This document shows positions 1-64,000 of a stretch of 64,000 nucleotides of DNA, piece by piece. The notes under the pieces are model-generated. The model was not told the DNA's origin, searched no databases, and worked only from the letters and a program-made list of their open reading frames with translations. Source of the stretch: Alphaproteobacteria bacterium. GTDB lineage: Bacteria > Pseudomonadota > Alphaproteobacteria > JABAAW01. Where the stretch lies: positions 32,374-96,373 of the forward strand of contig JABACB010000001.1 of the NCBI GenBank assembly GCA_014237925.1, in the 5' to 3' direction. Within the stretch, counting starts at the first letter, position 1, and every line of letters starts with the position of its first letter. The position numbers were made by a program, and so were the translations under genes.

Positions 1-6
1 CGATGC

Positions 7-777
7 TTAGAACAGATCCTTGCGCTTGCGCAGCTCTTGGAACGCCTTCGCGCCCGCAGGATGAGAAATGTCGTTCGCGCGAAGAAAGGTCTCGTCGCTC
101 GCTAGCAAGAAAGGATTGGCGCAAATCTCGTCCTTCAGGCGCGTAGGCAACCCCGCCGCTTGGTTGTCAGGCGTATGCGCGCGTGCTTGCTCCAGCGCTT
201 TGACGACGCGCTCGCCCGCCTCGGAAAAACCTTTCAGCGAACGCACGAAACGCAAGTTGCCCGCCGTATAATCGTGTCCGCAACAAACCTTCGTCTCAGG
301 GGGCAGCGCGCGTAGCCGCGTCAGCGAGCGCCACATCTCCTCGGCGCTGCCGTCGAACAGCTTGCCGCATCCCAAGGCGAAGAGAACATCGCCACAAAAC
401 AACGCCTCCAGCGCAGGAAAATACAGCGACACATGATGCATCGCATGTCCGGGCGTGTCGATCACTTGCATCGACAAGCTTCCGACATCCTCTGTCTTCC
501 CCCCCTCCAGCGTTTTGTGCAAGGGCTGCACAGCTTCGCGCGGCGCCCAAATCCTTGCCCCCGTCTTTTCGCTAAGCTCTGCCGCACCCCCGACATGGTC
601 GAAGTGATAGTGCGTAATCAAAATATGCGTCAGCTTGGCTCCCCTTTGAGCCAAATGCTCTTCCAGCGGCGCACTCTCGCCGGGGTCGACCACGAAAGCC
701 TCCTTGCGGGCGTTCTCGAAAACCCACGCGAAGTTGTCCGTCAGGCAAGGAACAGGAAAAATCTGTGACGCGTCCAT
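7..777 (-). CDS. gloB: hydroxyacylglutathione hydrolase (glyoxalase II, metallo-beta-lactamase fold)
   Basis: 256-aa ORF with the THYHFDHVGG metal-binding motif and overall GloB-like architecture. Confidence 0.8.
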   Translation of the reverse strand: MDASQIFPVPCLTDNFAWVFENARKEAFVVDPGESAPLEEHLAQRGAKLTHILITHYHFDHVGGAAELSEKTGARIWAPREAVQPLHKTLEGGKTEDVGSLSMQVIDTPGHAMHHVSLYFPALEALFCGDVLFALGCGKLFDGSAEEMWRSLTRLRALPPETKVCCGHDYTAGNLRFVRSLKGFSEAGERVVKALEQARAHTPDNQAAGLPTRLKDEICANPFLLASDETFLRANDISHPAGAKAFQELRKRKDLF

Positions 778-824
778 AAGGCTCTCATAGCATGCTTGGC
801 ATCGGCAAAGTTAGGTTTTTTGCG

Positions 825-892
825 CCAAGATTTTTATGCCAAGATTTTTGTGTCAAGATTTTTGCGTCAAGATTTTTGTGCAAGATTTTTGT
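825..892. repeat. tandem repeat, 13-bp unit caagatttttg(y)g x5
   Basis: Direct reading of the gloB–udg junction. Confidence 0.9.
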
Positions 893-1530
893 GAAAGAGT
901 TTTCGCTCGCCGCACGACCCGCTCGAACATGGCAGTCGACAACAATCCGCGCGAGGTGTTGCGACGCGAACAATGGTAGGAATCGACGATCACAGCTCCG
1001 TCCAGTCGATACTCGGCGGCGTGGCGAAAGGGAAAGGCGCAGTAGGGCTTGAGCGCGAAGAAATCGAGCAGCGCGCGATGCGCCACTCCTCCGAGCGCGA
1101 GAAACACGCGCGCTTGCAGCCGCCGCAGTTCGGCATGGAAGAAAGGTCTGCAGGCTGCAATCTCTTCAGGCAGAGGCTTGTTTTCGGGAGGCACGCAGCG
1201 CAGCACATTGACGATGCGACAGCCTATAAGGGTCAGACCGTCGTCCTTCTCGCGGCGGTAGCGTCCGCGCGCGAGCTCGAGTTTTTGCAAGGTTGCATAC
1301 AACAAGTCGCCCGCCGCATCGCCGGTAAAGGGTCTGCCCGTTCTGTTCGCGCCCGAAAGCCCGGGCGCCAAACCGACGACGGCAAGCGCGGTGCGCTGCT
1401 CGCCAAAGCAGGGAACGGGCGCGTTGTGCCAGTCGGGAAAACGACGGCGGTTGGCGAGACGAAAGTCTCTCAGACGCGGGCAGAGGTTGCAGTCGCGCGA
1501 AGGCTCGCTGAGCGCCGCGACCATCGTCAA
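853..1530 (-). CDS. uracil-DNA glycosylase, family 4 (Fe-S containing)
   Basis: N-terminal CNLCPRL cysteine motif, GLAPG...GRPFTG motif and HCSRRN (HPSPLN-like) motif. The 3' end runs into a tandem-repeat array. Confidence 0.7.
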   Translation of the reverse strand: MTMVAALSEPSRDCNLCPRLRDFRLANRRRFPDWHNAPVPCFGEQRTALAVVGLAPGLSGANRTGRPFTGDAAGDLLYATLQKLELARGRYRREKDDGLTLIGCRIVNVLRCVPPENKPLPEEIAACRPFFHAELRRLQARVFLALGGVAHRALLDFFALKPYCAFPFRHAAEYRLDGAVIVDSYHCSRRNTSRGLLSTAMFERVVRRAKTLSQKSCTKILTQKS

Positions 1531-1540
1531 TAAATCTCGG

Positions 1541-1630
1541 TCAACAAGGCTCGCTCAACAAGGTTCGCTCGACAAGGTTCGCTCGACAAGGTTCGCTCGA
1601 CAAGGTTCGCTCGACAAGGCTCGGTTGCGC
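1541..1630. repeat. tandem repeat, 15-bp unit caaggttcgctcgac x6
   Basis: Direct reading between the udg start and the NYN gene end. Confidence 0.9.
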
Positions 1631-1634
1631 TCGG

Positions 1635-2294
1635 CTACGGGTAAGGATGGTGACCGCGCGCCGTGCTGCCGGGCTCGATAGGGTCGCGCGTGATGTGGGA
1701 GCGTAGATCTTCCAGGTCGTAGTACTCGTCCACCTGTCGCCGCAGGTCGTCGGAGACCATCGGCGGCGAAGTTTTCAGCGTGCTGATCAGACTGACGCGC
1801 ACTCCCTGCTGCTGGACAACCTGAACAAGGCGACGAAAGTCGCCGTCGCCCGAAAGCAAGACGATGTGGTCGACCGAAGGAGCGATCCGCATCATGTCGA
1901 TAGCGAGCTCCATGTCCATGTTTCCTTTTAGCTTGCGCCGCCCGTGCATGTCGACATACTCTTTCGTAGGCTTCGTGATCACGCTGTAGCCGTTGTAATC
2001 GAGCCAGTCTACCAACGGACGCAGCGGCGAGAACTTTTCTTCGGTGTTCTCTTCGAAGATGGCGGTGTAGTAGTAGGCGCGGATCAAACGCCCGCGCGTG
2101 CGGAAAAAGGTCAGCAGCTTGCCGTAGTCGATGTCGAAGCCCAGCGTGCGCACCGAGGCGTAGAGGTTCGCGCCGTCGATGAAAACGGCCAGACGCTCCG
2201 ACTCGACAAAATTGTTGCTGAAAGACGAAGGGGATGAAGGACTCATGAGCTGCTCCGTTAGAGATTTTTGTCTATGGATGTTCGAAGAATTCAT
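1635..2294 (-). CDS. NYN/LabA-like domain protein
   Basis: 219-aa ORF. The FIDGANLY...LLSGDGDF pattern is typical of NYN (LabA/DUF88) domains. Confidence 0.55.
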   Translation of the reverse strand: MNSSNIHRQKSLTEQLMSPSSPSSFSNNFVESERLAVFIDGANLYASVRTLGFDIDYGKLLTFFRTRGRLIRAYYYTAIFEENTEEKFSPLRPLVDWLDYNGYSVITKPTKEYVDMHGRRKLKGNMDMELAIDMMRIAPSVDHIVLLSGDGDFRRLVQVVQQQGVRVSLISTLKTSPPMVSDDLRRQVDEYYDLEDLRSHITRDPIEPGSTARGHHPYP

Positions 2295-2389
2295 GCTATC
2301 CTAGTCTAAAATTTGTCGCGTGTGTGTTTTTTGTAAAACCACTCTAGCCCACTCCGATACTCTTCTGATCCCACTCCCCTGATTCTACG

Positions 2390-3064
2390 ATGGCAAACGA
2401 CCCCGCCACGACATCTCCTGCCAAATCGACTCCGTTGGCGACTCCGTTGGCGACCTCGCTGGCGACCCCGTTGGCGACCCCACTGATGCCGAAGGCGACG
2501 GCGGTTTGGCTGATCGACAACACGGTGCTCACCTTTGCGCAGATCGCCGAGTTCTGCGCGTTGCATCCTTTGGAGGTGCAGTCGATCGCCGACGGCGAAA
2601 CCGTCGCAGGCATCGCGGGCGTCGATCCCGTGCGCAATCGCCAGATCACGCAGGAAGAGCTCGATCGCTGCCTCAAGGATCCGAGCGCGCGTCTGCAGCT
2701 CTTGGAGACCGCTCTGCCCGTTCCCCAAGAGCGCGTGCAAGGACCGCGCTACACGCCGCTGGTCAAGCGGGTTGCCAAGCCTGATGCGATCTTGTGGTGT
2801 CTGAAGAGCTATCCCGATCTTGCCGATGCGCAGATCATCAAGCTCATCGGCACGACGAAAACGATGATCAACACGATCCGTACGCGCTCGCATTGGAACA
2901 TGCGCAACTTGCAACCGCGCAACCCCGCCGATTTGGGGCTCTGCACTTACAGCGAGTTGCAGCGAGCCGTTGAGAAAGCAGAGCGCAACAAGAAACGCGA
3001 ACGCGAAGAGCGTGCGCGTCAAGAGAAAGCAGAGGCGGCGAAAAGTCTTGCCGCCGAACGATAG
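2390..3064 (+). CDS. DUF1013-family conserved alphaproteobacterial protein
   Basis: MPKATAVWLIDNTVLTFAQIAEFCALHPLEV core matches DUF1013 proteins. The N-terminus carries an in-frame PLATPLAT repeat. Confidence 0.65.
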   Translation: MANDPATTSPAKSTPLATPLATSLATPLATPLMPKATAVWLIDNTVLTFAQIAEFCALHPLEVQSIADGETVAGIAGVDPVRNRQITQEELDRCLKDPSARLQLLETALPVPQERVQGPRYTPLVKRVAKPDAILWCLKSYPDLADAQIIKLIGTTKTMINTIRTRSHWNMRNLQPRNPADLGLCTYSELQRAVEKAERNKKREREERARQEKAEAAKSLAAER

Positions 3065-3074
3065 TGCGGAGACG

Positions 3075-3833
3075 ATGGGCGGCGTTGACGTTGGTGTCGG
3101 CGTTGGTGCCTGCGTAGCGCGCCCCGCGCGACATGCTTCTTCCATCGAGGGCAGACTCAACGCCGAGACCGCTTCTGGCATTAAGGCTTGGGTTTTTGAT
3201 CTCGACAACACGCTCTATCCACACCACTGCAACCTTTTTGAGCAGATCGACCGTCGCATGGGCGGCTTCATCGCAGACAAACTGAGATTGCCGCCCGACG
3301 ATGCGCGAAGCTTGCAAAAAGGCTTGCTTCGAGATTACGCGACCACCCTGCAGGGGCTGACGAGTCGCTACGGCATCGACGCGCACGAGTTTCTTTCGTT
3401 TGTCCACGACATCGACTACGCCTGCGTTCCCGCCAATCCTCAATTGGCGGGCTTGTTGGCGGACTTGCCAGGGCGGAAGATTGTTTTTACGAATGCGACG
3501 ACCCGTCATGCCGAGCGGGTGTTGGACAGGCTCCAAGTTCCGCGCGAGTGTTTCGATCACTTCTTGGATATTGCGGCGATGGAATTTCGACCCAAGCCGC
3601 ATCGTGCTTGTTACGACGCGCTTTTGACTCATTGTCGGGTGGCAAATCCGCGTGAGGTCGTGATGTTTGACGACTTGCCGTCGAATTTGAAGACGGCGCA
3701 CGAGTTGGGAATTGCGACTGTTTTGATCGATACGCCGTCGCGGTATGGGCGTTTTGTCGGGGACGAGCGTTATATCGATGCGGTGGCGGAGAATGTCGAG
3801 AGCTTTCTTGAGGGCGCTCTAGGATTTTCCTAG
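3075..3833 (+). CDS. HAD-superfamily pyrimidine 5'-nucleotidase
   Basis: HAD motif I FDLDNTLY. C-terminal MFDDLPSNL/GIATVL motifs. Start at the in-frame ATG at 3075 inside the longer 2970 ORF. The TAG stop lies inside a ctagaattttc tandem repeat. Confidence 0.65.
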   Translation: MGGVDVGVGVGACVARPARHASSIEGRLNAETASGIKAWVFDLDNTLYPHHCNLFEQIDRRMGGFIADKLRLPPDDARSLQKGLLRDYATTLQGLTSRYGIDAHEFLSFVHDIDYACVPANPQLAGLLADLPGRKIVFTNATTRHAERVLDRLQVPRECFDHFLDIAAMEFRPKPHRACYDALLTHCRVANPREVVMFDDLPSNLKTAHELGIATVLIDTPSRYGRFVGDERYIDAVAENVESFLEGALGFS

Positions 3834-3923
3834 AATTTTCCTAGAATTTTTCTGGGGCTTTTTACGGGCGCAAAACATCGCGCGCGTAGCACGCGGGGGA
3901 AGTGGGGGGACGAGTCCCTCCCC

Positions 3924-4604
3924 CTACAGCACGCCGTAAGAGAGCAGCAGCTGCCTCGTTTCAAACAAGGGCAACCCCACCACCGCGCTATGCGACCCGT
4001 TCAACGCACGCACAAACCCCTCTCCCTCTCCTTGTATTCGATAGCCCCCTGCGCTTTCCCGCCACTCTTGCGAATCGACATACTTTTCGATCTCGCGCTC
4101 CGTCAAACGTTTGAAGGCAACCCGCGTCAGCCGCCAGCGCAGATTGCTGCGGCGGTCGTCGCAGACGACGATGCTCGTCCATACCTGATGCCGTCTGCCG
4201 CTGAGTTTTTGTAGAAACTCTTTCGCCTGCTCTCGATCGCGCGGCTTGCCGAGGATCCGTCTTGCGCAGACGACCGCCGTATCGGCAGCCAGCAGGCACA
4301 ACCCGTCGGAAAGAAGCACGCCCTCTTCGGCAAGCTGACGTTGCGCCTCGTCAGCTTTGCTGCGTGCAAGCCGTGCGACCAGCAGGCGCGGCGTCTCTTG
4401 GCGCAAAGGTCGCTCGTCGATGCAAACGGCTTGCAGCCTGTGCGGACGCACGCCCAAACGCTCGAGCAAGCAAAGACGTTGCTTCGATGCGGAAGCCAGC
4501 ACGAGCGCCGTCTTCTCGCCATGCTTGTCACATGGCGAGTTACATGGCTTGTCGCCATGCTTGTCACATGGCGAGTCTCTTTTCGAGATGCCGCCCTCCG
4601 TCAC
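3924..4604 (-). CDS. maf: Maf-like nucleoside triphosphate pyrophosphatase / septum formation protein
   Basis: LVLASASKQRL...LLERLG Maf signature. No in-frame ATG, so an inferred GTG start at 4602-4604 overlapping the UPF0262 stop (GTGA). The N-terminal extension contains a 21-bp direct duplication. Confidence 0.7.
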   Translation of the reverse strand: MTEGGISKRDSPCDKHGDKPCNSPCDKHGEKTALVLASASKQRLCLLERLGVRPHRLQAVCIDERPLRQETPRLLVARLARSKADEAQRQLAEEGVLLSDGLCLLAADTAVVCARRILGKPRDREQAKEFLQKLSGRRHQVWTSIVVCDDRRSNLRWRLTRVAFKRLTEREIEKYVDSQEWRESAGGYRIQGEGEGFVRALNGSHSAVVGLPLFETRQLLLSYGVL

Positions 4605-5164
4605 AAGCGCAGATAGAGCATGGCGATCAGCGTGAAAAGACGGCGTGCGCTTGCATGGTCGGTCTCGATCTTGCCTGTCAGCTGCTCGACCAACAATATC
4701 GCCCCCTCGTCGTGCAGTCCGCGCCGCGCGGCGTCGATCGTCTCGATCGTCGAGGGCGAATGCTTTTTGACCGCGTCGTAGTAGCTCTCGCAGATCTGAA
4801 AATAGTCGCGCACGATCTTGCGAAAAGGCGCGAGCGAAAGGAAGATGCGTCCCTGTTCCTCGCCGTGCGTGCCTGCGATCTCGAAGACAAGCCTTCGCTC
4901 TTCGACGCGCAAGCGCAAGCGAAAAGGTCCTGACCACACGGCTTTCTTCTTGTCGTCCTCGCCCTCACAACAAGGACGGAACACATTTTGCGCGATCAAA
5001 TCGTGGATCGCAATCGCACGCTCGCGCTCGACGGCAACGCTGCGCTGACCGAGCGTTTGTTCGTCCAATGCGATGTCTTCGATGCGATCTTCCGCAGAGG
5101 AAGCATCGACAGAATTGTCTGCTGGATTGTCGACAGAATTGTCTTCGGGCGTATCAGGTGTCAC
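4601..5164 (-). CDS. UPF0262 family protein
   Basis: ERERAIAIHDLIAQNVF...LSLAPFRKIVRDYFQICESYYDA...RRGLHDEGA...TARRLFTL matches the UPF0262 family. N-terminal in-frame DNSVDNPADNSVD repeat. Confidence 0.7.
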   Translation of the reverse strand: MTPDTPEDNSVDNPADNSVDASSAEDRIEDIALDEQTLGQRSVAVERERAIAIHDLIAQNVFRPCCEGEDDKKKAVWSGPFRLRLRVEERRLVFEIAGTHGEEQGRIFLSLAPFRKIVRDYFQICESYYDAVKKHSPSTIETIDAARRGLHDEGAILLVEQLTGKIETDHASARRLFTLIAMLYLRL

Positions 5165-6479
5165 GGCTCGCCTCGTCTCGTATTTCCAGCGAGCGCGCGT
5201 GCGCCTCCAGCCCTTCGGCGCGCGCCAGCACGACGGCGTGCGGTGCCAGCTCGCTCAAGGCACTGCGCGACGCCTCTACGGTCGTGGTGCGTCGCGTGAA
5301 GGTCTCGACATTCAAGCCCGATGCGAATCGCGCCGCCCCTGCGGTCGGCAAAACATGGTTTGTTCCCGCAACATAGTCTCCGAGCGCCGTCGGTGCGTAG
5401 GCACCGACGAAGACGCAGCCCGCGCACTCGATCTGTCGTGCGAGCGCGCGCGCGTCTCTTGCGATCACCTGCGCGTGTTCGGGGGCAAGCCGCTTGACGA
5501 TGGGAGGCGCGTCTTGAGCCAAGTCTTCCACCAGCAGACACAAGCCGTTCTTTTCCCAGCTTGAGGGTGCGACAGAGTTCTCAGGCAGCAGCGCGAGTTG
5601 ACGCTCGACCTCCTCACAGGTCGCCTTGATGGTTTCCTCGTCGTTGCAGATCAGCATGGCGCAAGCGTCGACATCGTGCTCGGCTTGCGCGATCAGGTCG
5701 GCGGCGAGCCATGCGGGCTCGGCGCTGCTGTCGGCGAGAATGAGAACTTCGGACGGACCTGCGAGCGTATCGATGCCGACGCGTCCGAACAGCTGGCGTT
5801 TGGCTTCATTGACCCATGCGTTGCCCGGCCCTGCGATCAAATCGACGGGAGGAATGCTTTCGCAGCCGAGCGCGAGCGCGGCGATGGCTTGCGCTCCGCC
5901 GAGGCAGTAGACCTCGTCGATGTCGAGCAGACGCAGGGCTGCGGCGAGCAGCGGCGAGAGGGTGCGGCGCGTAGAAGGGGTTGCAACCACAAGACGACGC
6001 ACGCCGGCGAGGCGGGCAGGGATGCCTGTCATCAACAGCGTGCTCGGATAGGGATGGCGACCGCCAGGGACATAGAGCGCGACCGATTCGATCGCGCTCA
6101 CTCGCGCCTCCAGCCGCATGCCCGAGGGCTCGCGCACATCGCAAGCAGAGGGATGGCAAGCAGAGGCGTGCTGGTGTTCGTGGAAAGTTCTGATCCGCGC
6201 ATGCGCCACGCTCAAGGCTCGCTCCTCCTGCGGCGAGATACGCTTCGCCGCCTCGCTGATCGCCTCCGTCTCCATCCGTAAAGGATCGGCATCGCTCAGC
6301 CCGTCCCATCGTCGGGCAAAGTCGCGCACGGCATTTTCTCCCTCGCGTTCGATGCGCGCGACAATCTCGGCGGTCTGCTCGATACAAGACGGCGCGCCAC
6401 CCCCGCGACACCTCGCCTTCGTGATCGCCTCTAACCGCGTGGAAAAATCGGCGTCGAGGGTGGAAAGAAACTCCGCCAT
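5154..6479 (-). CDS. hisD: histidinol dehydrogenase
   Basis: 441-aa, full-length HisD homology (GPGNAWV, AQAEHD motifs). Confidence 0.9.
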   Translation of the reverse strand: MAEFLSTLDADFSTRLEAITKARCRGGGAPSCIEQTAEIVARIEREGENAVRDFARRWDGLSDADPLRMETEAISEAAKRISPQEERALSVAHARIRTFHEHQHASACHPSACDVREPSGMRLEARVSAIESVALYVPGGRHPYPSTLLMTGIPARLAGVRRLVVATPSTRRTLSPLLAAALRLLDIDEVYCLGGAQAIAALALGCESIPPVDLIAGPGNAWVNEAKRQLFGRVGIDTLAGPSEVLILADSSAEPAWLAADLIAQAEHDVDACAMLICNDEETIKATCEEVERQLALLPENSVAPSSWEKNGLCLLVEDLAQDAPPIVKRLAPEHAQVIARDARALARQIECAGCVFVGAYAPTALGDYVAGTNHVLPTAGAARFASGLNVETFTRRTTTVEASRSALSELAPHAVVLARAEGLEAHARSLEIRDEASRDT

Positions 6480-6488
6480 CCCCTCGTC

Positions 6489-7241
6489 TCACATCGCGGG
6501 TTTGTCCGTGGGCAATTGTTTTGACAATTGTTCTTCTGTTTTGCTCGTTTGCGTTTTGCCCGCTTCGTCGCGTTCGTTTTCCCGCATGGCGTCCTCGAAG
6601 CGTTCGATCCACGTCTCGATTGCAGCACCGCGCAGTTTCATCGCCATGCGTCCGACGACGAGCAGGCAGCTACTGTGGCACAAGGTTTCGATCACTTCGA
6701 GCCCGTTGTCGCTGAGGGTCTTGCCGCTGTCGACCAAATCGACGATATGACTCGAAAGCCCCAGTTTGGGGGCAAGTTCGACCGATCCGTGCAGCTTGAC
6801 ACACTCGGCTTGCATGCCTTGGGTTGCAAAATAGGTTTTGGTCATGTTCGGATACTTCGTTGCAACGCGGATGTGCGCGCTTTTTTGCAACTGCTGCGCG
6901 TGTGCTTGCTCTGTAGGTGCGGCGAGGCAGAGGCGGCAAGCACCGACTTTCAAGTCCAACGGAGCGTACAGGTCTTCGCTGCCCGTCTCGATGAGGACGT
7001 CGCGTCCGACGATTCCCAAATCTGCGCCGCCCAAGGCGACCAACGTCGCAGCGTCGAAGGAGCGAACGCGCAGAATGGTCAAATCCTGCTGCTCGGTCGA
7101 AAGCAACAGCTCGCGGCGTTGTTCAAAGTCCTGCGCGTGCGGCAAGCCAAGCCGCCGCAGCAGCGGCGCGAGTGCCTTCTCGATGCGTCCGCGCGGCAGA
7201 GCCAAAAGGGGTTGTGGCAGGGGCTGGGGCAACTTCGACAA
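6489..7241 (-). CDS. hisG: ATP phosphoribosyltransferase (short form)
   Basis: LALPRGRIEKA N-terminal motif and HisG fold. Immediately upstream of hisD. Confidence 0.85.
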   Translation of the reverse strand: MSKLPQPLPQPLLALPRGRIEKALAPLLRRLGLPHAQDFEQRRELLLSTEQQDLTILRVRSFDAATLVALGGADLGIVGRDVLIETGSEDLYAPLDLKVGACRLCLAAPTEQAHAQQLQKSAHIRVATKYPNMTKTYFATQGMQAECVKLHGSVELAPKLGLSSHIVDLVDSGKTLSDNGLEVIETLCHSSCLLVVGRMAMKLRGAAIETWIERFEDAMRENERDEAGKTQTSKTEEQLSKQLPTDKPAM

Positions 7242-7265
7242 AAGGGCGAAAAAAGGCGGCGAAAG

Positions 7266-7418
7266 AGAAGGGTGGCGAAAGGGTGGCGAAAGGGTGGCGA
7301 AAGGATGGGTTGACTCTTATAAGAAATCGCGTTACACAAAGGAAGACAAGGTCGAAAAGTGAAAACGAAGAGTGGAAACGAAGAGTGGAAACGAAAAGTG
7401 AAAACGAAAAGTGAAAAC
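7266..7418. repeat. two adjacent tandem arrays upstream of hisG and rpsT: gggtggcgaaag x4 and a 14-bp gtggaaacgaagag-like unit x5
   Basis: Direct reading of the hisG–rpsT divergent intergenic region. Confidence 0.9.
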
Positions 7419-7453
7419 CTTGTTTTGGACAACGAACGAAGGTAACAAGTATC

Positions 7454-7903
7454 ATGGCGAATAGCCCGTCTGCACGCAAGCGCATCCGACAGACTCTAAA
7501 GCGCACCGCTCGCCATGGAGCGCGTCGTAGCCGAGCGCGGCGCTTCGTACGCTTCTGCGAAGAAGCCATGGCGAGCATGGCGCGCTCGACAGCTCCTTCT
7601 GCCAAAGAGTTGGCGAAGGACAAGGCGAAGGACAAGAAGACAGCCAAATCATCCTCCCCCAACAGCGACAAGGGTAGCGACAAGGGTAGCGACAAGAGCA
7701 CGGACGAGGGTTCTGCCCCCATCTCGCTGGACGAGCACTTTCGCCGCGCGACGGCGGAGCTGTATCGCGCCGCTCAAAAAGGCGCGCTCCATCGAAAGGC
7801 AGTCGCGCGCAAGGTGTCGCGCTTGTCGAAACGCTTGAAGGCTCTGACGCAAGAAGCAGGCAAAGAAAAAAACCCTTCGACCAAGGACGCGCCGCGCGCA
7901 TGA
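7454..7903 (+). CDS. rpsT: 30S ribosomal protein S20 with internal low-complexity insertion
   Basis: MANSPSARKRIRQ N-terminus and a conserved S20 C-terminal helix. A roughly 60-aa K/D/S-rich insertion (SDKGSDKGSDK) is encoded by a 12-bp repeat. Confidence 0.8.
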   Translation: MANSPSARKRIRQTLKRTARHGARRSRARRFVRFCEEAMASMARSTAPSAKELAKDKAKDKKTAKSSSPNSDKGSDKGSDKSTDEGSAPISLDEHFRRATAELYRAAQKGALHRKAVARKVSRLSKRLKALTQEAGKEKNPSTKDAPRA

Positions 7904-9015
7904 CCCTGGCAAGCTTAAGGGCGCGGAGGGGGGCGGCGAAAAGGGTTGTCGACAGAGTTTTCAGCGTGAGCGCAAGGACGGCTCGTCTTTCCGTCCTTCT
8001 GCTTGCAACCTCCCTGCTTCTCGTCTCGTGCGCGAAGGACAGGAAGCAAGTCGGCGGTGGACGCGGTGCCGTGCGCGTCAGCTCCGGCGATGTTATCCTC
8101 GATCCGCGTTTCTCGGTCTTCTTGTCCAAAGCCTACTTCGCGGTCGCCTCCAGACGCGAGGCGGTCAAGCGCGTCAAGCTGATCAAGAAAGGACGCCGCG
8201 CCGCACGCGGAGAGATCGTCGATCCTGTCGCAGTCAAGCGCGGCAGACGATGGAGAAACGAGGATACCGCATGGGTCAGACAACAACGACAAAAGCTCGA
8301 CGCTCTGCTGGCAACGGTCGCCGGCGACAACACGGCGATGTTCGCCTCGGCAGCCCTTGCGCAAGCCAACTTCGACTGCTGGTACTACGAGATGTACAAA
8401 GCCCCTCTCACCTCGCGCAACAGCGCGTGCGCCTTGGACTTGGCAGCAGCACTGGGTGCGGTGCAGGCACGAGCTGCGGGCGGACAGCAAACATTTCCGA
8501 GCAGGGAAAATCTGTCCGGTGCCATCGCGCGTCCGGGCGCACAACAGGGTTTTGCAACAGGACAACAATTCTCCCTCTTGAAACGCTATTTGGAACAGAG
8601 GGATATCGATACTCTTCTGATGTTGCTCCAGCGGGGCGACACCGACATGAGGGCGGTCGTCGAAAAACTCGTGCAGCAGGAGCTGCAACAAACCCCGGGC
8701 GGTGCGCCCTTGCCCGTGTGGCAGATCACCTTCAAGGGGCAGAAGCGCAAGCTCGCCAGGAAAGAAAAGAGGACGATCAAACGAATCGCCGAGTGGTACA
8801 AGACGCAAGAGGGGAGCGTTAATGTTCGTATCGAAGCCTCCAGCCTCGATTCTGATCGTGTCGAGGCGATCGTAGCCGCTCTTGTCGGACGCGGCGTTGC
8901 CGAAAAATCGCTGCTCTACGGCGAGAGCGTCGGCAGCGAAGGGGGAGCAGGACAAATTACACCAGGACAAGTCATTCTTCGCGCACAACGTTCCACTTCG
9001 AGCGTAGAGCCATAA
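7900..9015 (+). CDS. lipoprotein with degenerate OmpA-like C-terminal domain
   Basis: Signal peptide with LLLVSC lipobox. C-terminal NVRIEASSLDSDRVEAIVAALVGRGV...GESVG resembles the OmpA peptidoglycan-binding domain. Confidence 0.45.
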   Translation: MTLASLRARRGAAKRVVDRVFSVSARTARLSVLLLATSLLLVSCAKDRKQVGGGRGAVRVSSGDVILDPRFSVFLSKAYFAVASRREAVKRVKLIKKGRRAARGEIVDPVAVKRGRRWRNEDTAWVRQQRQKLDALLATVAGDNTAMFASAALAQANFDCWYYEMYKAPLTSRNSACALDLAAALGAVQARAAGGQQTFPSRENLSGAIARPGAQQGFATGQQFSLLKRYLEQRDIDTLLMLLQRGDTDMRAVVEKLVQQELQQTPGGAPLPVWQITFKGQKRKLARKEKRTIKRIAEWYKTQEGSVNVRIEASSLDSDRVEAIVAALVGRGVAEKSLLYGESVGSEGGAGQITPGQVILRAQRSTSSVEP

Positions 9016-9117
9016 CGAGCAGGCGCAATACAAATAAGCAGGTACATCGGCAGGCAACAATTCGCAACAATCCTTGATTTGTCTTTACGAAGCCTATGCG
9101 CAAAAGTGAGAATGGAT

Positions 9118-9340
9118 ACGGGGGAATTGCACGGGGGAATTGCACGGGGGAATTGCACGGGGGAATTGCACGGGGGATTGGGGGATTGCGTTAAGCTCTC
9201 GATGGGGAGTCTACAAGAAGATGACCATGCCACACAGCGAAGCCACCAGCGATACAAGCCAGCGATACAAGTCAGAGGCGACTAGGCAGAGGAGTCTTGA
9301 AGGAGGGCTTGAGGGGGTCTTGAGAGAGGGCTTGCCGGAA
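9118..9340. repeat. cluster of tandem repeats upstream of lpxC: cgggggaattgca x4, agcgatacaag x2 and tcttga(g/a)gg units
   Basis: Direct reading. Confidence 0.85.
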
Positions 9341-9369
9341 GGACAAAAGAGGAGGCAGCAGGAAGTGCA

Positions 9370-10449
9370 ATGAGAGCGGCAGCAGATGCGGCAGTAGGCG
9401 GCGAAAGCGTCGGATCGAGCGTCTCCGCCGAGAAGGCGGGATTGGAAGCCTGGGAAGGAACGCTCGCGCGCCCCGTCTCCCTCAAGGGTCTTGGCGTGCA
9501 TTCGGGACGCGATGTCTGTGTCGCGTTGCGTCCGAAGGAGCCGGGTTTTGGGATCGTGCTTCGCAGGACCGATCTTGCCAACGGACAGCGCGACATTCCC
9601 GTGCACTACGAGCGCGTCGAGCCGCGACGCTTGTGTACGAAAGTTGTCAATGACGCGGGCATGGCGGTCTCGATGGTCGAACATCTCATGTGCGCGCTCG
9701 CGATTGCGCAAATCGACAATCTTCTCGTCTTGCTGGACGCCGACGAGCTTCCCATCCTCGACGGCAGCGCAGAGCCGTGGCTCAAGGCGATCTTCGATGT
9801 CGGCGTCGTTCGACAAAACAAACCCCGACGCTACTTGCTGGTAAGCAAACCCGTCGAGGTGCGAGAAGGCGACCGCTTCTGCCGTCTCCTGCCCTTTTCG
9901 GAAGGAACGGAAAGCCTGCCTTTCTCCGCAACGGCGACAGATCCGTTGTCTCATCCAAAATTGTCCCAGCCCGAGCTGTCCCAGCCCGAGCTGCCCCAGC
10001 CCGAGCTGTCGCATCCCATGCTGTCCGTAGATTTTTTGATCGACTTCCCGCACCCTGCGGTCGGACAGCAGCGTCTGCAATTTGCGCCCTGCTCGCGTGG
10101 CGCGTGGCGCGAAGGGATCGCGTCTGCGCGAACCTTTGCCTTCAAGGAAGAAATCGAACAACTGAGGAAGCAGAACTTCGCCCTGGGCGGTTCGCTCGAC
10201 AACGCCGTTCTTGTCGACGATCAGGGCATCGTCAATTCGGAAGGACTGCGCTACAAGGACGAGTTTGTTCGCCACAAGGTTCTCGATCTCTGCGGCGATC
10301 TCTACCTCGCCGGCATGCCGATCGTGGCGCGTGTGGAGGCTTGCAAATCAGGGCATCGGCTCAACAATCGCCTTCTCCACGCCCTGTTTCAGGATACGCA
10401 AGCATGGCGCGAGGCGCATCTGCCTTCAGCAACCCCCTCCTCTTTTTAG
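9370..10449 (+). CDS. lpxC: UDP-3-O-acyl-N-acetylglucosamine deacetylase
   Basis: Full LpxC homology (GLGVHSG, HKVLDLCGDLYL). An in-frame 15-bp x3 repeat insertion (LSQPELSQPELPQPEL) sits at 9955-10015. Confidence 0.85.
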   Translation: MRAAADAAVGGESVGSSVSAEKAGLEAWEGTLARPVSLKGLGVHSGRDVCVALRPKEPGFGIVLRRTDLANGQRDIPVHYERVEPRRLCTKVVNDAGMAVSMVEHLMCALAIAQIDNLLVLLDADELPILDGSAEPWLKAIFDVGVVRQNKPRRYLLVSKPVEVREGDRFCRLLPFSEGTESLPFSATATDPLSHPKLSQPELSQPELPQPELSHPMLSVDFLIDFPHPAVGQQRLQFAPCSRGAWREGIASARTFAFKEEIEQLRKQNFALGGSLDNAVLVDDQGIVNSEGLRYKDEFVRHKVLDLCGDLYLAGMPIVARVEACKSGHRLNNRLLHALFQDTQAWREAHLPSATPSSF

Positions 10450-10527
10450 GAAGGGGAGCAGGGCGGTAGCCGTAGGGCGTTGTTGCGCGAAGAAGATCTG
10501 TTTTTTGAATCTCTAAACGCAAGGCGG

Positions 10528-10586
10528 TGCAAAATGCGGCTGGGGAGACTCGAACTCCCATGCTGTTGCCAGCGGCAGATTTTGCA
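10528..10586 (-). ncRNA. tRNA-like minihelix (T-arm plus acceptor stem, no D or anticodon arms) inside an extended hairpin
   Basis: Minus strand reads GCCGCTG-(10 nt)-GGGAG TTCGAGT CTCCC-CAGCCGC-A. That is a canonical T-stem and loop with a paired acceptor stem carrying one C-C mismatch. It is flanked by complementary TGCAAAAT/ATTTTGCA. Confidence 0.35.
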
Positions 10587-11037
10587 TCCTCCCACGGCTT
10601 TCGCCGCCCTCAGGCACGCACGACGGCGACGCCCAAGGTTCGGAGGCTGGACTTTCCCTTCGCCATGAGCCCAGCATTTGCATGCAAGCTTTTAGGCGAG
10701 CGCCGTCAAGTCTCTACACCTTCCTCGTCGCTCGCGCCGCTACAGAGCGTGCAACAAGGCTTGGCACGGGATTGGCATCGCTCTGGGGAGGAAAATCCTC
10801 CGTTCGAGCGCAAAGCGTTCCCCGTTTTTGACGCTTGCTCACCGCACGGTTTCCCGTGCGGGGACCCATGTTTTCCGCTCTTCTCCCTCCTTCTCGTCAA
10901 AGGTTCTTTGCCGAGAGAGCAGGGCGGGAGGGAACTTCGAGTCTGCTGCGTCTACCGATTCCGCCACAGCCGCAGCCGCACACCACTACTAACACGTCGG
11001 CGTTGCAACGGCAACAACTATTGGCGATGTTAGGGGC

Positions 11038-11958
11038 ATGACGATCTACCTTCCGATCGCCGAGATTTCGGTCAATATGTTCGTACTCTTGTCCTTGGGG
11101 TTGGGGGTCGGAGTTCTGTCGGGCTTGTTCGGCGTGGGCGGCGGATTTCTCATGACGCCCATTCTCATCTTTCTCGGTGTGCCGCCCGCGATCGCCGTCG
11201 GAACGGAGGCCAACCAAATCTTGGCTTCCTCCACCTCGGGCTTCCTCGGATACTGGCGGCGCGGCGGCGTCGATGTCAAAATGGGAACCTTCCTCATGGC
11301 AGGCGGACTCGTGGGTTCCAGTCTCGGCGTGCTGCTCTTCACCATTCTCAAGAACATCGGACAGATCGATTTTTTTATCAAGATCGTCTATGTCGTCTTG
11401 CTCTTCGCCATCGCCTCCATGATGCTTGCAGAGGGCTTGCTGGAAAAACATCGCGCCCATCCCAAAAGAGGAGGGCGCACGAAGAAAAAGCGTCGGCGCA
11501 ACTGGACAAGACTCCTTCCTTTCAAAACGCGCTTTCGAACCTCCAGGCTCTACATCAGCAGCCTTCTGCCGCTGGCGGTAGGCTTCGTCGTCGGCGTGCT
11601 GGCAGCCATGCTCGGCATAGGCGGAGGCTTCGTCATGATTCCCGCCATGATCTACATCCTGCGCATGCCCCCCCACACCGTGACAGGCACCTCCCTGTTC
11701 CAAATCGTCTTCGTCACCGCGAACGCAACCTTCTTGCAAGCCGGCTTCAACCAAGCCGTCGATATCGTGCTCGCCATGCTGCTGGTGGCAGGCGGTGTCA
11801 TCGGTGCCCAGCTCGGCGTGCGATGGGGCAGCCGAATCGACGCCGTGCAATTTCGATTGCTGCTCGCAATCATTGTCCTTGCCGTCTGCGGAGGGCTGTT
11901 GTGGGAACTCGTCGTACAGCCGAACGAACTCTTCTCCATCACAGAAGGGATACGGTGA
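11038..11958 (+). CDS. TSUP (TauE/SafE) family sulfite/anion exporter
   Basis: Two-repeat 4+4 TM architecture with GVGGGFLMTPIL and GIGGGFVMIPAM motifs. Confidence 0.75.
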   Translation: MTIYLPIAEISVNMFVLLSLGLGVGVLSGLFGVGGGFLMTPILIFLGVPPAIAVGTEANQILASSTSGFLGYWRRGGVDVKMGTFLMAGGLVGSSLGVLLFTILKNIGQIDFFIKIVYVVLLFAIASMMLAEGLLEKHRAHPKRGGRTKKKRRRNWTRLLPFKTRFRTSRLYISSLLPLAVGFVVGVLAAMLGIGGGFVMIPAMIYILRMPPHTVTGTSLFQIVFVTANATFLQAGFNQAVDIVLAMLLVAGGVIGAQLGVRWGSRIDAVQFRLLLAIIVLAVCGGLLWELVVQPNELFSITEGIR

Positions 11959-12767
11959 TGCGTCGACTGGCAACATTCGTAGCAACATCGGCTGTCGCGC
12001 TCGCCGTCGTCGTCGCGCCGTCCTTTGCCGAAGAGCGTATCGTCGTCGATTTGTCGCGATACGATGTTCCCGTCTCGACGGGATTTTCAGGCGCAAGACT
12101 TCTTCTCTTCGGCGCAAGCCCCCAGGGCGACAGCGGTGATGCGGATATTCTCATCAAGGTGCGCGGTCCTTTGCAAAGCTACACCATGTCGCGCAAGGAG
12201 CGCGTCTTCGGCTTGTGGCGGAACGGCGCACGGCGGCACATCTCTTCTGCACCCGCTTTCTTTCAAATTCTCACCTCGCAGAACGAAGACAACTGGTTCG
12301 AGGACTTCGAACGCCGTCGCAACGCCTTCTCCTTCCGCAATCTTTCCGTTTCCGTCAAGAGCGCTCCGCCTCGCTCCGCCGACACTCCAGCGCGACAGCA
12401 AGAGCAACTTCGAGAACAGCAGCAAGAGCAGCAGGCTTTCCGTTCCGCCTTCCTGCGTCTGCAGGGACGCAAAGGGCTCTACGGAAAGCTGCCGAACAGC
12501 ATCGAGAGGTTAGGCAACAATCTCTTTCGCGTGAACCTCACGCTGCCGCCGGGGCTGCCTACGGGAACCTACATCGTCGAAACCTTTCTGATCGAAGAGG
12601 GAAAGCTTTCGAGCGCGCAGGCAACCCCCCTGTTCGTGCGTCGTGCCGGCGGCAGCGCCTTCATCTTCGCCTTTGCCGAGCGCTACAGCTTTCTCTACGG
12701 CTTTTGTGCCGTTCTCATCGCGTTGCTTGCAGGTGTCGTTGCGAATCGGCTCTTCGCCCGTTCGTAG
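11958..12767 (+). CDS. TIGR02186-family membrane protein
   Basis: Signal peptide, C-terminal TM segment, conserved position directly after the TSUP gene. ATG overlaps the upstream TGA. Confidence 0.55.
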   Translation: MRRLATFVATSAVALAVVVAPSFAEERIVVDLSRYDVPVSTGFSGARLLLFGASPQGDSGDADILIKVRGPLQSYTMSRKERVFGLWRNGARRHISSAPAFFQILTSQNEDNWFEDFERRRNAFSFRNLSVSVKSAPPRSADTPARQQEQLREQQQEQQAFRSAFLRLQGRKGLYGKLPNSIERLGNNLFRVNLTLPPGLPTGTYIVETFLIEEGKLSSAQATPLFVRRAGGSAFIFAFAERYSFLYGFCAVLIALLAGVVANRLFARS

Positions 12768-13944
12768 TCGCGCGATACACGGCTTCGATCGCCTCCGCCG
12801 CACGCCGAGCGGGGGAGTGCACAGGGGGTGCTGCGGACAGACTTCGGCTCTGCTTGTGAGGAAAAAGCGCCGAGAGCTGCTGTCTCAAACGCATTCCCTC
12901 CGCGCCCAAGTGCCGTTGTGCTTGGCGAGCGAGCAGGTCGCTCTTCGCAGCGCCTTGAATGAATTCGGGAACGATCGGGCGCGCGTGCAAAAGATTGACC
13001 AGCCCCCAGTAGCGCAGATTGTAGAAGAGCCTCGCCAAAAGAAAGGTCGAGGGGGCAAGGCGGTAGGTGAGAACATGCGGCACATGGCGCACTGCGAGCT
13101 CCGCTCCGACGGTGCCGAGGGTTGCCAATGCCGCGTTGCACGCGCACAGCGCATCTTCCTTCTCGCGCGCCTCCAAGACGAGTTGTACGGGCGGGTCGTT
13201 CGTGCGCAGCAGGGGCTTGAGCAGAGGGACAAGGCTGGGAAGGCTGGGTGCGACAAAGCGAGGCTCAGGCTTGCGCGCATCTCTCTGCAACGCGCACAGA
13301 CGGCGCGCGCTCTCTAATAGCAGCGGCGCAAGACGCCGCAACTCGCCCGTGCGGCTGCCGAAGAAAAGTCCCACGATCGGTTCTTCCGCGCCGTACAGAT
13401 GGCGTTTGCGAAAAGCTCTCCCGCAGCCGCGCGGCGCAGGATCGTCGAAAATCGGATGCCCGACATGCACGACGCGCGCTCGAAAGCCCTCGAAGTAAGG
13501 CACTTCGAACGCGTAGAAGGTCAGAATTCCATCGTAGCAGCGCGCAAACCTACGCGCGCGCCAAGGGCGAGAAAGCCATACCGAAGGCGCGATGTAGTGA
13601 ATTTTCACAGCAGCATGTTTTCCCAAAGCGCGCGCGATCCAGTACGAGCTGATCGACATATCGACGCTCAAGAAGAGATCGGGCTGTTGTGCCCGCAAGG
13701 CACGCACCGTCTGCCACAGACGCCGTACGATCAGAGGCGATTTGACGAGAGCTTCTTTCATTCCCACCACTGCGAAATCTCTTGTGTCGAACAGACTCTC
13801 CAACCCCAAGCGTTGCAACGCCTCGCCGCCTACGCCGCAGAGACGGAGCTGGGGATGGCGTTCCTTCAAGAGCCCCACCACCTCTGCTACCAAACGGTCG
13901 GCAGAGGGCTCGGCTGCAAAAACGGCGAGGCGTCTCAACTTCAC
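12715..13944 (-). CDS. lpxB: lipid-A-disaccharide synthase
   Basis: 409-aa, GT19 family homology across the full length. Confidence 0.85.
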   Translation of the reverse strand: MKLRRLAVFAAEPSADRLVAEVVGLLKERHPQLRLCGVGGEALQRLGLESLFDTRDFAVVGMKEALVKSPLIVRRLWQTVRALRAQQPDLFLSVDMSISSYWIARALGKHAAVKIHYIAPSVWLSRPWRARRFARCYDGILTFYAFEVPYFEGFRARVVHVGHPIFDDPAPRGCGRAFRKRHLYGAEEPIVGLFFGSRTGELRRLAPLLLESARRLCALQRDARKPEPRFVAPSLPSLVPLLKPLLRTNDPPVQLVLEAREKEDALCACNAALATLGTVGAELAVRHVPHVLTYRLAPSTFLLARLFYNLRYWGLVNLLHARPIVPEFIQGAAKSDLLARQAQRHLGAEGMRLRQQLSALFPHKQSRSLSAAPPVHSPARRAAEAIEAVYRATTNGRRADSQRHLQATR

Positions 13945-14813
13945 GGGGCAAGGCTGTAGAGGAAGAGGTTGCGCCTGTCGGCTTGTCTTATCGTCTCGCT
14001 CGGCGGCAGCAGCAGCGCTCCTTGTGCCTCGAAGGCGACGCCGTGCAAACCCGCACGCGCCGCGTGTTGCAAGGTTTTGATGCCGATGGCGGGAAGATCG
14101 AGGTCGCGACGTTGTCCCGTCTTCGGCAATTTGACCAGCACGCCGCCTTGGATGGAACGTTGCTTCTTCAGACGACGCACGCTATCGAGCAGCGCATCCG
14201 TTCCCTCCAGCGTCTCCAGCGCCAGCACCAGCCCCTGAGCGACGACGACACCTTGTCCCATATCCAAAGACGCGAGCCTGTCGAGAACGCGCTTGGCGTA
14301 TGCGATGTCCTTCTTGTCGGCGCGCGAAGGTCGCCGTTCGCCGAGCGCACCGCGCCGCGCAGGACAAAGGGCGGGACAGAAGGTCTGCGGGGCAAGGATG
14401 CGCACGCCGCAACAACGCAAGAGCCACGCGAGCCGCCTGAGCGCACGCGCATCCGTGTGCCGAGCGATCAGCCGTGCGGTGAGGAAGGCGAGCAGGCGGT
14501 TTCGAGTTGCACGCTCTCCCTCGCGCTTGCCCGAAGACCGCTTGTAGCCGCCCGCCATCACGACACGAGAGATGCCGCGCGCTTTGGCAAGACGCAACGC
14601 AGACCAAAAACCTTTCGGACGCACGACAGGACAGCCGTAGAAGGACGGGGCAACCCTTTGAGGAAGCCAAACGACCAAGGGACGCATTCCCCGCGCGACA
14701 CAAGCGCGAGCGACGAGGCGCGGCAACAAGCCCTCGCCGGCGACGATCGCAAGATCCGACAGACGCGAAGAATGTACGAAAGCGCGACTGCGCGAAAGTG
14801 ATCTCCCCCTCAT
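13941..14813 (-). CDS. lpxI: UDP-2,3-diacylglucosamine pyrophosphatase LpxI (DUF1009)
   Basis: DUF1009-like sequence positioned between lpxA and lpxB, as in alphaproteobacteria. Confidence 0.7.
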   Translation of the reverse strand: MRGRSLSRSRAFVHSSRLSDLAIVAGEGLLPRLVARACVARGMRPLVVWLPQRVAPSFYGCPVVRPKGFWSALRLAKARGISRVVMAGGYKRSSGKREGERATRNRLLAFLTARLIARHTDARALRRLAWLLRCCGVRILAPQTFCPALCPARRGALGERRPSRADKKDIAYAKRVLDRLASLDMGQGVVVAQGLVLALETLEGTDALLDSVRRLKKQRSIQGGVLVKLPKTGQRRDLDLPAIGIKTLQHAARAGLHGVAFEAQGALLLPPSETIRQADRRNLFLYSLAP

Positions 14814-14824
14814 GGGCCTATTTC

Positions 14825-15631
14825 CTATCTCGCGTGGCGGGTGTCGCTGAGCTCAGGGTAGGGGGTCAGCAGGGGGTAGCGGTGTCGTGCTTGGACAAAG
14901 TCGAAGACGGGTTGCAACTCCTTGACCGCGCTGAACTCTTCTTGCAACGCCTCGACGCGTTTGTCGAGCGCACCTTGTTTCTCGCGCAACTTTGCATAGA
15001 ACGCCCTGATCCTGTCGACCGCCGTGCGCGAGACCCCACGCATGAGCAGTCCGCGCGCATTCACACCGCGCAGGCAGTAGCGCGTGGCCACCGTGAGCGG
15101 CAGAACATCGAATTGCATCTGTGCGCCGGCGACGAGATAACAATCCTCGCCGATCTTGACGAAGGGTTGCGTGTCGCACTTGCCGAGCAGCACGCTACGC
15201 GCTCCGATCTCGGTGTGTCCCGACAAGCCGCACGCCGTGCCGACGATCACGCCGTCGGCGATGCGACAATCGTGGGCGATGTGCGACTTGTTCATGACAT
15301 AGCATCCCTCGCCGAGCGTCGTCTTGCCGCCGCCGGCAACGGTGCCGCGGCTGATCGTCACATGTTCTCTGATGACGCACCGCGCCCCGATCTCCAGGCG
15401 CGTCTTCTCGCCGCAATCCTTGATATGTTCAGGCTCCGTTCCCAGCGCGCAGAAAGGAAAGACTCGACAGCCCTCGCCCAGCGCCGTAGATCCCGTCAGC
15501 ACCGCATGCGAGGCGACGACGCAGTTCTCTCCGACGCTCACTCCGTCGCCGATCTCCACCCACGCGCCGATCTCGGCAGAAGCGGCGATCGTAGCGCGGC
15601 GGTCGACTCGCGCCGAAGGATGAACGCTCAT
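14825..15631 (-). CDS. lpxA: acyl-ACP--UDP-N-acetylglucosamine O-acyltransferase
   Basis: Hexapeptide-repeat left-handed beta-helix plus C-terminal LpxA helical domain. Confidence 0.85.
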   Translation of the reverse strand: MSVHPSARVDRRATIAASAEIGAWVEIGDGVSVGENCVVASHAVLTGSTALGEGCRVFPFCALGTEPEHIKDCGEKTRLEIGARCVIREHVTISRGTVAGGGKTTLGEGCYVMNKSHIAHDCRIADGVIVGTACGLSGHTEIGARSVLLGKCDTQPFVKIGEDCYLVAGAQMQFDVLPLTVATRYCLRGVNARGLLMRGVSRTAVDRIRAFYAKLREKQGALDKRVEALQEEFSAVKELQPVFDFVQARHRYPLLTPYPELSDTRHAR

Positions 15632-15635
15632 GAAC

Positions 15636-16151
15636 TCAGTCGGCGCTCTCTTCCATCATCGCCATGATCTCTGCGTCGGCAACGACGACTCCCGCAACCT
15701 TCGCCTCGCCCTTGCATCGCCACAGCACACTGCCGTTCGAACGACGTTCGCGCGCTTTCTTCACATGCAGCTCCAAGATGCAGCCCGGATAGACGGGCTT
15801 ACGGAAACGTGCGCGATCGATCCCGACAAAGTAGATGTTGCTCTGGCGCAGGCTCATCGTGTTGGACGCGCCGAAGACGATGCTGGCAACTTGCGCCATC
15901 GCCTCCAAGATCAACACGCCCGGAAAAATAGGTCTGCCCGGAAAGTGACCCTGAAACCACGGCTCGCACACGGAAATCGCCTTGATGCCCACGCCCGATT
16001 GCGAAGCTTGGATGCGCTCCACCCGATCGACCAACAGGAACGGAAAACGATGCGGCAGGATCGAAAGGATGTCCTGAATTTGCTGGTCGTCAACGCTGCC
16101 TCCTTGCGCCTCGACAGGCTTGGGGGCAGAAGGGGGAGGGGAAGAAGTCAT
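15636..16151 (-). CDS. fabZ: 3-hydroxyacyl-ACP dehydratase
   Basis: LPHRFPFLLVDRV and GHFPGRPIFPGVLILEAMAQ motifs. Confidence 0.9.
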   Translation of the reverse strand: MTSSPPPSAPKPVEAQGGSVDDQQIQDILSILPHRFPFLLVDRVERIQASQSGVGIKAISVCEPWFQGHFPGRPIFPGVLILEAMAQVASIVFGASNTMSLRQSNIYFVGIDRARFRKPVYPGCILELHVKKARERRSNGSVLWRCKGEAKVAGVVVADAEIMAMMEESAD

Positions 16152-16168
16152 GGAAATCTCGAAGAAGG

Positions 16169-17293
16169 TTACCTTGTCAGTCTATCCATTTTTTTGCGGC
16201 GACGCAATTCTTCGCGCAAGGGACGCGCCGGTCTGCCGAAGAAGATCACTCCGTCTCCCTTCAGGTTGCGCTCGGCGATCGAGCAGTTCATGATTTGCAC
16301 CCCCTCGCCGATGGTGATGTTCGACCAAAAGGTGCATTTCCCGCCGATGCCGACGCGATCGCCGATCACAACACCCTGCGCTGTCTCCATCGTGCCACCT
16401 GCCGTCACATAACGCCCGATGCGCGTCGAGCCCGAGAGCGCGCAACGTGGCGAGATTATCGTGTAATCGCCGATTTGGCAATTGTGACCGACCATGCCCT
16501 GGCAACCGATCTTCACATGCGCGCCGATTGTCGTGTCGTCCAGCGTGCCTCTGCCGATGGTCGTTCGCTTGAAAATTTCGCTCTCCGTGCCGATCAAAAC
16601 CCTTCCCAGCTGAGGGAATGTGCGAGGGATGTGGCGTTCGTCGCGCACGATACCGAACTCTTTGCCTCCGATGGCACAATGCTCGTGGACAACGACGCCG
16701 TCCGCAAGGCACGCGTTGGCGACTATCGTTCCCGCACCGATGTGGCAACGTTTGCCGATGCGTGTTCCTGCGCGCACGAGGCAGTGGCTTTCGATCCTCG
16801 TTCCCGCACCGATGGCAACCCCGTCTTCGATGACGGTGTAGGCACCGACGCAAACGGGCTCCTGCAAAATCGCTCCTGCGGCTACGATGGCGGTCGGATG
16901 GACAACATGCTCGTGCAACAAGACATCAGGCTTGAGCTTCTCGACCACTCGACACCACGCCTGTTTTGCATCCTCGACCTCGACAAGCACAGCCCTCGCT
17001 CGGCGCACGCGAGCAAGCGGCGCCTGCTCTTTCGAGATGAGGCAGAGCACGCAGCTCGGCAGCGAGAGCAGCTGCGAAAACAGCTTCGAATCTGCAAAAA
17101 AACAGAGATCACCCGCCTCGCGCGCACTCGTCAAGGCGACCAGCCTGCGTATCGGACGGTCGTGGGTTTCGTCGGGTGCGTCGGACGGTAGCGCATACGA
17201 AACACCTTCGAGCAACCCCGAAAGCGTCCAGGCTTTTTCATAGGCAACGCAAGGCAAGTCCACAGCCCTTCCGCACCCTAGCCGAGAGAACAA
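16169..17293 (-). CDS. lpxD: UDP-3-O-acylglucosamine N-acyltransferase
   Basis: Hexapeptide repeats with LpxD N-terminal domain, in the lpxD-fabZ-lpxA context. Confidence 0.85.
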   Translation of the reverse strand: MFSRLGCGRAVDLPCVAYEKAWTLSGLLEGVSYALPSDAPDETHDRPIRRLVALTSAREAGDLCFFADSKLFSQLLSLPSCVLCLISKEQAPLARVRRARAVLVEVEDAKQAWCRVVEKLKPDVLLHEHVVHPTAIVAAGAILQEPVCVGAYTVIEDGVAIGAGTRIESHCLVRAGTRIGKRCHIGAGTIVANACLADGVVVHEHCAIGGKEFGIVRDERHIPRTFPQLGRVLIGTESEIFKRTTIGRGTLDDTTIGAHVKIGCQGMVGHNCQIGDYTIISPRCALSGSTRIGRYVTAGGTMETAQGVVIGDRVGIGGKCTFWSNITIGEGVQIMNCSIAERNLKGDGVIFFGRPARPLREELRRRKKMDRLTR

Positions 17294-17324
17294 GTTTCGA
17301 CGAAGTTCGTTTCCGTGCGGAGGG

Positions 17325-17870
17325 TCAGTTTTTCGGCAACTGCTTCAGGTCTTTGTTCAGCTGCGCCGCCACCTCTTTCGTCAGGTCGAAGGTCTTGTCG
17401 CTGTGGACAACCATCGCAGCGTTGAGCACAAGCGTCAAGCCGCGCTTGCGTCCGACAGCACTGGCGGCATCGTTGATCGCCTTGTTCAAGGCTTGTTCGG
17501 CTTTCAGCACACGCTGGTCCAACGCGCGCTTCGCCTTGCCTAACTCTTCGCTCAGTTTCTGTTGGCGTTTCTGAAGCGTCAGCTGCTTGTCGCGCACCGC
17601 GCTGGGCGAAAGACTGTCCTTGGACGAAAGCAAGGCTTTCCCCTCCTTAGCCAGCTCCGCCTCGGAGTTGCGCACCTTGTTCTGCCACCGCTTCACATCG
17701 CCGTCGAGCTGCTTCTTGAAGACTTTCCACGCTTTCGAAGCGTTGGCAACTTGCGCCTTGTCGACGACGCCTACCGACAGCTCTTGTGCGACAGCTTCGC
17801 GTACAGGCGTTGCCAAAAGAAAAAAAGACAGCGCAACAAGCGCAAGACGAACTCCGATCGACCGATCCAT
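17325..17870 (-). CDS. OmpH/Skp periplasmic chaperone
   Basis: Signal peptide, coiled-coil K/Q/A-rich 181 aa, located between bamA and lpxD. Confidence 0.7.
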   Translation of the reverse strand: MDRSIGVRLALVALSFFLLATPVREAVAQELSVGVVDKAQVANASKAWKVFKKQLDGDVKRWQNKVRNSEAELAKEGKALLSSKDSLSPSAVRDKQLTLQKRQQKLSEELGKAKRALDQRVLKAEQALNKAINDAASAVGRKRGLTLVLNAAMVVHSDKTFDLTKEVAAQLNKDLKQLPKN

Positions 17871-17893
17871 GGGATTTCCTCACAGGTTGGGGG

Positions 17894-20296
17894 TTAAAAA
17901 CTTGTTCCGATGTTGAACGAAAAAAACTGAGGCACGTCGCCGCTCGCTTTCGCGATGGTTCTGGCAAAGGTGAACTGCAACGGTCCTATGGGCGTTGTCC
18001 ATAAAATACCTCCGCCCCAGCTCGCGCGCACGGTGTAATCCTCCTCGTAGTTAATATCCTCTGCAAGCGGACTTGGCAAGCTCAAGCCGAAGGGCAGAGC
18101 CGCTTCGATGAAAAGAAAGCCGCGAATCCCCACCTCCTTCGGCAACCCGACAGGAAAACTGAAGTCGAGACTCGTCTTGGCAAAACTGTCGTTGCCGACC
18201 GCCGTGCCAGCGTCTTGGGCCCCGGTGCCGTAGAGCTGAAAGCCTCGGATCTTGTTGCGATAGCGGTCGGTGATGCGCAAGGGTTTTCCCAGCGAGGACA
18301 CATTGCCGATCAGAGCATCGAATTTCAGAATGCTACCCTTGATGAAAGGTTGATAGTAGACATAGCGGGCTTCCGTGCGCACATATTGGCTGGTGGTGCC
18401 GAAGTCGGCGAAGGTTTGGCGAAAACGAAACCACTGTCCCTTGTTCGGATTGGCAGCGTCGTCCAGCGAGCTGTAGGTGAAGGCGTAGCCCGCCGCAAGC
18501 TCGTGACACGGACATCGATCGATGTCGGCTTGCGCGATCGGAGAGAGGAGCACATCGGCATCTTTGATTATGTCGAACTTGTATTGTGCATTCCAGCTGT
18601 TGACCCAATCGCCTCCGATCTCCAGCGCGATTCCTGAATTGACTTGCACCGACAGCTGGCCGTAGGAATCTCCGCTACGCTTCTCTTGGTTGGTGATCGA
18701 AAGGGTTGCCGAGGGATTCAAGGGCTGTCTTCCCAAATAACGCTGCCCGTAGGTGACAGAGGTTTTTTGCGTGTTCTTGCTGAACGTTCCGACGAGATCG
18801 AACTTCTGTCCGCGTCCGCGGAAGTTGCTTTCGCCGAACGAAAATTGTCCGAAGAATTTTTCTTGCGTCGAATATCCTACGCCCGCTTCGATCTTGCCTG
18901 TCGGGCGTTCCTTGACATGGAAGCGAACGATCACGCGCTGCGGGTCCGAGGTTTCCACGATTTCAGGTTCGACCGTCTCGAAGTAGCCGAGCCTTTGCAA
19001 GCGTCGAACGGATTGTCGAATTTTCAAGGTTTGCAGCGCATCGCCGGGGCTCAGAGAGATTTCGCGGCGGATGATGCGTTCCAGCGTATGGCTGTTGCCG
19101 ACGATCTCGATTTGGGCAACCTGCTGCGGAGAGGCGCGCGCGATCGAGAAGGTCAAGTCGGCTTCTCCCTCCTCCGTATCGAGTTGCGGTGCAACCTCGA
19201 TCTTGACGAACAGCAAGCCTTGTTCGCCGAGACGCTCCAGAAGGCGTGTGCGTGCGTTCTCGATGCGCGAGGATCGCAACAGCTTGCCGCGGCGGACTTT
19301 CTGTCGCGTCAGCAGCCGTAGCATCGCCTCCTTGTCGATCTCCTCGATGGGAGTGGTCAGCGTGATGTTGCGCATACGGTAGCGTTTGCCTTCTTCGATC
19401 GACATCGTCAAGACGAAGCTTTTGCGATCTTGAGAAAGCTCGGCACTCGCGCCGACCACGCGCATGCGCGCAAATCCTTGCTCGCGGTAGAAGTTCTCCA
19501 AAACCTGTCGGTCGGCTGCAAAACGCTCCGCCTCGTAGTAGGTGCTACGACCCAAGATGCGGTAGAAGCGCGCTTGGCGCGAATACAGACGCTCCAACAG
19601 CTTGCGACGAGGAAAGGAATCGTTGCCCAAGAAGGTGATGCGGCGAATCTTCGTCCGTTTCCCTTCGTGAATCTCGTAGACCAAATTGACGCGGTTCTCC
19701 TCAAGGCGGATGATGCGCGGGCGGATGCTTGCCGCAAAGCGTCCGTAGCGACGGTACAGCTGTAGAAGCCTTTCCACATCGCGGTTCACGCGCACCTTCG
19801 TCAAGGGTTGCAAAGGAACTAAGCTCGTCTCGCTCTCCAAGATCGCGTCCTTCACAGCCTTGTTTCCCTCGAAGGCGATACGATTGACCACAGGCGCTTC
19901 CTTCACAACGACGACAAGATCCCTGCCGCGACGCAGCAACGCGACATCGTCGAAGCGTCCTGTTGCATGCAGGTTCTTCAACGCCTGATCCATCTTTTCC
20001 TCGTCGAAGCGATCGCCGATGCGAAGCGGGATGTGCAAGACGATGCTGGCGGGATCGCTGCGTTGCGCGCCCTCGATCACGATGTCGCCGATCCGCTGCG
20101 AGCTCCCTACAGACGGAGACGAGGATTGACCCGCAGCCTCCCCGCTCGTGCAAGCGAGCAACACTGGCACCATCGCCCAAGAAAGTACAACGGCTCGCAA
20201 CAAGGCACGCAACGCGATGCTCACGGAACGACGAAGCGAAGAATATCCTGACCGGTCACCCACAACATCAAGGCGAGCAGCATCACGAAACCGCAC
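17894..20296 (-). CDS. bamA: outer membrane protein assembly factor BamA
   Basis: 800 aa with POTRA repeats and a C-terminal Omp85 beta-barrel ending in F. Confidence 0.9.
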   Translation of the reverse strand: MRFRDAARLDVVGDRSGYSSLRRSVSIALRALLRAVVLSWAMVPVLLACTSGEAAGQSSSPSVGSSQRIGDIVIEGAQRSDPASIVLHIPLRIGDRFDEEKMDQALKNLHATGRFDDVALLRRGRDLVVVVKEAPVVNRIAFEGNKAVKDAILESETSLVPLQPLTKVRVNRDVERLLQLYRRYGRFAASIRPRIIRLEENRVNLVYEIHEGKRTKIRRITFLGNDSFPRRKLLERLYSRQARFYRILGRSTYYEAERFAADRQVLENFYREQGFARMRVVGASAELSQDRKSFVLTMSIEEGKRYRMRNITLTTPIEEIDKEAMLRLLTRQKVRRGKLLRSSRIENARTRLLERLGEQGLLFVKIEVAPQLDTEEGEADLTFSIARASPQQVAQIEIVGNSHTLERIIRREISLSPGDALQTLKIRQSVRRLQRLGYFETVEPEIVETSDPQRVIVRFHVKERPTGKIEAGVGYSTQEKFFGQFSFGESNFRGRGQKFDLVGTFSKNTQKTSVTYGQRYLGRQPLNPSATLSITNQEKRSGDSYGQLSVQVNSGIALEIGGDWVNSWNAQYKFDIIKDADVLLSPIAQADIDRCPCHELAAGYAFTYSSLDDAANPNKGQWFRFRQTFADFGTTSQYVRTEARYVYYQPFIKGSILKFDALIGNVSSLGKPLRITDRYRNKIRGFQLYGTGAQDAGTAVGNDSFAKTSLDFSFPVGLPKEVGIRGFLFIEAALPFGLSLPSPLAEDINYEEDYTVRASWGGGILWTTPIGPLQFTFARTIAKASGDVPQFFSFNIGTSF

Positions 20297-21291
20297 ACCG
20301 AGAGCGACTGCTGCACTTTCTCATCCAGCGGCTTGCGGCGCACAAACTCCACGGCGTAGAGCAAAAGATGCCCTCCGTCCAACACGGGCAGAGGGAAAAG
20401 GTTCAGCAGTCCCAAGTTCACCGACAAGATCGCCGTGAAAAAGAAGAAGCTCGACACACCCGCGCGCGCCGCATCGCCCGATATTTTCGCCAACCCCACA
20501 GGACCGCTCAACTCTTTCGTGCTGCGCGTGCCGGAAATCAGCTCCTTGACGGCAAGCAGAATCTCGCGGATCAGACGACCGCATTCCACACTCGCACGCA
20601 ACAAGGCGGGCAAAGGCGACAGACGCTCGATTGCAGAGGGCGCAAGACCGACCCCGATGCGATATCCCCCTCCCTCCTCCGCACGAGGGCGCATACGCAC
20701 GCGCAGCACCTCCGTCTCGCGCAACACCTCCAAGACCAGCATGCGTCCCCCGCTGCCCTCGACGGCGCGCACGAGATCGCCGAAATCGCGCAGATCTTCC
20801 GCATCGATCGCTTGGATACGATCGCCCGCGCGCAACCCCGCCTGTTCGGCGGGCGAGGAGGCGATGACCTCCCCTACCTTCACTCCCTGCTCCTTGTCGC
20901 GTACAGGCGCTCCTTGGGTCGCATAGAGACAAGCCAGCAGCACGACGGCCAGCACAAAGTTTGCCAAAGGTCCCGCCGCGACCACCAGCGTGCGTTGCCA
21001 CAAGGCTTTGTTGATAAAAGCGCCTTCTCGCAGGTCTTCGGGCATCTCCTCGAGCTCTTGGCGGCTCCAGCCCTCCATGCGCACATAGCCCCCCAAAGGG
21101 ACGGCGGAAAGACAAAAGCGAGTCCCGCTCCTGCCTCGCCAGCCGAACAGCACAGGACCGAAGCCGATGGAGAACACCCTCACCGCAACCCCGCACCATC
21201 GCGCTGCTACGTAGTGTCCCATTTCGTGCACGACGACCACGACGACGACCACGACCAAAAAGTAGAGAATGTTTTGCAGAACGGCGAGCAT
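20221..21291 (-). CDS. rseP: RIP site-2 zinc metalloprotease RseP
   Basis: HEMGHY HExxH motif, PDZ domain and multiple TM segments. N-terminus has a poly-Val run from a GTC/GAC repeat. Confidence 0.8.
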   Translation of the reverse strand: MLAVLQNILYFLVVVVVVVVVHEMGHYVAARWCGVAVRVFSIGFGPVLFGWRGRSGTRFCLSAVPLGGYVRMEGWSRQELEEMPEDLREGAFINKALWQRTLVVAAGPLANFVLAVVLLACLYATQGAPVRDKEQGVKVGEVIASSPAEQAGLRAGDRIQAIDAEDLRDFGDLVRAVEGSGGRMLVLEVLRETEVLRVRMRPRAEEGGGYRIGVGLAPSAIERLSPLPALLRASVECGRLIREILLAVKELISGTRSTKELSGPVGLAKISGDAARAGVSSFFFFTAILSVNLGLLNLFPLPVLDGGHLLLYAVEFVRRKPLDEKVQQSLSVCGFVMLLALMLWVTGQDILRFVVP

Positions 21292-21324
21292 GGGATACGA
21301 GCGAAAGGACGGCGAGAAGGGAAC

Positions 21325-22605
21325 TCAGGCTTGTTGCAACGAGGCGGCTTGAACAAGGGGAGGGCTTGACAGCGAAGCGGATACCGTCCTGCGCACAAGC
21401 CGTTCGTTCGCTAGCCTGCGCCCGTAGGCATCGATTGTCAAGACGCGCTCCAGCGAATCGGGACGCTCCAACACCGAGGCATCGTAGCGTTCCATCGTAG
21501 CCCGAACGAGCGGCACGATATCACGAAAGGCGATGCGTTCTTTCAGGAAGGCATCGACGACAACCTCGTTCGCCGCGTTCAACACGATAGGCGCTTGGAC
21601 GCTCGAAAGGCTTTCGCGCGCCAAATCGGGCGCGGGAAAACGATCGCAATCGAGCGGGCGAAAGGTGAGGTTCGTAACAGCTCGCCAGTCGAGCCGTTGC
21701 GTTGTCGCGCGCGTCGACGGCGCGCGATGCGGCCAATGCAGCGCGTGCCAAAGAGGAAGTCGCATGTCGCAGGCGCCGGCGAGGGCGAAGACAGACCCGT
21801 CGCCGTAGACGACCATCCCGTGGACGATCTGCTGCGGATGGACGACGATGTCGATCGCGCGTTCTTCCATTTCGAAAAGCCTCGCCGCTTCGATGACCTC
21901 GAGCGCTTTGTTCATCATCGAAGCCGAGTCGACGGAGATCTTCGCGCCCATGCGAAAATTGGGATGCGCGCAAGCTTGGCGCAGCGTCACGCGCGAGAGC
22001 TCTTCTTCGGACAGATCGAGAAAAGGTCCGCCCGACGCCGTGAGAACGATCTTTTCCACCATGTCTTTCTCGACCTTCTCGCGCTCCAAAATTTGGAAGA
22101 CGGCGTTGTGTTCAGAGTCCGCAGGCACGACAGGGCTGTGGTGTTGTGCGCAAGTATCGAGAAACCACTTGCCTCCGGCGACCACGCATTCCTTGTTGGC
22201 AAGCACCAGCTTCGTTGTGCGGCGTGCGGCTTGGAGCGTCGGCGCCAAGCCGTCGATCCCGCTGATGGCAGCCACCGTCGCCTCGGATGCCATGCTCGCC
22301 GCCTCCAAAACAGCGCTCTCCCCCGCTCCTGCCGCAATGCCGCTCCCCTGCAACGCGCGCCGTAGCGGCTCTAACAAGCGCGCTTCGCTCAACGCGGCGA
22401 AACGCGGACGATGACGACGGCACAAGGCTACCAGCCCGTCCAAGTCCTTTCGCGCGCACAGCGCGACAGTTCGAAAGTTGCCCTGCAAGATCACCTCCAA
22501 GGCGGCGCGTCCGACGCTGCCCGTCGCTCCCAAGACGCTCACCGAGACGGGAGGGGCGACGGGAGGCGTGACGGGAGGCGTGTTCTTATTCGTCTTCCTA
22601 TCCAT
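21325..22605 (-). CDS. dxr: 1-deoxy-D-xylulose 5-phosphate reductoisomerase
   Basis: VLGATGSVG NADPH-binding N-terminus and full Dxr homology. It is the C-terminal 426 aa of a 700-aa run-on ORF. Confidence 0.85.
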   Translation of the reverse strand: MDRKTNKNTPPVTPPVAPPVSVSVLGATGSVGRAALEVILQGNFRTVALCARKDLDGLVALCRRHRPRFAALSEARLLEPLRRALQGSGIAAGAGESAVLEAASMASEATVAAISGIDGLAPTLQAARRTTKLVLANKECVVAGGKWFLDTCAQHHSPVVPADSEHNAVFQILEREKVEKDMVEKIVLTASGGPFLDLSEEELSRVTLRQACAHPNFRMGAKISVDSASMMNKALEVIEAARLFEMEERAIDIVVHPQQIVHGMVVYGDGSVFALAGACDMRLPLWHALHWPHRAPSTRATTQRLDWRAVTNLTFRPLDCDRFPAPDLARESLSSVQAPIVLNAANEVVVDAFLKERIAFRDIVPLVRATMERYDASVLERPDSLERVLTIDAYGRRLANERLVRRTVSASLSSPPLVQAASLQQA

Positions 22606-22622
22606 AGCAGAAGAAGCTTTTG

Positions 22623-23441
22623 TCAGAAGAAGTCCCACAGCGCGAGCGCGATCCACGCCACAGGCACGGCGCAGAACATGCTGTCGATGCGGTCTAAGAT
22701 ACCGCCGTGTCCTGGCAGCAGAGAACCCGTATCCTTCACGCCGACAAGCCGCTTGAGCTGCGACAAGGTGAGGTCTCCCAGCTGCGCGCTCGCGCCTGCG
22801 AGCAGGCTTGCAACGACGGCAAACAGCACACGGTCGTGGTTTGCCGGAGAGGATGCCAGCAACCATAATGTTCCGAACAAGCCCGCAGCAGCCAAACCGC
22901 ACAGCAACCCTGCCCAGCGTTTGTCGGGACTGACGCTGACCCACAGCTTCGGTCCGCGCAAGGCTTTTCCCCCTAGCATCGCCGCCATGTCGAAGGCGAC
23001 GACGACGACGATCACCCATCCCAATCCTGCAACGCCGAAGCGGTTGTGCAAGTCGACGAAGCCCACGCCCAGCATGGCGAGGCAGAAAAGTCCCACGAGG
23101 TTGTGCAGCCCGCCGTTGCGCGACAGCAGCAACGAGACGGGGAGAAACAGCAGCAGCAAGAGCAAACACGCCACCCCCAGCACGGGATAGGCGAGAAGGA
23201 CGAGCGGCAGGCTCACGAGCAAGCCCTTCGAACGACGCTCCTCTTCGCGCGGCGCGAGATGCGCCCACTCGTGCGCGGACAGCAGCAACACGACGAGCGT
23301 TGCGGGAAGCAACAAAACACGGGCGAAGAGCAGAAGCGCAAAGACGAAGACGAGCAGGGCGAGAGCAGTCGTTGCGCGCAAAAGCCGCGGATCCGCTTCT
23401 GCGATCGTTGTTCTGAAGGCGCGCCATCGCCGCATCGTCAA
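22623..23441 (-). CDS. cdsA: phosphatidate cytidylyltransferase
   Basis: Multi-TM protein with a C-terminal GHGGILDRIDS CTP-transferase motif. Confidence 0.8.
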   Translation of the reverse strand: MTMRRWRAFRTTIAEADPRLLRATTALALLVFVFALLLFARVLLLPATLVVLLLSAHEWAHLAPREEERRSKGLLVSLPLVLLAYPVLGVACLLLLLLFLPVSLLLSRNGGLHNLVGLFCLAMLGVGFVDLHNRFGVAGLGWVIVVVVAFDMAAMLGGKALRGPKLWVSVSPDKRWAGLLCGLAAAGLFGTLWLLASSPANHDRVLFAVVASLLAGASAQLGDLTLSQLKRLVGVKDTGSLLPGHGGILDRIDSMFCAVPVAWIALALWDFF

Positions 23442-23452
23442 GGTTCCTCTCT

Positions 23453-23608
23453 CTTGTAAATTTTCTTGTGTAAATTTTCTTGTGTAGATTCTTTTATGTA
23501 GATTATTTTGTGTAGATTTTTTTGTGTAGATTCTTTTGCGTAGATTTTCTTGTGTAGATTTTCTTGTGTAGATTTTCTTGTGTAGATTTTTTTGTGTAGA
23601 TTTTTTTG
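23453..23608. repeat. largest array: roughly 15-bp unit tgtgtagattttctt x about 10 (variants tgtaaattttctt, tgtagatttttt)
   Basis: Direct reading between the cdsA start and the uppS stop. Confidence 0.9.
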
Positions 23609-23627
23609 TTGGCTCTTGTGGTTCAGC

Positions 23628-24539
23628 TCAAAGTGAGGCGCGGCTGTCGTTCGCGCCGAAACGTCGTTCGCGTCTGGCGAAGGCTTCCAGCATGCTCTCC
23701 AAGTGTTGTGCGTCGAAGTCGGGCCAAGGGCAATCGGTAAACATCAACTCGCTGTAGGCGCACTGCCACAGCAGGAAGTTGCTGATGCGCTGTTCGCCGC
23801 CGGTGCGGATCAACAGGTCGGGGTCGGGAAAGAATGCCGTATCGAGAGCCGCTGCAACATGCTGCTCGGTCAGCGCTTCCGCTCGCTCGCCCCCCTCCAG
23901 ACAGCGCGCGACCAGCCTGCGCGTCGCCCTTACAATATCGTCTCTGCCGCCGTAGTTCAGCGCGAGTCCCAAATGCAGAAATCCTTTGTTCTCGTCGTTC
24001 TCGTCGTTCTCGCCCTGAGCTCTCTCGCTGTCCTTGCCGTTGCTGCTGCTGTTGCCGTTGTTTGCGTGCGATGCTTGTGATGCTTGTGATTCGCGCTCCA
24101 AGTCGTCCAAGTGCGCGACCAGCGAGGGGGGCAGGCGTGTCTTGTCGCCGAAGACCGAAAGCCGTACCCGTCGGTCGTCCAAGAACGACCTGCGGTTGCG
24201 TACAAGGTATTGCTCCAACAGCTTCATCAAGCCCTGCACCTCCTCCTCCGAGCGCCGCCAATTCTCGCTAGAGAAGGCGAACAGGGTCAAGTAAGGAATG
24301 CCCTTCTTGAGAACGCAGTCCAAGATTTTTTCCGCCGCGCGCGCTCCCGCTTTGTGTCCCTCCAGCCTCGTTTTTCCTCGCGCCTTCGCCCATCGTCCGT
24401 TGCCGTCCATGATGATCGCCAAGTGGCGCGGCACAGAAAAGGGACGAAGAAGGCGGGCGACAGGGTGCTCGCGCACCGCCTCGACCGAAGCGGAGGAGGG
24501 AACGGAGCGTAGATTCGAGACGGAAAAACGCGACAGCAT
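23628..24539 (-). CDS. uppS: undecaprenyl-diphosphate synthase
   Basis: HLAIIMDGNGRWA and FSSENW motifs. Start overlaps the frr stop (TGATG). Internal low-complexity insertion QASQASHANNGNSSSNGKDSERAQGENDENDEN. Confidence 0.85.
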   Translation of the reverse strand: MLSRFSVSNLRSVPSSASVEAVREHPVARLLRPFSVPRHLAIIMDGNGRWAKARGKTRLEGHKAGARAAEKILDCVLKKGIPYLTLFAFSSENWRRSEEEVQGLMKLLEQYLVRNRRSFLDDRRVRLSVFGDKTRLPPSLVAHLDDLERESQASQASHANNGNSSSNGKDSERAQGENDENDENKGFLHLGLALNYGGRDDIVRATRRLVARCLEGGERAEALTEQHVAAALDTAFFPDPDLLIRTGGEQRISNFLLWQCAYSELMFTDCPWPDFDAQHLESMLEAFARRERRFGANDSRASL

Positions 24540-25102
24540 CACGGCGTCGCAATGATACGTTCTTTGTCGCGCAGTGCCTCGTCGATCTTGGCGATGTGAT
24601 TGTCGGTCACCTTCTGTACCAAGTCGCAATAACGCTGCGCCTCGTCCTGCGAGACGGCTTTCTCCTTTTCCTGCTTGCGCACCGAATCGATCGCATCGCG
24701 CCGTATGTTGCGCACCGCGATGCGCGCTTCCTCCGCGTAGCGCGCCGCCATCTTTGCCAAGTCTTGCCTCCGCTCGGCACTCGGGCTCGGCAAGTGCAGG
24801 CGAATCACAGCACCTTCCGTTTGCGGCGTCAGTCCCAAGTTCGATTCGTTGATCGCTTTCTCCACCGCAGAAACGACGCCGCTGTCCCAAACCTGAATGC
24901 TCAATGTGCGCGCGTCGACAACGGTGACACTCGCCAGCTGTTCCAACGGCTGCGTCGCATCGCCGTAGGCGCGCACGCTCAAGGGTGTCACCAACGAGGT
25001 CGCAGCGCGTCCGGCACGCAAGCCTGCAAACTCTTTCGCCAACACCTCCAGGGCGCCGTCCATGCGTTTTTCATACTCTTTCGTCGAGAACTCTGATGCC
25101 AT
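24539..25102 (-). CDS. frr: ribosome recycling factor
   Basis: 187 aa, full Frr homology. Confidence 0.9.
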   Translation of the reverse strand: MASEFSTKEYEKRMDGALEVLAKEFAGLRAGRAATSLVTPLSVRAYGDATQPLEQLASVTVVDARTLSIQVWDSGVVSAVEKAINESNLGLTPQTEGAVIRLHLPSPSAERRQDLAKMAARYAEEARIAVRNIRRDAIDSVRKQEKEKAVSQDEAQRYCDLVQKVTDNHIAKIDEALRDKERIIATP

Positions 25103-25127
25103 CGTCGTTTCCTCCTGCTTGCAATGC

Positions 25128-25220
25128 GATAGTCTACGGAAGGGAATAGTCTACAAAAATAGTCTACAAGAATAGTCTACAAGAATAGTCTACAAGAAAA
25201 GTCTGCAAGAATAGTCTACG
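25128..25220. repeat. tandem repeat, 13-bp unit aatagtctacaag x6–7 between frr and tsf
   Basis: Direct reading. It occupies the slot where pyrH usually lies. Confidence 0.9.
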
Positions 25221-25268
25221 CTCGGTTCTGGGCTCAGCCTCGGGGTCAGCTCCAGATCAGCACTGGGT

Positions 25269-26222
25269 TCAGCCTTGTTCTCCGAGCGCGATACGAAGGA
25301 ATCCTGCCACACGCACGGGCGAGCTTGTGCTACCCGCCTCTGCGAGCATCGATGCGATCGATCGTGTCTCATCGAGAACATAACGTTGTTCGTCCAAGAC
25401 GACGCTACGGAAAAACTTCTCCAAGCGTCCTTGAACGATCTTTTCCAAGACGTCGTCTGTGGGGATACTTTTTGCGGATGCCCCCTTCGCGTCGGGGTTT
25501 CGCGCCTGCTCTCGCAGGATTTCTTCTTCTTGCTGCAGCGTCTCTGCGGGCAGGTCTGCGCGCGACACCACCAGTGGTTTGGCTGCTGCGATATGCATCG
25601 CCAGGGCTTTGCCCGTCTCCTCCAGCGCCTCGTTCGTAGCTTCTTCCGCTTCGAGCGCGAGCGCAACGCCGAGCGTTCCCATAGAAACTTCTGCACAAGG
25701 TTCGTGCGAAGATTCTTGTGTAGCAAAATCCTCCGCGAGGATGCGTCCGTGCGTGTAGGTTGCAACGATTCCCCGCTCGCCGTTCAGGTAGGCGCATCGC
25801 CTGAAGCGCATGTTTTCGCCGATCGTCCCGATGAGGCTTTGCAACGCCTGCTCGACGCTCTCTTCTGCCTCAAACGGAGTTGCCAGCAATGTCTCCACAT
25901 CGTGCGCCTGCACCGCAAGCGCGCGCAACGCGGCTTTGTGCAGGAAGGTTTGGAACGAGGGGTTGCGGGCGACAAAATCGGTTTCGGCGTTCAGCTCCAA
26001 GACGACCGCAGCCCTCTTCTGCCGAGTGGCAACCGCCACCAACCCTTGATCGGTTGCACGCGACGCTTTCGCTTGCGCTCCCGCAAGTCCCTTCTTGCGT
26101 AGCCACGCCTTCGCGGTGATGACATCGCCGTCGCTTTCTTGCAGCGCACGTTTGCAATCCATCATGCCGGCGCTCGTCTCCATGCGCAGGCTCCTCACAA
26201 GCGATGCCGCAATCTCAGCCAT
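25269..26222 (-). CDS. tsf: elongation factor Ts
   Basis: UBA-like N-terminus MAEIAASLVRSLR...MMDCKRAL. The start overlaps the rpsB stop by 8 nt. Confidence 0.85.
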   Translation of the reverse strand: MAEIAASLVRSLRMETSAGMMDCKRALQESDGDVITAKAWLRKKGLAGAQAKASRATDQGLVAVATRQKRAAVVLELNAETDFVARNPSFQTFLHKAALRALAVQAHDVETLLATPFEAEESVEQALQSLIGTIGENMRFRRCAYLNGERGIVATYTHGRILAEDFATQESSHEPCAEVSMGTLGVALALEAEEATNEALEETGKALAMHIAAAKPLVVSRADLPAETLQQEEEILREQARNPDAKGASAKSIPTDDVLEKIVQGRLEKFFRSVVLDEQRYVLDETRSIASMLAEAGSTSSPVRVAGFLRIALGEQG

Positions 26223-27279
26223 CTTTTGCGTTGCCCTGTTTTGTTTCGTCCTGTTTCGTATCCTGCTTCGTGTCCCGTTTGGCATCGTCCTGCTTGGCAT
26301 CTTTGGCGGGTTTCGCTGCGAGAGCATCTTTTCCTTCTGCTTTGTTTTCATCGGTCTTTGTTCTTTTCGCCTTCTTTTTCACGACGGTGATCTTCTTCGC
26401 CTCAGTTTTGTCTGGGTGGGGCTTCGCATCCGTTTTTTTGTTTCTGTCGTCTTTTCTTCTTTTGGCATCGGCGGTGTTCGCGGCGACTTTGTTTTTGTCT
26501 CCCTTGCGCGTCTCTTTTTGCGCGTCTGCCTCCGTGTTGGCAACGAGTGCTGCGTCTTGTTCGGGTTTTTGTTCCTTCCTTGCCAGCATCGCCTCGCGTC
26601 CGCTGGAGGCGGCGTGCAAGAGCAACGAGAGGTAGAAGGCAAGCGATCGCGCAGCGTCGTCGTTGCCCGGGATGGGATAGGCGATTCCGTCGGGGTTCGA
26701 GTTGCTGTCCAAGACGGCGGCGATCGGAATGGAAAGGTTGTGCGCCTCCTTGACGGCGGTCGCCTCCTTGTTCGTGTCGATGACGAACATCAGATCGGGC
26801 AACGTGCTCATCTCGCGGATGCCGCCGAGCGCACGCTCGATCTTGTTTCTGCGTCGCGTCAGGCTGAGTTTTTCTTTTTTCGTCAGCCCCTCCAGCGCGT
26901 CGTCCTTTTCCAGGCGCTCGTCGAGGGTTTTGAGCGAATCGATCGACTTCGAAACGGTCTGCCAGTTCGTCAGCGTTCCGCCCAGCCAGCGGCGATTGAT
27001 GTAGTACTGCCCGCAGGCTTGCGCCGTCTCGGCGACGATGTTTTGCGCTTGGTTCTTCGTGCCGACGATCAGAACCTTGCCGCCGTGCGCAACGACCGTG
27101 CGCACGGCTCTCAGCGCTTCGCGCAAGAGGCGCGCGCTCTGCTCCAAGTCGATGATGTGGACACCGTTGCGCTGTCCGAAGATCCACGGCAACATCTTCG
27201 GATTGCAACGCCTCGTCGTATGACCGAAGTGCATGCCCGCCTCCACCATTTGGCGCATCGTGAAAGGTGCGTCGTCCAT
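26215..27279 (-). CDS. rpsB: 30S ribosomal protein S2 with roughly 100-aa K/D/T-rich C-terminal extension
   Basis: MRQMVEAGMHFGH N-terminus and a conserved S2 core. The tail (KDDRNKKTDAKPHPDK...DTKQDTKQDETKQ) is encoded by short tandem repeats. Confidence 0.85.
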   Translation of the reverse strand: MDDAPFTMRQMVEAGMHFGHTTRRCNPKMLPWIFGQRNGVHIIDLEQSARLLREALRAVRTVVAHGGKVLIVGTKNQAQNIVAETAQACGQYYINRRWLGGTLTNWQTVSKSIDSLKTLDERLEKDDALEGLTKKEKLSLTRRRNKIERALGGIREMSTLPDLMFVIDTNKEATAVKEAHNLSIPIAAVLDSNSNPDGIAYPIPGNDDAARSLAFYLSLLLHAASSGREAMLARKEQKPEQDAALVANTEADAQKETRKGDKNKVAANTADAKRRKDDRNKKTDAKPHPDKTEAKKITVVKKKAKRTKTDENKAEGKDALAAKPAKDAKQDDAKRDTKQDTKQDETKQGNAKDG

Positions 27280-27474
27280 GTTCTCTTTTCGTTCTTGCAC
27301 TCCGCTTATTCCGCCACAAAAGAGGTTTGCACACGCACGCCACCCCACGACGCTCGCTCGAGCGAACGCAGGGTGCGTTTTTTCTGCGTGTGTCGTCGTC
27401 TTGTCAAGGACCCTAGCCCACTGCTACGGAGAAAACAAGCGCGCCAAGAAGCAAGAAGCAAGAAGCAAGCGGCG

Positions 27475-29808
27475 TCAATCGCGGTAAGACGAACGCGGTT
27501 TGGGAGGACCTCGTCGATCGCCTCCCCCCCCTCGTCGGTCGCCTCCACCTCCACCCCCCCGTCGGTCGCCTCCCCCCCCCCGTCGATCGCCTCCACCCCC
27601 TCGTCGATCATCGCCTCCCCCCCCTCGTCGATCGGCGTGATGATCGCGCCGTTCGCCGTCGTCGGCTGCATAGGGCGAGTGGTGAACCTCTTCGCCGTAG
27701 CGTTGTTCGCGCGGTGCTCCGCCGCCGGGGTCTTCCTGAGTTGCGCGAATGGACAGCCCGACCCTACCCTGCTCGTCGATGCGAAGACACTTCACCGTGA
27801 CCTCGTCGCCTACGGCGAGCACATCGGAGACTCTTCCGATGCGGTGGTGGGCGATCTCGGAGATATGCACCAGTCCGTCCTTCCCGCCCAAGAAGTTGAC
27901 GAAGGCGCCGAAGTCCATGATGCGCACCACCTTGCCCTTGTAGACCTTGCCGATTTGCGCGCTTGCGGTCAGCGCCTCGATCTTTTCTATGGCAGCCTCG
28001 ATCGCGCGTTCTTCGACCGCAGCGATGCGCACGGTGCCGTCGTCGTCGATATCGATGCGGGCCCCCGTCGTCTCGCACAGCTCGCGGATGACCTTGCCTC
28101 CCGCGCCGATGACCTCACGGATCTTGTCCTTCGGAACCTTGATCGTGCGCATGCGCGGCGCGTGTTCCGAAAGGCTGTCGCGCGGTTGATCGATGCAGCG
28201 CGACATCGTAGCGAGAATATGAAGACGACCGCGCTCGGCTTGCGCCAGGGCGTGGCGCATGATATCCAGCGTGATCTGTTCGATCTTGATGTCCATTTGC
28301 AAGGCGGTGATGCCTTTCTCGCTGCCGGCGACCTTGAAGTCCATGTCGCCGAGATGATCCTCGTCGCCCAAGATATCGGACAAGACGGCAAACTCTTCCC
28401 CCTCCTTGATCAGTCCCATCGCGATGCCGGCGCAGGCTGCACGCAACGGTACGCCCGCGTCCATCAGCGCCAGCGAGCTGGCGCACACGGTTGCCATCGA
28501 CGACGAGCCGTTCGATTCGGTGATCTCGGAGACCACACGCACCGTGTAGGCGAAATCTTCCTTCGAAGGCATCAGAGGACGAAGCGCACGCCACGCAAGC
28601 TTGCCGTGACCAATCTCACGACGACCAGGAGGACGCATCATGCTCGCCTCGCCGACCGAGTAGGGCGGAAAGTTGTAGTGCACCATGAAGTGCTCACGAT
28701 ACTCGCCCGCCAGCGCATCGACGATTTGCGAATCCTGCGCCGTTCCCAGCGTGGCAACAGCCAGCGCCTGCGTCTCGCCGCGTGTAAACAGCGCCGAGCC
28801 GTGCGTGCGCGCCAAGTAGCCAGCGCGGCAGTCGAGCGCACGAATGTCCTCGAGCCCGCGTGCGTCGATACGCACCTTTTGCTCTAGGATTTTTTTGCGC
28901 ACCATTTTTTTCTCAAGCCCCTTCAACACCTCGAGCACGCCGTTGTCGTCCTCTTGCTCTGCGTAGGCTTGCAAAACCTCGCCACGCAGCTCTTCGAGCG
29001 CTTGGACACGTTCCACTTTCTGGGTCTTCTCGTAGCAGGCTTGAATTCGCGCGCCGAAGGCTTGCGTCATCTTTTCGTCCAGTCCGAGAAGCGCGTCGTT
29101 GGCGCTCGGCACGACAAAGAGATCTTTTCTTGCCTTGCCGCCCAGCTCGGTGATCGCCTCGAGCACGGGTGCAAACGAGCTCTGTCCGAAGGTGAGCGCT
29201 TCCAGCATTTGTTCTTCGCTCAACTCTTTCGCCTCGGATTCGACCATCAGAATGCCGTTCGTCGTGCCGGCAAGCACGAGGTCGAGCTCGCTCTCCTCCA
29301 GCTCGCTCAGGGTTGGGTTCAGAACGGGCTTGCCGTCCATCCAGCCGATGCGCGCCGCGGCGACCGGCGACAGCAGCGGCGCACCAGAGAGGTGTAAGGC
29401 AGCGCTCGCGCCGATCAACGAGGGAATGTCCGCGTCGTTCTGCAAGTCGTGCTCCAACACGGTACAGACGATTTGCGTCTCGCAGCGGTAGCCCTTCGCA
29501 AAAAGAGGACGCAGGGGACGGTCGATGAGGCGTGAGGTCAGCGTCTCCTTTTCGCCGGGGCGACCTTCGCGGCGGAAAAATCCCCCGGGAATCTTGCCGG
29601 CGGCAAAGGTTTTCTCCTGATAGTTCACCGTAAGGGGTAGAAAATTCAACCCTTCGCGCGGCTTGCGCGCATAGACCGCCGTGCATAGAACGCGCGTCGC
29701 CCCATAGCTGACAAGGACGGCACCGTCGGCTTGGCGTGCCAGCAGTCCTGTTTCGAGGCGGAGCTCGCGCTCGCCCCATGAAATTTCTACGGAATGTTCT
29801 TCAAACAT
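27475..29808 (-). CDS. pnp: polynucleotide phosphorylase with C-terminal RGG-repeat tail
   Basis: RNase PH x2, KH and S1 domains. An extra roughly 80-aa tail (DRRGGGG)n is encoded by C8–C10 homopolymer-containing repeats at 27478-27665. Confidence 0.9.
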   Translation of the reverse strand: MFEEHSVEISWGERELRLETGLLARQADGAVLVSYGATRVLCTAVYARKPREGLNFLPLTVNYQEKTFAAGKIPGGFFRREGRPGEKETLTSRLIDRPLRPLFAKGYRCETQIVCTVLEHDLQNDADIPSLIGASAALHLSGAPLLSPVAAARIGWMDGKPVLNPTLSELEESELDLVLAGTTNGILMVESEAKELSEEQMLEALTFGQSSFAPVLEAITELGGKARKDLFVVPSANDALLGLDEKMTQAFGARIQACYEKTQKVERVQALEELRGEVLQAYAEQEDDNGVLEVLKGLEKKMVRKKILEQKVRIDARGLEDIRALDCRAGYLARTHGSALFTRGETQALAVATLGTAQDSQIVDALAGEYREHFMVHYNFPPYSVGEASMMRPPGRREIGHGKLAWRALRPLMPSKEDFAYTVRVVSEITESNGSSSMATVCASSLALMDAGVPLRAACAGIAMGLIKEGEEFAVLSDILGDEDHLGDMDFKVAGSEKGITALQMDIKIEQITLDIMRHALAQAERGRLHILATMSRCIDQPRDSLSEHAPRMRTIKVPKDKIREVIGAGGKVIRELCETTGARIDIDDDGTVRIAAVEERAIEAAIEKIEALTASAQIGKVYKGKVVRIMDFGAFVNFLGGKDGLVHISEIAHHRIGRVSDVLAVGDEVTVKCLRIDEQGRVGLSIRATQEDPGGGAPREQRYGEEVHHSPYAADDGERRDHHADRRGGGGDDRRGGGGDRRGGGGDRRGGGGGGDRRGGGGDRRGPPKPRSSYRD

Positions 29809-29891
29809 GATGGATAATAGTCTCCTAATCGTTGGGGGATGTAAGTCGGGGGATAGATTCGAAAAAGACGCTCAACGACAAGGCAACGCGC

Positions 29892-29914
29892 AACAAGAGA
29901 CGAGATTCGTCTCT
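29892..29914 (-). promoter_or_regulatory. 10-bp-stem hairpin in the rpsO–pnp intergenic region (rpsO terminator or pnp leader processing hairpin)
   Basis: CAAGAGACGA-gat-TCGTCTCTTG perfect palindrome. In other bacteria this position holds the RNase III-processed pnp leader hairpin. Confidence 0.4.
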
Positions 29915-29954
29915 TGCTCGGTGGCGATGGTCGTAAGCTTCCGTTGTATGCGGA

Positions 29955-30224
29955 CTATCGTCGCAGACCCAAGTCGGCGACGATCTTCTGATAGCGTTCT
30001 TCACTAGCCTTTTTGACAAAATCGAGCAGTCGGCGCCTCTGCCCTACCATTAACAATAATCCACGGCGCGAGTGGTAGTCTTTCTTGTGAACCTTCATAT
30101 GCTCGGTCAACTGTACGATGCGACCGCTCAACAGCGCAACCTGTACCTCAGGCGATCCCGTGTCGGCGTTGCTACGACCGTGCTTCTGGATTAGCGAAGT
30201 CTTGTGGTCCTTGGCGAGCGGCAT
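29955..30224 (-). CDS. rpsO: 30S ribosomal protein S15
   Basis: [46 protein letters not shown] is S15. Start at the internal Met, since the longer ORF reads through an upstream 18-bp repeat array. Confidence 0.85.
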
Positions 30225-30229
30225 CGAAA

Positions 30230-30322
30230 AAGCGAAAGAGGAAAAGATTGCAAAAGAGGAAAAGATTGCAAAAGAGGAAAAGATTGCAAAAGAGGAAGAG
30301 ATTGCAAAAGAGGAAGAGATTG
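30230..30322. repeat. tandem repeat, 18-bp unit gcaaaagaggaaaagatt x5 upstream of rpsO
   Basis: Direct reading. Confidence 0.9.
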
Positions 30323-30351
30323 TTAGTGTTCTCAACACATTCGCAACTACT

Positions 30352-31512
30352 CTACAAGCTGTTTTGTGGCGGCGCAACATTTTTTCTTACATTCTTGAAA
30401 GAAGACCTCGCACGATCCTTGCCGCGCTGCGATTCACTAAGAGCCTGCGGCTTGGCGACAAAAAGACGCAACGCCTTCAAACGTCCCTGCAGAAGGCTGC
30501 CGACACCCAGCAGCCGAGCGTTCGACGAAAAAACTGCCATAGAATCGCCGCTCGAACAATGCGAAGCAGAGCCACCGCCAGCCAGGGCAAGGCGTTCTTG
30601 CTGTTCGGGTTGCGCAAAAAGCACGCCCAGCCCGCGACAGAATTGTTGTTGTTCCCAAGGCTCCAGCGTCAAGCGCGGCATCGCGCCCAGCGCGCTCTCG
30701 ACAGGCAAGAGAAGCTCGCCGAGCCGAGAAAGCGTTTCGTCGTACAAAAGCGGCACTTCCGAAACTTCCGAATCTTCTGAAACTTCCGAAACTTCCGAAT
30801 TTTCCGAAGCTTCTGAAGCTGCCTGTCGCCTGTCGAACAGCGCTTCCAACTTCTCCAGCGATACGGCGTGCTGCTCGGTGAAGGTGCCGACCTTGCTGCG
30901 GCGCAGGCTTTGCAGACGACCGAAGCAACCGAGACGCTCGCCCAAGTCTCTGGCGATCGCGCGCATATAGGCGCCCTTGCCCGCTTCGACCGAAAAACGA
31001 GCCTTGTCCTTGTCGAGAACCTCGACAAGCCGTATGCAGAAAATGCGCACCTTGCGCGGCTGCAGGCAAACCTCCTCGCCTTGTCGTGCCAACGCATAGG
31101 CGCGCTTGCCGCCTACGCGCAACGCCGAGAAGCGCGGCGGGCGCTGGACAATCTCGCCTGTGAACTCGGGCAAAAGGCTTTCGATGGCATCGCGGCTCGG
31201 ACGCGCAACGCTGCTCGCTTCGACCTCCCCTTCCGAATCGTCCGTCGTGCTGCGCTCCCCCCAGCGCACCACCATATCGTAGACCTTTGTGCCGTCCATC
31301 GCGTAGGAAACCGTCTTCGTCGCCGACCCCAACGCCAGCGGAAGCAGCCCCTCCGCAGCAGGATCCAGCGTGCCGGCATGTCCGCACTTGCGCGCTCGCA
31401 ACAAAGACTGAACACGAGCAACCGCAACCGTCGAGCGCAAGCCAACAGGCTTGTCCAAGACCAGCCAGCCGTTCAGCGCAAGTCCGTGTTTTCTTATCTG
31501 ACGAAGTCCCAT
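30352..31512 (-). CDS. truB: tRNA pseudouridine(55) synthase
   Basis: GHAGTLDP catalytic motif. A repeat-encoded insertion ([22 protein letters not shown]) and a C-terminal extension make it about 386 aa. Confidence 0.8.
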
Positions 31513-31679
31513 AGAAAGCAGCAACAGAGAAAGGAAGAGAGAGAGGAAGAGAGGAGGAGGGGAAGAGAGGAAGAAGAGAGATTTTGCGTGTCGTGCGCCG
31601 AGCAGTGTTGCATATAATCCCAGCAGAAAACAACTTTCTCGAAAAAAAAAACGACACAGAGAACGACACAGAGAACGAC

Positions 31680-32534
31680 ATGGCACCGCCGCAAACAAAC
31701 TGGGCGCAGGTCGTCTGGCGCAAGAACGACACGCCTTACGCGCCAGCGTACGACGACGGCTATTTCGGAGAAACCGACCCCGCAGCAGAGGCGCACCATG
31801 TTTTCTGCAAGGGATTAGCCCTGCCCGACGCATGGAAGACCTTCTTCGAAGACAAAACAACCTTTCGCATCGTCGAGCTGGGATTCGGCACAGGACTCAA
31901 CTTTCTGCAAACAGCGCAACTATGGCAAAAATGGCAGGAAAAATGGCAGGAAAAGACGCAGAACGAAGGCACCGTCGAGAACAAGCCTCTTTTGGATTAC
32001 TGGGGCATCGAAGCCCATCCCTTGCGCGTCAAAGACTTGCAGCACTTCTACCGTCGCCACGAGGTGTGCGGCGCAGGCAACCTGTTGCAGGCGTGGAAGG
32101 GGTTGCCAACTTCTGTCGCCAACAACCCCCGCCTCCCCCTCCGCAAGCACACGCTGCGCTGGGAGTTCGCGCCCTCGATCCGCCTCACCTTGTTGTTGCA
32201 AGATGTCGAGCGCGCGCTTGCAAGCATCGTTGCAACCCTTGCGCACGAGGTCGACGGGTGGTACTGCGACGGTTTTGCGCCACGATCCAACCCTGCCATG
32301 TGGAGCGACAAGGTGTTCGCCGCCCTCGCGTACTGTACGCGTGCGCGTACGTCCTTCCCGCAACTCGCCAGCTTTTCGGTCGCAAAAAGCGTACGGACAA
32401 GGGCGAACGCTTACGGATTTCACACGCGCAAAAGAAAGGGATGGTGCGCAAAAAGAGAGGTGCTGCAAGGATTCTTCAGAGGAAACCTCACCCCTCCCGT
32501 GAATTCGACACAGAGTTCGACACAACAAGCATGA
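31680..32534 (+). CDS. MnmC-like tRNA methyltransferase domain protein (DUF752), stand-alone
   Basis: FGETDP...ELGFGTGLNFL SAM-MTase motif. In-frame WQKWQEKWQEK repeat. TGA overlaps the ATG of the next gene (ATGA). Confidence 0.6.
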   Translation: MAPPQTNWAQVVWRKNDTPYAPAYDDGYFGETDPAAEAHHVFCKGLALPDAWKTFFEDKTTFRIVELGFGTGLNFLQTAQLWQKWQEKWQEKTQNEGTVENKPLLDYWGIEAHPLRVKDLQHFYRRHEVCGAGNLLQAWKGLPTSVANNPRLPLRKHTLRWEFAPSIRLTLLLQDVERALASIVATLAHEVDGWYCDGFAPRSNPAMWSDKVFAALAYCTRARTSFPQLASFSVAKSVRTRANAYGFHTRKRKGWCAKREVLQGFFRGNLTPPVNSTQSSTQQA

Positions 32535-33712
32535 CGCTCGAAAATGTTGCCGTCGCAAATGTTGCTGTCGTAGGTGGCGGTATCGCAGCCTTCGCCGCGC
32601 GCAGTGCCTTGCGTGCTGCGGGCTTTCGAACGCTCGCCCTTGTCGGAACAGAACCGCCCGTCGCTCCCGAACGCCTGCTCGTCTGCCCGCGTCTGCAACG
32701 CGGAGAAAGTGCTTACGCGCGTTTCTTGCGCGACGCCTACCGAGAAGCCTGCGCCTTCTACGAACGATCACCGCACAACAAAGCGATCGTAGCACGCGGC
32801 GCGTTGCGACTGCCACAAAGCGCAGAAGAGCAAAAACGCTGGCGTGCGCTCGCACAGGAGCTGCCGAATCTCTGTCGCTGGCTGAGCGCGAGCGAGGCGC
32901 AACGCAAGAGCGGGTTGCAAAAAAACGCCGCGCGCTGGGGAGGAATCTTGTTGCCCCACGCGCTCGTCCTTCAACCCCGACGATTGTGGGAGCAAGACGA
33001 GACGACCCTTAAGGTTAGCGTCACGCGCACGACACAAGAGGCGGACGGAAGCTGGAGGCTTGTTGCAAAGAACGAAGAAGGCGAGCAAAAAATCTTGAAG
33101 GCAGAAGCGGTCGTGCTTGCGCTCGGCGCGCATCTCCCTGCTTTCCTTCAAGAAAGCGTCTTCGCGCGCTCCTTGCCTCCCTTGAAAAACTTGCTCGCTG
33201 CTTTGCAGAAGGGTCGCGGGCGAATCGACATCTGCGACAGGGCTGCCTTGTCCTGCCCGCCGCTGTTGCCCGTGTGCGCTTCAGGATGGGTCATGGCGTA
33301 TCCGCGTGCGCGTGTAGGGGTTGTGCGCGGAACCGCGCCTTCGCGCGCGCACGAGGGGGAGCATGAAAACCGCAAGCGGCTCCATCAATGGTGCGGACTG
33401 CCCGTCTCCGAGATGAGCGCGACGGAGGCGCGCTTCAAAAAACCTTTCGAGAAGCCTTTCGAGAAACCCTACGAAGCCTCGCGCTTGTCTACGCGCGACC
33501 GCCTGCCTTTGTTGGGAGAGATTCCTTGCAACGGAAACAACAAGTCGAGCCGCCTCTTCTTGTTTGCCGGCTTGGGCGGACACGGCTTCCTCACCGCGCC
33601 CTTGTGCGCGCAAAAACTCGTCCGCCTGTTGCAGAGACACGACGCGATGTCTGTGCCAGCCGAGACGACCCTTCTTTCTCCGCAGAGGTTTTTGTCGTCC
33701 CCCCGCCGCTAA
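32531..33712 (+). CDS. MnmC-like FAD-dependent oxidoreductase domain protein (DAO family), stand-alone
   Basis: VAVVGGGIAAFAAR Rossmann FAD motif and C-terminal GLGGHGF. In-frame KPFEKPFEKPYE repeat. Confidence 0.6.
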   Translation: MTLENVAVANVAVVGGGIAAFAARSALRAAGFRTLALVGTEPPVAPERLLVCPRLQRGESAYARFLRDAYREACAFYERSPHNKAIVARGALRLPQSAEEQKRWRALAQELPNLCRWLSASEAQRKSGLQKNAARWGGILLPHALVLQPRRLWEQDETTLKVSVTRTTQEADGSWRLVAKNEEGEQKILKAEAVVLALGAHLPAFLQESVFARSLPPLKNLLAALQKGRGRIDICDRAALSCPPLLPVCASGWVMAYPRARVGVVRGTAPSRAHEGEHENRKRLHQWCGLPVSEMSATEARFKKPFEKPFEKPYEASRLSTRDRLPLLGEIPCNGNNKSSRLFLFAGLGGHGFLTAPLCAQKLVRLLQRHDAMSVPAETTLLSPQRFLSSPRR

Positions 33713-33718
33713 GCCCTC

Positions 33719-34957
33719 TCAGGCGGCGGCATGGGCGAGCGCGCCTCGATCTTCCTTGATCGGATAGTGAAAGGCGGCGGCGATCAAGCCCAGCAGCACG
33801 GCGAGCCACCACATCGGATCGTAGCTGTGGAAGGTGCGGAAGATCACGCCGCCAAGCCACGCGCCGAAGAACGAGCCAATCTGGTGCGAGAGAAAAACGA
33901 TGCCGTAGAGCATCGCCATGTTCGGCGCACCGAAGAAGGAAAGCACCAGCCCGCTCGTCGGCGGCACCGTGCTGAGCCACAGCAATCCCATCATGCTGGC
34001 AAAAATCGCCGCCGTCAGAGGCGTCTTGTCCGCGAGCAAGAACAAGACGATCACCACAGAGCGCAGCGTGTAGATAAGGGTCAGAATCGTCTTCTTGCGC
34101 ATGATTCTGCCGCCCAGCCAGCCGCTCAACAGCGTGCCGAAAATGTTGCCCAGCCCGATCAATGCCAGCGCCGTCGTCGCCGCAGAGCGCGGAAGACCGA
34201 TATCGTTAAAGTAGCTCGGAAGATGCGTTGCGACGAAGACAACTTGAAAACCACAGACAAAGAATCCTGTTGTCAGCAACAGATAGCTGCCGTGGCGCGT
34301 CGCTTGCGCAAAGGCTTTCACCGCAGGGAGGGAAGGGCGTGAAGAACGTTTGCGCTCGGCAAGCGCAAACGCGCCCGGCAGCATCGAGAGCGCGCACAGC
34401 GCGAGCAGCGCGCAAGCGACGGGCAGCTCGAAGTTGGCGAGCGCAAAGCCCTCCAGAGGAACGACGACAAACGCGCCCACAGAGCCTGCCGTTGAGACAA
34501 GACCCAACCCCATCGCTTGGCGAGCAGGAGGAGCTGCGCGCGACAGCGCACCGAAGACGACACCGAAGGTCGTCGCGGCAAGCGCGATACCGATCAGCAT
34601 TTGTCCGCTGTAGAAACCCAAGATCGAATGTCCCATCAAGCCTAGCCCCGTCGCGTAGCACAAGGCGCCCAGTGCCGCCACACGACCCGCGCCGTAACGA
34701 TCGGCGAGCGCACCGCAAAAAGGCGATGCCAAGCCCCAAAGAAGATTTTGAATCGCTACCGCGAGCGAAAAACTGCCGATGCTCAACCCGACCGCGTTCG
34801 ACAAGGGAGCGGCAAAAAGTCCGAACCCATGCCGCAACCCCATGCCCCAAAACAAAAGCCAAATGCCTCCTGCCAGCACAAAAAGCCACCGATGCCCACC
34901 GCTCGCCTCGTCTCTTGTATACTCTCTTGTCATGGTTCCTTCTCTTGTTCGGGGCAA
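33719..34957 (-). CDS. MFS transporter
   Basis: 12 predicted TM helices with the MFS GxxxDRxG-like motif (GALADRYGAGRV). Confidence 0.75.
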   Translation of the reverse strand: MPRTREGTMTREYTRDEASGGHRWLFVLAGGIWLLFWGMGLRHGFGLFAAPLSNAVGLSIGSFSLAVAIQNLLWGLASPFCGALADRYGAGRVAALGALCYATGLGLMGHSILGFYSGQMLIGIALAATTFGVVFGALSRAAPPARQAMGLGLVSTAGSVGAFVVVPLEGFALANFELPVACALLALCALSMLPGAFALAERKRSSRPSLPAVKAFAQATRHGSYLLLTTGFFVCGFQVVFVATHLPSYFNDIGLPRSAATTALALIGLGNIFGTLLSGWLGGRIMRKKTILTLIYTLRSVVIVLFLLADKTPLTAAIFASMMGLLWLSTVPPTSGLVLSFFGAPNMAMLYGIVFLSHQIGSFFGAWLGGVIFRTFHSYDPMWWLAVLLGLIAAAFHYPIKEDRGALAHAAA

Positions 34958-35066
34958 AGACCGCTCGCCTGCGACGATAGCACAACTTAATGTTACTTGC
35001 CTGTTTTGCCCTGTCGTTCGAATCTAGTCTGCCGAGGACTCTCTCTCGCGCACGCGATAAAAATCC

Positions 35067-38000
35067 ATGAAACGACAACTCACCTTGCGACAGCTCATCT
35101 TCTCGGCTCTCTTGGCGGGAGTGCAGAACCTGCTCTCCTCCTTTCTGACGCTGGCACTCTGCCTCAGTCTGCTGCTCGTGATGCAAAGCGAACGCATCGA
35201 CAAGGTCGCGCGGTGGGTCAAGGCAGAGCCGGCAACGCGCGCGCGCATGCTCGAAACATGGCTTGCAAAAAGAGACTTCGTCGAGCGCGTCGCCATCGCG
35301 AAGGTTGAACGCGCTGTCGAGCGCAATCAGGATGCGCACAAGAAAGGATGGATCGTCTCCGAGGCTTCCTTCTTGCTTGCATCGGGGGTCGAGGCGCGTT
35401 TCCGTAGCCTCTCCTTGAGTCCCCGTCAGCTGCGCGTACAAGGTCTACAAGTCCTCGGGTTACGAGTCGTCGACACAGCAGAGACAGCAGAAGACAAGAG
35501 GCAGAAAAGAAACACGAAGAGACCCACGAAAGAATTTTGGTACAAGATCGTGCGACAGATAGGGTTTATCACCTCGCTTGCAACCGAGCATACCCTCAAG
35601 CTTGAAGACAGCCTCATTCTGCTCGAAGACAACAAAGGACAACCCTTGCTACGCCTGCGCTTCGCTTTGATCGTAGCCGACAATCGCAACGGACTGACTT
35701 GGCGCGGTCACGGTTTCGCCGAAGGGGGCGGCGCAGAATCACGCCAGCCCGTCGTTCTCGCCGGCAGCTACGCAATCGCATCGAAAAGGCTGTTCCAGTC
35801 GCTCCGCATCGAAGGCTTCTCGCCAAGAGAAGCGTTAAGCCTGATCGATCGCAACAAAACCTTCGACGACAAACCCGCGGCAGAAGCAGGCAGCAAGCAG
35901 ACAAACCTAGCCCAACACTCCAAGACAACCCGCCGCTGGCTCGAAGGCAAAGGACAAGTCTCGCTCGACTACCGTCTCGATCTTAGAGAGAGACAAAGCT
36001 GGTTCAGAGCGCGTTTTGTGCGCAACACCAATGCCAACGTGCTTGACAAGAAAGCCGCGCTCGCCTTCGACCATTCGATCGACAGTCGTCGAACAGGCTC
36101 GACGAACACAAGCCTCAGCGTTCGTGCGTTGCCGCTCGACATCGTTTGGCACGCAAGCGATCTGCTGCTGCCCGCCCGTCTCTCGCGCCAAGCAATGCCG
36201 TTTCGATTGGAAGGAACCGTATCAGGAAGGGTGTCGCTGCAACAGCAACAACAGCAACCCAGACAATTCTTGGGAAACCTATTGCTGGAGACGCCGCGAT
36301 TCCGATGGAACGAAAGCGACAAGAGCGCGCTCGCTCATCGACTGACGCTTTCGATCGAGGGCAACGACGAGCGATTGCAGATCGCAGCCTCCCTCGACTT
36401 CGATCCTGCCAAAGAGTCGGGACTCGACAACAGCATCGTGATCCTGCCGTACGAAGAAAGCGCACCGCAGCAGAACATCCGCCCCGCGCGATTGAGTTCG
36501 AGGGAACGCAAAAAAATCCATCCCTCCAAGTTTCGCCTCACGCTGGAAGGAACCAGCCGCGGCGGTGTGCCTATCCAAACCGTGCGCACCTTATGGCCTC
36601 CGCGCTTCAAACCCCAAACGCGGGCTGTCGTCGTCGAAGTCGTCAAAGAAGGAGAACTGACAGATCTGACGCTCGCGCTCGATGCCCTCATCGATCGCAA
36701 AGCGAAGACGCGCCGCTTGACAAACTTGGACGGCAGCTTTCTGTGGCAGAAAGGACGCTTGCAACTCTTCGCCGCGCCCGCAACCCTCACAGACATCAAG
36801 GCACGCGCACGTTTCACCAAGCGCGAGATCCTCTTCAAGGTTGCGCGCGCGCGCTACGGCGACTTTCGAATCGATGAGGGTGGCGAGGTTTCCTTTGAAC
36901 GAAAGACCTTGGCGAACGACGAGAAACATACACGGATGCGACTTGCCATCAAAGGCGAAGGGGCGGCAGAATCCTTGCGTCGCTTCGCTCTCAACGCGCC
37001 GTTCTTACAAGAGCTCACAAGTCTGCAACGGAGCGCGCGATGGCTGCCTCGTGCGCCGCGCGCAACCGCGAAGGGACATTTCAACTTGACCGCCTTCCTC
37101 GCTCAGCTGGATGTCGAGGCACCCGAGACGATCTTTCCTAGTCTCCTCTCCTACGACACGGCTTGGCAGGTGGAGAGTATTCGTTTGCAAGCACCCTTCC
37201 TGCGTTTCTACGAAGGATCGGCAACCCTTACATCCTCGAGTTCCGTTCCGCTCTTGCTGGCAGCGCGCTTGGACAGCGACAGAGGGTTGACCCTAAAAGG
37301 ACGATGGCATATCGCCTTGCCGAACGCGAAAGCCGTTCGACAGCGACAAGAAGTGCAACGCTTGACCTTGCAAGGATCGCTGGACGCGAAAGCCCTCGAA
37401 GACGATTTCGCCTATCTGCCGAAAGACTGGATCCAACAAGACCTTCCGTTGTCTCTCTCCTACAGGGAGAAGGCGGGCGTATCGACGCAAGGGTTGTTGA
37501 GCTTAGTCTTCCCGCGTTCGCGCCTGCGCGTCGAAAGCTCACAACCCGTCAGAGACGAGACCGTCCGCCTGTCGGGAAGCATCTTGCGCAAAGAAACGAA
37601 CACAAACTCAGACGCCAGCACGCAGAGCCAGACACAAGCTCCTGCTTGGCAGATCGAAGGCAAATTCCGTCCGCAAGGAAAAACAGCGATCCTGATCGAG
37701 AGAGGCAGGGGAGAGCAGAAGCGAAAGTCCCTTGCTATGTCGCTGGAAAATCTACCGAGCCTCGAAGGCAAGACGACGCCAGAAACGACGCCCAAACAAA
37801 AAACGCCCGCCGAGTGGCGACTCACATTGGCGGGAGAGCAATTGGATCTGTCGCGGTGGCTGGAGCAAAAGCCCTGGCGCACCTTCACCGAAAAGAAGAG
37901 GGGAGAAGAGAAGGGAGGCGAAGCTCTCCCTTCGTTAGGATGGGGAGGGTTGTTCAATCTCACCTTCGATGCAAGGCTGAAAAAACTGCAACTGCAAAAA

Positions 38001-38897
38001 AACGCCGCTGCGTCGAGCGCATCGCGTCCCAACGATCTGCTGGAAAATGTGCATGCAAGCTTGCGCTGGCAGGACGAAAAGATACGCGAGGCTTCCTTCT
38101 CCTCGCACAGCTTGCTCTTTTCGCGCTCCGAGACAAGGCAGCGCTTGCAAGCGCAACGTCGCGTGCGCACGCAAGCCTTCTACACCTTGCGCGAGGGACA
38201 CGAGCTCGTCTCGGCTTACATCGAAGACCTCGGAAGTTTTCTTCATCAGGCGCTGGGACGAAACACCGCCGACGGAGGCAGGACGCAGCTTTCGCTCGTA
38301 CGTCCTCACAAGGAAGGACAGCGTCCCAAGCCTCACTTCGAAGGCTACGCTTCGATCCGAAACGTTTCTCTCTACAACTTGCCGCTGTTGTTGAAAATCT
38401 TCGATGCCGCAGACTTCGTATCTCTCTTCAACAAAGGAATCAGAGGATTGGATGTGCGTTCCGATTTGCAAATGTGGGACGGAATCCTCACCCTCAAAGA
38501 GTTCCGCTTGTCGAACAATCTCACCGCCCTCAGCGCAAACGGGTCGCTCGACTTGACGCAACGGAAGCTCGATCTGCGCGGCGAAATCGCATCCTTGCAC
38601 TTCGTCTCCAAAATCTTGCGCAACATCCCTCTGATCGGAACCATCGTCGTAGGCAGAAAAAGGCACAACCTCTTCGCCTTCTCTTACGAGGCGAAGGGAG
38701 GGTGGAACAATCCGCAGGTGCAATCGTCGCCGCTCAATATTTTCTTGCCGGGCATCGTGAAGATTGCCAATCCTTTGCAGCTGCTCGAACGCGACGACAT
38801 CAAGAAGGATCAAGACAAAAAGCGCGAACAGATCGCAGCCGAGCAGAACAACAAGACGGATGAGGAGGCGACAAAACCTGCCGACGAAGAACGCTAG
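35067..38897 (+). CDS. AsmA-family (YhdP/TamB-like) large envelope protein
   Basis: 1276 aa, N-terminal TM anchor, long beta-rich body. The C-terminal ...ILRNIPLIGTIVVG...GGWNNPQV region resembles the AsmA-like C-terminal domain. Confidence 0.55.
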   Translation: MKRQLTLRQLIFSALLAGVQNLLSSFLTLALCLSLLLVMQSERIDKVARWVKAEPATRARMLETWLAKRDFVERVAIAKVERAVERNQDAHKKGWIVSEASFLLASGVEARFRSLSLSPRQLRVQGLQVLGLRVVDTAETAEDKRQKRNTKRPTKEFWYKIVRQIGFITSLATEHTLKLEDSLILLEDNKGQPLLRLRFALIVADNRNGLTWRGHGFAEGGGAESRQPVVLAGSYAIASKRLFQSLRIEGFSPREALSLIDRNKTFDDKPAAEAGSKQTNLAQHSKTTRRWLEGKGQVSLDYRLDLRERQSWFRARFVRNTNANVLDKKAALAFDHSIDSRRTGSTNTSLSVRALPLDIVWHASDLLLPARLSRQAMPFRLEGTVSGRVSLQQQQQQPRQFLGNLLLETPRFRWNESDKSALAHRLTLSIEGNDERLQIAASLDFDPAKESGLDNSIVILPYEESAPQQNIRPARLSSRERKKIHPSKFRLTLEGTSRGGVPIQTVRTLWPPRFKPQTRAVVVEVVKEGELTDLTLALDALIDRKAKTRRLTNLDGSFLWQKGRLQLFAAPATLTDIKARARFTKREILFKVARARYGDFRIDEGGEVSFERKTLANDEKHTRMRLAIKGEGAAESLRRFALNAPFLQELTSLQRSARWLPRAPRATAKGHFNLTAFLAQLDVEAPETIFPSLLSYDTAWQVESIRLQAPFLRFYEGSATLTSSSSVPLLLAARLDSDRGLTLKGRWHIALPNAKAVRQRQEVQRLTLQGSLDAKALEDDFAYLPKDWIQQDLPLSLSYREKAGVSTQGLLSLVFPRSRLRVESSQPVRDETVRLSGSILRKETNTNSDASTQSQTQAPAWQIEGKFRPQGKTAILIERGRGEQKRKSLAMSLENLPSLEGKTTPETTPKQKTPAEWRLTLAGEQLDLSRWLEQKPWRTFTEKKRGEEKGGEALPSLGWGGLFNLTFDARLKKLQLQKNAAASSASRPNDLLENVHASLRWQDEKIREASFSSHSLLFSRSETRQRLQAQRRVRTQAFYTLREGHELVSAYIEDLGSFLHQALGRNTADGGRTQLSLVRPHKEGQRPKPHFEGYASIRNVSLYNLPLLLKIFDAADFVSLFNKGIRGLDVRSDLQMWDGILTLKEFRLSNNLTALSANGSLDLTQRKLDLRGEIASLHFVSKILRNIPLIGTIVVGRKRHNLFAFSYEAKGGWNNPQVQSSPLNIFLPGIVKIANPLQLLERDDIKKDQDKKREQIAAEQNNKTDEEATKPADEER

Positions 38898-38935
38898 CTT
38901 GATTTAACTAGCTTGCTTAAACTAGCTTGCCTTAA
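38895..38935. repeat. tandem repeat aactagcttgc x3 between convergent AsmA-family gene and tyrS
   Basis: Direct reading. Confidence 0.85.
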
Positions 38936-38955
38936 AAGGCTTCTTAAGCGGCGTT

Positions 38956-40215
38956 CTAAGCGGTTTTGCCGACCAGCGCGCAATGCGCTTTCTTGCCGAT
39001 CGAGAGCACTGTCTTTTCTTGCGGTTTCAAGAACAGAAGTGCCTGTTCGTCCGAGACGGTCTTGCCGTCCTGTCGCACGCCGCCTTGTCGGATCAGCCGT
39101 CGTGCCGCGCTGTTGCTGGCGACCAACCCCACTTCTTTGAGAACCTCATAGACGAAACGACTGTCTGCGAAAGCGACCGTGCGCTCGCTTGCGTGCGAGA
39201 GATCGCCTTCGGCGAAGATTTTTTCGGCGCGCAGATGTTCTTCTTCGGCGACCTTGCTACCGTGGCACAGGGTTGTGATTTCGGTTGCAAGACGAATCTT
39301 CGCTTCGTTCAGCTCTTTGCCTTGCAGACGTTCGAGGCGTCGAATCTCTTCCATCGGCAGCTCGGTGAAAAGCCTCAGGAAGCGACCGACATCGGCATCG
39401 GCGCTGTTGCGCCAAAACTGCCAAAAATCGTGCGACGAGAGCTTTTCGCGGTTCAGCCACACGGCACCCGTTGCCGTTTTGCCCATCTTTTCGCCCGTTG
39501 CGGTTGTCAGCAGAGGGGTTGTGAGGACGAAGCTTTCGGCGCGTTCGACGCGGCGGATCAGATCGATGCCGCAGAGAATGTTGCCCCATTGGTCCGAACC
39601 ACCCAGTTGCAGGCGACAATTCTCGCGGCGGTAGAGTTGCAGGAAGTCGTAAGCTTGCAGCACCATGTAGTTGAATTCTAGGAAGCTGAGCGGCTGGTCG
39701 GCATCCAGACGGCTGCGCACGGATTCGACCTTCACCATGCGATTGACCGAGAAGTGTTTGCCGTACTCGCTCAAAAAGTCGAGCCAAGAGATATCGTTGA
39801 GCCACGCGGCGTTGTCGACAAAGGCGACGCGGGAGGGGGAGGAGGGGGGGGAGGCAGCTTCGTCTTGCAGCAGTCTTGTGAAGAGGCTTTCGAGAACTTG
39901 CGTGTTGCAGACGATGTCTTTCGTATCGAGCATGCGTCGCTGACTGTTTTTTCCTGAAGGATCGCCGACGCGTGTCGTGCCACCGCCCAACAGGACGATC
40001 GGGCGGTGTCCTGTTTTTTGCAGCCATCGAAGCAGCATGATTTGGATCAGCGAGCCAACATGCAATCCGTCGGCGGTCGCATCGAAACCGATGTAGGCGG
40101 AGACGCTTTCGCGCGCCATGAGCGCGTCGAGCGCCTGCCAGTCGTTGCAGTCCTTGAGAAAGCCGCGTTCGGCGAGCGTGCGCAAAAAGTCTGAGCGGAG
40201 GGTGTTTTGTTTCAT
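38956..40215 (-). CDS. tyrS: tyrosine--tRNA ligase
   Basis: GFDATADGLHVGS (HIGH), EKMGKT (KMSKS) and a C-terminal S4 domain. An in-frame insertion contains a G8/C8 homopolymer at about 39844-39851. Confidence 0.9.
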   Translation of the reverse strand: MKQNTLRSDFLRTLAERGFLKDCNDWQALDALMARESVSAYIGFDATADGLHVGSLIQIMLLRWLQKTGHRPIVLLGGGTTRVGDPSGKNSQRRMLDTKDIVCNTQVLESLFTRLLQDEAASPPSSPSRVAFVDNAAWLNDISWLDFLSEYGKHFSVNRMVKVESVRSRLDADQPLSFLEFNYMVLQAYDFLQLYRRENCRLQLGGSDQWGNILCGIDLIRRVERAESFVLTTPLLTTATGEKMGKTATGAVWLNREKLSSHDFWQFWRNSADADVGRFLRLFTELPMEEIRRLERLQGKELNEAKIRLATEITTLCHGSKVAEEEHLRAEKIFAEGDLSHASERTVAFADSRFVYEVLKEVGLVASNSAARRLIRQGGVRQDGKTVSDEQALLFLKPQEKTVLSIGKKAHCALVGKTA

Positions 40216-40447
40216 GGCTTTCGCACGCTACATGCTAGGCGGGGCGCAGATTTCTGTCAAGGTGCGCGCTGTGTGATGCGCTTCGCACGATCGTGGATGC
40301 CTGGGGATGCCTAGCGTGTCCGTTGCGCGAGCGCGCGCTATCCGAAAAGCACAAGCGCGAGACAACAGAAACGCCACACCGCTCTGTCAGGCTGAAAGTG
40401 CGTGGTGATGGTGGATGGGTCTGGTGTGGTGATGGGGGGTCAGTCCC

Positions 40448-41692
40448 TCACAGCAGGCAACGATGCTGCGGTACAGGCAGCACTCCGATTTTCTCCCCCC
40501 TCCGCTTCGCACGCGCACGCGCAGGCTGAACCGCCAAGCAGTTCGCACGCGCCAACAACAAAGTGTGCGACGACTCCTGATCCTCAAAAACACGCACCTC
40601 CCCCCCCTCCAGCCTTGCCCGCATGTAATGACTGCGCTCCCCCCCTTCCTCAAGATCACAGGCAAGAACCGCCTCTTGCAAAGCAACGGCAGGCGACAGC
40701 GAAAGCATCTTTTCCACCATCGGCTTCAGAAAGACGAGCGCGCCGACATAAACGGACGCAGGATTGCCGGGCAACACAAGCACAGGAACATTTTCCGCCA
40801 TGCCGAAACGGGTCGGCTTGCCGGGGCGCATGGCAAGACGGCTGAATCGCTCCTCGATGCCGAGCTCACGAAGCGCCGCCCCTGTCCAGTCGGCAGCACT
40901 GTGCGAAGCGCCGCCGCTGGCTACGACGATATCTGCCCCTGCGAGCGCGTTCCTCAAAGTCGCGCTCAGCGAGGCGAGGCTGTCTTGCGCGAAAGGGACG
41001 ACGCGCGCTTCTGCGCCGAAACATTCGGACAGCGTCGCCACCATCAAGCTGTTGGCAGCCGAGATATGGTGGCTCGCGCACACCTCGCCGGGGTAGGCGA
41101 GCTCGTCGCCGCTGGCGACGATGGCAAGACGAGGCTTCCTGCGTACCGAAAGCCAAGCGTAGTTCATCGTCGCAGCCAACGCGAGGTCGCGCGCCGAAAG
41201 CAGACGGTTCTGTTCCAAACAGACGCTGCCTCGTGCAAAATCTCCCCCTTCGGCGCGAATGTAGCGACCCAACACGGGTTGTTCGCGCACGCGCACGAGA
41301 TCATATTCTCGATCGCATGCTCGACCCTCCTCTCCCCCGCCCTCTCGAAGGCTATGCTCGTCGATGAGAATGCTATCGGCTTCTTCAGGCAAGGCTGCGC
41401 CGGTCAACACCTGTACAGTCGAGGGTTCTGCCGTCAGCGGCGGAACAAAAGCAGAGCCCGCAACCGACCTGCCGACAAGGCGCAAGACAGCATCGCGCGG
41501 CGCTTGCGCCGCCCTCACCGCGTAGCCGTCCATCGCAGAGACGCGGCGCGGGGGGTGGGAGACGCGGGCAACAAGGTCTTCTGCCAAAACTCTGCCGAGG
41601 CAGTTTTGCAAGGGCAGAACCTCCGTTGCAGAAAGAGCACCGCTGCAGGAGAGCAGGATCCCTTGCGCTTGTTGGGGTGAAAGGGCGGACAT
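40448..41692 (-). CDS. moeA: molybdopterin molybdotransferase
   Basis: 414 aa MoeA homology (SAMDGYAV, GGVSMG-like). Confidence 0.85.
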   Translation of the reverse strand: MSALSPQQAQGILLSCSGALSATEVLPLQNCLGRVLAEDLVARVSHPPRRVSAMDGYAVRAAQAPRDAVLRLVGRSVAGSAFVPPLTAEPSTVQVLTGAALPEEADSILIDEHSLREGGGEEGRACDREYDLVRVREQPVLGRYIRAEGGDFARGSVCLEQNRLLSARDLALAATMNYAWLSVRRKPRLAIVASGDELAYPGEVCASHHISAANSLMVATLSECFGAEARVVPFAQDSLASLSATLRNALAGADIVVASGGASHSAADWTGAALRELGIEERFSRLAMRPGKPTRFGMAENVPVLVLPGNPASVYVGALVFLKPMVEKMLSLSPAVALQEAVLACDLEEGGERSHYMRARLEGGEVRVFEDQESSHTLLLARANCLAVQPARARAKRRGEKIGVLPVPQHRCLL

Positions 41693-41749
41693 CCTAAGAA
41701 GACATTATAAGAAGATATTTTAGCTAGATATTTTAGCCCGACATTCCCG

Positions 41750-42367
41750 TCAGACCCCGTGGCGGTAGGTGTCCGCGCGCAACGCGCCCGCGCGCCATGC
41801 GCCCGAAGCGCCGCCGCGCTTTTCGAGCAAACGAATATCGGTGATTTGCATCGCGCGATCGACCGCCTTCAACATGTCGTAGACGGTCAATGCTGCAACC
41901 GAGACCGCCATCAGCGCCTCCATCTCGACGCCCGTCTGCCCTTGCGTGCGGCATTCCGAAAAAACCCAAACCTTCGAACCCTCAAGACGCAAAGAGACGG
42001 AAACCTGACTCAAGGGCAGAGGGTGACAAAGAGGCACAAGCGCACTCGTCTGCTTTGCTGCCATGATGCCCGCAAGCTGCGCCGTTCCCAAAACATTGCC
42101 CTTCTCCGCCTTTTGCGTCGCAAGAACGCTCGCGCCTTCCGCCGAAAGCAACACGCATGCTTGCGCGCGCGCGAAACGTTTCGTCGTCTCCTTGCCCCCC
42201 ACATCGACCATGCGCGCTCCTCCCGCGCCGTCGCTGTGCGTCAGGCGCGCGAGTCCTTGTGCTTTTTGCCCTCGTGCTTTTTGCCCTCGTGTTTCTTGCT
42301 CTCGCGTTTCTTGCTCTCGCGTTTCTTGCTCTCGCGTTTTTTGCTCTTGCGTTTCTTCTTTTGCCAT
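41750..42367 (-). CDS. moaC: cyclic pyranopterin monophosphate synthase accessory protein MoaC
   Basis: LTHSDGAGGARMVDVGGK...GVEMEALMAVSVAALTVYDM MoaC core. N-terminal in-frame EQETREQETREQETRGQKARGQKA repeat (15-bp units). Confidence 0.85.
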   Translation of the reverse strand: MAKEETQEQKTREQETREQETREQETRGQKARGQKAQGLARLTHSDGAGGARMVDVGGKETTKRFARAQACVLLSAEGASVLATQKAEKGNVLGTAQLAGIMAAKQTSALVPLCHPLPLSQVSVSLRLEGSKVWVFSECRTQGQTGVEMEALMAVSVAALTVYDMLKAVDRAMQITDIRLLEKRGGASGAWRAGALRADTYRHGV

Positions 42368-42371
42368 AGAA

Positions 42372-43235
42372 CTAGCCTCGAAGGGCAGCCTGCGCAAAGG
42401 CTGCAACGCATCCTTGCGTATCGTCGCTGCGCATGATCGCCTCGCCGACCAAAAACGCCAACGGCGCAGTCCGCGCCGCCAAGAACGGAAGAAGATCATC
42501 AGGCTTGCGCAAGCCGCTCTCGGCAACCGCAAGGCGATCGTCGGGAACACGCGAGACCATCGCCGCCGCGCGCACGAGATCGATCGAAAGGCTTTGCAAG
42601 TCGCGCGCATTCACACCGATCATCAAGGCTTGCAAGTGGCGAACGGCGACCTCCAGCTCTTCTTCTCCGTGCACCTCGACCAACACATCCATGTCGAGCT
42701 CCAAGGCGAGCGCCTCCATCTCTTGGGCTTGCTTCGCCTCCAAAAAACGCATCACGAGCAGCACGCAGTCTGCTCCCATCGCGCGCGCCTGCCAAATCTG
42801 CACAGGATCGATGAGAAAGTCTTTGCGCAAAACAGGAAGGCGAGAAGCAGCACGCACCTGCTCCAGATCGTGGCAGCGCGCGTGAAACCACGCGCGGTCG
42901 GTCAGAACCGACAGGCACGCAGCCCCGCCGCGCTCTAGATGTTGCGCCGTCTCTGCGGGCGACCCGTAAGAACGGAGCGCACCTGCGGAAGGCGAGGCGC
43001 GCTTGCTCTCGCAAATGAGCGCCGCCTGTTTGTGCGACAAGCGCTGCAACAGCGCGCGTCGAAAGCCGCGCGGGGACTCTTGTTCGCGTGCCTGCTCTCT
43101 CAACAGAGATCGATCGCAGGCAAGCAAGGTTGCGCACTCCTCGCGTTTTGCGGCAAGGATGCGCGCAAGCAAGCCCTCTCCGCCAGCCCCAGGAGATTTC
43201 TCAGGCGCCTTGCTGTGTGATGTTCTTGACAGCAT
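42372..43235 (-). CDS. trpC: indole-3-glycerol phosphate synthase
   Basis: ILAAKREE start region and LRKDFLIDPVQI, GADCVLL motifs. The exact start is uncertain. Confidence 0.8.
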   Translation of the reverse strand: MLSRTSHSKAPEKSPGAGGEGLLARILAAKREECATLLACDRSLLREQAREQESPRGFRRALLQRLSHKQAALICESKRASPSAGALRSYGSPAETAQHLERGGAACLSVLTDRAWFHARCHDLEQVRAASRLPVLRKDFLIDPVQIWQARAMGADCVLLVMRFLEAKQAQEMEALALELDMDVLVEVHGEEELEVAVRHLQALMIGVNARDLQSLSIDLVRAAAMVSRVPDDRLAVAESGLRKPDDLLPFLAARTAPLAFLVGEAIMRSDDTQGCVAAFAQAALRG

Positions 43236-44280
43236 CCAGCGTACGGCGAGTCTTGCCTTCTTCGATGGCAGCCCTTGCAAGCGCCGCTCCTTCCGAGAGC
43301 GTGCGCACAGCACCAGCGACGACCAGCGCCGCCGCTGCGTTGTAGAGAATCGTTTCGAACAACGCATGCTCCGAACTGCCCTCCTTGCCACTCTTGCAGT
43401 CGAACACCCTCAAGATGGCGCGCGCGTTGTGCTTCGCATCCCCGCCAAGCACCAGCGCAAGATCCCGCTCCACCAGTCCCGCGTCCTCAGGCAACAACGC
43501 GCGTTTCTTATGCATACCCGCCGAGTCGCGTTGCACAATGAAGGCTTGCGACTCGCCACAAAGCGTCATCTCGTCCGCTCCCCCGGCGCCGTGCACGATC
43601 CAGGCATGCTCAAAGTTCAGCAACTCCATCACCCGCGCATAAAGATGGGCAACCCGCACATCGACAACTCCGAACAATCCCCGTCGAACACCCGCAGGAT
43701 TCAGTAGAGGACCCAAAAGGTTGAAAAGCGTTCGCGCGCGCAGTGCCTTGCGCACTCCGCCCGCTCGTCCGATCGCGGGGTGGTGGCGCGGTGCAAACAT
43801 GAAACAAAAACATGTCTCGTCCAAACTCTGCTGCAATCGCTCGACGGGCGCGTCGATCCTGACACCCAGGGCTTCCAAAACATCCGCAGCGCCGCTCTGA
43901 GAGCTCACTCCGCGGTTGCCGTGCTTCGCAACAGGAACGCCGCAACTGGCGACAACAAGCGCCGTCGCCGTAGAGATGTTGAAAGTTCCTAGCCCGTCGC
44001 CGCCGGTGCCTACGATGTCGATCGCCTTCGCCGGCGCAACGACAGGATGGACAACCGCAGCACTCAGCGCATCCACCGCTCCGGCCACTTCTTCTCCTTG
44101 CTCGCCGCGCACGCGCAGGGCGGCTAGCACCGCTGCCAGCACGAGCTCGTCCGTCTCTTCGCCTTCGAGAAGGAGGGAGGCGAAAAGATGCCTCGAACCG
44201 TCGCGAGAGAGCGTTTGTCCCGAAAGCAACAGACCTAGGCTTTCGTGAATCGTATGTGGGGTTTCTGCCATCGGAGACAT
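43201..44280 (-). CDS. trpD: anthranilate phosphoribosyltransferase
   Basis: DIVGTGGDG and KHGNRGVSS motifs, 359 aa. Confidence 0.85.
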   Translation of the reverse strand: MSPMAETPHTIHESLGLLLSGQTLSRDGSRHLFASLLLEGEETDELVLAAVLAALRVRGEQGEEVAGAVDALSAAVVHPVVAPAKAIDIVGTGGDGLGTFNISTATALVVASCGVPVAKHGNRGVSSQSGAADVLEALGVRIDAPVERLQQSLDETCFCFMFAPRHHPAIGRAGGVRKALRARTLFNLLGPLLNPAGVRRGLFGVVDVRVAHLYARVMELLNFEHAWIVHGAGGADEMTLCGESQAFIVQRDSAGMHKKRALLPEDAGLVERDLALVLGGDAKHNARAILRVFDCKSGKEGSSEHALFETILYNAAAALVVAGAVRTLSEGAALARAAIEEGKTRRTLDAVKNITQQGA

Positions 44281-44285
44281 TCTAT

Positions 44286-44396
44286 CGTTATTCGGTACTC
44301 TGTTGTTATCCGTTACTCTGTCGTTACTCTTGTTCGTTACTCTTGTTCGTTACTCTTGTCGTTACTTTTGTCGTTACTTTTGCGTTACTTTTGTCG
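44286..44396. repeat. tandem repeat, 12–13-bp unit gttactcttgttc x about 8 between trpD and trpG
   Basis: Direct reading. Confidence 0.9.
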
Positions 44397-45027
44397 CCAT
44401 TTTTGCGTGTTCGAGACAAAAGTCGACGAAGTTGGCAAGGATGCGCTCTCCGTGTTCGCACGCGATGCTTTCGGGGTGGAACTGCACGCCGAAGAGCGCG
44501 TGTTCTCGGTGCGAGAGTGCCATGACAACGGCTTCCTCGTCGTCGCTGACGGCATCGACGCGCAAGATTTCAGGCAACGAGATTTTCTCGACGACAAGCG
44601 AATGGTAGCGCGTGGCTTGGAAGGCGTTCGGCACGTCTCGAAACAGAGGACTTTCCCCATCGTGTCGCACGGCGGAAGTTTTGCCGTGCATGAGATGTTT
44701 CGCACGCACGACCTCGCCGCCGCAGCTCTGCGCAAGGCACTGCATGCCCAAGCACACGCCCAGCATGGGCGGTGCCGTCTTGCCCTCACGCCCCCGCGCC
44801 TGCAACGCCTGCGGCAAGGCGAGCGAGATGCCAGCCCCCTCAGGTCGTCCAGGACCCGGCGAGACGAGCACGCCGCAAGGGTTCAACGCCAACACCTCTG
44901 CCACGCTCATCTTGTCGTTGCGCACGACAAGCACGCTTCCTTCGTCCATCGCACGATGCTTCGCTACGGCTTGGTACAGGTTCCAAGTGAAACTGTCGTA
45001 GTTGTCGATGAGAACGACAAAAGGCAT
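44374..45027 (-). CDS. trpG: anthranilate synthase component II (glutamine amidotransferase)
   Basis: MPFVVLIDNYDSFTWNLYQ start and the GVCLGMQ catalytic Cys motif. The longer ORF upstream is a run-on. Confidence 0.8.
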   Translation of the reverse strand: MPFVVLIDNYDSFTWNLYQAVAKHRAMDEGSVLVVRNDKMSVAEVLALNPCGVLVSPGPGRPEGAGISLALPQALQARGREGKTAPPMLGVCLGMQCLAQSCGGEVVRAKHLMHGKTSAVRHDGESPLFRDVPNAFQATRYHSLVVEKISLPEILRVDAVSDDEEAVVMALSHREHALFGVQFHPESIACEHGERILANFVDFCLEHAKMATKVTQK

Positions 45028-45077
45028 GTCAAGCGACAAGGCGAGCGTTGCAGAGGAAACAAGGGCGCGATTTGTTG

Positions 45078-45722
45078 TCAGGCTGCCGATTTGGCATGCG
45101 TTTGTCGAATGTACTCGGCGGTAGCCTGCTCCAGCTCGCTCAAGTGTCGCGAAAAAAGATGATCCGCAGACTTGATGCAACGAAAAACAACCCGAACCGC
45201 CTTGTGGCAGATCAAAGTCTGTTGTAGCTGCGCAATATGAGCGTAGGGAATCAGCTCGTCTTGCTCGCCGTGCAGAACGAGCCCATCGACGGGACAAGGG
45301 TTGAAAAAGGAGAAATCGTAGCGGCGCTCAGGAAGTCCGGCGACGACGAAGCGCGCGATCTCGGGACGGCGCATCAAGAGCTGCAAAGCGACCCACGCGC
45401 CGAAGGAAACGCCGCCGATCCAGCACGGCGTCACCCCTTCGCTGCGATCCTGAAGCCAATCCAACGCCGCCGCCGCATCGGCGATCTCTCCTTCGCCCAA
45501 CTCGCTGCGACCGTCGCTGCGTCCCACGCCGCGAAAGTTGATCCGAAGGCAGCCGAAGCCCTGCCGTGCGAAAGCGCGATACAGCGTATAAACCGCCTTG
45601 CTGTCCATCGTGCCGCCTTGCACAGGGTTCGGATGCAAAAGCAGAACAACAGGCGCACAAGGCGCTCCTTGATGCAGCCGTCCCTCGAGACGACCGCTCG
45701 GACCATTCAAAACGATGTTCAT
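45078..45722 (-). CDS. alpha/beta-fold hydrolase (esterase-like)
   Basis: GVSFGAW nucleophile-elbow (GxSxG), 214 aa. Confidence 0.55.
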   Translation of the reverse strand: MNIVLNGPSGRLEGRLHQGAPCAPVVLLLHPNPVQGGTMDSKAVYTLYRAFARQGFGCLRINFRGVGRSDGRSELGEGEIADAAAALDWLQDRSEGVTPCWIGGVSFGAWVALQLLMRRPEIARFVVAGLPERRYDFSFFNPCPVDGLVLHGEQDELIPYAHIAQLQQTLICHKAVRVVFRCIKSADHLFSRHLSELEQATAEYIRQTHAKSAA

Positions 45723-45842
45723 CTTCTTCTTTCGTCCTTACTTTTTTCTCGCAAATCTCTAGTATGCGTCCATAGGATCCATTCTAGCAGATTTTTGCCG
45801 AAGGGTTGTAAGGGTTAAAACAAAAATCACCGAAAACAGACT

Positions 45843-47201
45843 ATGCACCCCGCTGCCGAGACCTTCTACTTGGACGAAAACGCCACCGCACCGCTACGCG
45901 ACGAGGTGCGCGCGGGGATGCAAGCGGAAATGCAAGCAGAAATGCAAGAGGAAATGCAAGCGGGGCAGCAAGCAGGGCAGCAAGCGGAAATGCAAGCAGG
46001 GCAGCAAGCGAGACAGCAAGCGAGACAGCAAGCGGTGTGGCGCGATACGGGAAACGCCTCGTCGGTGCATAGCTTCGGCAGAAGGGCGCGCGCAAAAATC
46101 GAGGCGGCACGCGAGTGTATCGCACAAAAACTCGAAGCGAGCATCGAGGGCATCGTCTTTACAGGCAGCGGCAGCGAAGCCAACGCGCTCGCCTTGCACG
46201 ACAAGACGCGATTTTTCTGCTCGAAGGCAGAACACGCTTCCGTCCTCGAATGGCAGCCGAAGGACAAAAGAGCGACCCCCGAAATAGCGACGCAGAGCCT
46301 AGAGCGCGAACAGAGACTCGTGCCGCTTTTGCATACGGGGGTCGTCGATGTGAAAGCCTTGCAAACGATGCTCGACGACGCGCCCTCGCCGCCGCAGTTG
46401 GTCTCCGTCATGGCAGCCAACAACGAGACGGGCGTCGTGCAGCCCATCGAAACCATTGCCGAGATATGCCGTGCGCACGCCGTTCCTTTCCACTGCGACG
46501 CAACTCAGGCGGTGGGAAGGTTGCCCGTCTCGCTCAAGGCGTGGGGCGCAGACATGCTCACGCTCTCGGCGCACAAGCTCGGAGGACCGCAAGGGGTGGG
46601 CGCGCTCGTCTGCACAACCGAGGCGCGCACGCGATTAGTGCCGCTGTTGCGCGGTGGAGGGCAGGAGGGGGGCTTGCGAGCAGGCACCGAGAATGTGACC
46701 GCCATCGTAGGATTTGCAACCGCCTTGAACTTCGCCTGCCAAGAACTCGCGCGTATGGGGGAGATGCAAGCCAAAAGAGATGCCTTCGAACAAGAATTGC
46801 GTGCGCGAATCGAAGGGGTGCGTGTCGCGGGATTCGAGGTATCGCGTTTGGCGAACACTTCGTGTTTTGTCCATCCGCGTCTTTCCGCAGAGGTGTTGTT
46901 GATGTTGTGCGACGGCGAGGGAATCGCGCTCTCGTCTGGCGCGGCGTGTTCGTCGGGAAAGGTTGCCCCCAGCCATGTCTTGCGTGCAATGGGCTTCGAC
47001 GAGGCTTCGTGCAGGCGCGCAATCAGGGTTTCGTTCGGCTTGCGCACGCGCGAGGGAGCGCTGGACGCGCTGCTCGACTTGCTCGCGCGCAAGGAGAATA
47101 GCGAGAAGAGGGATGAGACAAGGATGGAGACAAGGATGGAGACAAGGATGGAGACAAGGATGGAGACAAGGGCGGAGAAAAGGGGAGAGGCTGTCGCGTG
47201 A
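45843..47201 (+). CDS. cysteine desulfurase (NifS/IscS family) with repeat insertions
   Basis: Class-V aminotransferase fold with the SAHKLGGPQG PLP-Lys motif. N-terminal in-frame (MQAEMQAGQQARQQ) 15-bp x8 repeat and C-terminal RMETRMETRMETRMET repeat. Confidence 0.8.
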   Translation: MHPAAETFYLDENATAPLRDEVRAGMQAEMQAEMQEEMQAGQQAGQQAEMQAGQQARQQARQQAVWRDTGNASSVHSFGRRARAKIEAARECIAQKLEASIEGIVFTGSGSEANALALHDKTRFFCSKAEHASVLEWQPKDKRATPEIATQSLEREQRLVPLLHTGVVDVKALQTMLDDAPSPPQLVSVMAANNETGVVQPIETIAEICRAHAVPFHCDATQAVGRLPVSLKAWGADMLTLSAHKLGGPQGVGALVCTTEARTRLVPLLRGGGQEGGLRAGTENVTAIVGFATALNFACQELARMGEMQAKRDAFEQELRARIEGVRVAGFEVSRLANTSCFVHPRLSAEVLLMLCDGEGIALSSGAACSSGKVAPSHVLRAMGFDEASCRRAIRVSFGLRTREGALDALLDLLARKENSEKRDETRMETRMETRMETRMETRAEKRGEAVA

Positions 47202-48394
47202 GCTCTTTGCAAAATCTTGTCTATTTGGACGCGCAAGCCTCGACGCCTTTGTGCGAGGAGGCGGCTTCGAGTATGCAGCGTTATGTCGAGAGCGATAGAA
47301 AGGGCGAGGGCGGAGTTGCAAGGCCGTTTGGCAATCCGCACTCGGCGGCGCACGCCGTGGGCTGGCGTGCCGCCGAGGAGGTGGAGAAGGCACGAGGCGC
47401 ACTCGCAGCCTTGCTCGCGGTGCGTCCGAACGAGATCCTTTTCACTTCGGGGGCAACCGAGGCGAACAACACGGCGATCAAGGGCGCGCTCACCCTGAGG
47501 CGCGAGAGGGAGGGCAGAGACGGAATCGTCACGCTGGCGAGCGAGCATAAATGCGTCCTAGAAGCCTGCCTGTACGCGCAGCGTCGGCTGGGCGCGAGAA
47601 TCACCATCGTTCCTGTAGAGCGCGACGGGCTTGTCGATATCGAGCGCGTCCGCAAGGCGATCGACGACAAAACCGCGTTGCTTTCGGTCATGGCTGCCAA
47701 CAACGAGATCGGCGTCTTACAACCGCTCGAAGAGCTTGCAGAAGCAGCTCATGCCAAGGGCGCTTGGATCCATACCGACGCAGCTCAGGCTTTGGGAAAG
47801 ACGGCGTTCGATTGCAAAAAGATCGATCTGGCGAGCTTCTCCGCCCACAAAAGCTACGGTCCGATAGGCATCGGCGCGTTGTATGTCGCGCATCGACGCC
47901 GAGTCGCTTTCGAACCCTTGCTGCACGGGGGAGGGCAGGAGGGGGGGGTGCGTTCGGGAACGCTCTCGCCGATGCTGGCAGCAGGATTCGCAGGCGCGGT
48001 ACGCATGCTGACAGAGCATGGCGTGCGCGACAGAATCCGTCTGCAGGGGCAGACCAAGTTGTTCTTGAAAACTTTAGAGAGAGGGGGAGGGGATTTCCGA
48101 ATCAACGGCGCCGAGCGCCCTCGGCTTGCGGGAAATTTGAGCCTCAGCTTTTCGGGGGTGAGCGCAGAGGTTTTGCTGTCTCGTTTGTCGGGGTTTTGTT
48201 TTTCGACAGCCGCTGCTTGCAGCGGCGGCGGCGGGGAGGAGGGGTCGCATGTTTTGCGGGCAATCGGCTTGCCTGAGACAGAGCGGGCGGCGAGCGTGAG
48301 AATCGGGCTGCATCGCTATCTGGAGGATGCAGAGGTTGTGGCGGCGGCAGAGGCGTTTGTCGAGGCGGTGCGGAGGGGCGGAGGAAAAGAATAA
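47198..48394 (+). CDS. cysteine desulfurase (IscS/NifS family), second paralog
   Basis: SAHKSYGPIG PLP-Lys motif and a conserved active-site Cys loop region. Overlaps the upstream gene by 4 nt. Confidence 0.8.
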   Translation: MSSLQNLVYLDAQASTPLCEEAASSMQRYVESDRKGEGGVARPFGNPHSAAHAVGWRAAEEVEKARGALAALLAVRPNEILFTSGATEANNTAIKGALTLRREREGRDGIVTLASEHKCVLEACLYAQRRLGARITIVPVERDGLVDIERVRKAIDDKTALLSVMAANNEIGVLQPLEELAEAAHAKGAWIHTDAAQALGKTAFDCKKIDLASFSAHKSYGPIGIGALYVAHRRRVAFEPLLHGGGQEGGVRSGTLSPMLAAGFAGAVRMLTEHGVRDRIRLQGQTKLFLKTLERGGGDFRINGAERPRLAGNLSLSFSGVSAEVLLSRLSGFCFSTAAACSGGGGEEGSHVLRAIGLPETERAASVRIGLHRYLEDAEVVAAAEAFVEAVRRGGGKE

Positions 48395-48546
48395 GAAAGA
48401 GGAGAAGGAAAAGGAGCAGGATGAGAAGGAGCAGGGACAAAGGGGACGAAGGGGGGGCAGTTGTTTTTCTTGCCATGTGTTTGGGGATAGGCTAGAGGGG
48501 GTTTGGATTTGTTTTTGTCGAACGGATATTTTTTGGGAGAGGGGGG

Positions 48547-48864
48547 ATGGTGAAAATTGTTTTTCTTGAGCGGGATGGGAATCGCAAGGAATGTGATACG
48601 GCATCGGGTGTGACGATGTTGGAGTTGGCGCATGAGAACGATGTGGACATCGAGGGTGTTTGTGGCGGGTCGCTGGCTTGTGCGACCTGTCATTTGCATA
48701 TTGAAGAGGGGTGGCTCGGCAAGTTGGAGGCGGCGAGCGAGGAGGAGCTGGACATGATGGAGCTGGCTTACGACAGGCGAGAGAATTCGCGCTTGGGGTG
48801 TCAGATCGTCGTGACGGAGGCGTTGGACGGCTTGACGGTGTCCTTGCCGAAGAAAGAGTTTTGA
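48547..48864 (+). CDS. fdx: 2Fe-2S ferredoxin (adrenodoxin/FdxB type)
   Basis: CGGSLACATCH...C cysteine ligand pattern, 105 aa. Confidence 0.8.
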   Translation: MVKIVFLERDGNRKECDTASGVTMLELAHENDVDIEGVCGGSLACATCHLHIEEGWLGKLEAASEEELDMMELAYDRRENSRLGCQIVVTEALDGLTVSLPKKEF

Positions 48865-48950
48865 GCGAGAATATCTCTGCTCGCTTGCGCTTTTTAAGGA
48901 GCGCGCTCCTGCCTCGCATAACCTCCATACAATTCATATCATAAAGAAGT

Positions 48951-49006
48951 GTATCTGTTGCGCGAGCGCGTGCCATCAAAAGCACGAGCGCTCGCGCAAC
49001 AGATAC
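48951..49006. terminator. long near-perfect inverted repeat (about 23-bp stem, 8-nt loop) between convergent fdx and glycosylase genes; probable bidirectional terminator
   Basis: GTATCTGTTGCGCGAGCGCGTGC-catcaaaa-GCACGAGCGCTCGCGCAACAGATAC. There is no flanking U-tract, so terminator function is inferred. Confidence 0.4.
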
Positions 49007-49097
49007 GCATAAACCACCCAAACAAAAACTAACAAACAGAAACAGACTCGCACAAAACATCCTCCCCCCCTAAACGCAAACACACATAACTTTCCCC

Positions 49098-49772
49098 CTA
49101 CAACCCCTCGTCGTCAGGTTTCCTATCCCCACGCTTCTCTATCCCATAGCCTCGCCACAACAACAACGAAACATAACTCCGATACGGACTCCATAACTCC
49201 GCATAACCCCGCGCCTCACCCTCGTCCAAAACACCCCCACCCCCAAGACCCAACAACGCCATCCCCCCACGCAACGCCAAATCTCCCGCAGGAAAAATAT
49301 CACGCCGTCCCTCCGCAAACATCAAATAAATCTCCGCCGTCCATAACCCAATTCCCGCATAGCTACATAACAATTTTATCGCCTCAGCATCTCCCAGCGC
49401 ACCTATCATCGACGCATCCAACAAACCTTCGACAAAAGACCGCGCTAACGCACGAACATAACTCGCCTTCCGCCGAGACAACCCCAACCGACACAACCTA
49501 ACCTCCGTCATACGAGAACAACGCTCCGCCTCAAACGCTCCCGCCTCGCGCAGCCGAACACAAATAGCCTCCGCAGCATAACGAGACAACTGCTGACCGA
49601 CGATCGCACGCAACAAAGTCGGAAAACCCGCCTCCGACAACCTCGCGCACGGATACCCCCACCTCGCCAATCCACGCTTGACAACAACATCCCGCCGCGA
49701 AAGAACACGCAACCCTCGCCTTATCGTAGCGTTCGCCGCATCGACACTCAAAGAAGACATCCTCCCCTCCAC
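49098..49772 (-). CDS. HhH-GPD DNA glycosylase (3-methyladenine glycosylase II-like)
   Basis: Helix-hairpin-helix region GIGLWTAEIYLMF followed by a catalytic Asp (FPAGDLAL). Confidence 0.65.
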   Translation of the reverse strand: MEGRMSSLSVDAANATIRRGLRVLSRRDVVVKRGLARWGYPCARLSEAGFPTLLRAIVGQQLSRYAAEAICVRLREAGAFEAERCSRMTEVRLCRLGLSRRKASYVRALARSFVEGLLDASMIGALGDAEAIKLLCSYAGIGLWTAEIYLMFAEGRRDIFPAGDLALRGGMALLGLGGGGVLDEGEARGYAELWSPYRSYVSLLLWRGYGIEKRGDRKPDDEGL

Positions 49773-49787
49773 ACCTTCACGATAGCA

Positions 49788-51323
49788 CTAGGAAAAAACA
49801 TACTCCGAAACAACAGACGAAACCTCGCAAGACGACAGAGCAACTCGAAAATCCTCCTTCACGCGCTCCATCGCTTCCCTGTCCTCCCCCTCGCAACGCG
49901 CGACTAGCCCATCCTCAAACCGAGAAACCCGAACAATCCATCTCCCGTAAGAAAACTCCCGCTCAACTTCCTCCGTAGAGACACTCGCAGATACATTCGT
50001 AGACGCATCGCCCAAACTGCCATCTCCCGCCTCAACACAAGACTCCGCACAAGAGTCAACATAAGCGCGCAACTGCATCAACAAGACATCCTTGTTGTAA
50101 AGCCCCCCCCCCTCCTCTGTCCTTGCAACAAGAACCCGCAACAACTCCGAAACCCCTCTCGTCGAAGGCACGGCACGCAGAGCCTCCAAACGAATCGAGC
50201 TCATAGCCACCCCCGAAAGAAAACGCAGCGCAACATAAAACGCATCCTCAAACGGATAGTATTTGTCGCACAAAGCGATATGACCGTCGCAAGAAAAGGT
50301 CGAACAAGAAGAAGAGGAGAAGTCACCTCGTTGCGATGCCACTCGATCGGAAGACAGACAAGCGAGCATCTCCGCCCCGAACTCCGAACAGCGCACGACG
50401 CGCACACCCCAAGATTCCCACTCTCGAACCGCTTGCCTTTCCGCCAGCCCGTCCGCAAGCACAACACGCTGCGCAACACGCTGCGCAACATGCTTGCCCG
50501 CAGAAACATCCCCCCGCAACAGCAAGCCGAACAGCTCCTCTGGCGAAAGCTCCCTCCCCCCGACGAAAGCTTGCAACGCCGTCCCGTCGCTGTTGAACAG
50601 AAAACCCACCTGCTCGCGTTCCTCGCGCAGCGCGAGACGCAACGCAGCAACATCCTCCAGCACCAGCACTTGCTCTGCATGCGCCGAAAGCTTTTTGGCA
50701 ATCGCCTCCAACACCCCCTCTGAACTCCCATACGCGCTTTGCGCCAACAGCACGCGCGGTAGCAAACGCCGAACCCTGTTTTCGCCGCCTGCTGCGCCGT
50801 CGTCTTGCCGCCACGCGGTCTCGGCGAAAAGACGCATCGTGTAGGCGTCCACGCCCTCCGATTTTGCAAGCCGCCCCCCCGAAGCCTTGCGCCAGCTGCC
50901 GTTCGCAGCAATGTTGCGCAACCGCAACGCGCGCTCCGCGTCCAAAGCCGAGTTCTCAAGAAAAATCTTCACACCGCTGTGCGTCTTAGGCAAGGAGCCG
51001 CGCGACACCGAAAGAGCAACCTGCGCATGCAACTCGGTTGCCGCAAAGCGCACCAACGGCGCAGGAGAGACCGCGAAAGAAAGGACTCGAACTCCACACT
51101 CCAACAACCCTCGCACAACCTCGCTCTCCAAAGGCACGGAGAGAGGATGCGAATCCGAAGCGACGCAGGCATAGACAATAGGATGCCGATGCTGCAGAAA
51201 AGCACCGACCGCCTTGCCTAGAAAGTAGCCGTCGGCGAAATCCAAGCTCTCGTCCAAAGTGCCGAACATTCCCTGCTCGCCGAAAAGGCGCGATTCCAGA
51301 CGATACCCGTCTTCTCCGACCAC
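49788..51323 (-). CDS. phosphohexomutase (PGM/PMM)-family protein, divergent active site
   Basis: Domain I pattern GLLECGVRVLSFAVSPAPLVRFA...ALSVSRGSLPKTHSGVKIF aligns to G..V..G...TP...FA...ITASHNP..NG.K. The Ser is retained but the HNP motif is lost. Confidence 0.5.
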   Translation of the reverse strand: MVGEDGYRLESRLFGEQGMFGTLDESLDFADGYFLGKAVGAFLQHRHPIVYACVASDSHPLSVPLESEVVRGLLECGVRVLSFAVSPAPLVRFAATELHAQVALSVSRGSLPKTHSGVKIFLENSALDAERALRLRNIAANGSWRKASGGRLAKSEGVDAYTMRLFAETAWRQDDGAAGGENRVRRLLPRVLLAQSAYGSSEGVLEAIAKKLSAHAEQVLVLEDVAALRLALREEREQVGFLFNSDGTALQAFVGGRELSPEELFGLLLRGDVSAGKHVAQRVAQRVVLADGLAERQAVREWESWGVRVVRCSEFGAEMLACLSSDRVASQRGDFSSSSCSTFSCDGHIALCDKYYPFEDAFYVALRFLSGVAMSSIRLEALRAVPSTRGVSELLRVLVARTEEGGGLYNKDVLLMQLRAYVDSCAESCVEAGDGSLGDASTNVSASVSTEEVEREFSYGRWIVRVSRFEDGLVARCEGEDREAMERVKEDFRVALSSCEVSSVVSEYVFS

Positions 51324-51343
51324 CTCCTTCTCTCCTCCTTTCG

Positions 51344-51880
51344 TCAGCCGCTCAGCAACACATCGCGTGCCGCGTTCAGCTGGCTTGCAAGCTTCGAATC
51401 GCCGCCCACATCGGGGTGGGCTGCGCGCATCTTATGGCGAAACGCGCGTGTGATCTCTTCCTTGCTCGCCCCCTCGGAGACCTCCAGCAGCCGCGCCGCC
51501 TGTCTGCGCGTCATCGTGCTGCCGCGCCGCGCTCGCCCCTCGCGTTGCCTCCCGCTTTGCGCTTGGCGGAAGAAAGAATCGAACTGGCTACGAAGCCTTT
51601 CGTTGAACCTCCCTGCTCCTCCACTGACCCCTCGGAACAAGTTGTAGAAAAGCATGCCTCGCCGCAGCCAAGCGAACAGCCCCAGCAATCCGATCCAGGC
51701 GGCGTGAAACTTGCCGGTCGCAGCAAACCACACGCCGAGCGCGAGCAACACTCCGCCCAAGGCGTAAAGCCCGAGCTTGCGCCACCGCTCGCGTGCGGCG
51801 AGGTCTCCTTGTTGCGTCAGCCCGCGCCACACTTGCCACAACAAGAAGACGGCAACGAGCCCGATGACGATGCGAATCAT
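51344..51880 (-). CDS. J-domain (DnaJ-like) membrane protein
   Basis: N-terminal TM helices. C-terminal J domain with HPD (AFRHKMRAAHPDVGGD). Confidence 0.6.
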   Translation of the reverse strand: MIRIVIGLVAVFLLWQVWRGLTQQGDLAARERWRKLGLYALGGVLLALGVWFAATGKFHAAWIGLLGLFAWLRRGMLFYNLFRGVSGGAGRFNERLRSQFDSFFRQAQSGRQREGRARRGSTMTRRQAARLLEVSEGASKEEITRAFRHKMRAAHPDVGGDSKLASQLNAARDVLLSG

Positions 51881-51992
51881 GGAAGAATCAGGTGTGGATC
51901 ACGAGGGCGGGTGTTTTTCTTTGTGGAAAAAACATTGCATGAGAGGAAAAAAACTTGACACAGGTTATTGTACGCTGTAAAACGAAAAACAA

Positions 51993-52120
51993 GATAGGCG
52001 ACGGCAAAATAGGCGACGGCAAAATAGGCGACGGCAAGATAGGCTTCTTCGCAGGAGGGCTATAAACCATTCCTTTGCACCGTTCCTTTGCACCATTCTT
52101 TTGGATCGTCCTCTTGGCGA
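51993..52120. repeat. tandem repeats upstream of glnA: gcgacggcaaaatag x3 and cattcctttgcacc x3
   Basis: Direct reading. They sit in the glnA 5' region and may be regulatory. Confidence 0.8.
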
Positions 52121-52221
52121 GAGCACTCTGCTGAGAACACTTTTTTGGCTTTCCCTCACCCCTCATCTCCTCCTATCTCCCTCCCCTTCACACTCTACTC
52201 TCACCTTACAGGAGTTCTCCC

Positions 52222-53622
52222 ATGCCCGAAAGTATCATGAAAACCTTAAAAGACAAGGAAATTGACTATGTCGATCTGCGCTTTACCGATCTCCGCGGGA
52301 AGTGGCATCACACGACGCAGCATGTCTCGACGATCGACGCGTCGTTTTTCGAGGAGGGGGTGATGTTCGACGGCTCGTCGATTGCGGGCTGGAAGGACAT
52401 TCACGAATCGGACATGGTGCTGCATCCCGATCCTTCGACGGCATTCGTCGATCCGTTTACGGCGCAGAACACGCTCGTGCTGGTCTGCTCGGTCAAAGAC
52501 CCTGCTCACGGCGACCTTTACAACCGCGACCCTCGCTCGATTGCAACACGGGCGGGCGACTATATGCGCTCTAGCGGCGTTGCCGATACCGCCTACTTCG
52601 GTCCTGAAGCGGAGTTCTTCGTCTTCGACGATGTGCGCTTCACTGCGGAAAGCCACCGCATTGTTGCCCAGATCGATTCCGAAGAAGGGCCCTACAACAG
52701 CGCGCGCACCTACGAGGAGGGCAATTTCGGACACCGTCCGAGACCCAAGGGCGGCTATTTTCCCGTCCCCCCCGTCGATTCGGCTTTCGACTTGCGCTCC
52801 GAGATGGTGACCACCATCAAGTCGTGCGGCGTCGAAGTCGAGAAGCATCACCACGAAGTGGCTCCTTCGCAGCACGAGATAGGAATTCGTTTCAATCGTC
52901 TGCTGACGATCGCCGATCACATGCAGATCTACAAGTACTGCGTACAGATGGTCGCGCATTCCTACGGCAAAACCGCCACCTTCATGCCGAAACCCGTCTT
53001 CGGCGACAACGGATCGGGCATGCATGTCCATCAGTCCTTGTGGAAGGGCGGCAAGAACGTCTTCCTGGGCGAGGGCTATGCCGACTTGTCCGAGACAGCC
53101 CTACACTACATCGGCGGAATCATGAAGCATGCACGTGTGTTGAACGCGTTCGCCAATCCGACGACGAACAGCTACAAGCGGCTGGTGCCGGGTTTCGAGG
53201 CGCCCGTGCTGCTGGCATACTCGGCGAGAAATCGCTCGGCGGCTTGTCGTATTCCTATCTCGCCCAAAGCGGCGCGGCGCGTAGAGGTGAGGTTTCCCGA
53301 TCCTTCCGCCAATGCCTACCTTGCCTTCGCTTCGATGTTGATGGCGGGGTTGGACGGAATCGAAAACAAAATTCATCCTGGCGAGCCGCGCGATCAGGAT
53401 TTGTACGCTCTGAGTCGAGAGGAGCTAGACAAGATTCCGAATGTTTGCGGCTCCTTGCGGCGTGCGTTGGATTCGCTGGATGAGGATCGTGCCTTTTTGA
53501 CGAAGGGGGGGGTGTTCGACGACGACATGATCGACGCTTATATCGGGTTGAAGCGAGAGGAGTTGGAGCAGTATCAGAGCATGCCGCATCCGATCGAGTT
53601 TCAGCTGTATTACTCGGTCTAG
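52222..53622 (+). CDS. glnA: glutamine synthetase type I
   Basis: 466 aa, full GSI homology including the adenylylation-site region ([17 protein letters not shown]). Confidence 0.9.
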
Positions 53623-53652
53623 GGAGGAGCAAGGACGAGCCTGCTTTTTCAA

Positions 53653-53683
53653 TCCGCGCGTGCGCGCATAGTGCACGCGCGGA
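53653..53683 (+). terminator. GC-rich hairpin (11-bp stem) 30 nt after the glnA stop
   Basis: TCCGCGCGTGC-gcgcatagt-GCACGCGCGGA. No U-run. Confidence 0.3.
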
Positions 53684-53817
53684 CTGAAGCTCCAAGGGAG
53701 CGTAGGAAGAGGTTTGTGGAGCAAACGGAATAGAGGAATAGAGGAATCGGTGCCGATCAAAGACTTATGGTGGCAAAATTCTTTTCTGTTGGAGCGCGTT
53801 CAGTTTTGTATAGCGTT

Positions 53818-54555
53818 TTATTTTTCTCCGTTAATCAGGGTTCGCAGTTTTGTTCCCAATTCGTTACTCTTAAACCAGCAAGGGTCTTTTTCCATGAGTA
53901 CGGTAGGTGTTCTTGGGATAACGCCGGAGCTGTCTGCTATTGAGGCAGGGAGACAAAGACGCCAATCGTCGTAAGAAGCTCTTATAAGATTTTCATCTGT
54001 TTCTGTTTTATAAAATTCTTTTAACCAAAGAATCACTTCTTTGTCAGCAATCAGATGCAGTCCTCTGTCCAATGATTTTCCCTTAAAAATTGCGTTGGAA
54101 GAGTTGCACAAAAGCAAGTCGAAATCTTTCACGGTATATCGATCGTTCGTTGTTCCTTGTAATTTTAGGTTGCTGCGTGATTTATGACACTTAACCTTAA
54201 AATACGGCACGTTTTTATCTCGTCCCGATGTTCTCAAACTTCCACGCACGGCATTTTTTGTCTCAGCTTTTAATCGTGTTCCTGTTCTGCGGAAAGTAAT
54301 GCTTATATCCTCGTCGTATTGATTTTGCTGAGGATTAAGATTAAGTTTTTGTACATCCCAGTCTCTAGCATCCAAAACTTGTCGAAGAAATGCTGCCCCA
54401 ATATACTCTGTGGCTTTTCCTCGAATCATGGGCAATACTTTTTGATCTTCCAGTATATCAAGCAAGTTTTCTAAAGGTATATTGTATGTTTTACAATATG
54501 TCTTTATACTGTCGTAGATGACGAAGTCCTCTTTACTTTTTGTGTTTTCAGACAT
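53818..54555 (-). CDS. uncharacterised 245-aa protein coupled to the Dam-family MTase; candidate type II restriction endonuclease or defence effector
   Basis: Low-GC, K/N/I-rich ORF whose start overlaps the MTase stop by 8 nt. Possible PD-(D/E)xK-like YDED...AETK. No family recognised. Confidence 0.4.
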   Translation of the reverse strand: MSENTKSKEDFVIYDSIKTYCKTYNIPLENLLDILEDQKVLPMIRGKATEYIGAAFLRQVLDARDWDVQKLNLNPQQNQYDEDISITFRRTGTRLKAETKNAVRGSLRTSGRDKNVPYFKVKCHKSRSNLKLQGTTNDRYTVKDFDLLLCNSSNAIFKGKSLDRGLHLIADKEVILWLKEFYKTETDENLIRASYDDWRLCLPASIADSSGVIPRTPTVLMEKDPCWFKSNELGTKLRTLINGEK

Positions 54556-55600
54556 TTAAGCCACAGCTGTAATTTTGGATAAAAATTTCGGATCCTTTGG
54601 TACGTTTGCTTTTATATCCGTCCTTTTTCTTTCTTCCGTTTTTTTGGTCGTCGGTTCTATTGATAGTGTAATTCCATTGGTGTGCGTGTATTTTATCGAC
54701 CCACTGATACAAATGACGTACATCGTTATGGTCGTCGTAAGTTAGCAAAAACTTGAGCCTCGTGGAATTGCGTTGCAGACAATCCGCCAACCGCTTATGG
54801 TCGTGAGATGAAAAAGTGCAATTATAAAATTTTTGCTGATCCGCGTTGTAGTAGGGAGGATCTACGAAAAGAAAGCTTTCGTCGGGTTGTTTGTCAATAA
54901 TGTTCTCAAAATCACAGCTCGAAAGTTCTGTGTTTTGCAGCTTGTCAGATACTGTTCTCAGATGCGGTCCCCAGTTGCAGGGACGCATAGAGTACTTGTC
55001 GCCAAAGCCCCAATAACAGTTTTCGAAGCGCATAATGCCGCTGTAGGATGTTCGATTTAAATAAAACCATCTGAATGCTCGTTCTAAATTGTTCCGAGGG
55101 CGATACATGTCTTTGTAATAGGTATGGAGCTTCTTGTTAGCTTCTATGTTGCCAAATTTTTCTATCAGAAGCTCTACATTGTCTCGAATCTGTTTTAGTG
55201 TATTGACGATCTCCCAATCCAAATCATTTAAAATCGAATGCTTTGCAGTTTCCTTGGCAAAAAATATCGAAGCCCCCCCCGCAAAGGGCTCGCAGTAATA
55301 TTCGTGTTGCGGTATTAAACCCAGTATCAGCTTTCTTGCGTAAAATTTACCACCAGGGTAGCGGAAGGGAGAATTAGATTTGCCCGATTTGACAGCTTGC
55401 CGATCCTTTTGTTGTTGATGAATTTTACCAAGATGACAATTAACCTTTAACCATCGTTGTGCATCGGTGCAACGATCCTTAAAAGATTTTCTAAAAAAAT
55501 CTTTTGTGAAGGAAAAGTCTTGACCAACATCGTCATTGCCAACCAAATATCTTGGATGGCGTTTGTTGTCGATTCTGTCGTGTTCTTCGTTCTGTGCCAT
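54548..55600 (-). CDS. DNA N6-adenine methyltransferase, Dam/M.EcoRV family
   Basis: FRYPGGK (Dam motif), EPFAGGASIFF (SAM-binding FxGxG) and LFVDPPY (DPPY). Clear similarity to M.EcoRV segments. Has an N-terminal extension of at least 75 aa. Embedded in AT-rich DNA. Confidence 0.8.
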   Translation of the reverse strand: MAQNEEHDRIDNKRHPRYLVGNDDVGQDFSFTKDFFRKSFKDRCTDAQRWLKVNCHLGKIHQQQKDRQAVKSGKSNSPFRYPGGKFYARKLILGLIPQHEYYCEPFAGGASIFFAKETAKHSILNDLDWEIVNTLKQIRDNVELLIEKFGNIEANKKLHTYYKDMYRPRNNLERAFRWFYLNRTSYSGIMRFENCYWGFGDKYSMRPCNWGPHLRTVSDKLQNTELSSCDFENIIDKQPDESFLFVDPPYYNADQQKFYNCTFSSHDHKRLADCLQRNSTRLKFLLTYDDHNDVRHLYQWVDKIHAHQWNYTINRTDDQKNGRKKKDGYKSKRTKGSEIFIQNYSCGLNV

Positions 55601-55714
55601 CTCTACCGCTCTATTTGCCAAAGGCATTGCCAAAGAAACTTGAAAAAAAGTAGCGCCAGAAAAAATCCTTGTCAACATAAAATATCTCCATCTCAAGCCC
55701 CTTGCGTCTCCATC

Positions 55715-58477
55715 TCAAGCTTTCTGTTTCTCCTTCTCTCTCTTTTTTCGTTCTGCAATTGTAGCCTGCGCTGCTGCTAGCCGCGCGATCGCAACACGAT
55801 ACGGCGAACAAGATACATAATCCAATCCCAACTCCTCGCAAAAAGCAATCGAACGAGGGTCTCCTCCATGCTCGCCACAAATGCCCAACTTCAAAGCCTT
55901 GTTCGAACGCAATCCTCGCTCGACAGCCAACGACATCAAGGCACCAACCCCCGCTCGATCTAAAGTTGTAAACGGATCGTGCGACAAAAATCCCAATCGC
56001 TCGTACTCCTGCAAAAAACTGCCCGCATCGTCACGACTGATACCCCATACCGTCTGCGTCAAGTCGTTCGTGCCAAAACTGAAAAACTCCGCGCTCTTCG
56101 CAATCTCGTCCGCCAACAGCGCCGCGCGAGGCAACTCAACCATCGTGCCGATACGCCAATCCAACGGCTCGAAGGGCTCCGTTCCGCTCGACAGCGCCTC
56201 CTTCTCGCGCCACACCTCCTCCGCCGTGCACCGCACGACCGAACACAGACGGTCGAACTCCGCCTTCGTTGCAATCAACGGCAGCATAATCTCACACACA
56301 GGCAAAACACCACGCTCGCGCGCCAAAAACGCCGCCTCGAAAATCGCACGCGACTGCATCACGCAAATCTCAGGGTAGGTCGCAAGAAGACGCGCCCCTC
56401 GGTGACCCAACATCGGATTGCTCTCCTGCAAGCGAGCCGTGCGCACGCGCGCATCCTCCAACGACAGAGTCAGCGTCGGCGCAAGGCTCTCCACCAGCGC
56501 GCGCAAGCCCTCGTCGTTGTGCGGCAGAAACTCGTGCAGGGGGGGGTCCAACAGGCGAATCGTGACGGGTAAGCCGTCCATCGCCGTGAAAATTCCGACA
56601 AAGTCCTCGCGCTGCATCGGCAAAAGGCGCGCGAGCGCCGCTTCGCGCTCTTCGTGCGATAGCGCGAGAATCATCGCTCGCATCGCCGTGATCCGTTCGC
56701 CGTCGAAGAACATATGCTCGGTTCGACACAAGCCGATACCCTCCGCTCCGAAGGCGCGCGCGAGCGTCGCGTCCTCGGCGGTGTCGGCGTTCGCGCGAAC
56801 GCGCATCCGACGCGCCTCGTCGCACCAGCCCATCAGTCGATGGAAGGTTGCGTCCAGCTCGGGCAGAATCATCGACACCTTGCCGAGATACACCTCGCCC
56901 TTCGCTCCGTCGATCGAGAGGAAGTCGCCTTCGCTCAATGTCGTCTCGCCTACGCTGAGCGTCTTGTTGACGGCATCGATCACGAGATCGCTCGCTCCGC
57001 AGACGCAAGCGCGCCCCATGCCGCGCGCAACAACGGCGGCATGGCTTGTCATGCCGCCGCGCGCAGTGAGAATGCCTTTCGCCGCGTGCATGCCGTGAAT
57101 ATCCTCAGGAGAAGTTTCCAGACGCACCAGCACAACTTCCTGACCGTTGCGCGTGCGCTCTTCCGCCTCGTCGGCGCTGAAGGCGATCTGTCCGCAGGCG
57201 GCGCCTGGCGAGGCGGGCAGTCCGCGCGTCAGAAGCGTCTTCGCTGCTTTCGGATCGAGACGCGCGTGCAGCAACTGGTCTAGCGACTGCGGCTCGATAT
57301 GCAGCAAAGCTTCTTCTTGGCTGATGTGTCCTTCGTCCAGAAGGTCGCAGGCGATCTTGACGGCAGCCTGCGCCGTGCGTTTTCCGGAGCGAGTTTGCAG
57401 CAGGAAGAGCAGACCTTTCTCGACCGTAAACTCGATATCTTGCATGTCGCGGTAGTGGCGTTCCAGGATATCTCGCACTTGCAGCAGCTCTTGGAAGATG
57501 CGCGGGTGGCTTCGCTCCAGCGAGGGGAGGGCAGCGACCGTGTTGTGGCGGCTTGGAATGTTTTTTTGCTGTGAGGGTTCTGAGATGGGTTGTGGTGTTC
57601 GTATTCCTGCGACGACGTCTTCGCCTTGCGCGTTTTCGAGGAACTCGCCGTAGAGGTAGTTTTCGCCGTTTGCGGGGTTTCGTGTAAAGGCGACGCCTGT
57701 CATGCAATCGTTGCCCATGTTTCCAAACGCCATGGCTTGGATGGTGACGGCGGTTCCCCAGCGTTCGGGGATATTGTTAAGTTTGCGGTAGGTTTTCGCG
57801 CGCGGCGAGAGCCAGCTTTGGAAGACGGCTTTGAGGGCTTGTTGCAGTTGGTCGAGCGGGTTTTGGGGGAAGGGGAGGGCTGCCTTTTCCGAGACGAGCG
57901 TTTTGTATTGAGCGATGAGTTGTTGCAGGTGTGTTTCGGAGAGGTCGGTATCGAGGTCGACCTTGTGTTGTCGTTTGAGATCGTCGAGGGTAGATTCGAA
58001 CTGGTAGTGGGGCACATTGAGGACGACATTTCCGAACATGTGGATGAAGCGTCGGTAGGAATCGAGTGCGAAGCGTTTGTTGTTGCTTTCTTGAGCGAGT
58101 CCTTCGAGGGTTTTGTCGTTGAGTCCGAGGTTGAGGACGGTATCCATCATGCCGGGCATGGAGACTCTGGCGCCTGAGCGCACGGAGACGAGGAGGGGGT
58201 TTTTTGTATCGCCGAGTTTTTTGTTGATTTGTGTTTCGAGCGTTGCCAGAGCGGGGGCAAGTTGCGAGACGAGGGATTGGGGGAGGGTGTTTGTTTTGTA
58301 GAATTCTTGGCAAGCTTCTGTTGAGACGATAAACCCTGGCGGCACATTGAGTCCGATCTCTGCCATTTCGCACAGGTTTGCGCCTTTGCCGCCGAGCAGA
58401 TTTCGCATCTCTGCCGAGCCTTCGTTGTGGTTCTTGCCGAAGTGGTAGATCCACTTCGGATCGGGGGAGGAGGACAT
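55715..58477 (-). CDS. ppdK: pyruvate, phosphate dikinase
   Basis: 920 aa with PEP-utilising and ATP-grasp domains, and the catalytic His region GGMTSHAAVVARG. Confidence 0.9.
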   Translation of the reverse strand: MSSSPDPKWIYHFGKNHNEGSAEMRNLLGGKGANLCEMAEIGLNVPPGFIVSTEACQEFYKTNTLPQSLVSQLAPALATLETQINKKLGDTKNPLLVSVRSGARVSMPGMMDTVLNLGLNDKTLEGLAQESNNKRFALDSYRRFIHMFGNVVLNVPHYQFESTLDDLKRQHKVDLDTDLSETHLQQLIAQYKTLVSEKAALPFPQNPLDQLQQALKAVFQSWLSPRAKTYRKLNNIPERWGTAVTIQAMAFGNMGNDCMTGVAFTRNPANGENYLYGEFLENAQGEDVVAGIRTPQPISEPSQQKNIPSRHNTVAALPSLERSHPRIFQELLQVRDILERHYRDMQDIEFTVEKGLLFLLQTRSGKRTAQAAVKIACDLLDEGHISQEEALLHIEPQSLDQLLHARLDPKAAKTLLTRGLPASPGAACGQIAFSADEAEERTRNGQEVVLVRLETSPEDIHGMHAAKGILTARGGMTSHAAVVARGMGRACVCGASDLVIDAVNKTLSVGETTLSEGDFLSIDGAKGEVYLGKVSMILPELDATFHRLMGWCDEARRMRVRANADTAEDATLARAFGAEGIGLCRTEHMFFDGERITAMRAMILALSHEEREAALARLLPMQREDFVGIFTAMDGLPVTIRLLDPPLHEFLPHNDEGLRALVESLAPTLTLSLEDARVRTARLQESNPMLGHRGARLLATYPEICVMQSRAIFEAAFLARERGVLPVCEIMLPLIATKAEFDRLCSVVRCTAEEVWREKEALSSGTEPFEPLDWRIGTMVELPRAALLADEIAKSAEFFSFGTNDLTQTVWGISRDDAGSFLQEYERLGFLSHDPFTTLDRAGVGALMSLAVERGLRSNKALKLGICGEHGGDPRSIAFCEELGLDYVSCSPYRVAIARLAAAQATIAERKKREKEKQKA

Positions 58478-58525
58478 GGCAGGAATGTCGTTTGCGTGTT
58501 GTTAGGGTTGTTATTGTTGTGGTTG

Positions 58526-60730
58526 TTATTGTTGCTTGTTTTTTTGTTGCTTGTCTTTTTGTTGTTTATCTTTGTGATGGATTTTTGTGAAGTCGGCGAG
58601 TTCCAAGAATCGTCGGTAGATGCTGTATAGCAGACGGAGTCGGTTTTGTCGAATGTTTTCGTGCTTGTCTATAACGAGGACATGGTCGAAGAAGGGGTCG
58701 ACGGCATCTTTGAGGCTGCCGAGCGTTTGTAGTTTTTGGGTGAAGGTTAGGTTTTGCCATGCGCTTTCTGCGAGGAGTTGATGCGTGCGGGCGTGTAGAT
58801 TTCTTTCTTCGGTTGCTGAGAAGAGGTCGGGGGAGGGGGGGGAGGTGAAGGAGGAGAAATCATCGGAGTAAGGGCGTAAGATAGCGTGCAAGCGGTAGAA
58901 AATTTCTGCCAAGGGGTTGTTGTTGTCAATTTCTTTTGCCAGTTTTATGGTATGATAATAGATTTGGTGGATATTGCATTCTTGCGCGTTATCGTGCGTT
59001 AATACGGCTTCGATGCAATCGTGCGGTAGTTGTTCGTGGTCTTTGATGAAGACGCGTAGCCTTTCCAGTATGAAACTGACGATTTCCTTCAATAGTAATT
59101 CACGAGACTCTCCGTAAAAAGGACTGTCGTCTACATGCTGTGTGGAGAGAATTTCTAACGTACTTTCAAATACGCCTTTTAGAGGTAGAGATATGTTTTT
59201 CAAAGCAAATATAGTACCAAGGGCGTACCGCCGTAAAGCAAAAGGGTCGCCAGAGCCGGTGGGTTTTTCTCCTACGCTCCAAAGGGAGACAAGGGTGTCG
59301 ATGTTGTCGGCGATGTCGGCGATGTCGGCGGCGTTGGCTATGCCGACGATGGCGCGAGAGATAGAGGCACTGGATTTAAATTTATTGTCTATCAGTTCTC
59401 GGCTAATTGATTTTTGCAAAGAAGGAAACTCTCGGACGGTTTCTGTTGCCAAACCGAAATTCAACTCATCAACTTGCCTTTCAAACAAAGCGGGATCGTA
59501 TTCACTGTCCAGCGCAGGATCGTCGTTGTTGTTTTTTAATGTCTCGACAATAACAGGGATCAATCGCTTGGTGCGTTGGTTTTTATCTGCGATTGTTTTT
59601 AATTTTGGATGGAAAATTATATTTTGTAGTTTATTGATAAATTCCTCTATAGGAGTTTTTTTATCACGTTCCCACATAAATTTTGCGTCCGCCAGCCTTG
59701 CCCTCACCACGCGTTCGAAGCCTTTAATGATATTGTTTTTTTCTTGTTTTTGCTTGATATACGGGATATTCGTGATAATAAAAAATTCACCGTCTCCGCT
59801 TTTAACATTTGAGTCGCGAATCATTTTTTGATGTTCGCTGAGAACCGTGTTGATGAGAAAAGATGGCAAATCGTTAAATTCTTCGTCAAAGTGACCTTTA
59901 AAAACGATAGGATATTCGGTCAAGCATGCGTTTTCTTGTAGCAGACGATATTTTCTAGGAAATTCTGCTTTATAATCGTAGACGGAATTGCCTGCTACAT
60001 TTTCAAAAATTTCATCAAATCTTTTTTGATAGATTGGCTCAACATAGTTTTTACGCAACTTGTCCTCGTAGTCTTGTATGCCCGTAACAACGATAGTGCC
60101 AGATGAAGCAAAAGGATGCCCGCGCGTCTTACGCGTAAAAGATAGATTTTCCTTGTTACCTAATTCTAACGCACCCTTGACACCCTTTCCTGCAAACACC
60201 GCCGTGATATGTCGTAAAGGACGCACCCAACGAAAATTTTGTTTGCCAAAACGCATCCTGACAGGTAATTCTTTCGCCATCCTCCCGATCACCCGCACGA
60301 CCACCTCCTCCAAAAGTTCGCTCAACGAGAGTGCTATGTGTCTTACTGTAAAAGCCCAGTAATCTCCTTTCTTTGCGTCTGCAACACGCCGACACTCCTT
60401 TGTCGTTTTCAATCCGTTCGCTCGCAAGAATCCGTCGATCGCCACTTGTGGAGAATTGACACGCGGCCCTCTGCGCTCCTCCTCCCAAGCCTCGCTTCGC
60501 ACAGGAACATCGGCAATCCCCACCGCAACCCGCCGCGGCGTCCAATAGACACGCCGCTCGCCAAAGGTGTTTTCTGTGTTCTGTAATCCCAACGCCTTCA
60601 CCAGCTCCTCTTGCAAAAACTTCTCTAGTTTGCGAGTCATAGGTTCTTGCAAGTTCCACGGAATTTCTTCGCTGTATAACTCAATGAGAAGTTCTGCGGT
60701 TTCTTTTTTTTCTTCCTTTACCACAGTCAT
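58526..60730 (-). CDS. glyS: glycine--tRNA ligase beta subunit
   Basis: Full-length GlyS homology. Start at the internal MTVVKEE overlapping the glyQ stop (ATGA). The interior 58.9–60.3 kb is strikingly AT-rich. C-terminal [17 protein letters not shown] tail. Confidence 0.85.
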
Positions 60731-61629
60731 GATTCTTCCTCCTTCATCTCGCGCCTCTCTTCTCCCAACCACACCGCGCAGCAGGCATGCGCCATCTGCC
60801 TTACGCGCAAAATATAACTCGGTCGCGCGTTCTGCTGTACCGCTCCCCGTGCATCCATAAGATTAAAGGTATGCGAGGCTTTTAGGCAATAATCGTACGC
60901 AGGCATCGCATCGTATTTATTTCCCTCCCGCGCCGCGTCGCACAAGGCGATACATTGTCGCTCGCATTCGTCAAATTGCTCCTCTAATACCTTCACATCG
61001 GCTTGCTCGAAGTTAAACCTGCCGTAAGACTTTTCCATGCCCTCATACACATCGCCATAAGTCATGGCATCGTTGTATTGCAAGTCAAAGATTCTCTCCT
61101 TGCCTTGCAAATACATCGCAAGCCGCTCCAACCCGTAGGTCAGCTCGGTCGAGACAGGCTCGCAGGCAAACCCGCCCACCTGCTGAAAATAGGTGAACTG
61201 CGAAACCTCCATGCCGTCACACCATACCTCCCATCCCAAGCCCTTCGCGCCCAAGGTGGGGCTCTCCCAGTCGTCCTCGACAAATCGAATGTCGTGGCTC
61301 TCGACCTTGATGCCGATCGCACGCAAGGAATCCAAATACAACTCCTGACTCTTCTCAGGCGAGGGTTTCAACAACACCTGATACTGAAAATAATGCTGCA
61401 AGCGGTTCGGATTCTCGCCGTAGCGACCGTCCGCAGGACGACGGCAGGGTTGTACATACGCCGCCCGCCACGGCTCGCTACCCAGCGACTTCAACGCCGT
61501 TGCCCAGTGGAAAGTGCCTGCGCCTACCTCCATGTCGTAGGGCTGCAAGATGACACAGCCACGCTCAGACCAGTAATCGTGCAGCGTCAAGATCATGCGC
61601 TGAAAGGAGGAGGGGGAGGGGGTCGCCAT
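60727..61629 (-). CDS. glyQ: glycine--tRNA ligase alpha subunit
   Basis: 300 aa, highly conserved GlyQ (MILTLHDYW...[19 protein letters not shown]). Confidence 0.9.
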
Positions 61630-61673
61630 AGGGCTTCGATTCTAACGCGCTCTCGGTGGTATGGCAACAAGGG

Positions 61674-61722
61674 CGGGCTGCGGTCGGGCTGCGGTCGGGC
61701 TGCGGTCGGGCTGCGGTCGGTC
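61674..61722. repeat. tandem repeat, 11-bp unit gggctgcggtc x4–5 in the glyQ/carB divergent region
   Basis: Direct reading. Confidence 0.9.
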
Positions 61723-61799
61723 GATGGCGTGCCACAAAAGCCTGTGGACAAGAAGAGATAGAAGATGACACGAGGCTTCGTCTCGGCTAGAGTTTTTGC

Positions 61800-64000
61800 A
61801 TGCCCAAACGCACCGACATCGAGACGATCATGATCATCGGCGCCGGTCCGATCGTCATCGGACAAGCTTGCGAGTTCGACTACTCCGGAACCCAAGCCTG
61901 TCGCGCGCTCAGAGAAGAAGGGTATCGCGTTGTGCTGGTGAACTCGAACCCCGCGACGATCATGACGGATCCCGACATGGCGGACAGAACCTACATCGAA
62001 CCCCTTGTTCCTGAGGTACTCTCGCGCATCATCGCGCACGAGAAACCCTGCGCGCTGCTTGCAACCGTCGGAGGACAGACGGCGCTGAATATCGCCTGCC
62101 GCCTCGACAAGGAAGGAATTCTCGCGCGACACGATGTGCAACTGATCGGCGCCTCGATCAAGTCGATCGAGACGGCGGAAGACCGCTGGCTCTTCAAGAA
62201 GGCGGTCGAAGGAGCAGGGCTCGCCTGTCCGCGCGCCGTGCGCGTCTCGCGCGAAAGCCAGAGCGAGGAAGCCCTAGAAAAGATCGGACTGCCCGCCATC
62301 ATCCGTCCCGACTTCACCCTCGGCGGCAGCGGCGGCAGCATCGCCTACAACAAGCAACAGCTGGCGGAAGGAATCAAAAACGCGCTGCTCGTATCGCCTA
62401 CAACCTCGGCGACGGTCGAAGAATCCGTCATCGGATGGAAAGAGTTCGAAATGGAAGTCGTGCGCGATTGCAAAGACAACGCCATCGTCGTCTGCTCGAT
62501 CGAAAACATCGATCCGATGGGCGTCCACACCGGCGACTCGATCACGGTCGCCCCCGCGCTCACGCTCACCGACAAAGAGCTGCAAGCCATGCGCAACGCA
62601 GCCATCGAAGTGCTTCGCCTCGTCGGCGTCGATACGGGAGGATCGAATGTGCAGTTCGCCGTCCATCCGACCGACGGCAGAATGCTCGTCATCGAAATGA
62701 ACCCGCGCGTCTCACGCTCGTCGGCGCTCGCCTCGAAAGCGACGGGTTTTCCCATCGCCAAGATCGCGGCGAAACTCGCGGTCGGCTACAGCCTCGATGA
62801 GCTCGCCAACGACATGACGCGCACCACCCCTGCCAGCTTCGAGCCTGTGCTGGACTATGTCGTCGTCAAGATTCCGCGTTTCGACTTCGAAAAGTTTCCC
62901 GGCGCCGATCGCACATTGACAACCCACATGAAGTCGGTGGGCGAAGCCATGGCGATCGGACGCTCCTTCGACGAGGCGTTGCAAAAAGCCTTGCGCTCGA
63001 TGGAGACAGACCTGTCAGGCTTGGATCCCGTCATCGCGACGGCGCAACTGACAAAAGAACAGATCCACGAACGATTGGAGGCGGCGCTCGTCCAACCCCG
63101 TCCCGAACGCCTGCTCCTCATCGCTGATGCCTTCCGACACGGCATCAACATCGAACAAGTGGCGGAACTGACCGGTATCGATCGGTGGTTCTTGCGTCGC
63201 CTGCAAGACCTCGTTGTTCAAGAAGCCTCGATCGCAGCGCACGGTCGCAAGCCCCTGCGTCGCGCTACATTGCTTGCGTGGAAACGCCGCGGCTTTTCGG
63301 ACGCACGCATCGCAACGCTCCTGCGGCGCAAGGAAGAGAAGATTCGCAAACGTCGTCATGCGCTGGGCGTTCTTGCCGTGTATCGTCGCATCGACAGCTG
63401 CGCCGCCGAGTTTCCCGTCTGTAGCGCCTATATGTACAGCAGTTACGCGGAGGGAGATTCGCGCATCTGCGAGTCGGAGCCGAGCGACCGCGACAAGGTG
63501 GTGATCTTGGGCGGCGGTCCGAATCGCATCGGACAGGGGATCGAGTTCGACTATTGTTGCGTCCATGCCAGCCTCGCGCTGCGTGCGCAGGGCTATGAGA
63601 CGATCATGGTGAATTGCAACCCTGAGACGGTCTCGACCGATTACGACATCTCGGATCGTCTTTACTTCGAGCCCGTGGGCATCGAAGACGTTTTGGCGCT
63701 GCTCACGCGTGAGCGGACGCGCGGTCATCTTGCGGGTGTTGTTGTCCAATTGGGAGGTCAGACTCCGCTGAAGTTGGCGCGCCTTTTGGAACGCGAGGGC
63801 ATCCCTCTGTTGGGAACGACTTCGGATGCGATCGATTTGGCGGAAGATCGAGCGCGCTTCGGCAAGTTGCTGATGCGCTTGGGCTTGCGGCAGCCGAAGC
63901 ATGGCAGCACGCGCGCGGGTCGCGCTTCGTTGCCGCAGGCGCTGCGCTTGGCGAAAAGGATTGGCTATCCTGTTTTGGTGCGTCCGTCCTATGTGCTGGG
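61800..64000 (+). CDS. carB: carbamoyl-phosphate synthase large subunit (5' partial, continues beyond window)
   Basis: [57 protein letters not shown]. The second ATP-grasp half begins near 63.5 kb. Confidence 0.85.

Follow-up and report, generated by a model that had tools for sequence, protein, structure and literature searches.

Locus-specific short tandem repeat arrays in spacers and housekeeping genes of a small alphaproteobacterial clade

Tandem repeat arrays in the window

The window, i.e. the whole stretch of 64,000 nucleotides analyzed here, is 92% coding, with a GC content of 58% and short spacers, and no disrupted genes were found in it. Arrays were defined as merged TRF hits with a period of at least 6, at least 2.5 copies and a score of at least 40. 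Altogether we annotated 36 such arrays (Table 1), including one at every spot named by the original prediction. The units range from 7 to 36 bp and are mostly 11-15 bp long. The arrays had been described as filling the intergenic spacers. This holds for 19 of them, whereas the other 17 lie inside ORFs, in frame, in housekeeping proteins, including products of essential genes, where they encode hydrophilic repeats of 3-12 residues.

Table 1. Tandem arrays annotated in the window. L001-L003 are contigs of close strains; L004 and L005 are contigs of other clade members.
Location	Position	Strand	Repeat	Other contigs
gloB/udg spacer, running over udg stop codon	817..893		14 bp x5.6 (TTTTTGTGTCAAGA)	
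udg/NYN spacer	1544..1623		14 bp x5.7 (ACAAGGTTCGCTCG)	
TrcR N-terminal region, in frame (STPLA repeats)	2427..2481	+	12 bp x4.6	
Between convergent HAD hydrolase (3' end) and maf	3819..3850		11 bp x2.9 (CTAGAATTTTC)	
UPF0262 N-terminus, in frame (DNSV repeats)	5106..5143	-	12 bp x3.2	
hisG/rpsT divergent spacer	7268..7308		11 bp x3.7	
hisG/rpsT divergent spacer, second array	7353..7418		13 bp x5.1 (CGAAAAGTGAAAA)	
S20 (rpsT) N-terminal extension, in frame (SDKG repeats)	7664..7696	+	12 bp x2.8	
Upstream of lpxC	9118..9177		13 bp x4.6, unit identity 100%	
Upstream of lpxC, second array	9289..9334		11 bp x4.1	
LpxC aa 198-219, in frame (LSQPE repeats), between two matched stretches of Pfam domain	9962..10026	+	15 bp x4.3	
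Alph_Pro_TM protein, in frame	12396..12434	+	12 bp x3.2	
RseP N-terminus, in frame (poly-Val)	21233..21257	-	6 bp x4.2, alternatively read as 12 bp	
Dxr N-terminus, in frame	22546..22582	-	12 bp x3.1	L001 one unit shorter
cdsA/uppS spacer	23455..23609		14 bp x11.1 (TGTAGATTTTTTTG)	8 copies in L001, L003
UppS interior, in frame (GEND repeats)	23988..24012	-	9 bp x2.8	L001-L003 one unit shorter
frr/tsf spacer	25144..25219		13 bp x5.8 (GAATAGTCTACAA)	L001, L002 one unit shorter; L003 equal length
rpsB/pnp spacer	27445..27469		7 bp x3.6	
PNPase C-terminal tail, in frame, (GGGGDRR)n	27509..27634	-	~21 bp x5.6	Similar-type tail in L004, L005
rpsO/truB spacer	30235..30322		18 bp x4.9	
TruB loop, in frame (SEV repeats)	30755..30817	-	9 bp x7	Other units at this site in L004, L005
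truB/methyltransferase divergent spacer	31540..31574		8 bp x4.4	
Methyltransf_30 N-terminus, in frame (NDTE repeats)	31650..31680	+	12 bp x2.6	
Between convergent yhdP-like (AsmA-like) gene and tyrS	38894..38936		14 bp x3.0	
MoaC N-terminal extension, in frame (ETREQ repeats)	42266..42357	-	15/30 bp x6/3	
Over trpG stop codon and trpG/trpD spacer	44281..44405		12 bp x7 (CGTTACTCTTGT)	
First class-V aminotransferase N-terminus, in frame (MQAE/QQAG repeats)	45918..46035	+	12 bp x ~10	
First class-V aminotransferase C-terminus, in frame (TRME repeats)	47111..47183	+	12 bp x6.2	
Aminotransferase/ferredoxin junction	48382..48421		12 bp x3.3	
Phosphoglucomutase-like protein, in frame	50462..50494	-	12 bp x2.8	
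Upstream of glnA	51990..52044		15 bp x3.7	
Upstream of glnA, second array	52066..52103		13 bp x2.9	
Convergent spacer after glnA	53727..53747		8 bp x2.6	
GlyS C-terminus (KDKQQ repeats) and part of ppdK/glyS spacer	58497..58573	-	15 bp x3 + GTT-rich repeats	
GlyS interior, in frame (ADI repeats)	59305..59330	-	9 bp x2.9	
glyQ/carB divergent spacer	61674..61720		11 bp x4.3, unit identity 100%	

Within each array the units follow one another directly, without intervening spacers, so the arrays are not CRISPR. The units of different arrays are unrelated, with a mean best cyclic match of 0.614 compared to 0.602 for shuffled units, and the arrays are therefore not copies of one dispersed element. 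Both exclusions agree with the original prediction. Rfam and tRNA searches returned no matches, and like the unrelated units this gives no hint of a function tied to a specific sequence. The AT-rich spacer arrays starting at 817, 23455 and 25144 have a loose AGAYTWTTCTTGT-like unit in common, as judged by eye; there is a small chance that a shared motif lies behind these three.

Array density and distribution across genomes

Compared to the 36 arrays of the window, 30 local dinucleotide-preserving shuffles contained 0.4 arrays on average and two at most, which corresponds to a ~90-fold enrichment. The array density of the window equals 4.5 per 10 kb. The control loci came from other bacteria, mostly alphaproteobacteria, and totaled 2.1 Mb. 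Of these, 78 other pnp loci (1.41 Mb, mostly alphaproteobacterial) had a density of 0.27 per 10 kb and 80 hisD loci from metagenomes (0.67 Mb) one of 0.16 per 10 kb, with a maximum of 1.8 per 10 kb among control loci of at least 10 kb. The density is thus abnormal for a bacterium, as had been supposed.

The trait is carried by a small uncultured alphaproteobacterial clade represented by metagenome assemblies only, with genomes of ~1.5-1.9 Mb, one of them circular. Overall, the clade has ~17 times more short tandem repeat arrays than its relatives. Members sharing the trait have pnp 89-90% or NYN 83-93% identical to the window, while all other genomes found (pnp at most 62% identical) are without it, and the proposed lineage specificity is borne out. 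Five further clade contigs (L004, L005, L164, L168 and L169) lie in the range of 4-6 arrays per 10 kb. However, the one clade species represented by L165-L167 shows only 0.5-1.5 per 10 kb, so the trait is not uniform across the clade. Extrapolation from ~280 kb of sequence suggests several hundred arrays per 1.5-1.9 Mb genome.

Neither the arrays nor their units are conserved between the window and L004 or L005. Across clade species, different repeat units occupy the loop of TruB and likewise the inter-domain loop of LpxC.

Copy-number change between strains

Three independent contigs (L001-L003), 98-99% identical to the window at the DNA level, contain the same arrays. At 0.1-0.9% substitutions, the four indel sites all differ by a whole number of units (13, 9, 12 and 3x14 bp), and four of the five arrays within the aligned stretch differ in length. 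The frequency of array change is ~200 times the per-site substitution frequency. These whole-unit changes make slippage or expansion, the kind of process originally predicted, directly visible. Strain pairs from two further sets (L165/166/167 and L168/169) show indel-length peaks at 12 and 15 bp.

Assembly error was considered as an explanation together with CRISPR and copies of dispersed elements (REP, MITE, STRR). Repeats are able to break or confuse assemblies, and L001-L003 indeed end at or near arrays. Moreover, each of the four strain differences has its longer allele in the window, and some collapse may thus have occurred in the L001-L003 assemblies; on the other side, the arrays concerned measure 25-76 bp for three of the changes, and L003 retains the long frr/tsf allele. 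The same arrays recur in the three independent assemblies, and other high-coverage assemblies, from related species, show the phenomenon too. Equal density is seen in clade assemblies with contig names (ctgN_117x_l, ctgN_89x_c) suggestive of long reads. Taking into account the contiguous, mutually unrelated units with no Rfam match, this whole group of explanations is effectively refuted.

Reading-frame bias and selection

In the window, unit lengths are divisible by three in 17 of 17 coding arrays but in only 4 of 19 spacer arrays (Fisher p = 7e-7). The seven arrays strictly inside conserved protein cores all have such units (p = 5e-4). A similar bias is exhibited by three other clade species, based on database gene calls, with 30 of 31 coding and three of seven spacer arrays; the pooled p-value for the window and these species is 5e-11. 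Spacers tolerate any unit length, hence arrays are ~13 times denser per kb there than in coding sequence.

These numbers bear on the rival explanation of relaxed selection alone, by which slippage products formed at a normal rate would remain unpurged because of the small effective population size of a small-genome, possibly host-associated lineage. The small clade contigs (1.5-1.9 Mb, one circular), the enrichment of homopolymers and the inflation of housekeeping proteins by repeats are consistent with such a situation. However, selection is still at work in this lineage: coding content is high, spacers are short, no disrupted gene was found in the window, the divisible-by-three filter is nearly perfect, and dN/dS between strains is 0.14-0.15 at dS 0.05-0.14. 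The arrays also show rapid turnover rather than mere accumulation. We consider this explanation unlikely.

Unit-length spectrum and mismatch repair

Perfect tandem repeats with units of at least 11 bp occur at 33-34 per 100 kb in the clade compared to 2.0 per 100 kb in the controls, while units of 7-9 bp are only 1.7-fold more frequent. Homopolymer runs of at least 7 nt are ~6-fold enriched, although base composition may account for part of this difference, and trinucleotide runs are ~10-fold enriched. Di-, tetra- and hexanucleotide repeats showed no enrichment.

A mismatch-repair peculiarity had been suggested as one possible cause; with MutS/MutL lost or weakened, slipped intermediates would survive. 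The homopolymer and trinucleotide enrichments would fit such a defect. However, as established in E. coli, MutS-dependent repair handles loops of ~1-4 nt, and larger ones are not known to be its substrates. The units here exceed that limit, and loops of 11-18 nt make a mismatch-repair defect unlikely. Di-, tetra- and hexanucleotide repeats, which are not enriched, argue against it as well, as does the lack of 1-bp indels between the window and L001-L003, a stretch that has only three runs of at least 7 nt, all in the cdsA/uppS array. The probability of this cause appears very low.

Arrays and promoters

Many arrays are located upstream of genes (hisG/rpsT, lpxC, glnA, frr, cdsA), their copy number varies between strains, and one promoter-like site was found within the cdsA/uppS array. 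Such arrays might be kept for the effect of their copy number on promoter spacing, operon expression or protein linker length, in the manner of genome-wide contingency or "tuning knob" loci. On the other end, sigma-70-like sites showed no significant enrichment and rarely fall inside arrays, and three of the four convergent spacers, which hold no promoters, carry arrays, as do core enzymes internally. Coding arrays never shift the frame and are thus unable to switch genes on or off. Neither the sequence of the units nor their number is kept from one species to the next, and the genes affected serve housekeeping rather than surface or restriction functions. Adaptive tuning is accordingly improbable, more so than relaxed selection, and the suggested modulation of expression from promoter regions finds no support.

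Comparison with known repeat systems

Short repeats occur in intergenic spacers genome-wide also as the cyanobacterial STRR heptamers and the enterobacterial REP, BIME and ERIC elements. These form families with one or few conserved sequences that recur at many loci, in contrast to the different unit at every locus observed here. VNTR/MLVA loci of bacteria in general, e.g. of Xanthomonas, Clavibacter and Mycobacterium (MIRU-VNTR), resemble our arrays in their head-to-tail arrangement, strain-polymorphic copy number and slipped-strand mispairing. However, typing of those genomes uses between a few loci and a few tens per genome, far from the density extrapolated for the clade, and MIRUs are a dispersed family with units of 40-100 bp, in contrast to the unit unique to each array described here.

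Contingency loci of Haemophilus, Neisseria and Campylobacter have 1-8 bp units that shift the frame or promoter spacing of surface or restriction genes. Slippage-driven change of repeat number is common to both, and some of the arrays described here adjoin promoters. In contrast, the latter have units of 9-36 bp, in multiples of three within genes, and affect housekeeping genes; the change rate, estimated at ~200 times the per-site substitution rate, is modest.

Ehrlichia ruminantium, an alphaproteobacterium with a small genome, has many locus-specific tandem repeats that expand and contract between strains (PMC10710844, summarising Collins et al. 2005 and Frutos et al. 2006). According to that summary, the process targets non-coding sequence, in a genome with ~64% coding density and long spacers (PMC10710844). 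The clade shares with it the small alphaproteobacterial genome, the locus-specific repeats and the strain-level copy-number change, but differs in its coding density and GC content, with half of the arrays in frame in core genes and units clustered at 11-15 bp. A survey of short tandem repeats across life reports a frame-preserving bias in coding regions and an average depletion of tandem repeats in bacteria relative to shuffled genomes, in passages that treat units of up to 9 bp (PMC12699852). The clade arrays exhibit the same coding bias, although the clade is ~90-fold enriched over shuffles and has longer units.

Proposed origin and significance

The arrays are likely ordinary slippage-type VNTRs (bacterial minisatellites) with a raised, lineage-specific birth rate in one clade, sorted by selection. 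A short local segment, mostly of 11-15 bp, would be duplicated in tandem via nascent-strand misalignment in replication or repair. Such duplication is possible anywhere in the genome, hence each array has its own unit sequence. Arrays then grow and shrink by whole units, as observed between the strains. In genes, filtering lets only units of a multiple of three persist, and only at tolerant termini, linkers and loops. Array replacement outpaces species divergence, with tolerant sites re-colonised by new units. The underlying cause may be a lineage-specific replication or repair property that lets loops of ~10-15 nt form or persist. Candidates are single-stranded DNA exonucleases, Pol I flap processing, and replisome or SSB properties, while classical mismatch repair is a poor one. 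Several points count against this reading: a raised birth rate is not cleanly separable from weaker purging, the homopolymer enrichment is not predicted by a pure "large-loop" model, the trait is uneven within the clade, some of the strain differences may stem from collapse in L001-L003, and the three loosely similar AT-rich units may, with small probability, reflect a shared motif.

The majority of the arrays are probably by-products with little or no fitness effect; as a side effect, a few may change expression or protein tails. As a whole, the pattern argues for an unusually active process of repeat-generating mutation in this clade rather than for a regulatory system.

Census of tandem arrays

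Overlapping TRF rows were merged and kept when the period was at least 6, the copy number at least 2.5 and the score at least 40, which gave 36 arrays with a total of 2,074 bp in the window. Thirty shuffled versions of the window with local dinucleotide content preserved contained 0.4 arrays on average and two at most. The units are 6 to 36 bp long, mostly 11-15 bp, and occur in 2.5 to 11 copies, with an identity within arrays that is mostly 80-100% (range 66-100%). According to TRF and a repeat search, the units are arranged head-to-tail at a spacing equal to the unit length, with nothing unique in between. The original prediction was borne out at every place where it listed an array, and it was correct in describing contiguous units of differing sequence that are neither CRISPR nor copies of a single dispersed element. 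Its restriction of the arrays to spacers held for 19 of the 36, which lie in spacers or across gene ends, while it missed the other 17, located within ORFs.

The mean best cyclic match between units of different arrays was 0.614, compared to 0.602 for shuffled units. As this all-against-all comparison could not be distinguished from shuffled units, the idea of a shared motif was rejected. Three AT-rich spacer arrays show by eye a loose common AGAYTWTTCTTGT-like unit; the resemblance may be due to chance, given the negative global test of unit similarity. Known RNAs and tRNAs were rejected as an explanation, since Rfam and ARAGORN scans of the window returned zero matches. The positions of individual features are collected in the table.

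Positions of arrays, genes and side features in the window and in loci of related species
Feature	Sequence	Position	Strand	Remark
AT-rich array near gloB	Window	817-893		Unit includes TTGACA on the sense strand of the gene
AT-rich array, cdsA/uppS	Window	23455-23609
AT-rich array, frr/tsf	Window	25144-25219		AGAYTWTTCTTGT-like unit in inverted orientation
Array overlapped by a sigma-70-like site	Window	3819-3850
Homopolymer runs of 10	Window	27572, 31642, 50103		Examples
rpsT	Window	7568-7903
rpsB	Window	26215-27348
pnp	Window	27475-29808
truB	Window	30352-31524
glyS	Window	58526-60772
Low-GC island	Window	53800-55700
ORF of 245 aa	Window	53818-54555	minus	No Pfam match
D12-class N6-adenine DNA methyltransferase gene	Window	54548-55696	minus
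ORF after rpsT	Window	7900-9015	plus	No Pfam family
ORF after rpsT	L164	2988-4157
ORF after rpsT	L166	2964-4019
ORF after rpsT	L168	3208-4371
Putative small gene, 168 aa	Window	10527-11033	plus	Absent from the calls of the gene model
ORF of 180 aa, same position	L164	924-1466		Called; no Pfam match
Strain indels	L166	7809-7890, 8154-8336, 11416
Strain indels	L167	14190-14488, 14638-14708

Gene context and placement

Genes were mapped with a self-trained codon model and Pfam. The window is a compact alphaproteobacterial housekeeping region (92% coding, 58% GC), with TrcR, Alph_Pro_TM, UPF0262 and LpxI among its clade markers. The first stretch carries gloB, udg, NYN, trcR, maf, hisD, hisG and rpsT, followed by lpxC and the lpxB-lpxI-lpxA-fabZ-lpxD-ompH-bamA-rseP-dxr-cdsA-uppS-frr-tsf-rpsB block. 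The third includes pnp, rpsO, truB, a yhdP-like gene, tyrS, moeA and moaC, and the fourth trpC, trpD, trpG, two class-V aminotransferase genes, glnA, ppdK, glyS, glyQ and carB. Spacers add up to 5.0 kb, of which 21% is array sequence, and the array density reaches 3.8 per kb in spacers versus 0.29 per kb in coding sequence. Arrays were found in 16 of the 33 spacers of at least 20 bp, including nine of 22 same-strand, four of seven divergent and three of four convergent spacers. The trpG/trpD array runs across the stop codon of trpG and directly adjoins the start of trpD, and array sequence encodes the C-termini of udg and glyS.

Several other features of the region were noted. The low-GC island (0.41 versus about 0.59) holds a methyltransferase gene and an adjoining ORF that are probably a horizontally acquired restriction-modification-like pair. 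The GC content of glyS is well below that of its neighbours (0.48 versus about 0.70 at codon position 3; 0.46 over 58-60 kb of the window, with glyQ normal), which suggests a different origin or a different constraint. An ORF of 351-389 aa after rpsT, present in every clade locus, is predicted to encode a clade-conserved protein outside any Pfam family. The 168-aa ORF within the 588-bp lpxC-tauE 'spacer' is, judging from its counterpart in the related-species locus L164, probably a real small gene.

Reading-frame filter and encoded peptides

All 17 coding arrays have units divisible by three (6, 9, 12, 15, 21, 30 or 36 bp), versus four of the 19 spacer arrays, the others having units of 7, 8, 11, 13 or 14 bp (Fisher p = 7e-7). 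Since extension of an ORF through a stop-free array could bias this count, the test was repeated in two ways. Arrays with conserved protein core on both sides, namely those in LpxC, Alph_Pro_TM, RseP, UppS, TruB, PGM and GlyS, gave seven of seven (p = 5e-4). With database gene calls in three other species, units divisible by three were found in 30 of 31 coding and three of seven spacer arrays (pooled p = 5e-11). The coding arrays specify short, mostly hydrophilic peptides (LSQPE, SEV, GEND, NDTE, ETREQ, TRME, KDKQQ, GGGGDRR), which are located at termini, linkers and loops. Together, the frame bias and the placement of the peptides are the signature of sequence-blind mutation followed by purifying selection.

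Core proteins of the window, L005 and the other related-species loci L164-L169 are much longer than their Pfam domains. For instance, S2 has 377-380 aa and a domain that stops at aa 250, S20 has 111-197 aa, LpxC 354-427 aa, TruB 390-494 aa (the upper values coming from uncalled stop-to-stop ORFs), and PNPase 777-807 aa with a (GGGGDRR)n tail.

Distribution of arrays in the clade and in controls

A PNPase scan of one genome per GTDB species returned only two close relatives, L004 (MAG JABAAA01, 90% identity) and L005 (contig_2 of CBDCGG01, 1.63 Mb, 89%), with all the rest at 62% or below. With the NYN protein as query, seven relatives were found at 83-93% identity on contigs of up to 1.50, 1.63 and 1.90 Mb, the last flagged circular in its name. 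The clade is known from metagenome assemblies only. A metagenome scan with HisD found distant relatives only, at 49% identity or below, and these were kept as additional controls.

Comparison with related genomes had been proposed as a check on the original prediction, and array densities were 4-6 per 10 kb in most clade members versus 0.16-0.27 in controls. At a common threshold (period 7-40, at least 2.8 copies, score at least 50), we counted 4.5 arrays per 10 kb in the window, 4.4 in the same-species contigs L001-L003, 4.0 in L004 and L005, 6.3 in L164 and 5.3-5.8 in L168 and L169. The species with the circular 1,902,689-bp contig (L165-L167) has 0.5-1.5. The corresponding values are 0.27 for 78 other pnp loci, mostly alphaproteobacterial (1.41 Mb), and 0.16 for 80 metagenome hisD loci (0.67 Mb); none of the control loci of at least 10 kb exceeds 1.8.

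The excess depends on unit length. Per 100 kb, the clade contains 33-34 perfect tandem repeats with units of at least 11 bp, and the controls 2.0. Units of 7-9 bp are just 1.7-fold more frequent in the clade, where no 10-bp units were seen in this count, so that the excess shows a genuine peak at about 11-15 bp. Trinucleotide runs are enriched about 10-fold and homopolymers of at least 7 nt about 6-fold (70 versus 11 per 100 kb), part of the latter difference being one for which base composition may account. In the window, 38 of 44 such homopolymer runs lie inside genes, most of them outside arrays, with reading frames intact.

This spectrum bears on the proposal, made in the original prediction, of a slippage or expansion process caused for example by a mismatch-repair peculiarity. 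Mutators deficient in mismatch repair have lost mutS or mutL and are unstable mainly in repeats of 1-4 bp. In E. coli, MutS-dependent repair deals with loops of about 1-4 nt, as reportedly shown by Parker and Marinus in 1992 among others, and the present units are far longer. The clade has no excess of di-, tetra- or hexanucleotide repeats over controls. The homopolymer excess leaves room for a contribution, but a mismatch-repair defect is unlikely as the main cause. The slippage part of the proposal agrees with the whole-unit changes seen between strains.

Copy-number change between strains

The exact Frr protein of the window was found on three contigs (L001-L003) from related samples with DNA identities of 98-99%, whereas exact-protein look-ups with rpsO, NYN and glyQ for further same-species contigs gave no match. 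Global alignment of the window with these contigs showed 0.1-0.9% substitutions and four indel sites only, all of which are whole-unit changes inside TRF arrays: 13 bp in the frr/tsf array, three units of 14 bp in the cdsA/uppS array (11 copies versus 8), 9 bp inside uppS and 12 bp at the dxr N-terminus. The comparison of copy numbers between strains, also suggested at the outset, thus revealed four arrays differing by one to three units. Over the 6.4 kb compared, four of five arrays differ versus 24 of 6,407 sites substituted, a frequency of change per array about 200 times the substitution frequency per site. Such a ratio is well above background and far below known classical phase-variation rates. 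The three contigs terminate at or near arrays. The long frr/tsf allele is kept in L003 and the short one is found in L001 and L002, which indicates a polymorphism and not just assembly collapse.

Two other species show the same behavior. L165, L166 and L167 differ by 2.2-2.5% and L168 and L169 by 4.4%, and indels of at least 6 bp cluster at 12 and 15 bp, peaks still seen in the low-density species L165-L167. Called protein lengths vary between strains of these species, with 268, 263 or 258 aa for TrcR and 363, 402 or 354 aa for LpxC. The TrcR differences correspond to one 15-bp unit each, and those of LpxC partly to loop copy number and partly to differing start-codon calls. L166 and L167 also contain presence/absence indels of 71-299 bp with a recurring sequence, ...CGCAAAACTCACTTCGCC...CTCGCTCGTCTTGCGTATGTTACC..., which looks like a small dispersed MITE-like element and has no match in the window at up to three mismatches.

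Relaxed selection alone fits poorly with these loci, because the window is 92% coding with no disrupted gene found, exceptions to the frame filter are almost absent, and strains compared with each other give a dN/dS of 0.14-0.15.

Turnover between species

Both L004 and L005 share synteny with the window (DNA identity 72-89%), but their arrays are located elsewhere or built from other units. In the orthologous spacers of L004, L005 and L164, the arrays of the window are missing or have different units. In L005, for instance, the spacers cdsA/uppS and frr/tsf measure just about 50-60 bp and contain no array with as many as three copies. Tolerant sites in proteins have received repeats more than once. 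The TruB loop of the window carries SEV repeats (9 bp), that of L004 EDGGG (15 bp) and that of L005 KESSEESS (12 bp), and the LpxC inter-domain loop has LSQPE in four copies in the window, MMTP/MMSPP in four in L164, PANTS in two to three in L166 and one fewer in L167, and no repeat in L168 and L169. Across the three genomes compared (window, L004 and L005), the PNPase (GGGGDRR)n tail is the sole array type that has been kept, and it may have acquired a function.

Class assignment and regulatory potential

Contiguous units and whole-unit copy-number differences between strains identify the arrays as VNTRs, or bacterial minisatellites. CRISPR was rejected for the lack of spacers between units and of any Cas domain among the Pfam matches of the scanned window ORFs, those outside the bamA-frr block. 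Dispersed families (REP/BIME, MITE, STRR, MIRU) were dismissed because the units are as unlike as shuffled ones and the repeat search detected no long dispersed repeats in the window. Frame-shifting contingency loci are contradicted by the three-fold units of the coding arrays in the window and its relatives and by coding polymorphisms of 9 and 12 bp. Iterons and arrays of transcription-factor sites were rejected as the unit is not conserved at orthologous positions in L004, L005 and L164.

No positive evidence was obtained for the suggestion that arrays in promoter regions modulate expression; incidental effects are possible, for example at the trpG/trpD array or at the array-encoded ends of udg and glyS. 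Consensus scans gave 5, 6 and 11 sigma-70-like sites versus 3.7, 3.1 and 6.7 in shuffles, which is not significant. These sites are not concentrated in arrays, with one wholly inside an array (cdsA/uppS) and one overlapping another, and neither the promoter-module idea nor that of contingency loci in which copy number sets the distance between -35 and -10 elements gained support from the scan. Moreover, convergent spacers carry arrays as well, and conservation between species is lacking.

The nearest described case is Ehrlichia ruminantium (PMC10710844). Four points set the present clade apart from it: compact, GC-rich genomes, in-frame arrays within core genes, unit lengths concentrated at 11-15 bp, and several hundred arrays per genome when the density in the about 280 kb of clade sequence read is extrapolated.

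Possible origin of the arrays

Whole-unit gain and loss, the frame filter, spacer enrichment, rapid turnover and restriction to the clade are demonstrated by the comparisons. Arrays would be born when local sequence is duplicated in tandem through nascent-strand misalignment and would grow by slipped-strand mispairing, with the input rate raised in this clade. In a microhomology look at array birth, the sequence left over after two perfect units varied broadly (0-14 bases) in clade and controls alike.

Better candidate causes than mismatch repair would be RecJ, ExoI, ExoVII, ExoX, Pol I flap processing, RNase H, and replisome or SSB properties. The Lovett laboratory is said to have worked on single-strand DNA exonucleases and replisome mutants, and Nagata et al. 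reportedly addressed the Pol I 5'-nuclease in 2002; duplications in yeast rad27 are known. The length of bacterial primers is close to 11-15 nt, and its similarity to the preferred unit is suggestive only as a clue to the cause. We tentatively propose, while regarding it as doubtful, that the clade bears a heritable mutational signature in which segments of about 11-15 nt are preferentially duplicated in tandem and expanded, stemming from a specific alteration in the processing of lagging strands or flaps or in single-strand exonuclease surveillance. Such a change could be a defect of the Pol I 5'-nuclease or RNase H that lets primer-sized flaps be re-ligated, or the loss of a nuclease of the RecJ, ExoVII or ExoX type.

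Implications

A 2025 survey of short tandem repeats in 117,861 genomes describes bacteria as on average depleted relative to shuffled genomes (PMC12699852). The present clade, with its compact, GC-rich genomes, departs from this rule by more than an order of magnitude and is thus highly atypical. As practical warnings, the assembled contigs L001-L003 stop at or near arrays, and array copy number together with start-codon choice alters called protein lengths between strains. The arrays are also ready strain-typing markers for this uncultured group.

VNTRs as a class are already described, and interest in the clade would rise if a specific molecular cause were found. Arrays occur in essential genes such as lpxC, pnp, truB, rpsB, rpsT and glyS, and the mutational spectrum is readable, with raw unit lengths in spacers and a frame-filtered spectrum in genes. 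Proteins are caught live acquiring low-complexity loops and tails. Because clade members differ in array density, comparing their genomes could reveal the replication or repair factor that normally suppresses slippage of 10-15 nt in bacteria. If the proposed mutational signature is real, the low-density species of L166 would be a built-in control for finding the responsible gene, and the clade would provide a natural bacterial model for the origin of minisatellites and for the gain of repeat-encoded disordered segments by proteins.

Follow-up and report, generated by a model that had tools for sequence, protein, structure and literature searches.

The window (the whole 64,000-nucleotide stretch that was analysed) carried far more short tandem arrays than chance would provide, and the best explanation, which we put at a probability of roughly 0.8, is that short tandem duplication proceeds at a high rate in its clade and is filtered within genes. 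TRF identified 81, 38 and 17 arrays at scores of at least 30, 50 and 80 respectively, against 15, 0.4 and 0.1 in Markov and triplet shuffles. Many had 90-100% matches between copies; head-to-tail copies of high identity, as in VNTR or minisatellite loci, were therefore present beyond chance. Relative to 158 other alphaproteobacterial loci (2.28 Mb), density was elevated about six-fold at scores of at least 50 (5.9 versus 1.02 arrays per 10 kb), and stood at 2.7 versus 0.19 per 10 kb at scores of at least 80. Relatives within the clade (L001, L002 and L163) had 5.2-6.7 arrays per 10 kb and another member, L162, only 2.8, so array intensity differs within the clade. This is a deep-branching alphaproteobacterial clade of ~58% GC, with genome contigs of ~1.5-1.9 Mb. 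A few weak TRF matches are due to chance, and those in MFS (34385-34427) and HhH-GPD (49520-49547) were rejected as conserved sequence with no young repeat.

The earlier note had centred on essential proteins, but these are a by-product, because arrays were far denser in non-coding DNA. With scores of at least 50, there were 17 arrays in 4,263 non-coding bases (~40 per 10 kb, occupying 25% of those bases) and 21 in 59,737 coding bases (3.5 per 10 kb), an ~11-fold difference. Coding sequence made up 93% of the window (59,737 of 64,000 bases) and the largest spacer was 354 bp. The largest intergenic array (14 bp x11.1) lay in the uppS-cdsA spacer at 23455-23609; other strong examples were found at 1544-1623, 7268-7308, 7353-7418, 9118-9188, 25144-25219, 30235-30322, 51990-52044, 52066-52103 and 61674-61720. 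A 12-bp x7 array (44281-44405, minus strand) occupied the entire trpG-trpD spacer and provided the trpG stop codon. Some arrays were situated directly upstream of genes. Periods ranged from 7 to 21 bp with a mode of 12-14, intergenic periods being mostly 11, 13 and 14 bp; the unit sequences were unrelated among arrays, which therefore do not represent a dispersed element.

Within genes, periods were limited to multiples of three, as is typical of VNTR loci. Among arrays scoring at least 50, the period was divisible by three in 20 of 21 coding but 4 of 17 intergenic cases (Fisher p = 5e-6; binomial against 1/3, p = 4e-9), in agreement with the proposal that unit length preserves the frame. Array peptides were 78% polar and 12% hydrophobic, compared with 54% and 33% for the window proteome, and lacked F, Y and C. 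Terminal arrays fell outside Pfam domains, while PDB alignments placed the LpxC, UppS and S20 inserts between aligned blocks of solved homologues. AF2 models had core pLDDT above 90 and inserts at 43-59, so that the suggested mapping to surface loops is supported, the inserts being predicted to occupy termini or loops. Selection is still acting, as the frame and hydrophilicity filters demonstrate.

Gene identities were established with a self-trained codon model and Pfam scans, and all 15 protein identities proposed in the earlier note were borne out. The peptides it quoted were all recovered, nearly all where it had put them; they include STPLATPLATSLATPLATP, DNSVDNPADNSVD, SDKGSDKGSDK, LSQPELSQPELPQPELSHP, a V9 run, ESQASQAS, ENDENDEN, RDTKQDTKQD, (D)DRRGGGG x6, QKWQEKWQEK, PFEKPFEK, EQETR x4 plus degenerate units, MQAE/GQQA x10, RMET x4 and KDKQQ x3. 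An exception was the GlyS array (58497-58573), which lies beyond the 2428-47178 range given for the phenomenon. The ORFs remained intact in independent assemblies, whereas frameshifts would have pointed to pseudogenes; one R-M island within the window showed possible changes.

Several arrays preceded the conserved domain. TrcR/DUF1013 (2390-3064, plus strand) had a 12-bp x4.6 array in an N-terminal extension (2427-2481; STPLATPLATSLATPLATP, aa 13-31), upstream of a Pfam domain beginning at aa 61. A strain variant (P0246) had exactly one PLAT unit fewer and was otherwise 100% identical; P0245 (91% identical) lacked the array, and P0247 had a C-terminal SPADE x~10 array instead. On the minus strand, UPF0262 (4601-5164) had a 12-bp x3.2 array (5106-5143; DNSVDNPADNSVD, aa 8-20) ahead of a domain starting at aa 26, MoaC (41750-42406) a 15-bp x6.1 array of EQETR units (42266-42357, aa 17-47) ahead of one starting at aa 66 and absent from L162 and L163, and Dxr an N-terminal 12-bp x3.1 array (22546-22582; NTPPVTPPVAPPV) absent from L002. 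The 21-bp duplication reported in Maf (3924-~4604, minus strand) does exist, but as a 36-bp period with a 25 bp exact core at 4516-4576 (SPCDKHGDKPCNSPCDKHGEK). The start of Maf is ambiguous. With GTG 4604, which overlaps the UPF0262 stop (GTGA), the duplication falls in the CDS; with the alternative, GTG 4502, it does not. At the other end of a gene, the 15-bp KDKQQ array of GlyS (58526-60772, minus strand) extended past the stop codon and into the spacer between glyS and ppdK.

Other arrays were internal. In S20 (7454-7903, plus strand, 149 aa), two arrays of 12-bp units (7612-7711; LAKDKAKDK and SDKGSDKGSDKSTDEG) lay within a ~45-aa insert between helices 1 and 2, where aa 42-95 replaced aa 42-50 of P. 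aeruginosa S20 in the PDB alignment. The 15-bp x4.3 array of LSQPE units in LpxC (9962-10026; CDS 9370-10449, plus strand) was inside a 40-aa insert between E. coli LpxC residues 151 and 153, which AF2 predicted as coil (pLDDT 44-59) between strands E169-174 and E218-225. This insertion site was common to the clade but the LSQPE array was private to the window, other members having PPIL, GMSQ or MTPP arrays. Two cysteine desulfurases were encoded on the plus strand (45843-47201 and 47198-48394); in the first, a 12-bp x~10 MQAE/GQQA array (45918-46035, aa 26-65) followed helix 1, was missing from 17 of 17 aligned homologues and was modelled as a low-confidence helical extension (pLDDT 43-58), while a 12-bp x6.2 array of RMET units (47111-47183) formed a C-terminal tail predicted to continue the terminal helix. 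MnmC was split over two plus-strand ORFs (31584-32534 and 32531-33712). The methyltransferase ORF contained NDTE x2.6 (31650-31680), missing in L001 and L002, and QKWQE x2.3 (31927-31961); the oxidoreductase ORF contained LENVAVANVAVV (32538-32570) and PFEKPFEK (33443-33465), where relatives had a single FEKPFE or FEKSYE motif without the adjoining tandem duplication. TyrS (38956-40215, minus strand) had a 9-bp x2.6 array (39832-39854; SPPSSPS) including a G8 tract at 39844-39851, and relatives were 3 aa shorter at this site.

Most inserts were lineage-specific, as the earlier note had expected. Of ~14 coding arrays with comparative data, ~10 were private to the window species; those of the first cysteine desulfurase, MoaC, LpxC, Dxr, the MnmC N-terminus and TrcR were missing both in relatives (64-91% identity) and in outgroups. 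Absence outside the lineage and position outside the folded core, as in Plasmodium-like inserts, held for the first cysteine desulfurase, LpxC, MoaC, TrcR, TruB, UppS and S20 but failed for the S2 tail and the RseP valine run. Relatives carried different arrays elsewhere.

In TruB and UppS, the site was shared and the units differed. UppS (23628-24542, minus strand) had three small arrays (23988-24090; ESQASQAS, NGNSSSNG and ENDENDEN) in a ~30-aa internal insert, aa 143-185 matching residues 122-134 of E. coli UPPS in the PDB alignment; L002 had an insert at the identical site with other units, NGANKNGANKNG. The internal-insert array of TruB (9-bp x7, 30755-30817; CDS 30352-31524, minus strand) was replaced by EDGGGEDGGE in L001 and by ESSEESSEKSSEES in L002, and outgroup alignments spanning the insert had 28-59 gap positions, mostly 33-45.

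Lineage specificity failed in three cases. The PNPase tail (CDS 27475-29808, minus strand) was built of repeats as claimed, a 21-bp x5.6 array of (D)DRRGGGG units at 27509-27634 (aa 725-767) with C8-C10 homopolymers, but was common to three species, occurring also in L001 and L002, where copy numbers differed. This RG tail was retained alongside a core identity of ~90%, with clustered RGG motifs (six DRRGGGG-type units) conserved among relatives, and was 84-91 aa long here versus a median of 24 aa in 155 other alphaproteobacterial PNPases. Several of the latter ended in short RG-rich tails, although at least two RGG occurred in only 2 of 160 comparison tails; the tail grew out of a short ancestral one. 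The KD-rich tail of S2 (CDS 26215-27348, minus strand) had been regarded as a lineage-specific slippage product, but this K/D/E/T-rich segment (26218-26571) is ancient and widespread in Alphaproteobacteria. Every clade member had it, with ITVVKKK as a conserved core, and 31 of 107 outgroup S2 proteins had tails of at least 100 aa past the GNDD anchor. Many of these outgroup tails contained repeats of their own, and one had a stretch, TTVVVEKKVKRK, resembling the ITVVKKK motif. Only 26249-26275 (RDTKQDTKQD) was a clear young array. Both tails are old and probably functional; not every item listed in the earlier note is a recent slippage product. Finally, the nine valine codons of RseP (21230-21257; CDS 20221-21291, minus strand) lay in transmembrane helix 1, directly before HEMGH, and were shared with L002. 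The N-terminus of E. coli RseP, in what we take to be its sequence, has the same length as that of the window protein, so the run is not an insertion.

Copy number varied among strains. In comparisons of strains ~99-99.7% identical, every indel of at least 12 bp was a whole number of repeat units. Gains were seen at 7375 (13 bp), at 7663 (12 bp, one more SDKG unit in S20 of strain L165), at 9005 (45 bp, 3x15) and at 9171 (additional 13-bp units), and losses at 52083-52095 (13 bp) and in TrcR (12 bp). No large indels occurred outside arrays in these near-identical comparisons. Hence the predicted copy-number polymorphism was observed, in-frame for S20 and TrcR, in the whole-unit manner of VNTR loci. 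Across ~10.5 kb of aligned strain DNA there were ~5 array indels versus ~26 SNPs, the material being short-read metagenome scaffolds in which repeat copy number can be mis-assembled; one scaffold had an N gap and poly-G artefacts beside the 13-bp array at 9171. Whole-unit differences at this level of identity fit the high slippage rate suggested in the earlier note and point to an elevated rate.

The observed excess, framing, placement, lineage specificity and strain polymorphism would be explained if tandem duplications of 7-21 bp arose and changed copy number unusually often in this clade, through slipped-strand or template misalignment in replication. The process would be genome-wide, with non-coding DNA collecting arrays of any period; in genes, survivors would have to pass two filters, a period divisible by three and a polar peptide in a tolerated place, i.e., a terminus, a loop between secondary-structure elements or the extension of a surface helix. 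Arrays may be born, expanded, decayed and replaced rapidly, and with such turnover each species would therefore have its own set, while permissive sites (the TruB, UppS and LpxC loops, and protein termini) would be hit repeatedly. We infer both the slippage mechanism and a raised rate, rather than tolerance alone. That a genetic defect causes the duplication rate is pure hypothesis.

A high standing density could also be explained by weak purging in a small population. Relaxed selection alone, one of the two readings offered in the earlier note, whereby a small host-restricted population fixes slippage of ordinary rate by drift, is the most serious alternative, if still an unlikely one. It would suit the genome contigs of ~1.5-1.9 Mb (one of 1.90 Mb is flagged circular by assembler naming), the rarity of the clade's proteins in public data, with none in JGI metagenome contigs, and the many inserts in housekeeping proteins. 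However, strong-drift genomes do not resemble a 93% coding window with intact ORFs (the R-M island possibly excepted), the two filters reveal selection at work, and the ratio of array indels to SNPs points to high input. A doubtful proposition is functional selection of the repeats, in which tails and linkers that are disordered or charged are favoured and repetitiveness is merely their route of construction; the predicted examples are an RNA-binding PNPase tail, a basic S2 tail and spacer arms. Retention of the PNPase tail in three species, shorter RG-rich tails in unrelated alphaproteobacteria, the widespread S2 tails with their conserved motif and the strong polarity of array peptides all speak for it, but most arrays were species-private, different in unit at one site or variable among strains, and spacers were filled too, with arbitrary periods and no motif common to the units.

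Two further readings of the arrays are together very improbable: contingency loci that drive phase or antigenic variation, and a mobile repeat family with dispersed copies. Strain-variable copy number and the position of some arrays immediately upstream of genes could be so read; yet coding arrays preserve the frame and therefore permit no on/off switching, and they reside in cytoplasmic housekeeping enzymes and ribosomal proteins, rather than in the surface, R-M or virulence genes whose frame or promoter spacing such loci shift. No sequence was common to the units, and neither transposase nor element ends were seen. Assembly or sequencing artefact is the least credible account: repeats are difficult to assemble, as the scaffold with Ns and poly-G illustrates, but an artefact would not respect reading frame, and independent assemblies of other samples had the same arrays at the same positions. 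Across a 3 kb segment that included the PNPase array, L164 was identical; L165 and L081 agreed save for whole-unit differences, and long-read assemblies of related species displayed a similar repeat syndrome.

The proposed high-rate duplication, filtered in genes, has partial parallels elsewhere. The genome of Ehrlichia ruminantium is AT-rich. In PMC10710844, this obligate intracellular, small-genome alphaproteobacterium is described as ~64% coding, with long intergenic regions and many tandem repeats that are concentrated in non-coding DNA and expand and contract between strains. The window shares the class, the non-coding concentration and the strain-level changes, but differs in being 93% coding and 58% GC; its spacers are short, yet 25% of their bases are array, and its housekeeping proteins contain in-frame arrays by the dozen. 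In Portiera aleyrodidarum (Bemisia tabaci), microsatellites proliferated once genes for replication and repair, dnaQ, mutL and ssb among them, had been lost from a 0.36 Mb, 69% coding genome, with a spike at a period of 7 bp, whole-unit strain indels and a sister lineage without the repeat burst (Sloan & Moran 2013, PMC3673631). A lineage-specific intergenic burst, whole-unit indels and a characteristic period spectrum recur here, although periods span a wider range (7-21 bp, mode 12-14); no dnaQ, mutL, ssb or similar repair gene was located within the 64-kb window, which is part of a genome. The intergenic concentration and strain variability of both systems were found, but not their expanded intergenic regions or low coding density.

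Housekeeping proteins of Plasmodium falciparum contain species-specific, hydrophilic, repeat-derived inserts in loops and termini, tolerated outside the fold, and its indel-prone mutation spectrum has been discussed separately (PMC5389722). The inserts described here are alike in specificity, hydrophilicity and position in conserved enzymes, but P. falciparum is an extremely AT-rich eukaryote with Asn/Lys-rich inserts, whereas these belong to a GC-rich bacterium and have Q/E/D/K/G/T-rich units of 3-7 residues. Tandem-repeat copy-number variation in M. tuberculosis exemplifies bacterial VNTRs and slipped-strand mispairing (PMC12817950). The present arrays resemble such loci (units of ~9-60 bp) in whole-unit polymorphism and in-gene frame bias. 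Short-repeat duplication is, then, a known kind of process, and it is the density that is unusual here: typical genomes have tens of such loci per several Mb, unlike the ~6 strong arrays per 10 kb of the window.

TRF identified 81, 38 and 17 tandem arrays in the window at scores of at least 30, 50 and 80 respectively, while shuffling of the same sequence (second-order Markov or triplet) predicted 15, 0.4 and 0.1; arrays scoring at least 50 are referred to here as strong. This 64-kb stretch of alphaproteobacterial chromosome had a G-C content of approximately 58% and contained 54 genes according to a self-trained codon model, plus two further ORFs (10527–11033 and 53818–54555). After gene calling, start positions were corrected by hand for S20, S2 and Maf; S20 then began at 7454 and was 149 aa long, while S2 probably begins some 28–38 codons downstream of the codon-model call. 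The earlier note had described in-frame repeats within many essential proteins between 2428 and 47178. Every peptide it quoted was present in the window, the identities of all the proteins it named were borne out by Pfam, and the arrays it listed lay within that range, the exception being the GlyS array (58497–58573). The duplication it reported in Maf was also real, but had a 36-bp period with a 25-bp exact core, and is coding only if translation starts at the GTG at 4604.

The emphasis on essential proteins was misplaced, however, as the arrays were a genome-wide property and were far denser in non-coding DNA. The 4,263 non-coding bases of the window held 17 of the 38 strong arrays; arrays covered 1,081 of these bases (25%), and among the 28 spacers measuring 40 bp or more, 17 contained one. 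This amounted to approximately 40 arrays per 10 kb of non-coding DNA, against 3.5 in coding DNA. Searches of the window for tRNAs and Rfam families returned nothing, including nothing that overlapped an array, which means that none of the intergenic arrays is a known RNA element. Some arrays straddled the ends of genes. A 12-bp array (44281–44405) occupied the entire spacer between trpG and trpD and provided the stop codon of trpG, with no obvious Shine-Dalgarno sequence ahead of trpD within it; the KDKQQ array of glyS continued beyond a TAA that is one base removed from a unit codon. C-terminal tails can therefore grow or shrink through stop-codon changes within arrays.

The nearest species representatives were two metagenome-assembled genomes, L001 (JABAAA010000059) and L002 (CBDCGG010000002); the latter, a contig of 1.6 Mb, was syntenic with the window across 22 kb, with protein identities of 62–97%. 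All other alphaproteobacteria compared had PNPase identities of 63% or less. Protein searches placed approximately 12 members in this clade, with contigs of up to 1.50, 1.73, 1.90 and 1.94 Mb, and the '_c' suffix that the assembler gave to the 1.90-Mb contig suggests, by naming convention, that it is circular. A scan of JGI metagenomes with TrpD produced no match and another with PNPase produced no relative above 63% identity; the clade was not found there. Exact sequences of PNPase, TrcR and UPF0262 matched a 183,860-bp contig at NCBI; an exact query with S15 gave no match. Clade members showed the same repeat syndrome as the window, with 6.7 (L001), 5.9 (L002), 5.2 (L163) and 2.8 (L162) arrays per 10 kb. 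The window itself had 5.9 per 10 kb at a score of at least 50 and 2.7 at a score of at least 80, compared with 1.02 and 0.19 across 158 other alphaproteobacterial pnp loci (2.28 Mb).

Two filters, one acting on frame and the other on peptide and position, shape the arrays visible in genes. Twenty of 21 strong coding arrays had a period of 3, 9, 12, 15, 18 or 21 bp, against only 4 of 17 intergenic arrays with a multiple-of-three period (Fisher p = 5e-6); the intergenic arrays mostly had units of 11, 13 or 14 bp. The sole coding exception was a 14-bp array (817–893) over the 3' end of UDG, which encodes the last residues of that protein. On the assumption that spacers are neutral and that one new array in three is in frame, perhaps a quarter of in-frame arrays, very roughly, survive in genes. 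Array peptides were 78% polar and 12% hydrophobic, against 54% and 33% in the window proteome, and lacked Phe, Tyr and Cys altogether.

With respect to position, arrays formed N-terminal extensions ahead of the Pfam domain in TrcR (the DUF1013 protein), UPF0262, HisG, Dxr, MnmC and MoaC; C-terminal tails in PNPase, cysteine desulfurase 1 (CysDes1; 45843–47201, plus strand), GlyS and S2; and, in LpxC, UppS and S20, internal inserts that interrupted the alignment with homologues of solved structure. The LpxC insert added 40 residues between positions 151 and 153 of the E. coli protein, the UppS insert added approximately 30 opposite E. coli residues 122–134, and in S20 a stretch of 54 residues replaced 9 between helices 1 and 2. 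AlphaFold models built from clade alignments had confident cores (mean pLDDT 83.7 for CysDes1 and 84.9 for LpxC) and far lower values in the arrays: the N-terminal array of CysDes1 was modelled as a helical extension (pLDDT 43–58), its C-terminal array as a continuation of the terminal helix, and the LpxC insert as coil between two strands (pLDDT 44–59). The expectation that inserts map to loops or termini was thus upheld by both alignments and models.

The arrays are young and subject to turnover. Several were confined to the window species, as had been proposed: the MQAE/GQQA and RMET arrays of CysDes1 were missing in all 11 clade relatives (70–79% alignment identity) and in outgroups, the EQETR array of MoaC was missing in L162 and L163, and the N-terminal arrays of Dxr and MnmC and a PFEK duplication were likewise specific to the window. 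Relatives had arrays of their own elsewhere in CysDes1, namely ATQD in P0001 and TTSE, SSPA and VSAS in P0014, while NQNQA varied from one to four copies among the close trio P0004–P0006; L163 carried ESQTP x5 on TrpC. In LpxC the insertion site was common to the clade and its fill was private, being LSQPE in the window and PPIL, GMSQ or MTPP in others, and the N-termini were an assortment of different arrays. TruB and UppS each had inserts at one shared site, with units that differed by species. The TrcR homologue P0247 (90% identity) had a C-terminal array of approximately 55 residues (SPADE/SPAGE, about ten copies), where the TrcR of the window, a cell-cycle regulator, has an N-terminal PLAT array instead.

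Copy number also differed between near-identical strains, always by whole units at the arrays concerned. L165 (ENA ERZ23490425, SAMN14422895), approximately 99.6% identical to the window over 4 kb, differed at four arrays. It carried one 13-bp unit more at 7375 and, inside S20 at 7663, one more 12-bp SDKG unit; it also had three additional 15-bp units at 9005 and additional copies of a 13-bp unit at 9171, where an N gap and poly-G artefacts adjoin. At 9005, the 3' end of a 371-aa ORF without Pfam hit (7900–9015), the 15-bp sequence was single in the window and present as four tandem copies across the stop codon in L165; an array in one strain that is undetectable in the other represents a possible birth or collapse event. 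Elsewhere, L081 (ERZ26869290) was without exactly one 13-bp unit at 52083–52095, and the TrcR variant P0246 corresponded to the window protein less one PLAT unit. L164 (SAMN14422896) differed from the window by one SNP and was otherwise identical, confirming the PNPase array and the C10 tract in pnp. All indels of at least 12 bp between strains were whole numbers of units and left the ORFs open. Comparison with unrelated orthologues, for the same segments, and between independently assembled strains, for frameshifts, both came out in favour of the original observation.

Three segments that had been counted among the inserts proved to be otherwise. The S2 tail did not arise by slippage specific to this lineage: 31 of 107 outgroup proteins had tails of at least 100 residues after the GNDD anchor, often with repeats of their own, and an ITVVKKK-like motif was common to the clade tails, with a similar TTVVVEKKVKRK stretch in one outgroup tail (P0266); small arrays merely decorate the tail in the window. 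The RG tail of PNPase measured 84–91 residues in the three species of the clade; the median among 155 other alphaproteobacteria was 24, and short RG/RD-rich tails were common there. The tail is therefore an expanded ancestral feature, possibly a functional one. The unrelated PNPase of the outgroup control L118 (JGI24796J26693_1004756; 56% identity) had independently grown an 89-residue DGHRDGPR-repeat tail (DGHR array), and this locus had the highest array density among controls. Finally, the poly-Val of RseP was also present in L002 and is equal in length to the E. coli N-terminus, and so is a substitution-type run, not an insert. TRF matches in the MFS and HhH-GPD genes were rejected as young repeats, being conserved sequence.

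Slipped-strand tandem repeats, their in-frame bias and VNTR polymorphism are textbook phenomena. The best-supported reading, to which we assign a probability of roughly 0.8, is that replication misalignment creates and resizes short tandem duplications throughout the clade, and does so at a high rate, with purifying selection then acting on frame, hydrophobicity and position. Spread of a dispersed repeat or mobile element was ruled out, since array units were mutually unrelated in sequence and each array therefore arose locally; independent assemblies and the frame bias ruled out an artefact of assembly or sequencing. The earlier note had considered relaxed selection, as in some host-restricted bacteria, beside a high slippage rate; the window, 93% coding and with intact genes, does not look like strong decay. 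As to why misalignment might be frequent, units of 7–21 bp exceed the loop size handled by mismatch repair, and in E. coli and yeast it is proofreading by the replisome, ssDNA exonucleases and flap processing that keep such events in check. It is conceivable, though on balance doubtful, that a suppressor of 7–21-bp misalignments has been lost or altered, leaving a heritable, clade-wide 'tandem-duplication mutator' state that continuously makes new protein ends, linkers and tails, those of ribosomal proteins among them. Candidates would be the PolA 5'-flap nuclease or Xni, the ssDNA exonucleases RecJ, ExoI, ExoVII and ExoX, and DnaQ or another part of the replisome. If true, this would offer a natural bacterial system in which to watch the de novo birth of low-complexity segments and the migration of stop codons in arrays.

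Plasmodium is the best-known case of hydrophilic, lineage-specific inserts in housekeeping proteins. Among bacteria, lineage-wide repeat proliferation is described for Ehrlichia ruminantium (PMC10710844), and in Portiera of Bemisia tabaci a burst of 7-bp repeats coincides with the loss of several genes, among them dnaQ, mutL and ssb (PMC3673631). Unlike these three, the present case combines a GC-rich, gene-dense genome of approximately 1.9 Mb, broad periods of 7–21 bp, saturated short spacers and numerous in-frame arrays in core proteins, among them a strain-variable S20. If the density of the window holds across genomes of this size, the clade would rank with the most repeat-saturated of compact bacterial genomes, and would be a GC-rich, gene-dense counterpart of E. 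ruminantium and Portiera. It provides a natural experiment on the in-frame insertions tolerated by conserved enzymes and ribosomal proteins, while arrays across stop codons show the origin of C-terminal tails. The arrays could serve as VNTR markers for tracking strains in metagenomes, and they call for caution in annotation and binning, as starts, stops and protein lengths differ between strains.

Homopolymers numbered 44 tracts of at least seven bases in 64 kb, which are potential frameshift hot spots. Tracts of ten bases occurred in coding sequence as C10 in pnp (27572–27581, Gly codons; identical in the independent assembly L164), A10 in the mnmC methyltransferase ORF (31642–31651) and C10 in a PGM-like gene (50103–50112). 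Between glnA and ppdK there was an island (53623–55714) with a G-C content of 0.48, against approximately 0.58, encoding a D12-class N6-adenine methyltransferase (54548–55696, minus strand) and a 245-aa ORF without Pfam hit (53818–54555, minus strand); the two probably form a restriction-modification pair that was acquired. In L162 this slot held a different 407-aa ORF, and in L163 it was empty. The methyltransferase of L081 carried four single-base indels, and the contig end of that strain was inverted. The rpsB-tsf-frr-uppS-cdsA-dxr-rseP-bamA-ompH-lpxD-fabZ-lpxA-lpxI-lpxB cluster adjoined pnp-rpsO-truB (17894–31524), an arrangement kept in L002; pyrH, for which the interval from tsf to frr is a common location, was not found at that place in the window. 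MnmC (31584–33712) was encoded by two ORFs with a 4-bp overlap, a methyltransferase and an FAD oxidoreductase, in the window and in L001 and L002, and these were among the least conserved genes of the clade (62–67% identity).

Follow-up and report, generated by a model that had tools for sequence, protein, structure and literature searches.

What are the two genes that occupy an AT-rich tract between ppdK and glnA in a small-genome alphaproteobacterium, and how did they come to be there? The locus lies within a 64,000-nucleotide stretch of DNA, referred to here as the window. An earlier note, made from the sequence, had described a 2-kb AT-rich island containing two co-oriented genes, overlapping by 8 nt, between the convergent 3' ends of glnA and ppdK, and this arrangement is confirmed. 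We consider it very probable that the island is a type II restriction-modification (R-M) module, probably of type IIP, gained by horizontal transfer. On this reading the pair is ordinary, if previously uncharacterised, and does not represent a novel type of defence.

Composition and boundaries of the island

The inserted island is ~2.05 kb in length, has a GC content of ~40% compared with ~59% for the whole window, and fills the ppdK-glnA spacer at approximately 53666-55714, as delimited by homology to relatives that lack it and by the GC profile. In 300-nt windows from ~53800 to 55750 the GC fraction is 0.34-0.44, with the adjoining genes at 0.55-0.65, and the 2-kb bin 54001-56000 stands at 0.413 against 0.55-0.63 across most of the window. 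GC3 follows the same pattern, being 0.35 and 0.43 for the two island genes compared with 0.73 for glnA (52222-53622, plus strand) and 0.69 for ppdK (55715-58477, minus strand), the flanking genes whose 3' ends both point toward the island. The low-GC tract is filled by two open reading frames, both on the minus strand.

The contrast in composition noticed earlier therefore stands, with a background of about 55-63% GC in place of the 60-65% first given. The window is not otherwise uniformly GC-rich, as had been thought; a second low-GC stretch at 58.5-60.8 kb corresponds to glyS (58526-60772, 0.45 GC). Considered as a second island, this gene was rejected: it is native, and its orthologues in relatives are equally AT-rich (0.455 and 0.396). 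Low GC by itself is thus no proof of transfer in this genome, and glyS provides a precedent for the idea that the tract between ppdK and glnA is ancestral DNA that has likewise drifted to low GC.

This idea can be given almost no credence in light of the corresponding junction in related genomes, where the earlier note had suggested looking for an empty site. Three relatives of the host have an empty ppdK-glnA junction that lacks the two genes, with spacers of 315, 314 and 3 bp, and for both genes the closest homologues occur in unrelated phyla. Synteny is kept in these relatives, with carB-glyQ-glyS-ppdK followed on the opposite strand by glnA-dnaJ-like-PGM-HhH, and their ppdK identity to the host is 88-89% and 76%. 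The empty junctions of three syntenic relatives show that the island was acquired, and since relatives with 88% ppdK identity lack it, the insertion is recent.

The two relatives with longer spacers, L091 and L093 (314-315 bp, 60-63% GC), also define the edges of the island. Similarity to them breaks off at 55715/55714 next to ppdK and, toward glnA, at 53632-53665, so that the limits of 53740-55705 originally assigned to the island were too narrow. Directly past the glnA stop is a GC-rich hairpin with 16-nt arms that are 94% complementary (53648-53688, plus strand), which is likely to be the glnA terminator. This hairpin is partly host DNA, homology to L093 extending to 53665; its arm at 53673-53688 falls within the stretch assigned above to the insertion. 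Tandem Repeats Finder identifies an 8-nt microsatellite, GGAATAGA, in 2.6 copies (53727-53747) at the edge of the island that faces glnA. Its copy number differs between strains, with three additional copies in strain contig L002; beyond the microsatellite, just 2 SNPs in 2.4 kb, and no frameshift, separate L002 from the window. Inspection of the island ends revealed no terminal inverted repeats, flanking direct repeats or target-site duplication, and neither an integrase nor a controller open reading frame was found, in agreement with the earlier description. The sole duplication near the ends is the 14-nt GCTTGAGATGGAGA on the ppdK side, which does not flank the island.

The methyltransferase

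The first gene of the pair (54548-55678, minus strand) encodes a D12/alpha-class DNA methyltransferase of 376 aa, counted from the ATG at 55678. This is the start chosen by gene callers, and a GGAGA sits 7 nt 5' of it; the reading frame itself extends 5' to a TTG at 55696 (54548-55696, 382 aa). The protein matches PF02086 (E = 2.6e-32, 113 bits versus a cut-off of 22), TIGR00571 (127.4 bits, cut-off 114.85) and the PADLOC MTase_II model PDLC03247 (1e-73). Against the Dam equivalog NF008152, which describes GATC methyltransferases, it scores 53.7 bits, below the cut-off of 441, and it is not a Dam orthologue. The sequence motifs on which the original description was based, FRYPGGK, EPFAGGASIFF and DPPY, are all present. 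The SAM-binding motif I, EPFAGGASIFF (FxGxG; residue 136, 55259-55291, minus strand), aligns with motif I of M.CbeI and DpnM, and the catalytic motif IV, DPPY (residue 279, 54851-54862, minus strand), lies C-terminal to it in the order characteristic of the alpha class, with the target-recognition region between the two. Both motifs are intact.

The base that is modified is a more subtle matter than this motif content had implied. DPPY is typical of m6A enzymes. It is, however, also carried by the closest solved relative of the window methyltransferase, M.CbeI (PDB 7M6B; E = 4.5e-27, compared with 1.4e-15 for DpnM and 1e-9 for Dam), an alpha-class D12 enzyme reported, like DmtB, to generate N4-methylcytosine in GGCC. 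M.CbeI and the window methyltransferase align end-to-end, including a C-terminal KG-E-FI-NY block, at 29% identity, a level at which neither specificity nor target base can be carried over. To call the enzyme unambiguously N6-adenine-specific and M.EcoRV-like was therefore an overstatement: the target is most likely adenine N6, and a further possibility is that, like M.CbeI, the enzyme writes N4-methylcytosine rather than N6-methyladenine. More generally, the presence of DPPY is no ground for automatically calling a D12 methyltransferase an m6A enzyme. CbeI, the partner of M.CbeI, is reportedly a far larger, HaeIII-like protein of ~326 aa.

An N-terminal extension of ~95 aa (55397-55678, minus strand) appears to be specific to this lineage, having no homologue in 90 loci and no Pfam match. 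The homologous methyltransferases listed, at least 120 in number, are of 281-327 aa, bar one 186-aa fragment, and those aligned begin 17-20 aa ahead of FRYPGGK. Between M33 and the methyltransferase core there is no in-frame ATG, GTG or TTG.

The endonuclease partner

The second gene (53818-54555, minus strand) encodes the 245-aa protein that is the predicted restriction endonuclease. It matches no family in Pfam, NCBIfam or PHROG, and a PDB sequence search (phmmer and profile) returned only noise. Among the 20 homologue clusters looked up, every annotated one is a "hypothetical protein" and the others are nameless; annotated homologues of the methyltransferase carry only the generic name "DNA adenine methylase". 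A cultured-phage database gave zero matches, and a plasmid search only three Acinetobacter records, also hypothetical. The lack of any recognised family or PDB relative is what would favour a role as a non-nuclease toxin or as a novel methylation-gated defence effector, a proposal made in the earlier note alongside that of a new nuclease. To call the protein unrecognisable was nevertheless too strong, because the PADLOC REase_II model PDLC03516 matches residues 18-157 with E = 1.6e-22, a match that covers profile positions 6-157 of 266 only, i.e. the N-terminal ~140 residues, the C-terminal part being different.

The structure prediction and fold search advocated in that note have now been performed and point to a PD-(D/E)xK nuclease. 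Whereas a single-sequence AlphaFold2 run reached a pLDDT of only 35.7, the model built with a 68-sequence alignment has a pLDDT of 88.9 and a pTM of 0.84. It contains the PD-(D/E)xK core, an alpha-beta-beta-beta-alpha-beta arrangement with an aspartate opening strand 2 and (D/E)xK in strand 3. E50 (54406-54408, minus strand) lies in a helix formed by residues 41-60, D83 opens the strand at 84-88, and E98 and K100 are in the strand at 93-102. The segment D83 ... E98-T-K100 (54256-54309, minus strand) forms the predicted catalytic core. The YDED...AETK pattern noticed at the outset is present in the protein. No variation is seen at E50, D81, D83, E98 or K100 among 68 homologues, and all invariant residues are kept in the window protein. 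As modelled, the partner is a nuclease of the classical restriction fold. With an invariant E...D...ExK constellation at canonical secondary-structure positions of a predicted canonical core, a match to a type II restriction endonuclease HMM, and a two-gene architecture with no further conserved partner in all loci of the family, a non-nuclease effector becomes a very remote prospect.

The model is nearest in fold to the PD-(D/E)xK homing endonuclease I-Ssp6803I (PDB 2OST) and archaeal Hjc. Identity to these is only 12-15%, and the window endonuclease has ~100 extra residues, which make up a helical part at the N-terminus and a further region at the C-terminus. It also differs in that a methyltransferase always accompanies it and in that it lies outside any intron. 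The closer functional parallel is with the classical two-gene type IIP systems DpnII and EcoRV, which likewise consist of a separate D12, alpha-class methyltransferase and a small PD-(D/E)xK endonuclease; the ~245-aa endonuclease, tight linkage and horizontal mobility of the window pair all resemble these systems. The methyltransferase would modify a short specific sequence in the host's own DNA, with SAM as methyl donor, and the endonuclease would cut the same sequence when unmethylated, for example in incoming phage or plasmid DNA, with D83 and E98-x-K100 as the predicted metal-binding/catalytic residues and E50 on the first helix. The enzymatic activity, specificity and defence role of the pair are inferred.

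Linkage, distribution and mobility

A D12 methyltransferase adjoins the endonuclease homologue in 68/68 non-redundant loci, all of them from metagenome-assembled genomes and together spanning >10 phyla. The genes are co-oriented with the methyltransferase first in 58 loci and convergent in the other 10, and identities to the window pair co-vary between methyltransferase and endonuclease with r = 0.85. No additional conserved partner gene is found at these loci, the plain two-gene pair being retained throughout. Together with the predicted nuclease fold and the three empty junctions, this linkage upholds the original reading of a horizontally acquired, methyltransferase-first type II R-M system.

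The same pairing is found on Acinetobacter plasmids and on 3 viral contigs. On the plasmids (e.g. pAR3651_2), the methyltransferase is 56% identical to that of the window and is accompanied by a 266-aa protein that shares the N-terminal catalytic half of the endonuclease (36% identity over residues 20-157). The plasmid pair differs in that the C-terminal 90 residues cannot be aligned and in that the gene order is convergent, not methyltransferase-first.

With ~155 clusters at 50% identity among 1.84 billion representatives, this is a narrow family, moving among uncultivated bacteria of numerous phyla, many of them from lineages typical of marine sponges. R-M systems are said to be enriched in sponge microbiomes, and the distribution of the family fits such an enrichment. 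In one Thioclava metagenome-assembled genome the module is carried by an IS1595-family element, of which there are at least 14 copies; here the methyltransferase is internally deleted and the endonuclease reading frame is intact.

These observations raise the question of whether the pair is mainly a selfish addiction or mobility module, maintained by post-segregational killing and transposon spread rather than by phage defence, with a nuclease whose role is nearer to that of homing endonucleases. The similarity in fold to I-Ssp6803I, carriage by an IS1595-family element, and a spread at 60-70% identity over >10 phyla are all consistent with this, as is a module GC lower than that of the host here and than that of the flanks in most other hosts. 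Strict linkage to a methyltransferase is, however, foreign to homing endonucleases, and the window contains no intron or intein context. Moreover, such a view is compatible with an R-M system, describing the same biochemistry from the side of the element. As an explanation in its own right we regard it as unlikely, and the R-M reading is preferred.

Recognition site

The only 6-mer wholly missing from all 68 modules is GCATGC, where 13-18 occurrences would be expected, and this absence provides a lead to GCATGC as a candidate recognition site. Avoidance of palindromes in host DNA was not diagnostic for specificity. GGCC, which likeness to M.CbeI would suggest, occurs 16 times in the host compared with 266 expected; it was rejected as the site, since relatives without the island share the depletion, which is not seen in the majority of the family's other hosts.

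GCATGC is the site of R.SphI, a His-Me finger (HNH) nuclease of group 28 (PMC5714182). R.SphI was rejected as a relative on account of this fold, which differs from the PD-(D/E)xK fold predicted for the window enzyme; the likeness is confined to the candidate site, and if that is shared, the two enzymes would be unrelated isoschizomers. A more ambitious proposal combines several elements: that the 245-aa protein founds an uncharacterised PD-(D/E)xK restriction-enzyme family, that it recognizes GCATGC and so is an isoschizomer of SphI, an HNH enzyme, without being homologous to it, and that it belongs to a mobile module shared by uncultivated marine, largely sponge-type symbionts of >10 phyla and sometimes carried as IS1595 cargo. 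Taken jointly, these are put forward tentatively, and the full combination is doubtful.

Gene coupling, expression and integrity

The methyltransferase stop and endonuclease start overlap by 8 nt, read off the sequence as ATGTCTGA (54548-54555, minus strand). With the methyltransferase gene first, such an overlap would make translation of the endonuclease dependent on prior translation of the methyltransferase, a form of translational coupling. No promoter-like site was found 5' of the gene pair. The gap of 36 nt between the end of ppdK and the methyltransferase start has neither a promoter- nor a terminator-like site, and the pair may therefore be expressed by read-through from ppdK.

The lack of a promoter-like site could also be taken to mean that both genes are silent, or that the island is a decaying remnant comprising an orphan methyltransferase and a dead nuclease, a passive passenger of a reduced symbiont genome. 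Genomes of the host lineage are indeed small, at 1.7-1.9 Mb, and the methyltransferase has its unusual N-terminal extension. The Thioclava copies, with a deleted methyltransferase and an open endonuclease frame, illustrate that an open reading frame is no proof of activity. Against decay, both reading frames are intact, the invariant residues of the endonuclease and motifs I and IV of the methyltransferase are kept, the insertion is recent (absent at 88% ppdK identity), and just 2 SNPs, and no frameshift, distinguish the two strain contigs. We therefore judge a remnant to be improbable, and favour a type II R-M module that landed in the ppdK-glnA spacer of this small-genome alphaproteobacterium.

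Concluding remarks

As a type II R-M island the locus is of the textbook kind and opens no new question. Its interest lies in the endonuclease, which represents a compact family outside Pfam and NCBIfam, labelled "hypothetical" wherever it is named, for which a fold and catalytic residues can now be predicted with confidence and an obligate methyltransferase partner named. Together, these attributes could improve annotation, and the family might yield a new reagent enzyme. For the biology of the host, the ppdK-glnA junction provides a clean empty-site example of the gain of an R-M system in a reduced symbiont genome.

Structure and acquisition of the island

The AT-rich tract between glnA and ppdK very probably holds a type II R-M pair gained by horizontal transfer, for which a standard mechanism is inferred. 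In the composition profile, GC lies at 0.34-0.44 from ~53800 to ~55750, compared with 0.55-0.65 in the flanking genes, and the 2-kb bin 54001-56000 stands at 0.413, with other bins at 0.55-0.63 save one low bin at 58-60 kb. The sharp drop described in an earlier note is therefore real, as is the two-gene tract with its 8-nt overlap, although the background, put there at 60-65% GC, is nearer 59%. Two long ORFs fill the tract in the six-frame list, both on the minus strand (a minor correction to that note): the MTase gene (54548..55696; 382 aa from a TTG, or 376 aa from the ATG at 55678 used in metagenome gene calls) and the gene for its partner, the endonuclease (53818..54555; 245 aa). Their overlap reads ATGTCTGA. 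Both glnA (52222..53622, plus strand) and ppdK (55715..58477, minus strand) turn their 3' ends towards the pair, and GC3 is 0.35 and 0.43 in the island genes versus 0.73 in glnA and 0.69 in ppdK.

Low GC alone is indecisive here because native glyS is equally AT-rich in relatives. This gene (58526-60772) forms a second low-GC stretch (0.45, down to 0.36 internally), and its orthologues, at 0.455 and 0.396, mark it as native rather than foreign. Its protein evolves fast, with 67% identity where ppdK has 88%. In one relative (1.94-Mb contig, L093:2821-6000), glyQ is broken into two ORFs, and the stretch from there to ppdK has no long ORF called as glyS, reflecting either pseudogenisation or long-read indel errors.

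A ppdK homologue search found close relatives of the host (ppdK 75-89% identical) on 1.7-1.9 Mb contigs; the nearest named taxa are only ~62% identical, and the host is a divergent alphaproteobacterium. Three relatives keep carB-glyQ-glyS-ppdK followed by glnA-dnaJ-like-PGM-HhH on the opposite strand, with ppdK-glnA spacers of 315, 314 and 3 bp that have no R-M genes; the 314-315-bp spacers have 60-63% GC. By blastn, homology to these relatives breaks off precisely at the stop of ppdK (55715/55714) on one side and, a little beyond glnA, at 53632-53665 on the other. Breaks at both edges, together with R-M-free spacers, indicate an insertion, or spacer replacement, in the window's lineage, bearing out the earlier proposal of horizontal acquisition and its suggestion that the junction be compared in related genomes. 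Also as described there, the ORF list and a repeat search revealed no integrase or target-site duplication, nor were terminal inverted repeats or flanking direct repeats found at the island. A 14-nt direct duplication, GCTTGAGATGGAGA (minus strand, 55685-55728, copies 22 nt apart), was rejected as a target-site duplication because its copies do not flank the island; one shares bases with the stop codon of ppdK, and the other contains the GGAGA that serves as the MTase's ribosome-binding site. No promoter-like or terminator-like site was found between ppdK and the MTase start, which makes it plausible that the pair would be read through from ppdK.

An 8-nt microsatellite (GGAATAGA) occupies 53727-53747, on the island's glnA-facing edge. 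The contig of a second strain (L002) has three extra copies and otherwise only 2 SNPs over 2.4 kb. Short tandem peptide repeats also occur in housekeeping proteins (45843-47201, 58526-58600 and 55715-55760): the aminotransferase/cysteine-desulfurase-like ORF at 45843-47201 has N-terminal EMQA/GQQA repeats and ETRM x5 at its C terminus, glyS ends in a 15-residue tract (not shown) and ppdK in KKREKEKQKA. Microsatellites inside genes seem prone to expansion throughout this genome. Very strong strand skew (GC skew to -0.64, AT skew to +0.43) is seen at 49000-50300, surrounding the HhH-GPD and PGM genes and an ORF-poor stretch upstream.

The endonuclease

The partner had been regarded as unrecognisable, which holds for Pfam, NCBIfam and PHROGs, where it has no match, but not for PADLOC, where residues 18-157 match the REase_II model PDLC03516 (1.6e-22). 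The PDB contains no relative detectable by sequence or by profile. Of 457 proteins recovered in a homologue search, the best 120 are 61-71% identical, and any name given among these is 'hypothetical'. In an alignment of 68 homologues E50, D81, D83, E98, K100 and others are invariant. The structure prediction advocated in the earlier note, run as AlphaFold2 with this alignment, gave a confident PD-(D/E)xK fold (pLDDT 88.9, pTM 0.84), in which D83 opens strand 84-88, E98-T-K100 lies within strand 93-102 and E50 sits on helix 41-60. The predicted active-site layout is the canonical one for PD-(D/E)xK enzymes, and the weak YDED...AETK pattern spotted previously is for this reason predicted to be the true active site. 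With such a model and invariant residues, the proposed non-nuclease effector lacks credibility. The protein falls in a small PD-(D/E)xK family, as yet uncharacterised, which an existing defence-system HMM library covers in part. The family is narrow. Among 1.84 billion representatives, 155 clusters at 50% identity reach E <= 1e-3 and 32 of those clusters reach E <= 1e-30; many clusters are fragments.

The methyltransferase

The MTase belongs to a known class (D12/alpha). It matches Pfam PF02086 (D12 class, 2.6e-32), the PADLOC type II methyltransferase model PDLC03247 (1e-73) and NCBIfam TIGR00571 (Dam family; 127.4 bits, cut-off 114.85), and falls far under the 441-bit cut-off of the Dam equivalog model, at 53.7 bits. 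Its motifs follow the alpha-class order, with motif I (EPFAGGASIFF) at residue 136 and motif IV (DPPY) further on at residue 279. Its best solved relative in the PDB, aligned end to end, is 7M6B (4.5e-27), M.CbeI of Caldicellulosiruptor bescii, ahead of DpnM (1.4e-15) and Dam (~1e-9). M.CbeI also carries DPPY and was once annotated as a D12 adenine methylase, yet has been experimentally assigned N4-cytosine methylation of GGCC, as reported too for its relative DmtB. Motifs thus cannot sustain the earlier description of the island enzyme as unambiguously N6-adenine, and since the two are only 29% identical, neither site nor base is transferable from M.CbeI.

No homologue of the first ~95 residues turned up in any related locus, nor do they match Pfam. 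Homologous MTases have 281-327 aa among the 120 matches listed, save one 186-aa fragment, and two aligned ones begin 17-20 aa ahead of FRYPGGK. As read in the sequence, no in-frame ATG, GTG or TTG lies between M33 and the core, and GGAGA stands 7 nt ahead of the ATG at 55678, so the extension is probably translated.

Site avoidance

GGCC is strikingly rare in the host DNA (1-53700 and 55715-64000), with 16 observed against 266 expected (O/E 0.06); ACGT (0.21), CCGG (0.35), TCGCGA (0.27) and CTCGAG (0.33) are also depleted. As a mark of the island's specificity this was rejected, because the island-less relatives L091, L093 and L094 share the depletion (2 vs 45, 2 vs 45 and 4 vs 28), and it is lacking in most of the family's other hosts. 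It is a lineage trait unrelated to the island and predating it, and indicates that the lineage has long been exposed to other restriction systems.

A different site is missing from the modules. Not one GCATGC occurs in the 105.7 kb of the 68 modules left after duplicate removal (window 53818-55400 and loci L008-L090). A maximal-order Markov model predicts 13.0 occurrences, and 300 shuffles of synonymous codons gave 18.0 +/- 3.7, never fewer than 7. Of the 2072 strand-collapsed 6-mers with expectation >= 8, no other has a zero count. The base after GCATG is A in 50 cases, G in 47, T in 16 and C in 0, and two 6-mers one step away, CCATGC (1.62-fold) and GCATGA (1.3-fold), are over-represented. 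Outside the modules no depletion is seen (host flanks O/E 0.82; window 34 observed vs 32 expected). The module might conceivably avoid its own recognition site, a tentative lead only. Just as well, mobile DNA may shun 6-bp palindromes in general, with GCATGC as the most extreme case: GTGCAC, CCATGG, TGCGCA and ACGCGT are likewise 2- to 4-fold low. R.SphI is an HNH enzyme (PMC5714182), whereas the window endonuclease is predicted to be PD-(D/E)xK, and any site shared between them would therefore be convergent.

Linkage, spread and mobility

Relatives were scanned in one genome per species; 117 were found and 80 kept, all metagenome-assembled genomes. They span Dehalococcoidia, Gammaproteobacteria, Phototrophicaceae, Nitrospirales, Latescibacterota, Ca. 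Spongiihabitans, Rhodobacteraceae, Verrucomicrobiae, Bdellovibrionales, Saccharibacteria, Bacteroidota and Sedimentisphaerales. In every locus tblastn with the window MTase core showed the endonuclease homologue to have a cognate MTase (51-72% identical) as its immediate neighbour, a linkage seen in 68/68 loci after duplicate removal (58 co-oriented with the MTase first, 10 convergent). Identities of the two proteins to the window pair correlate (r = 0.85), and gene-call tables for two genomes give a 288-291-aa D12 MTase followed by a 234-244-aa partner. Two palindromic inverted-duplicate contigs, L001 (ERZ26869290 ctg314868; glnA ... MTase fragments ... endonuclease ... glnA) and L092 (ctg330202; ppdK-glyS / glyS-ppdK), are in all likelihood artefacts of assembly and were left out as evidence.

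The pair also occurs on three IMG/VR viral contigs, with no copy in a cultured-phage collection, and a more distant pair is found on small Acinetobacter plasmids. One Thioclava MAG has the module inside a 2.8-kb element present in at least 14 copies that are 99.6-100% identical (L063:2083-4908, L064-L075 and L081; contigs CBDIBW01...). This element has 36-nt inverted repeats at its ends and encodes a 325-aa IS1595-family transposase with IS1595 DDE and zinc-ribbon domains; some copies are interrupted by further insertions. An internal deletion has split the MTase, with loss of the NDLD region, and the endonuclease ORF is still open, open reading frames here being no proof of activity. The Thioclava element represents one way in which the module travels.
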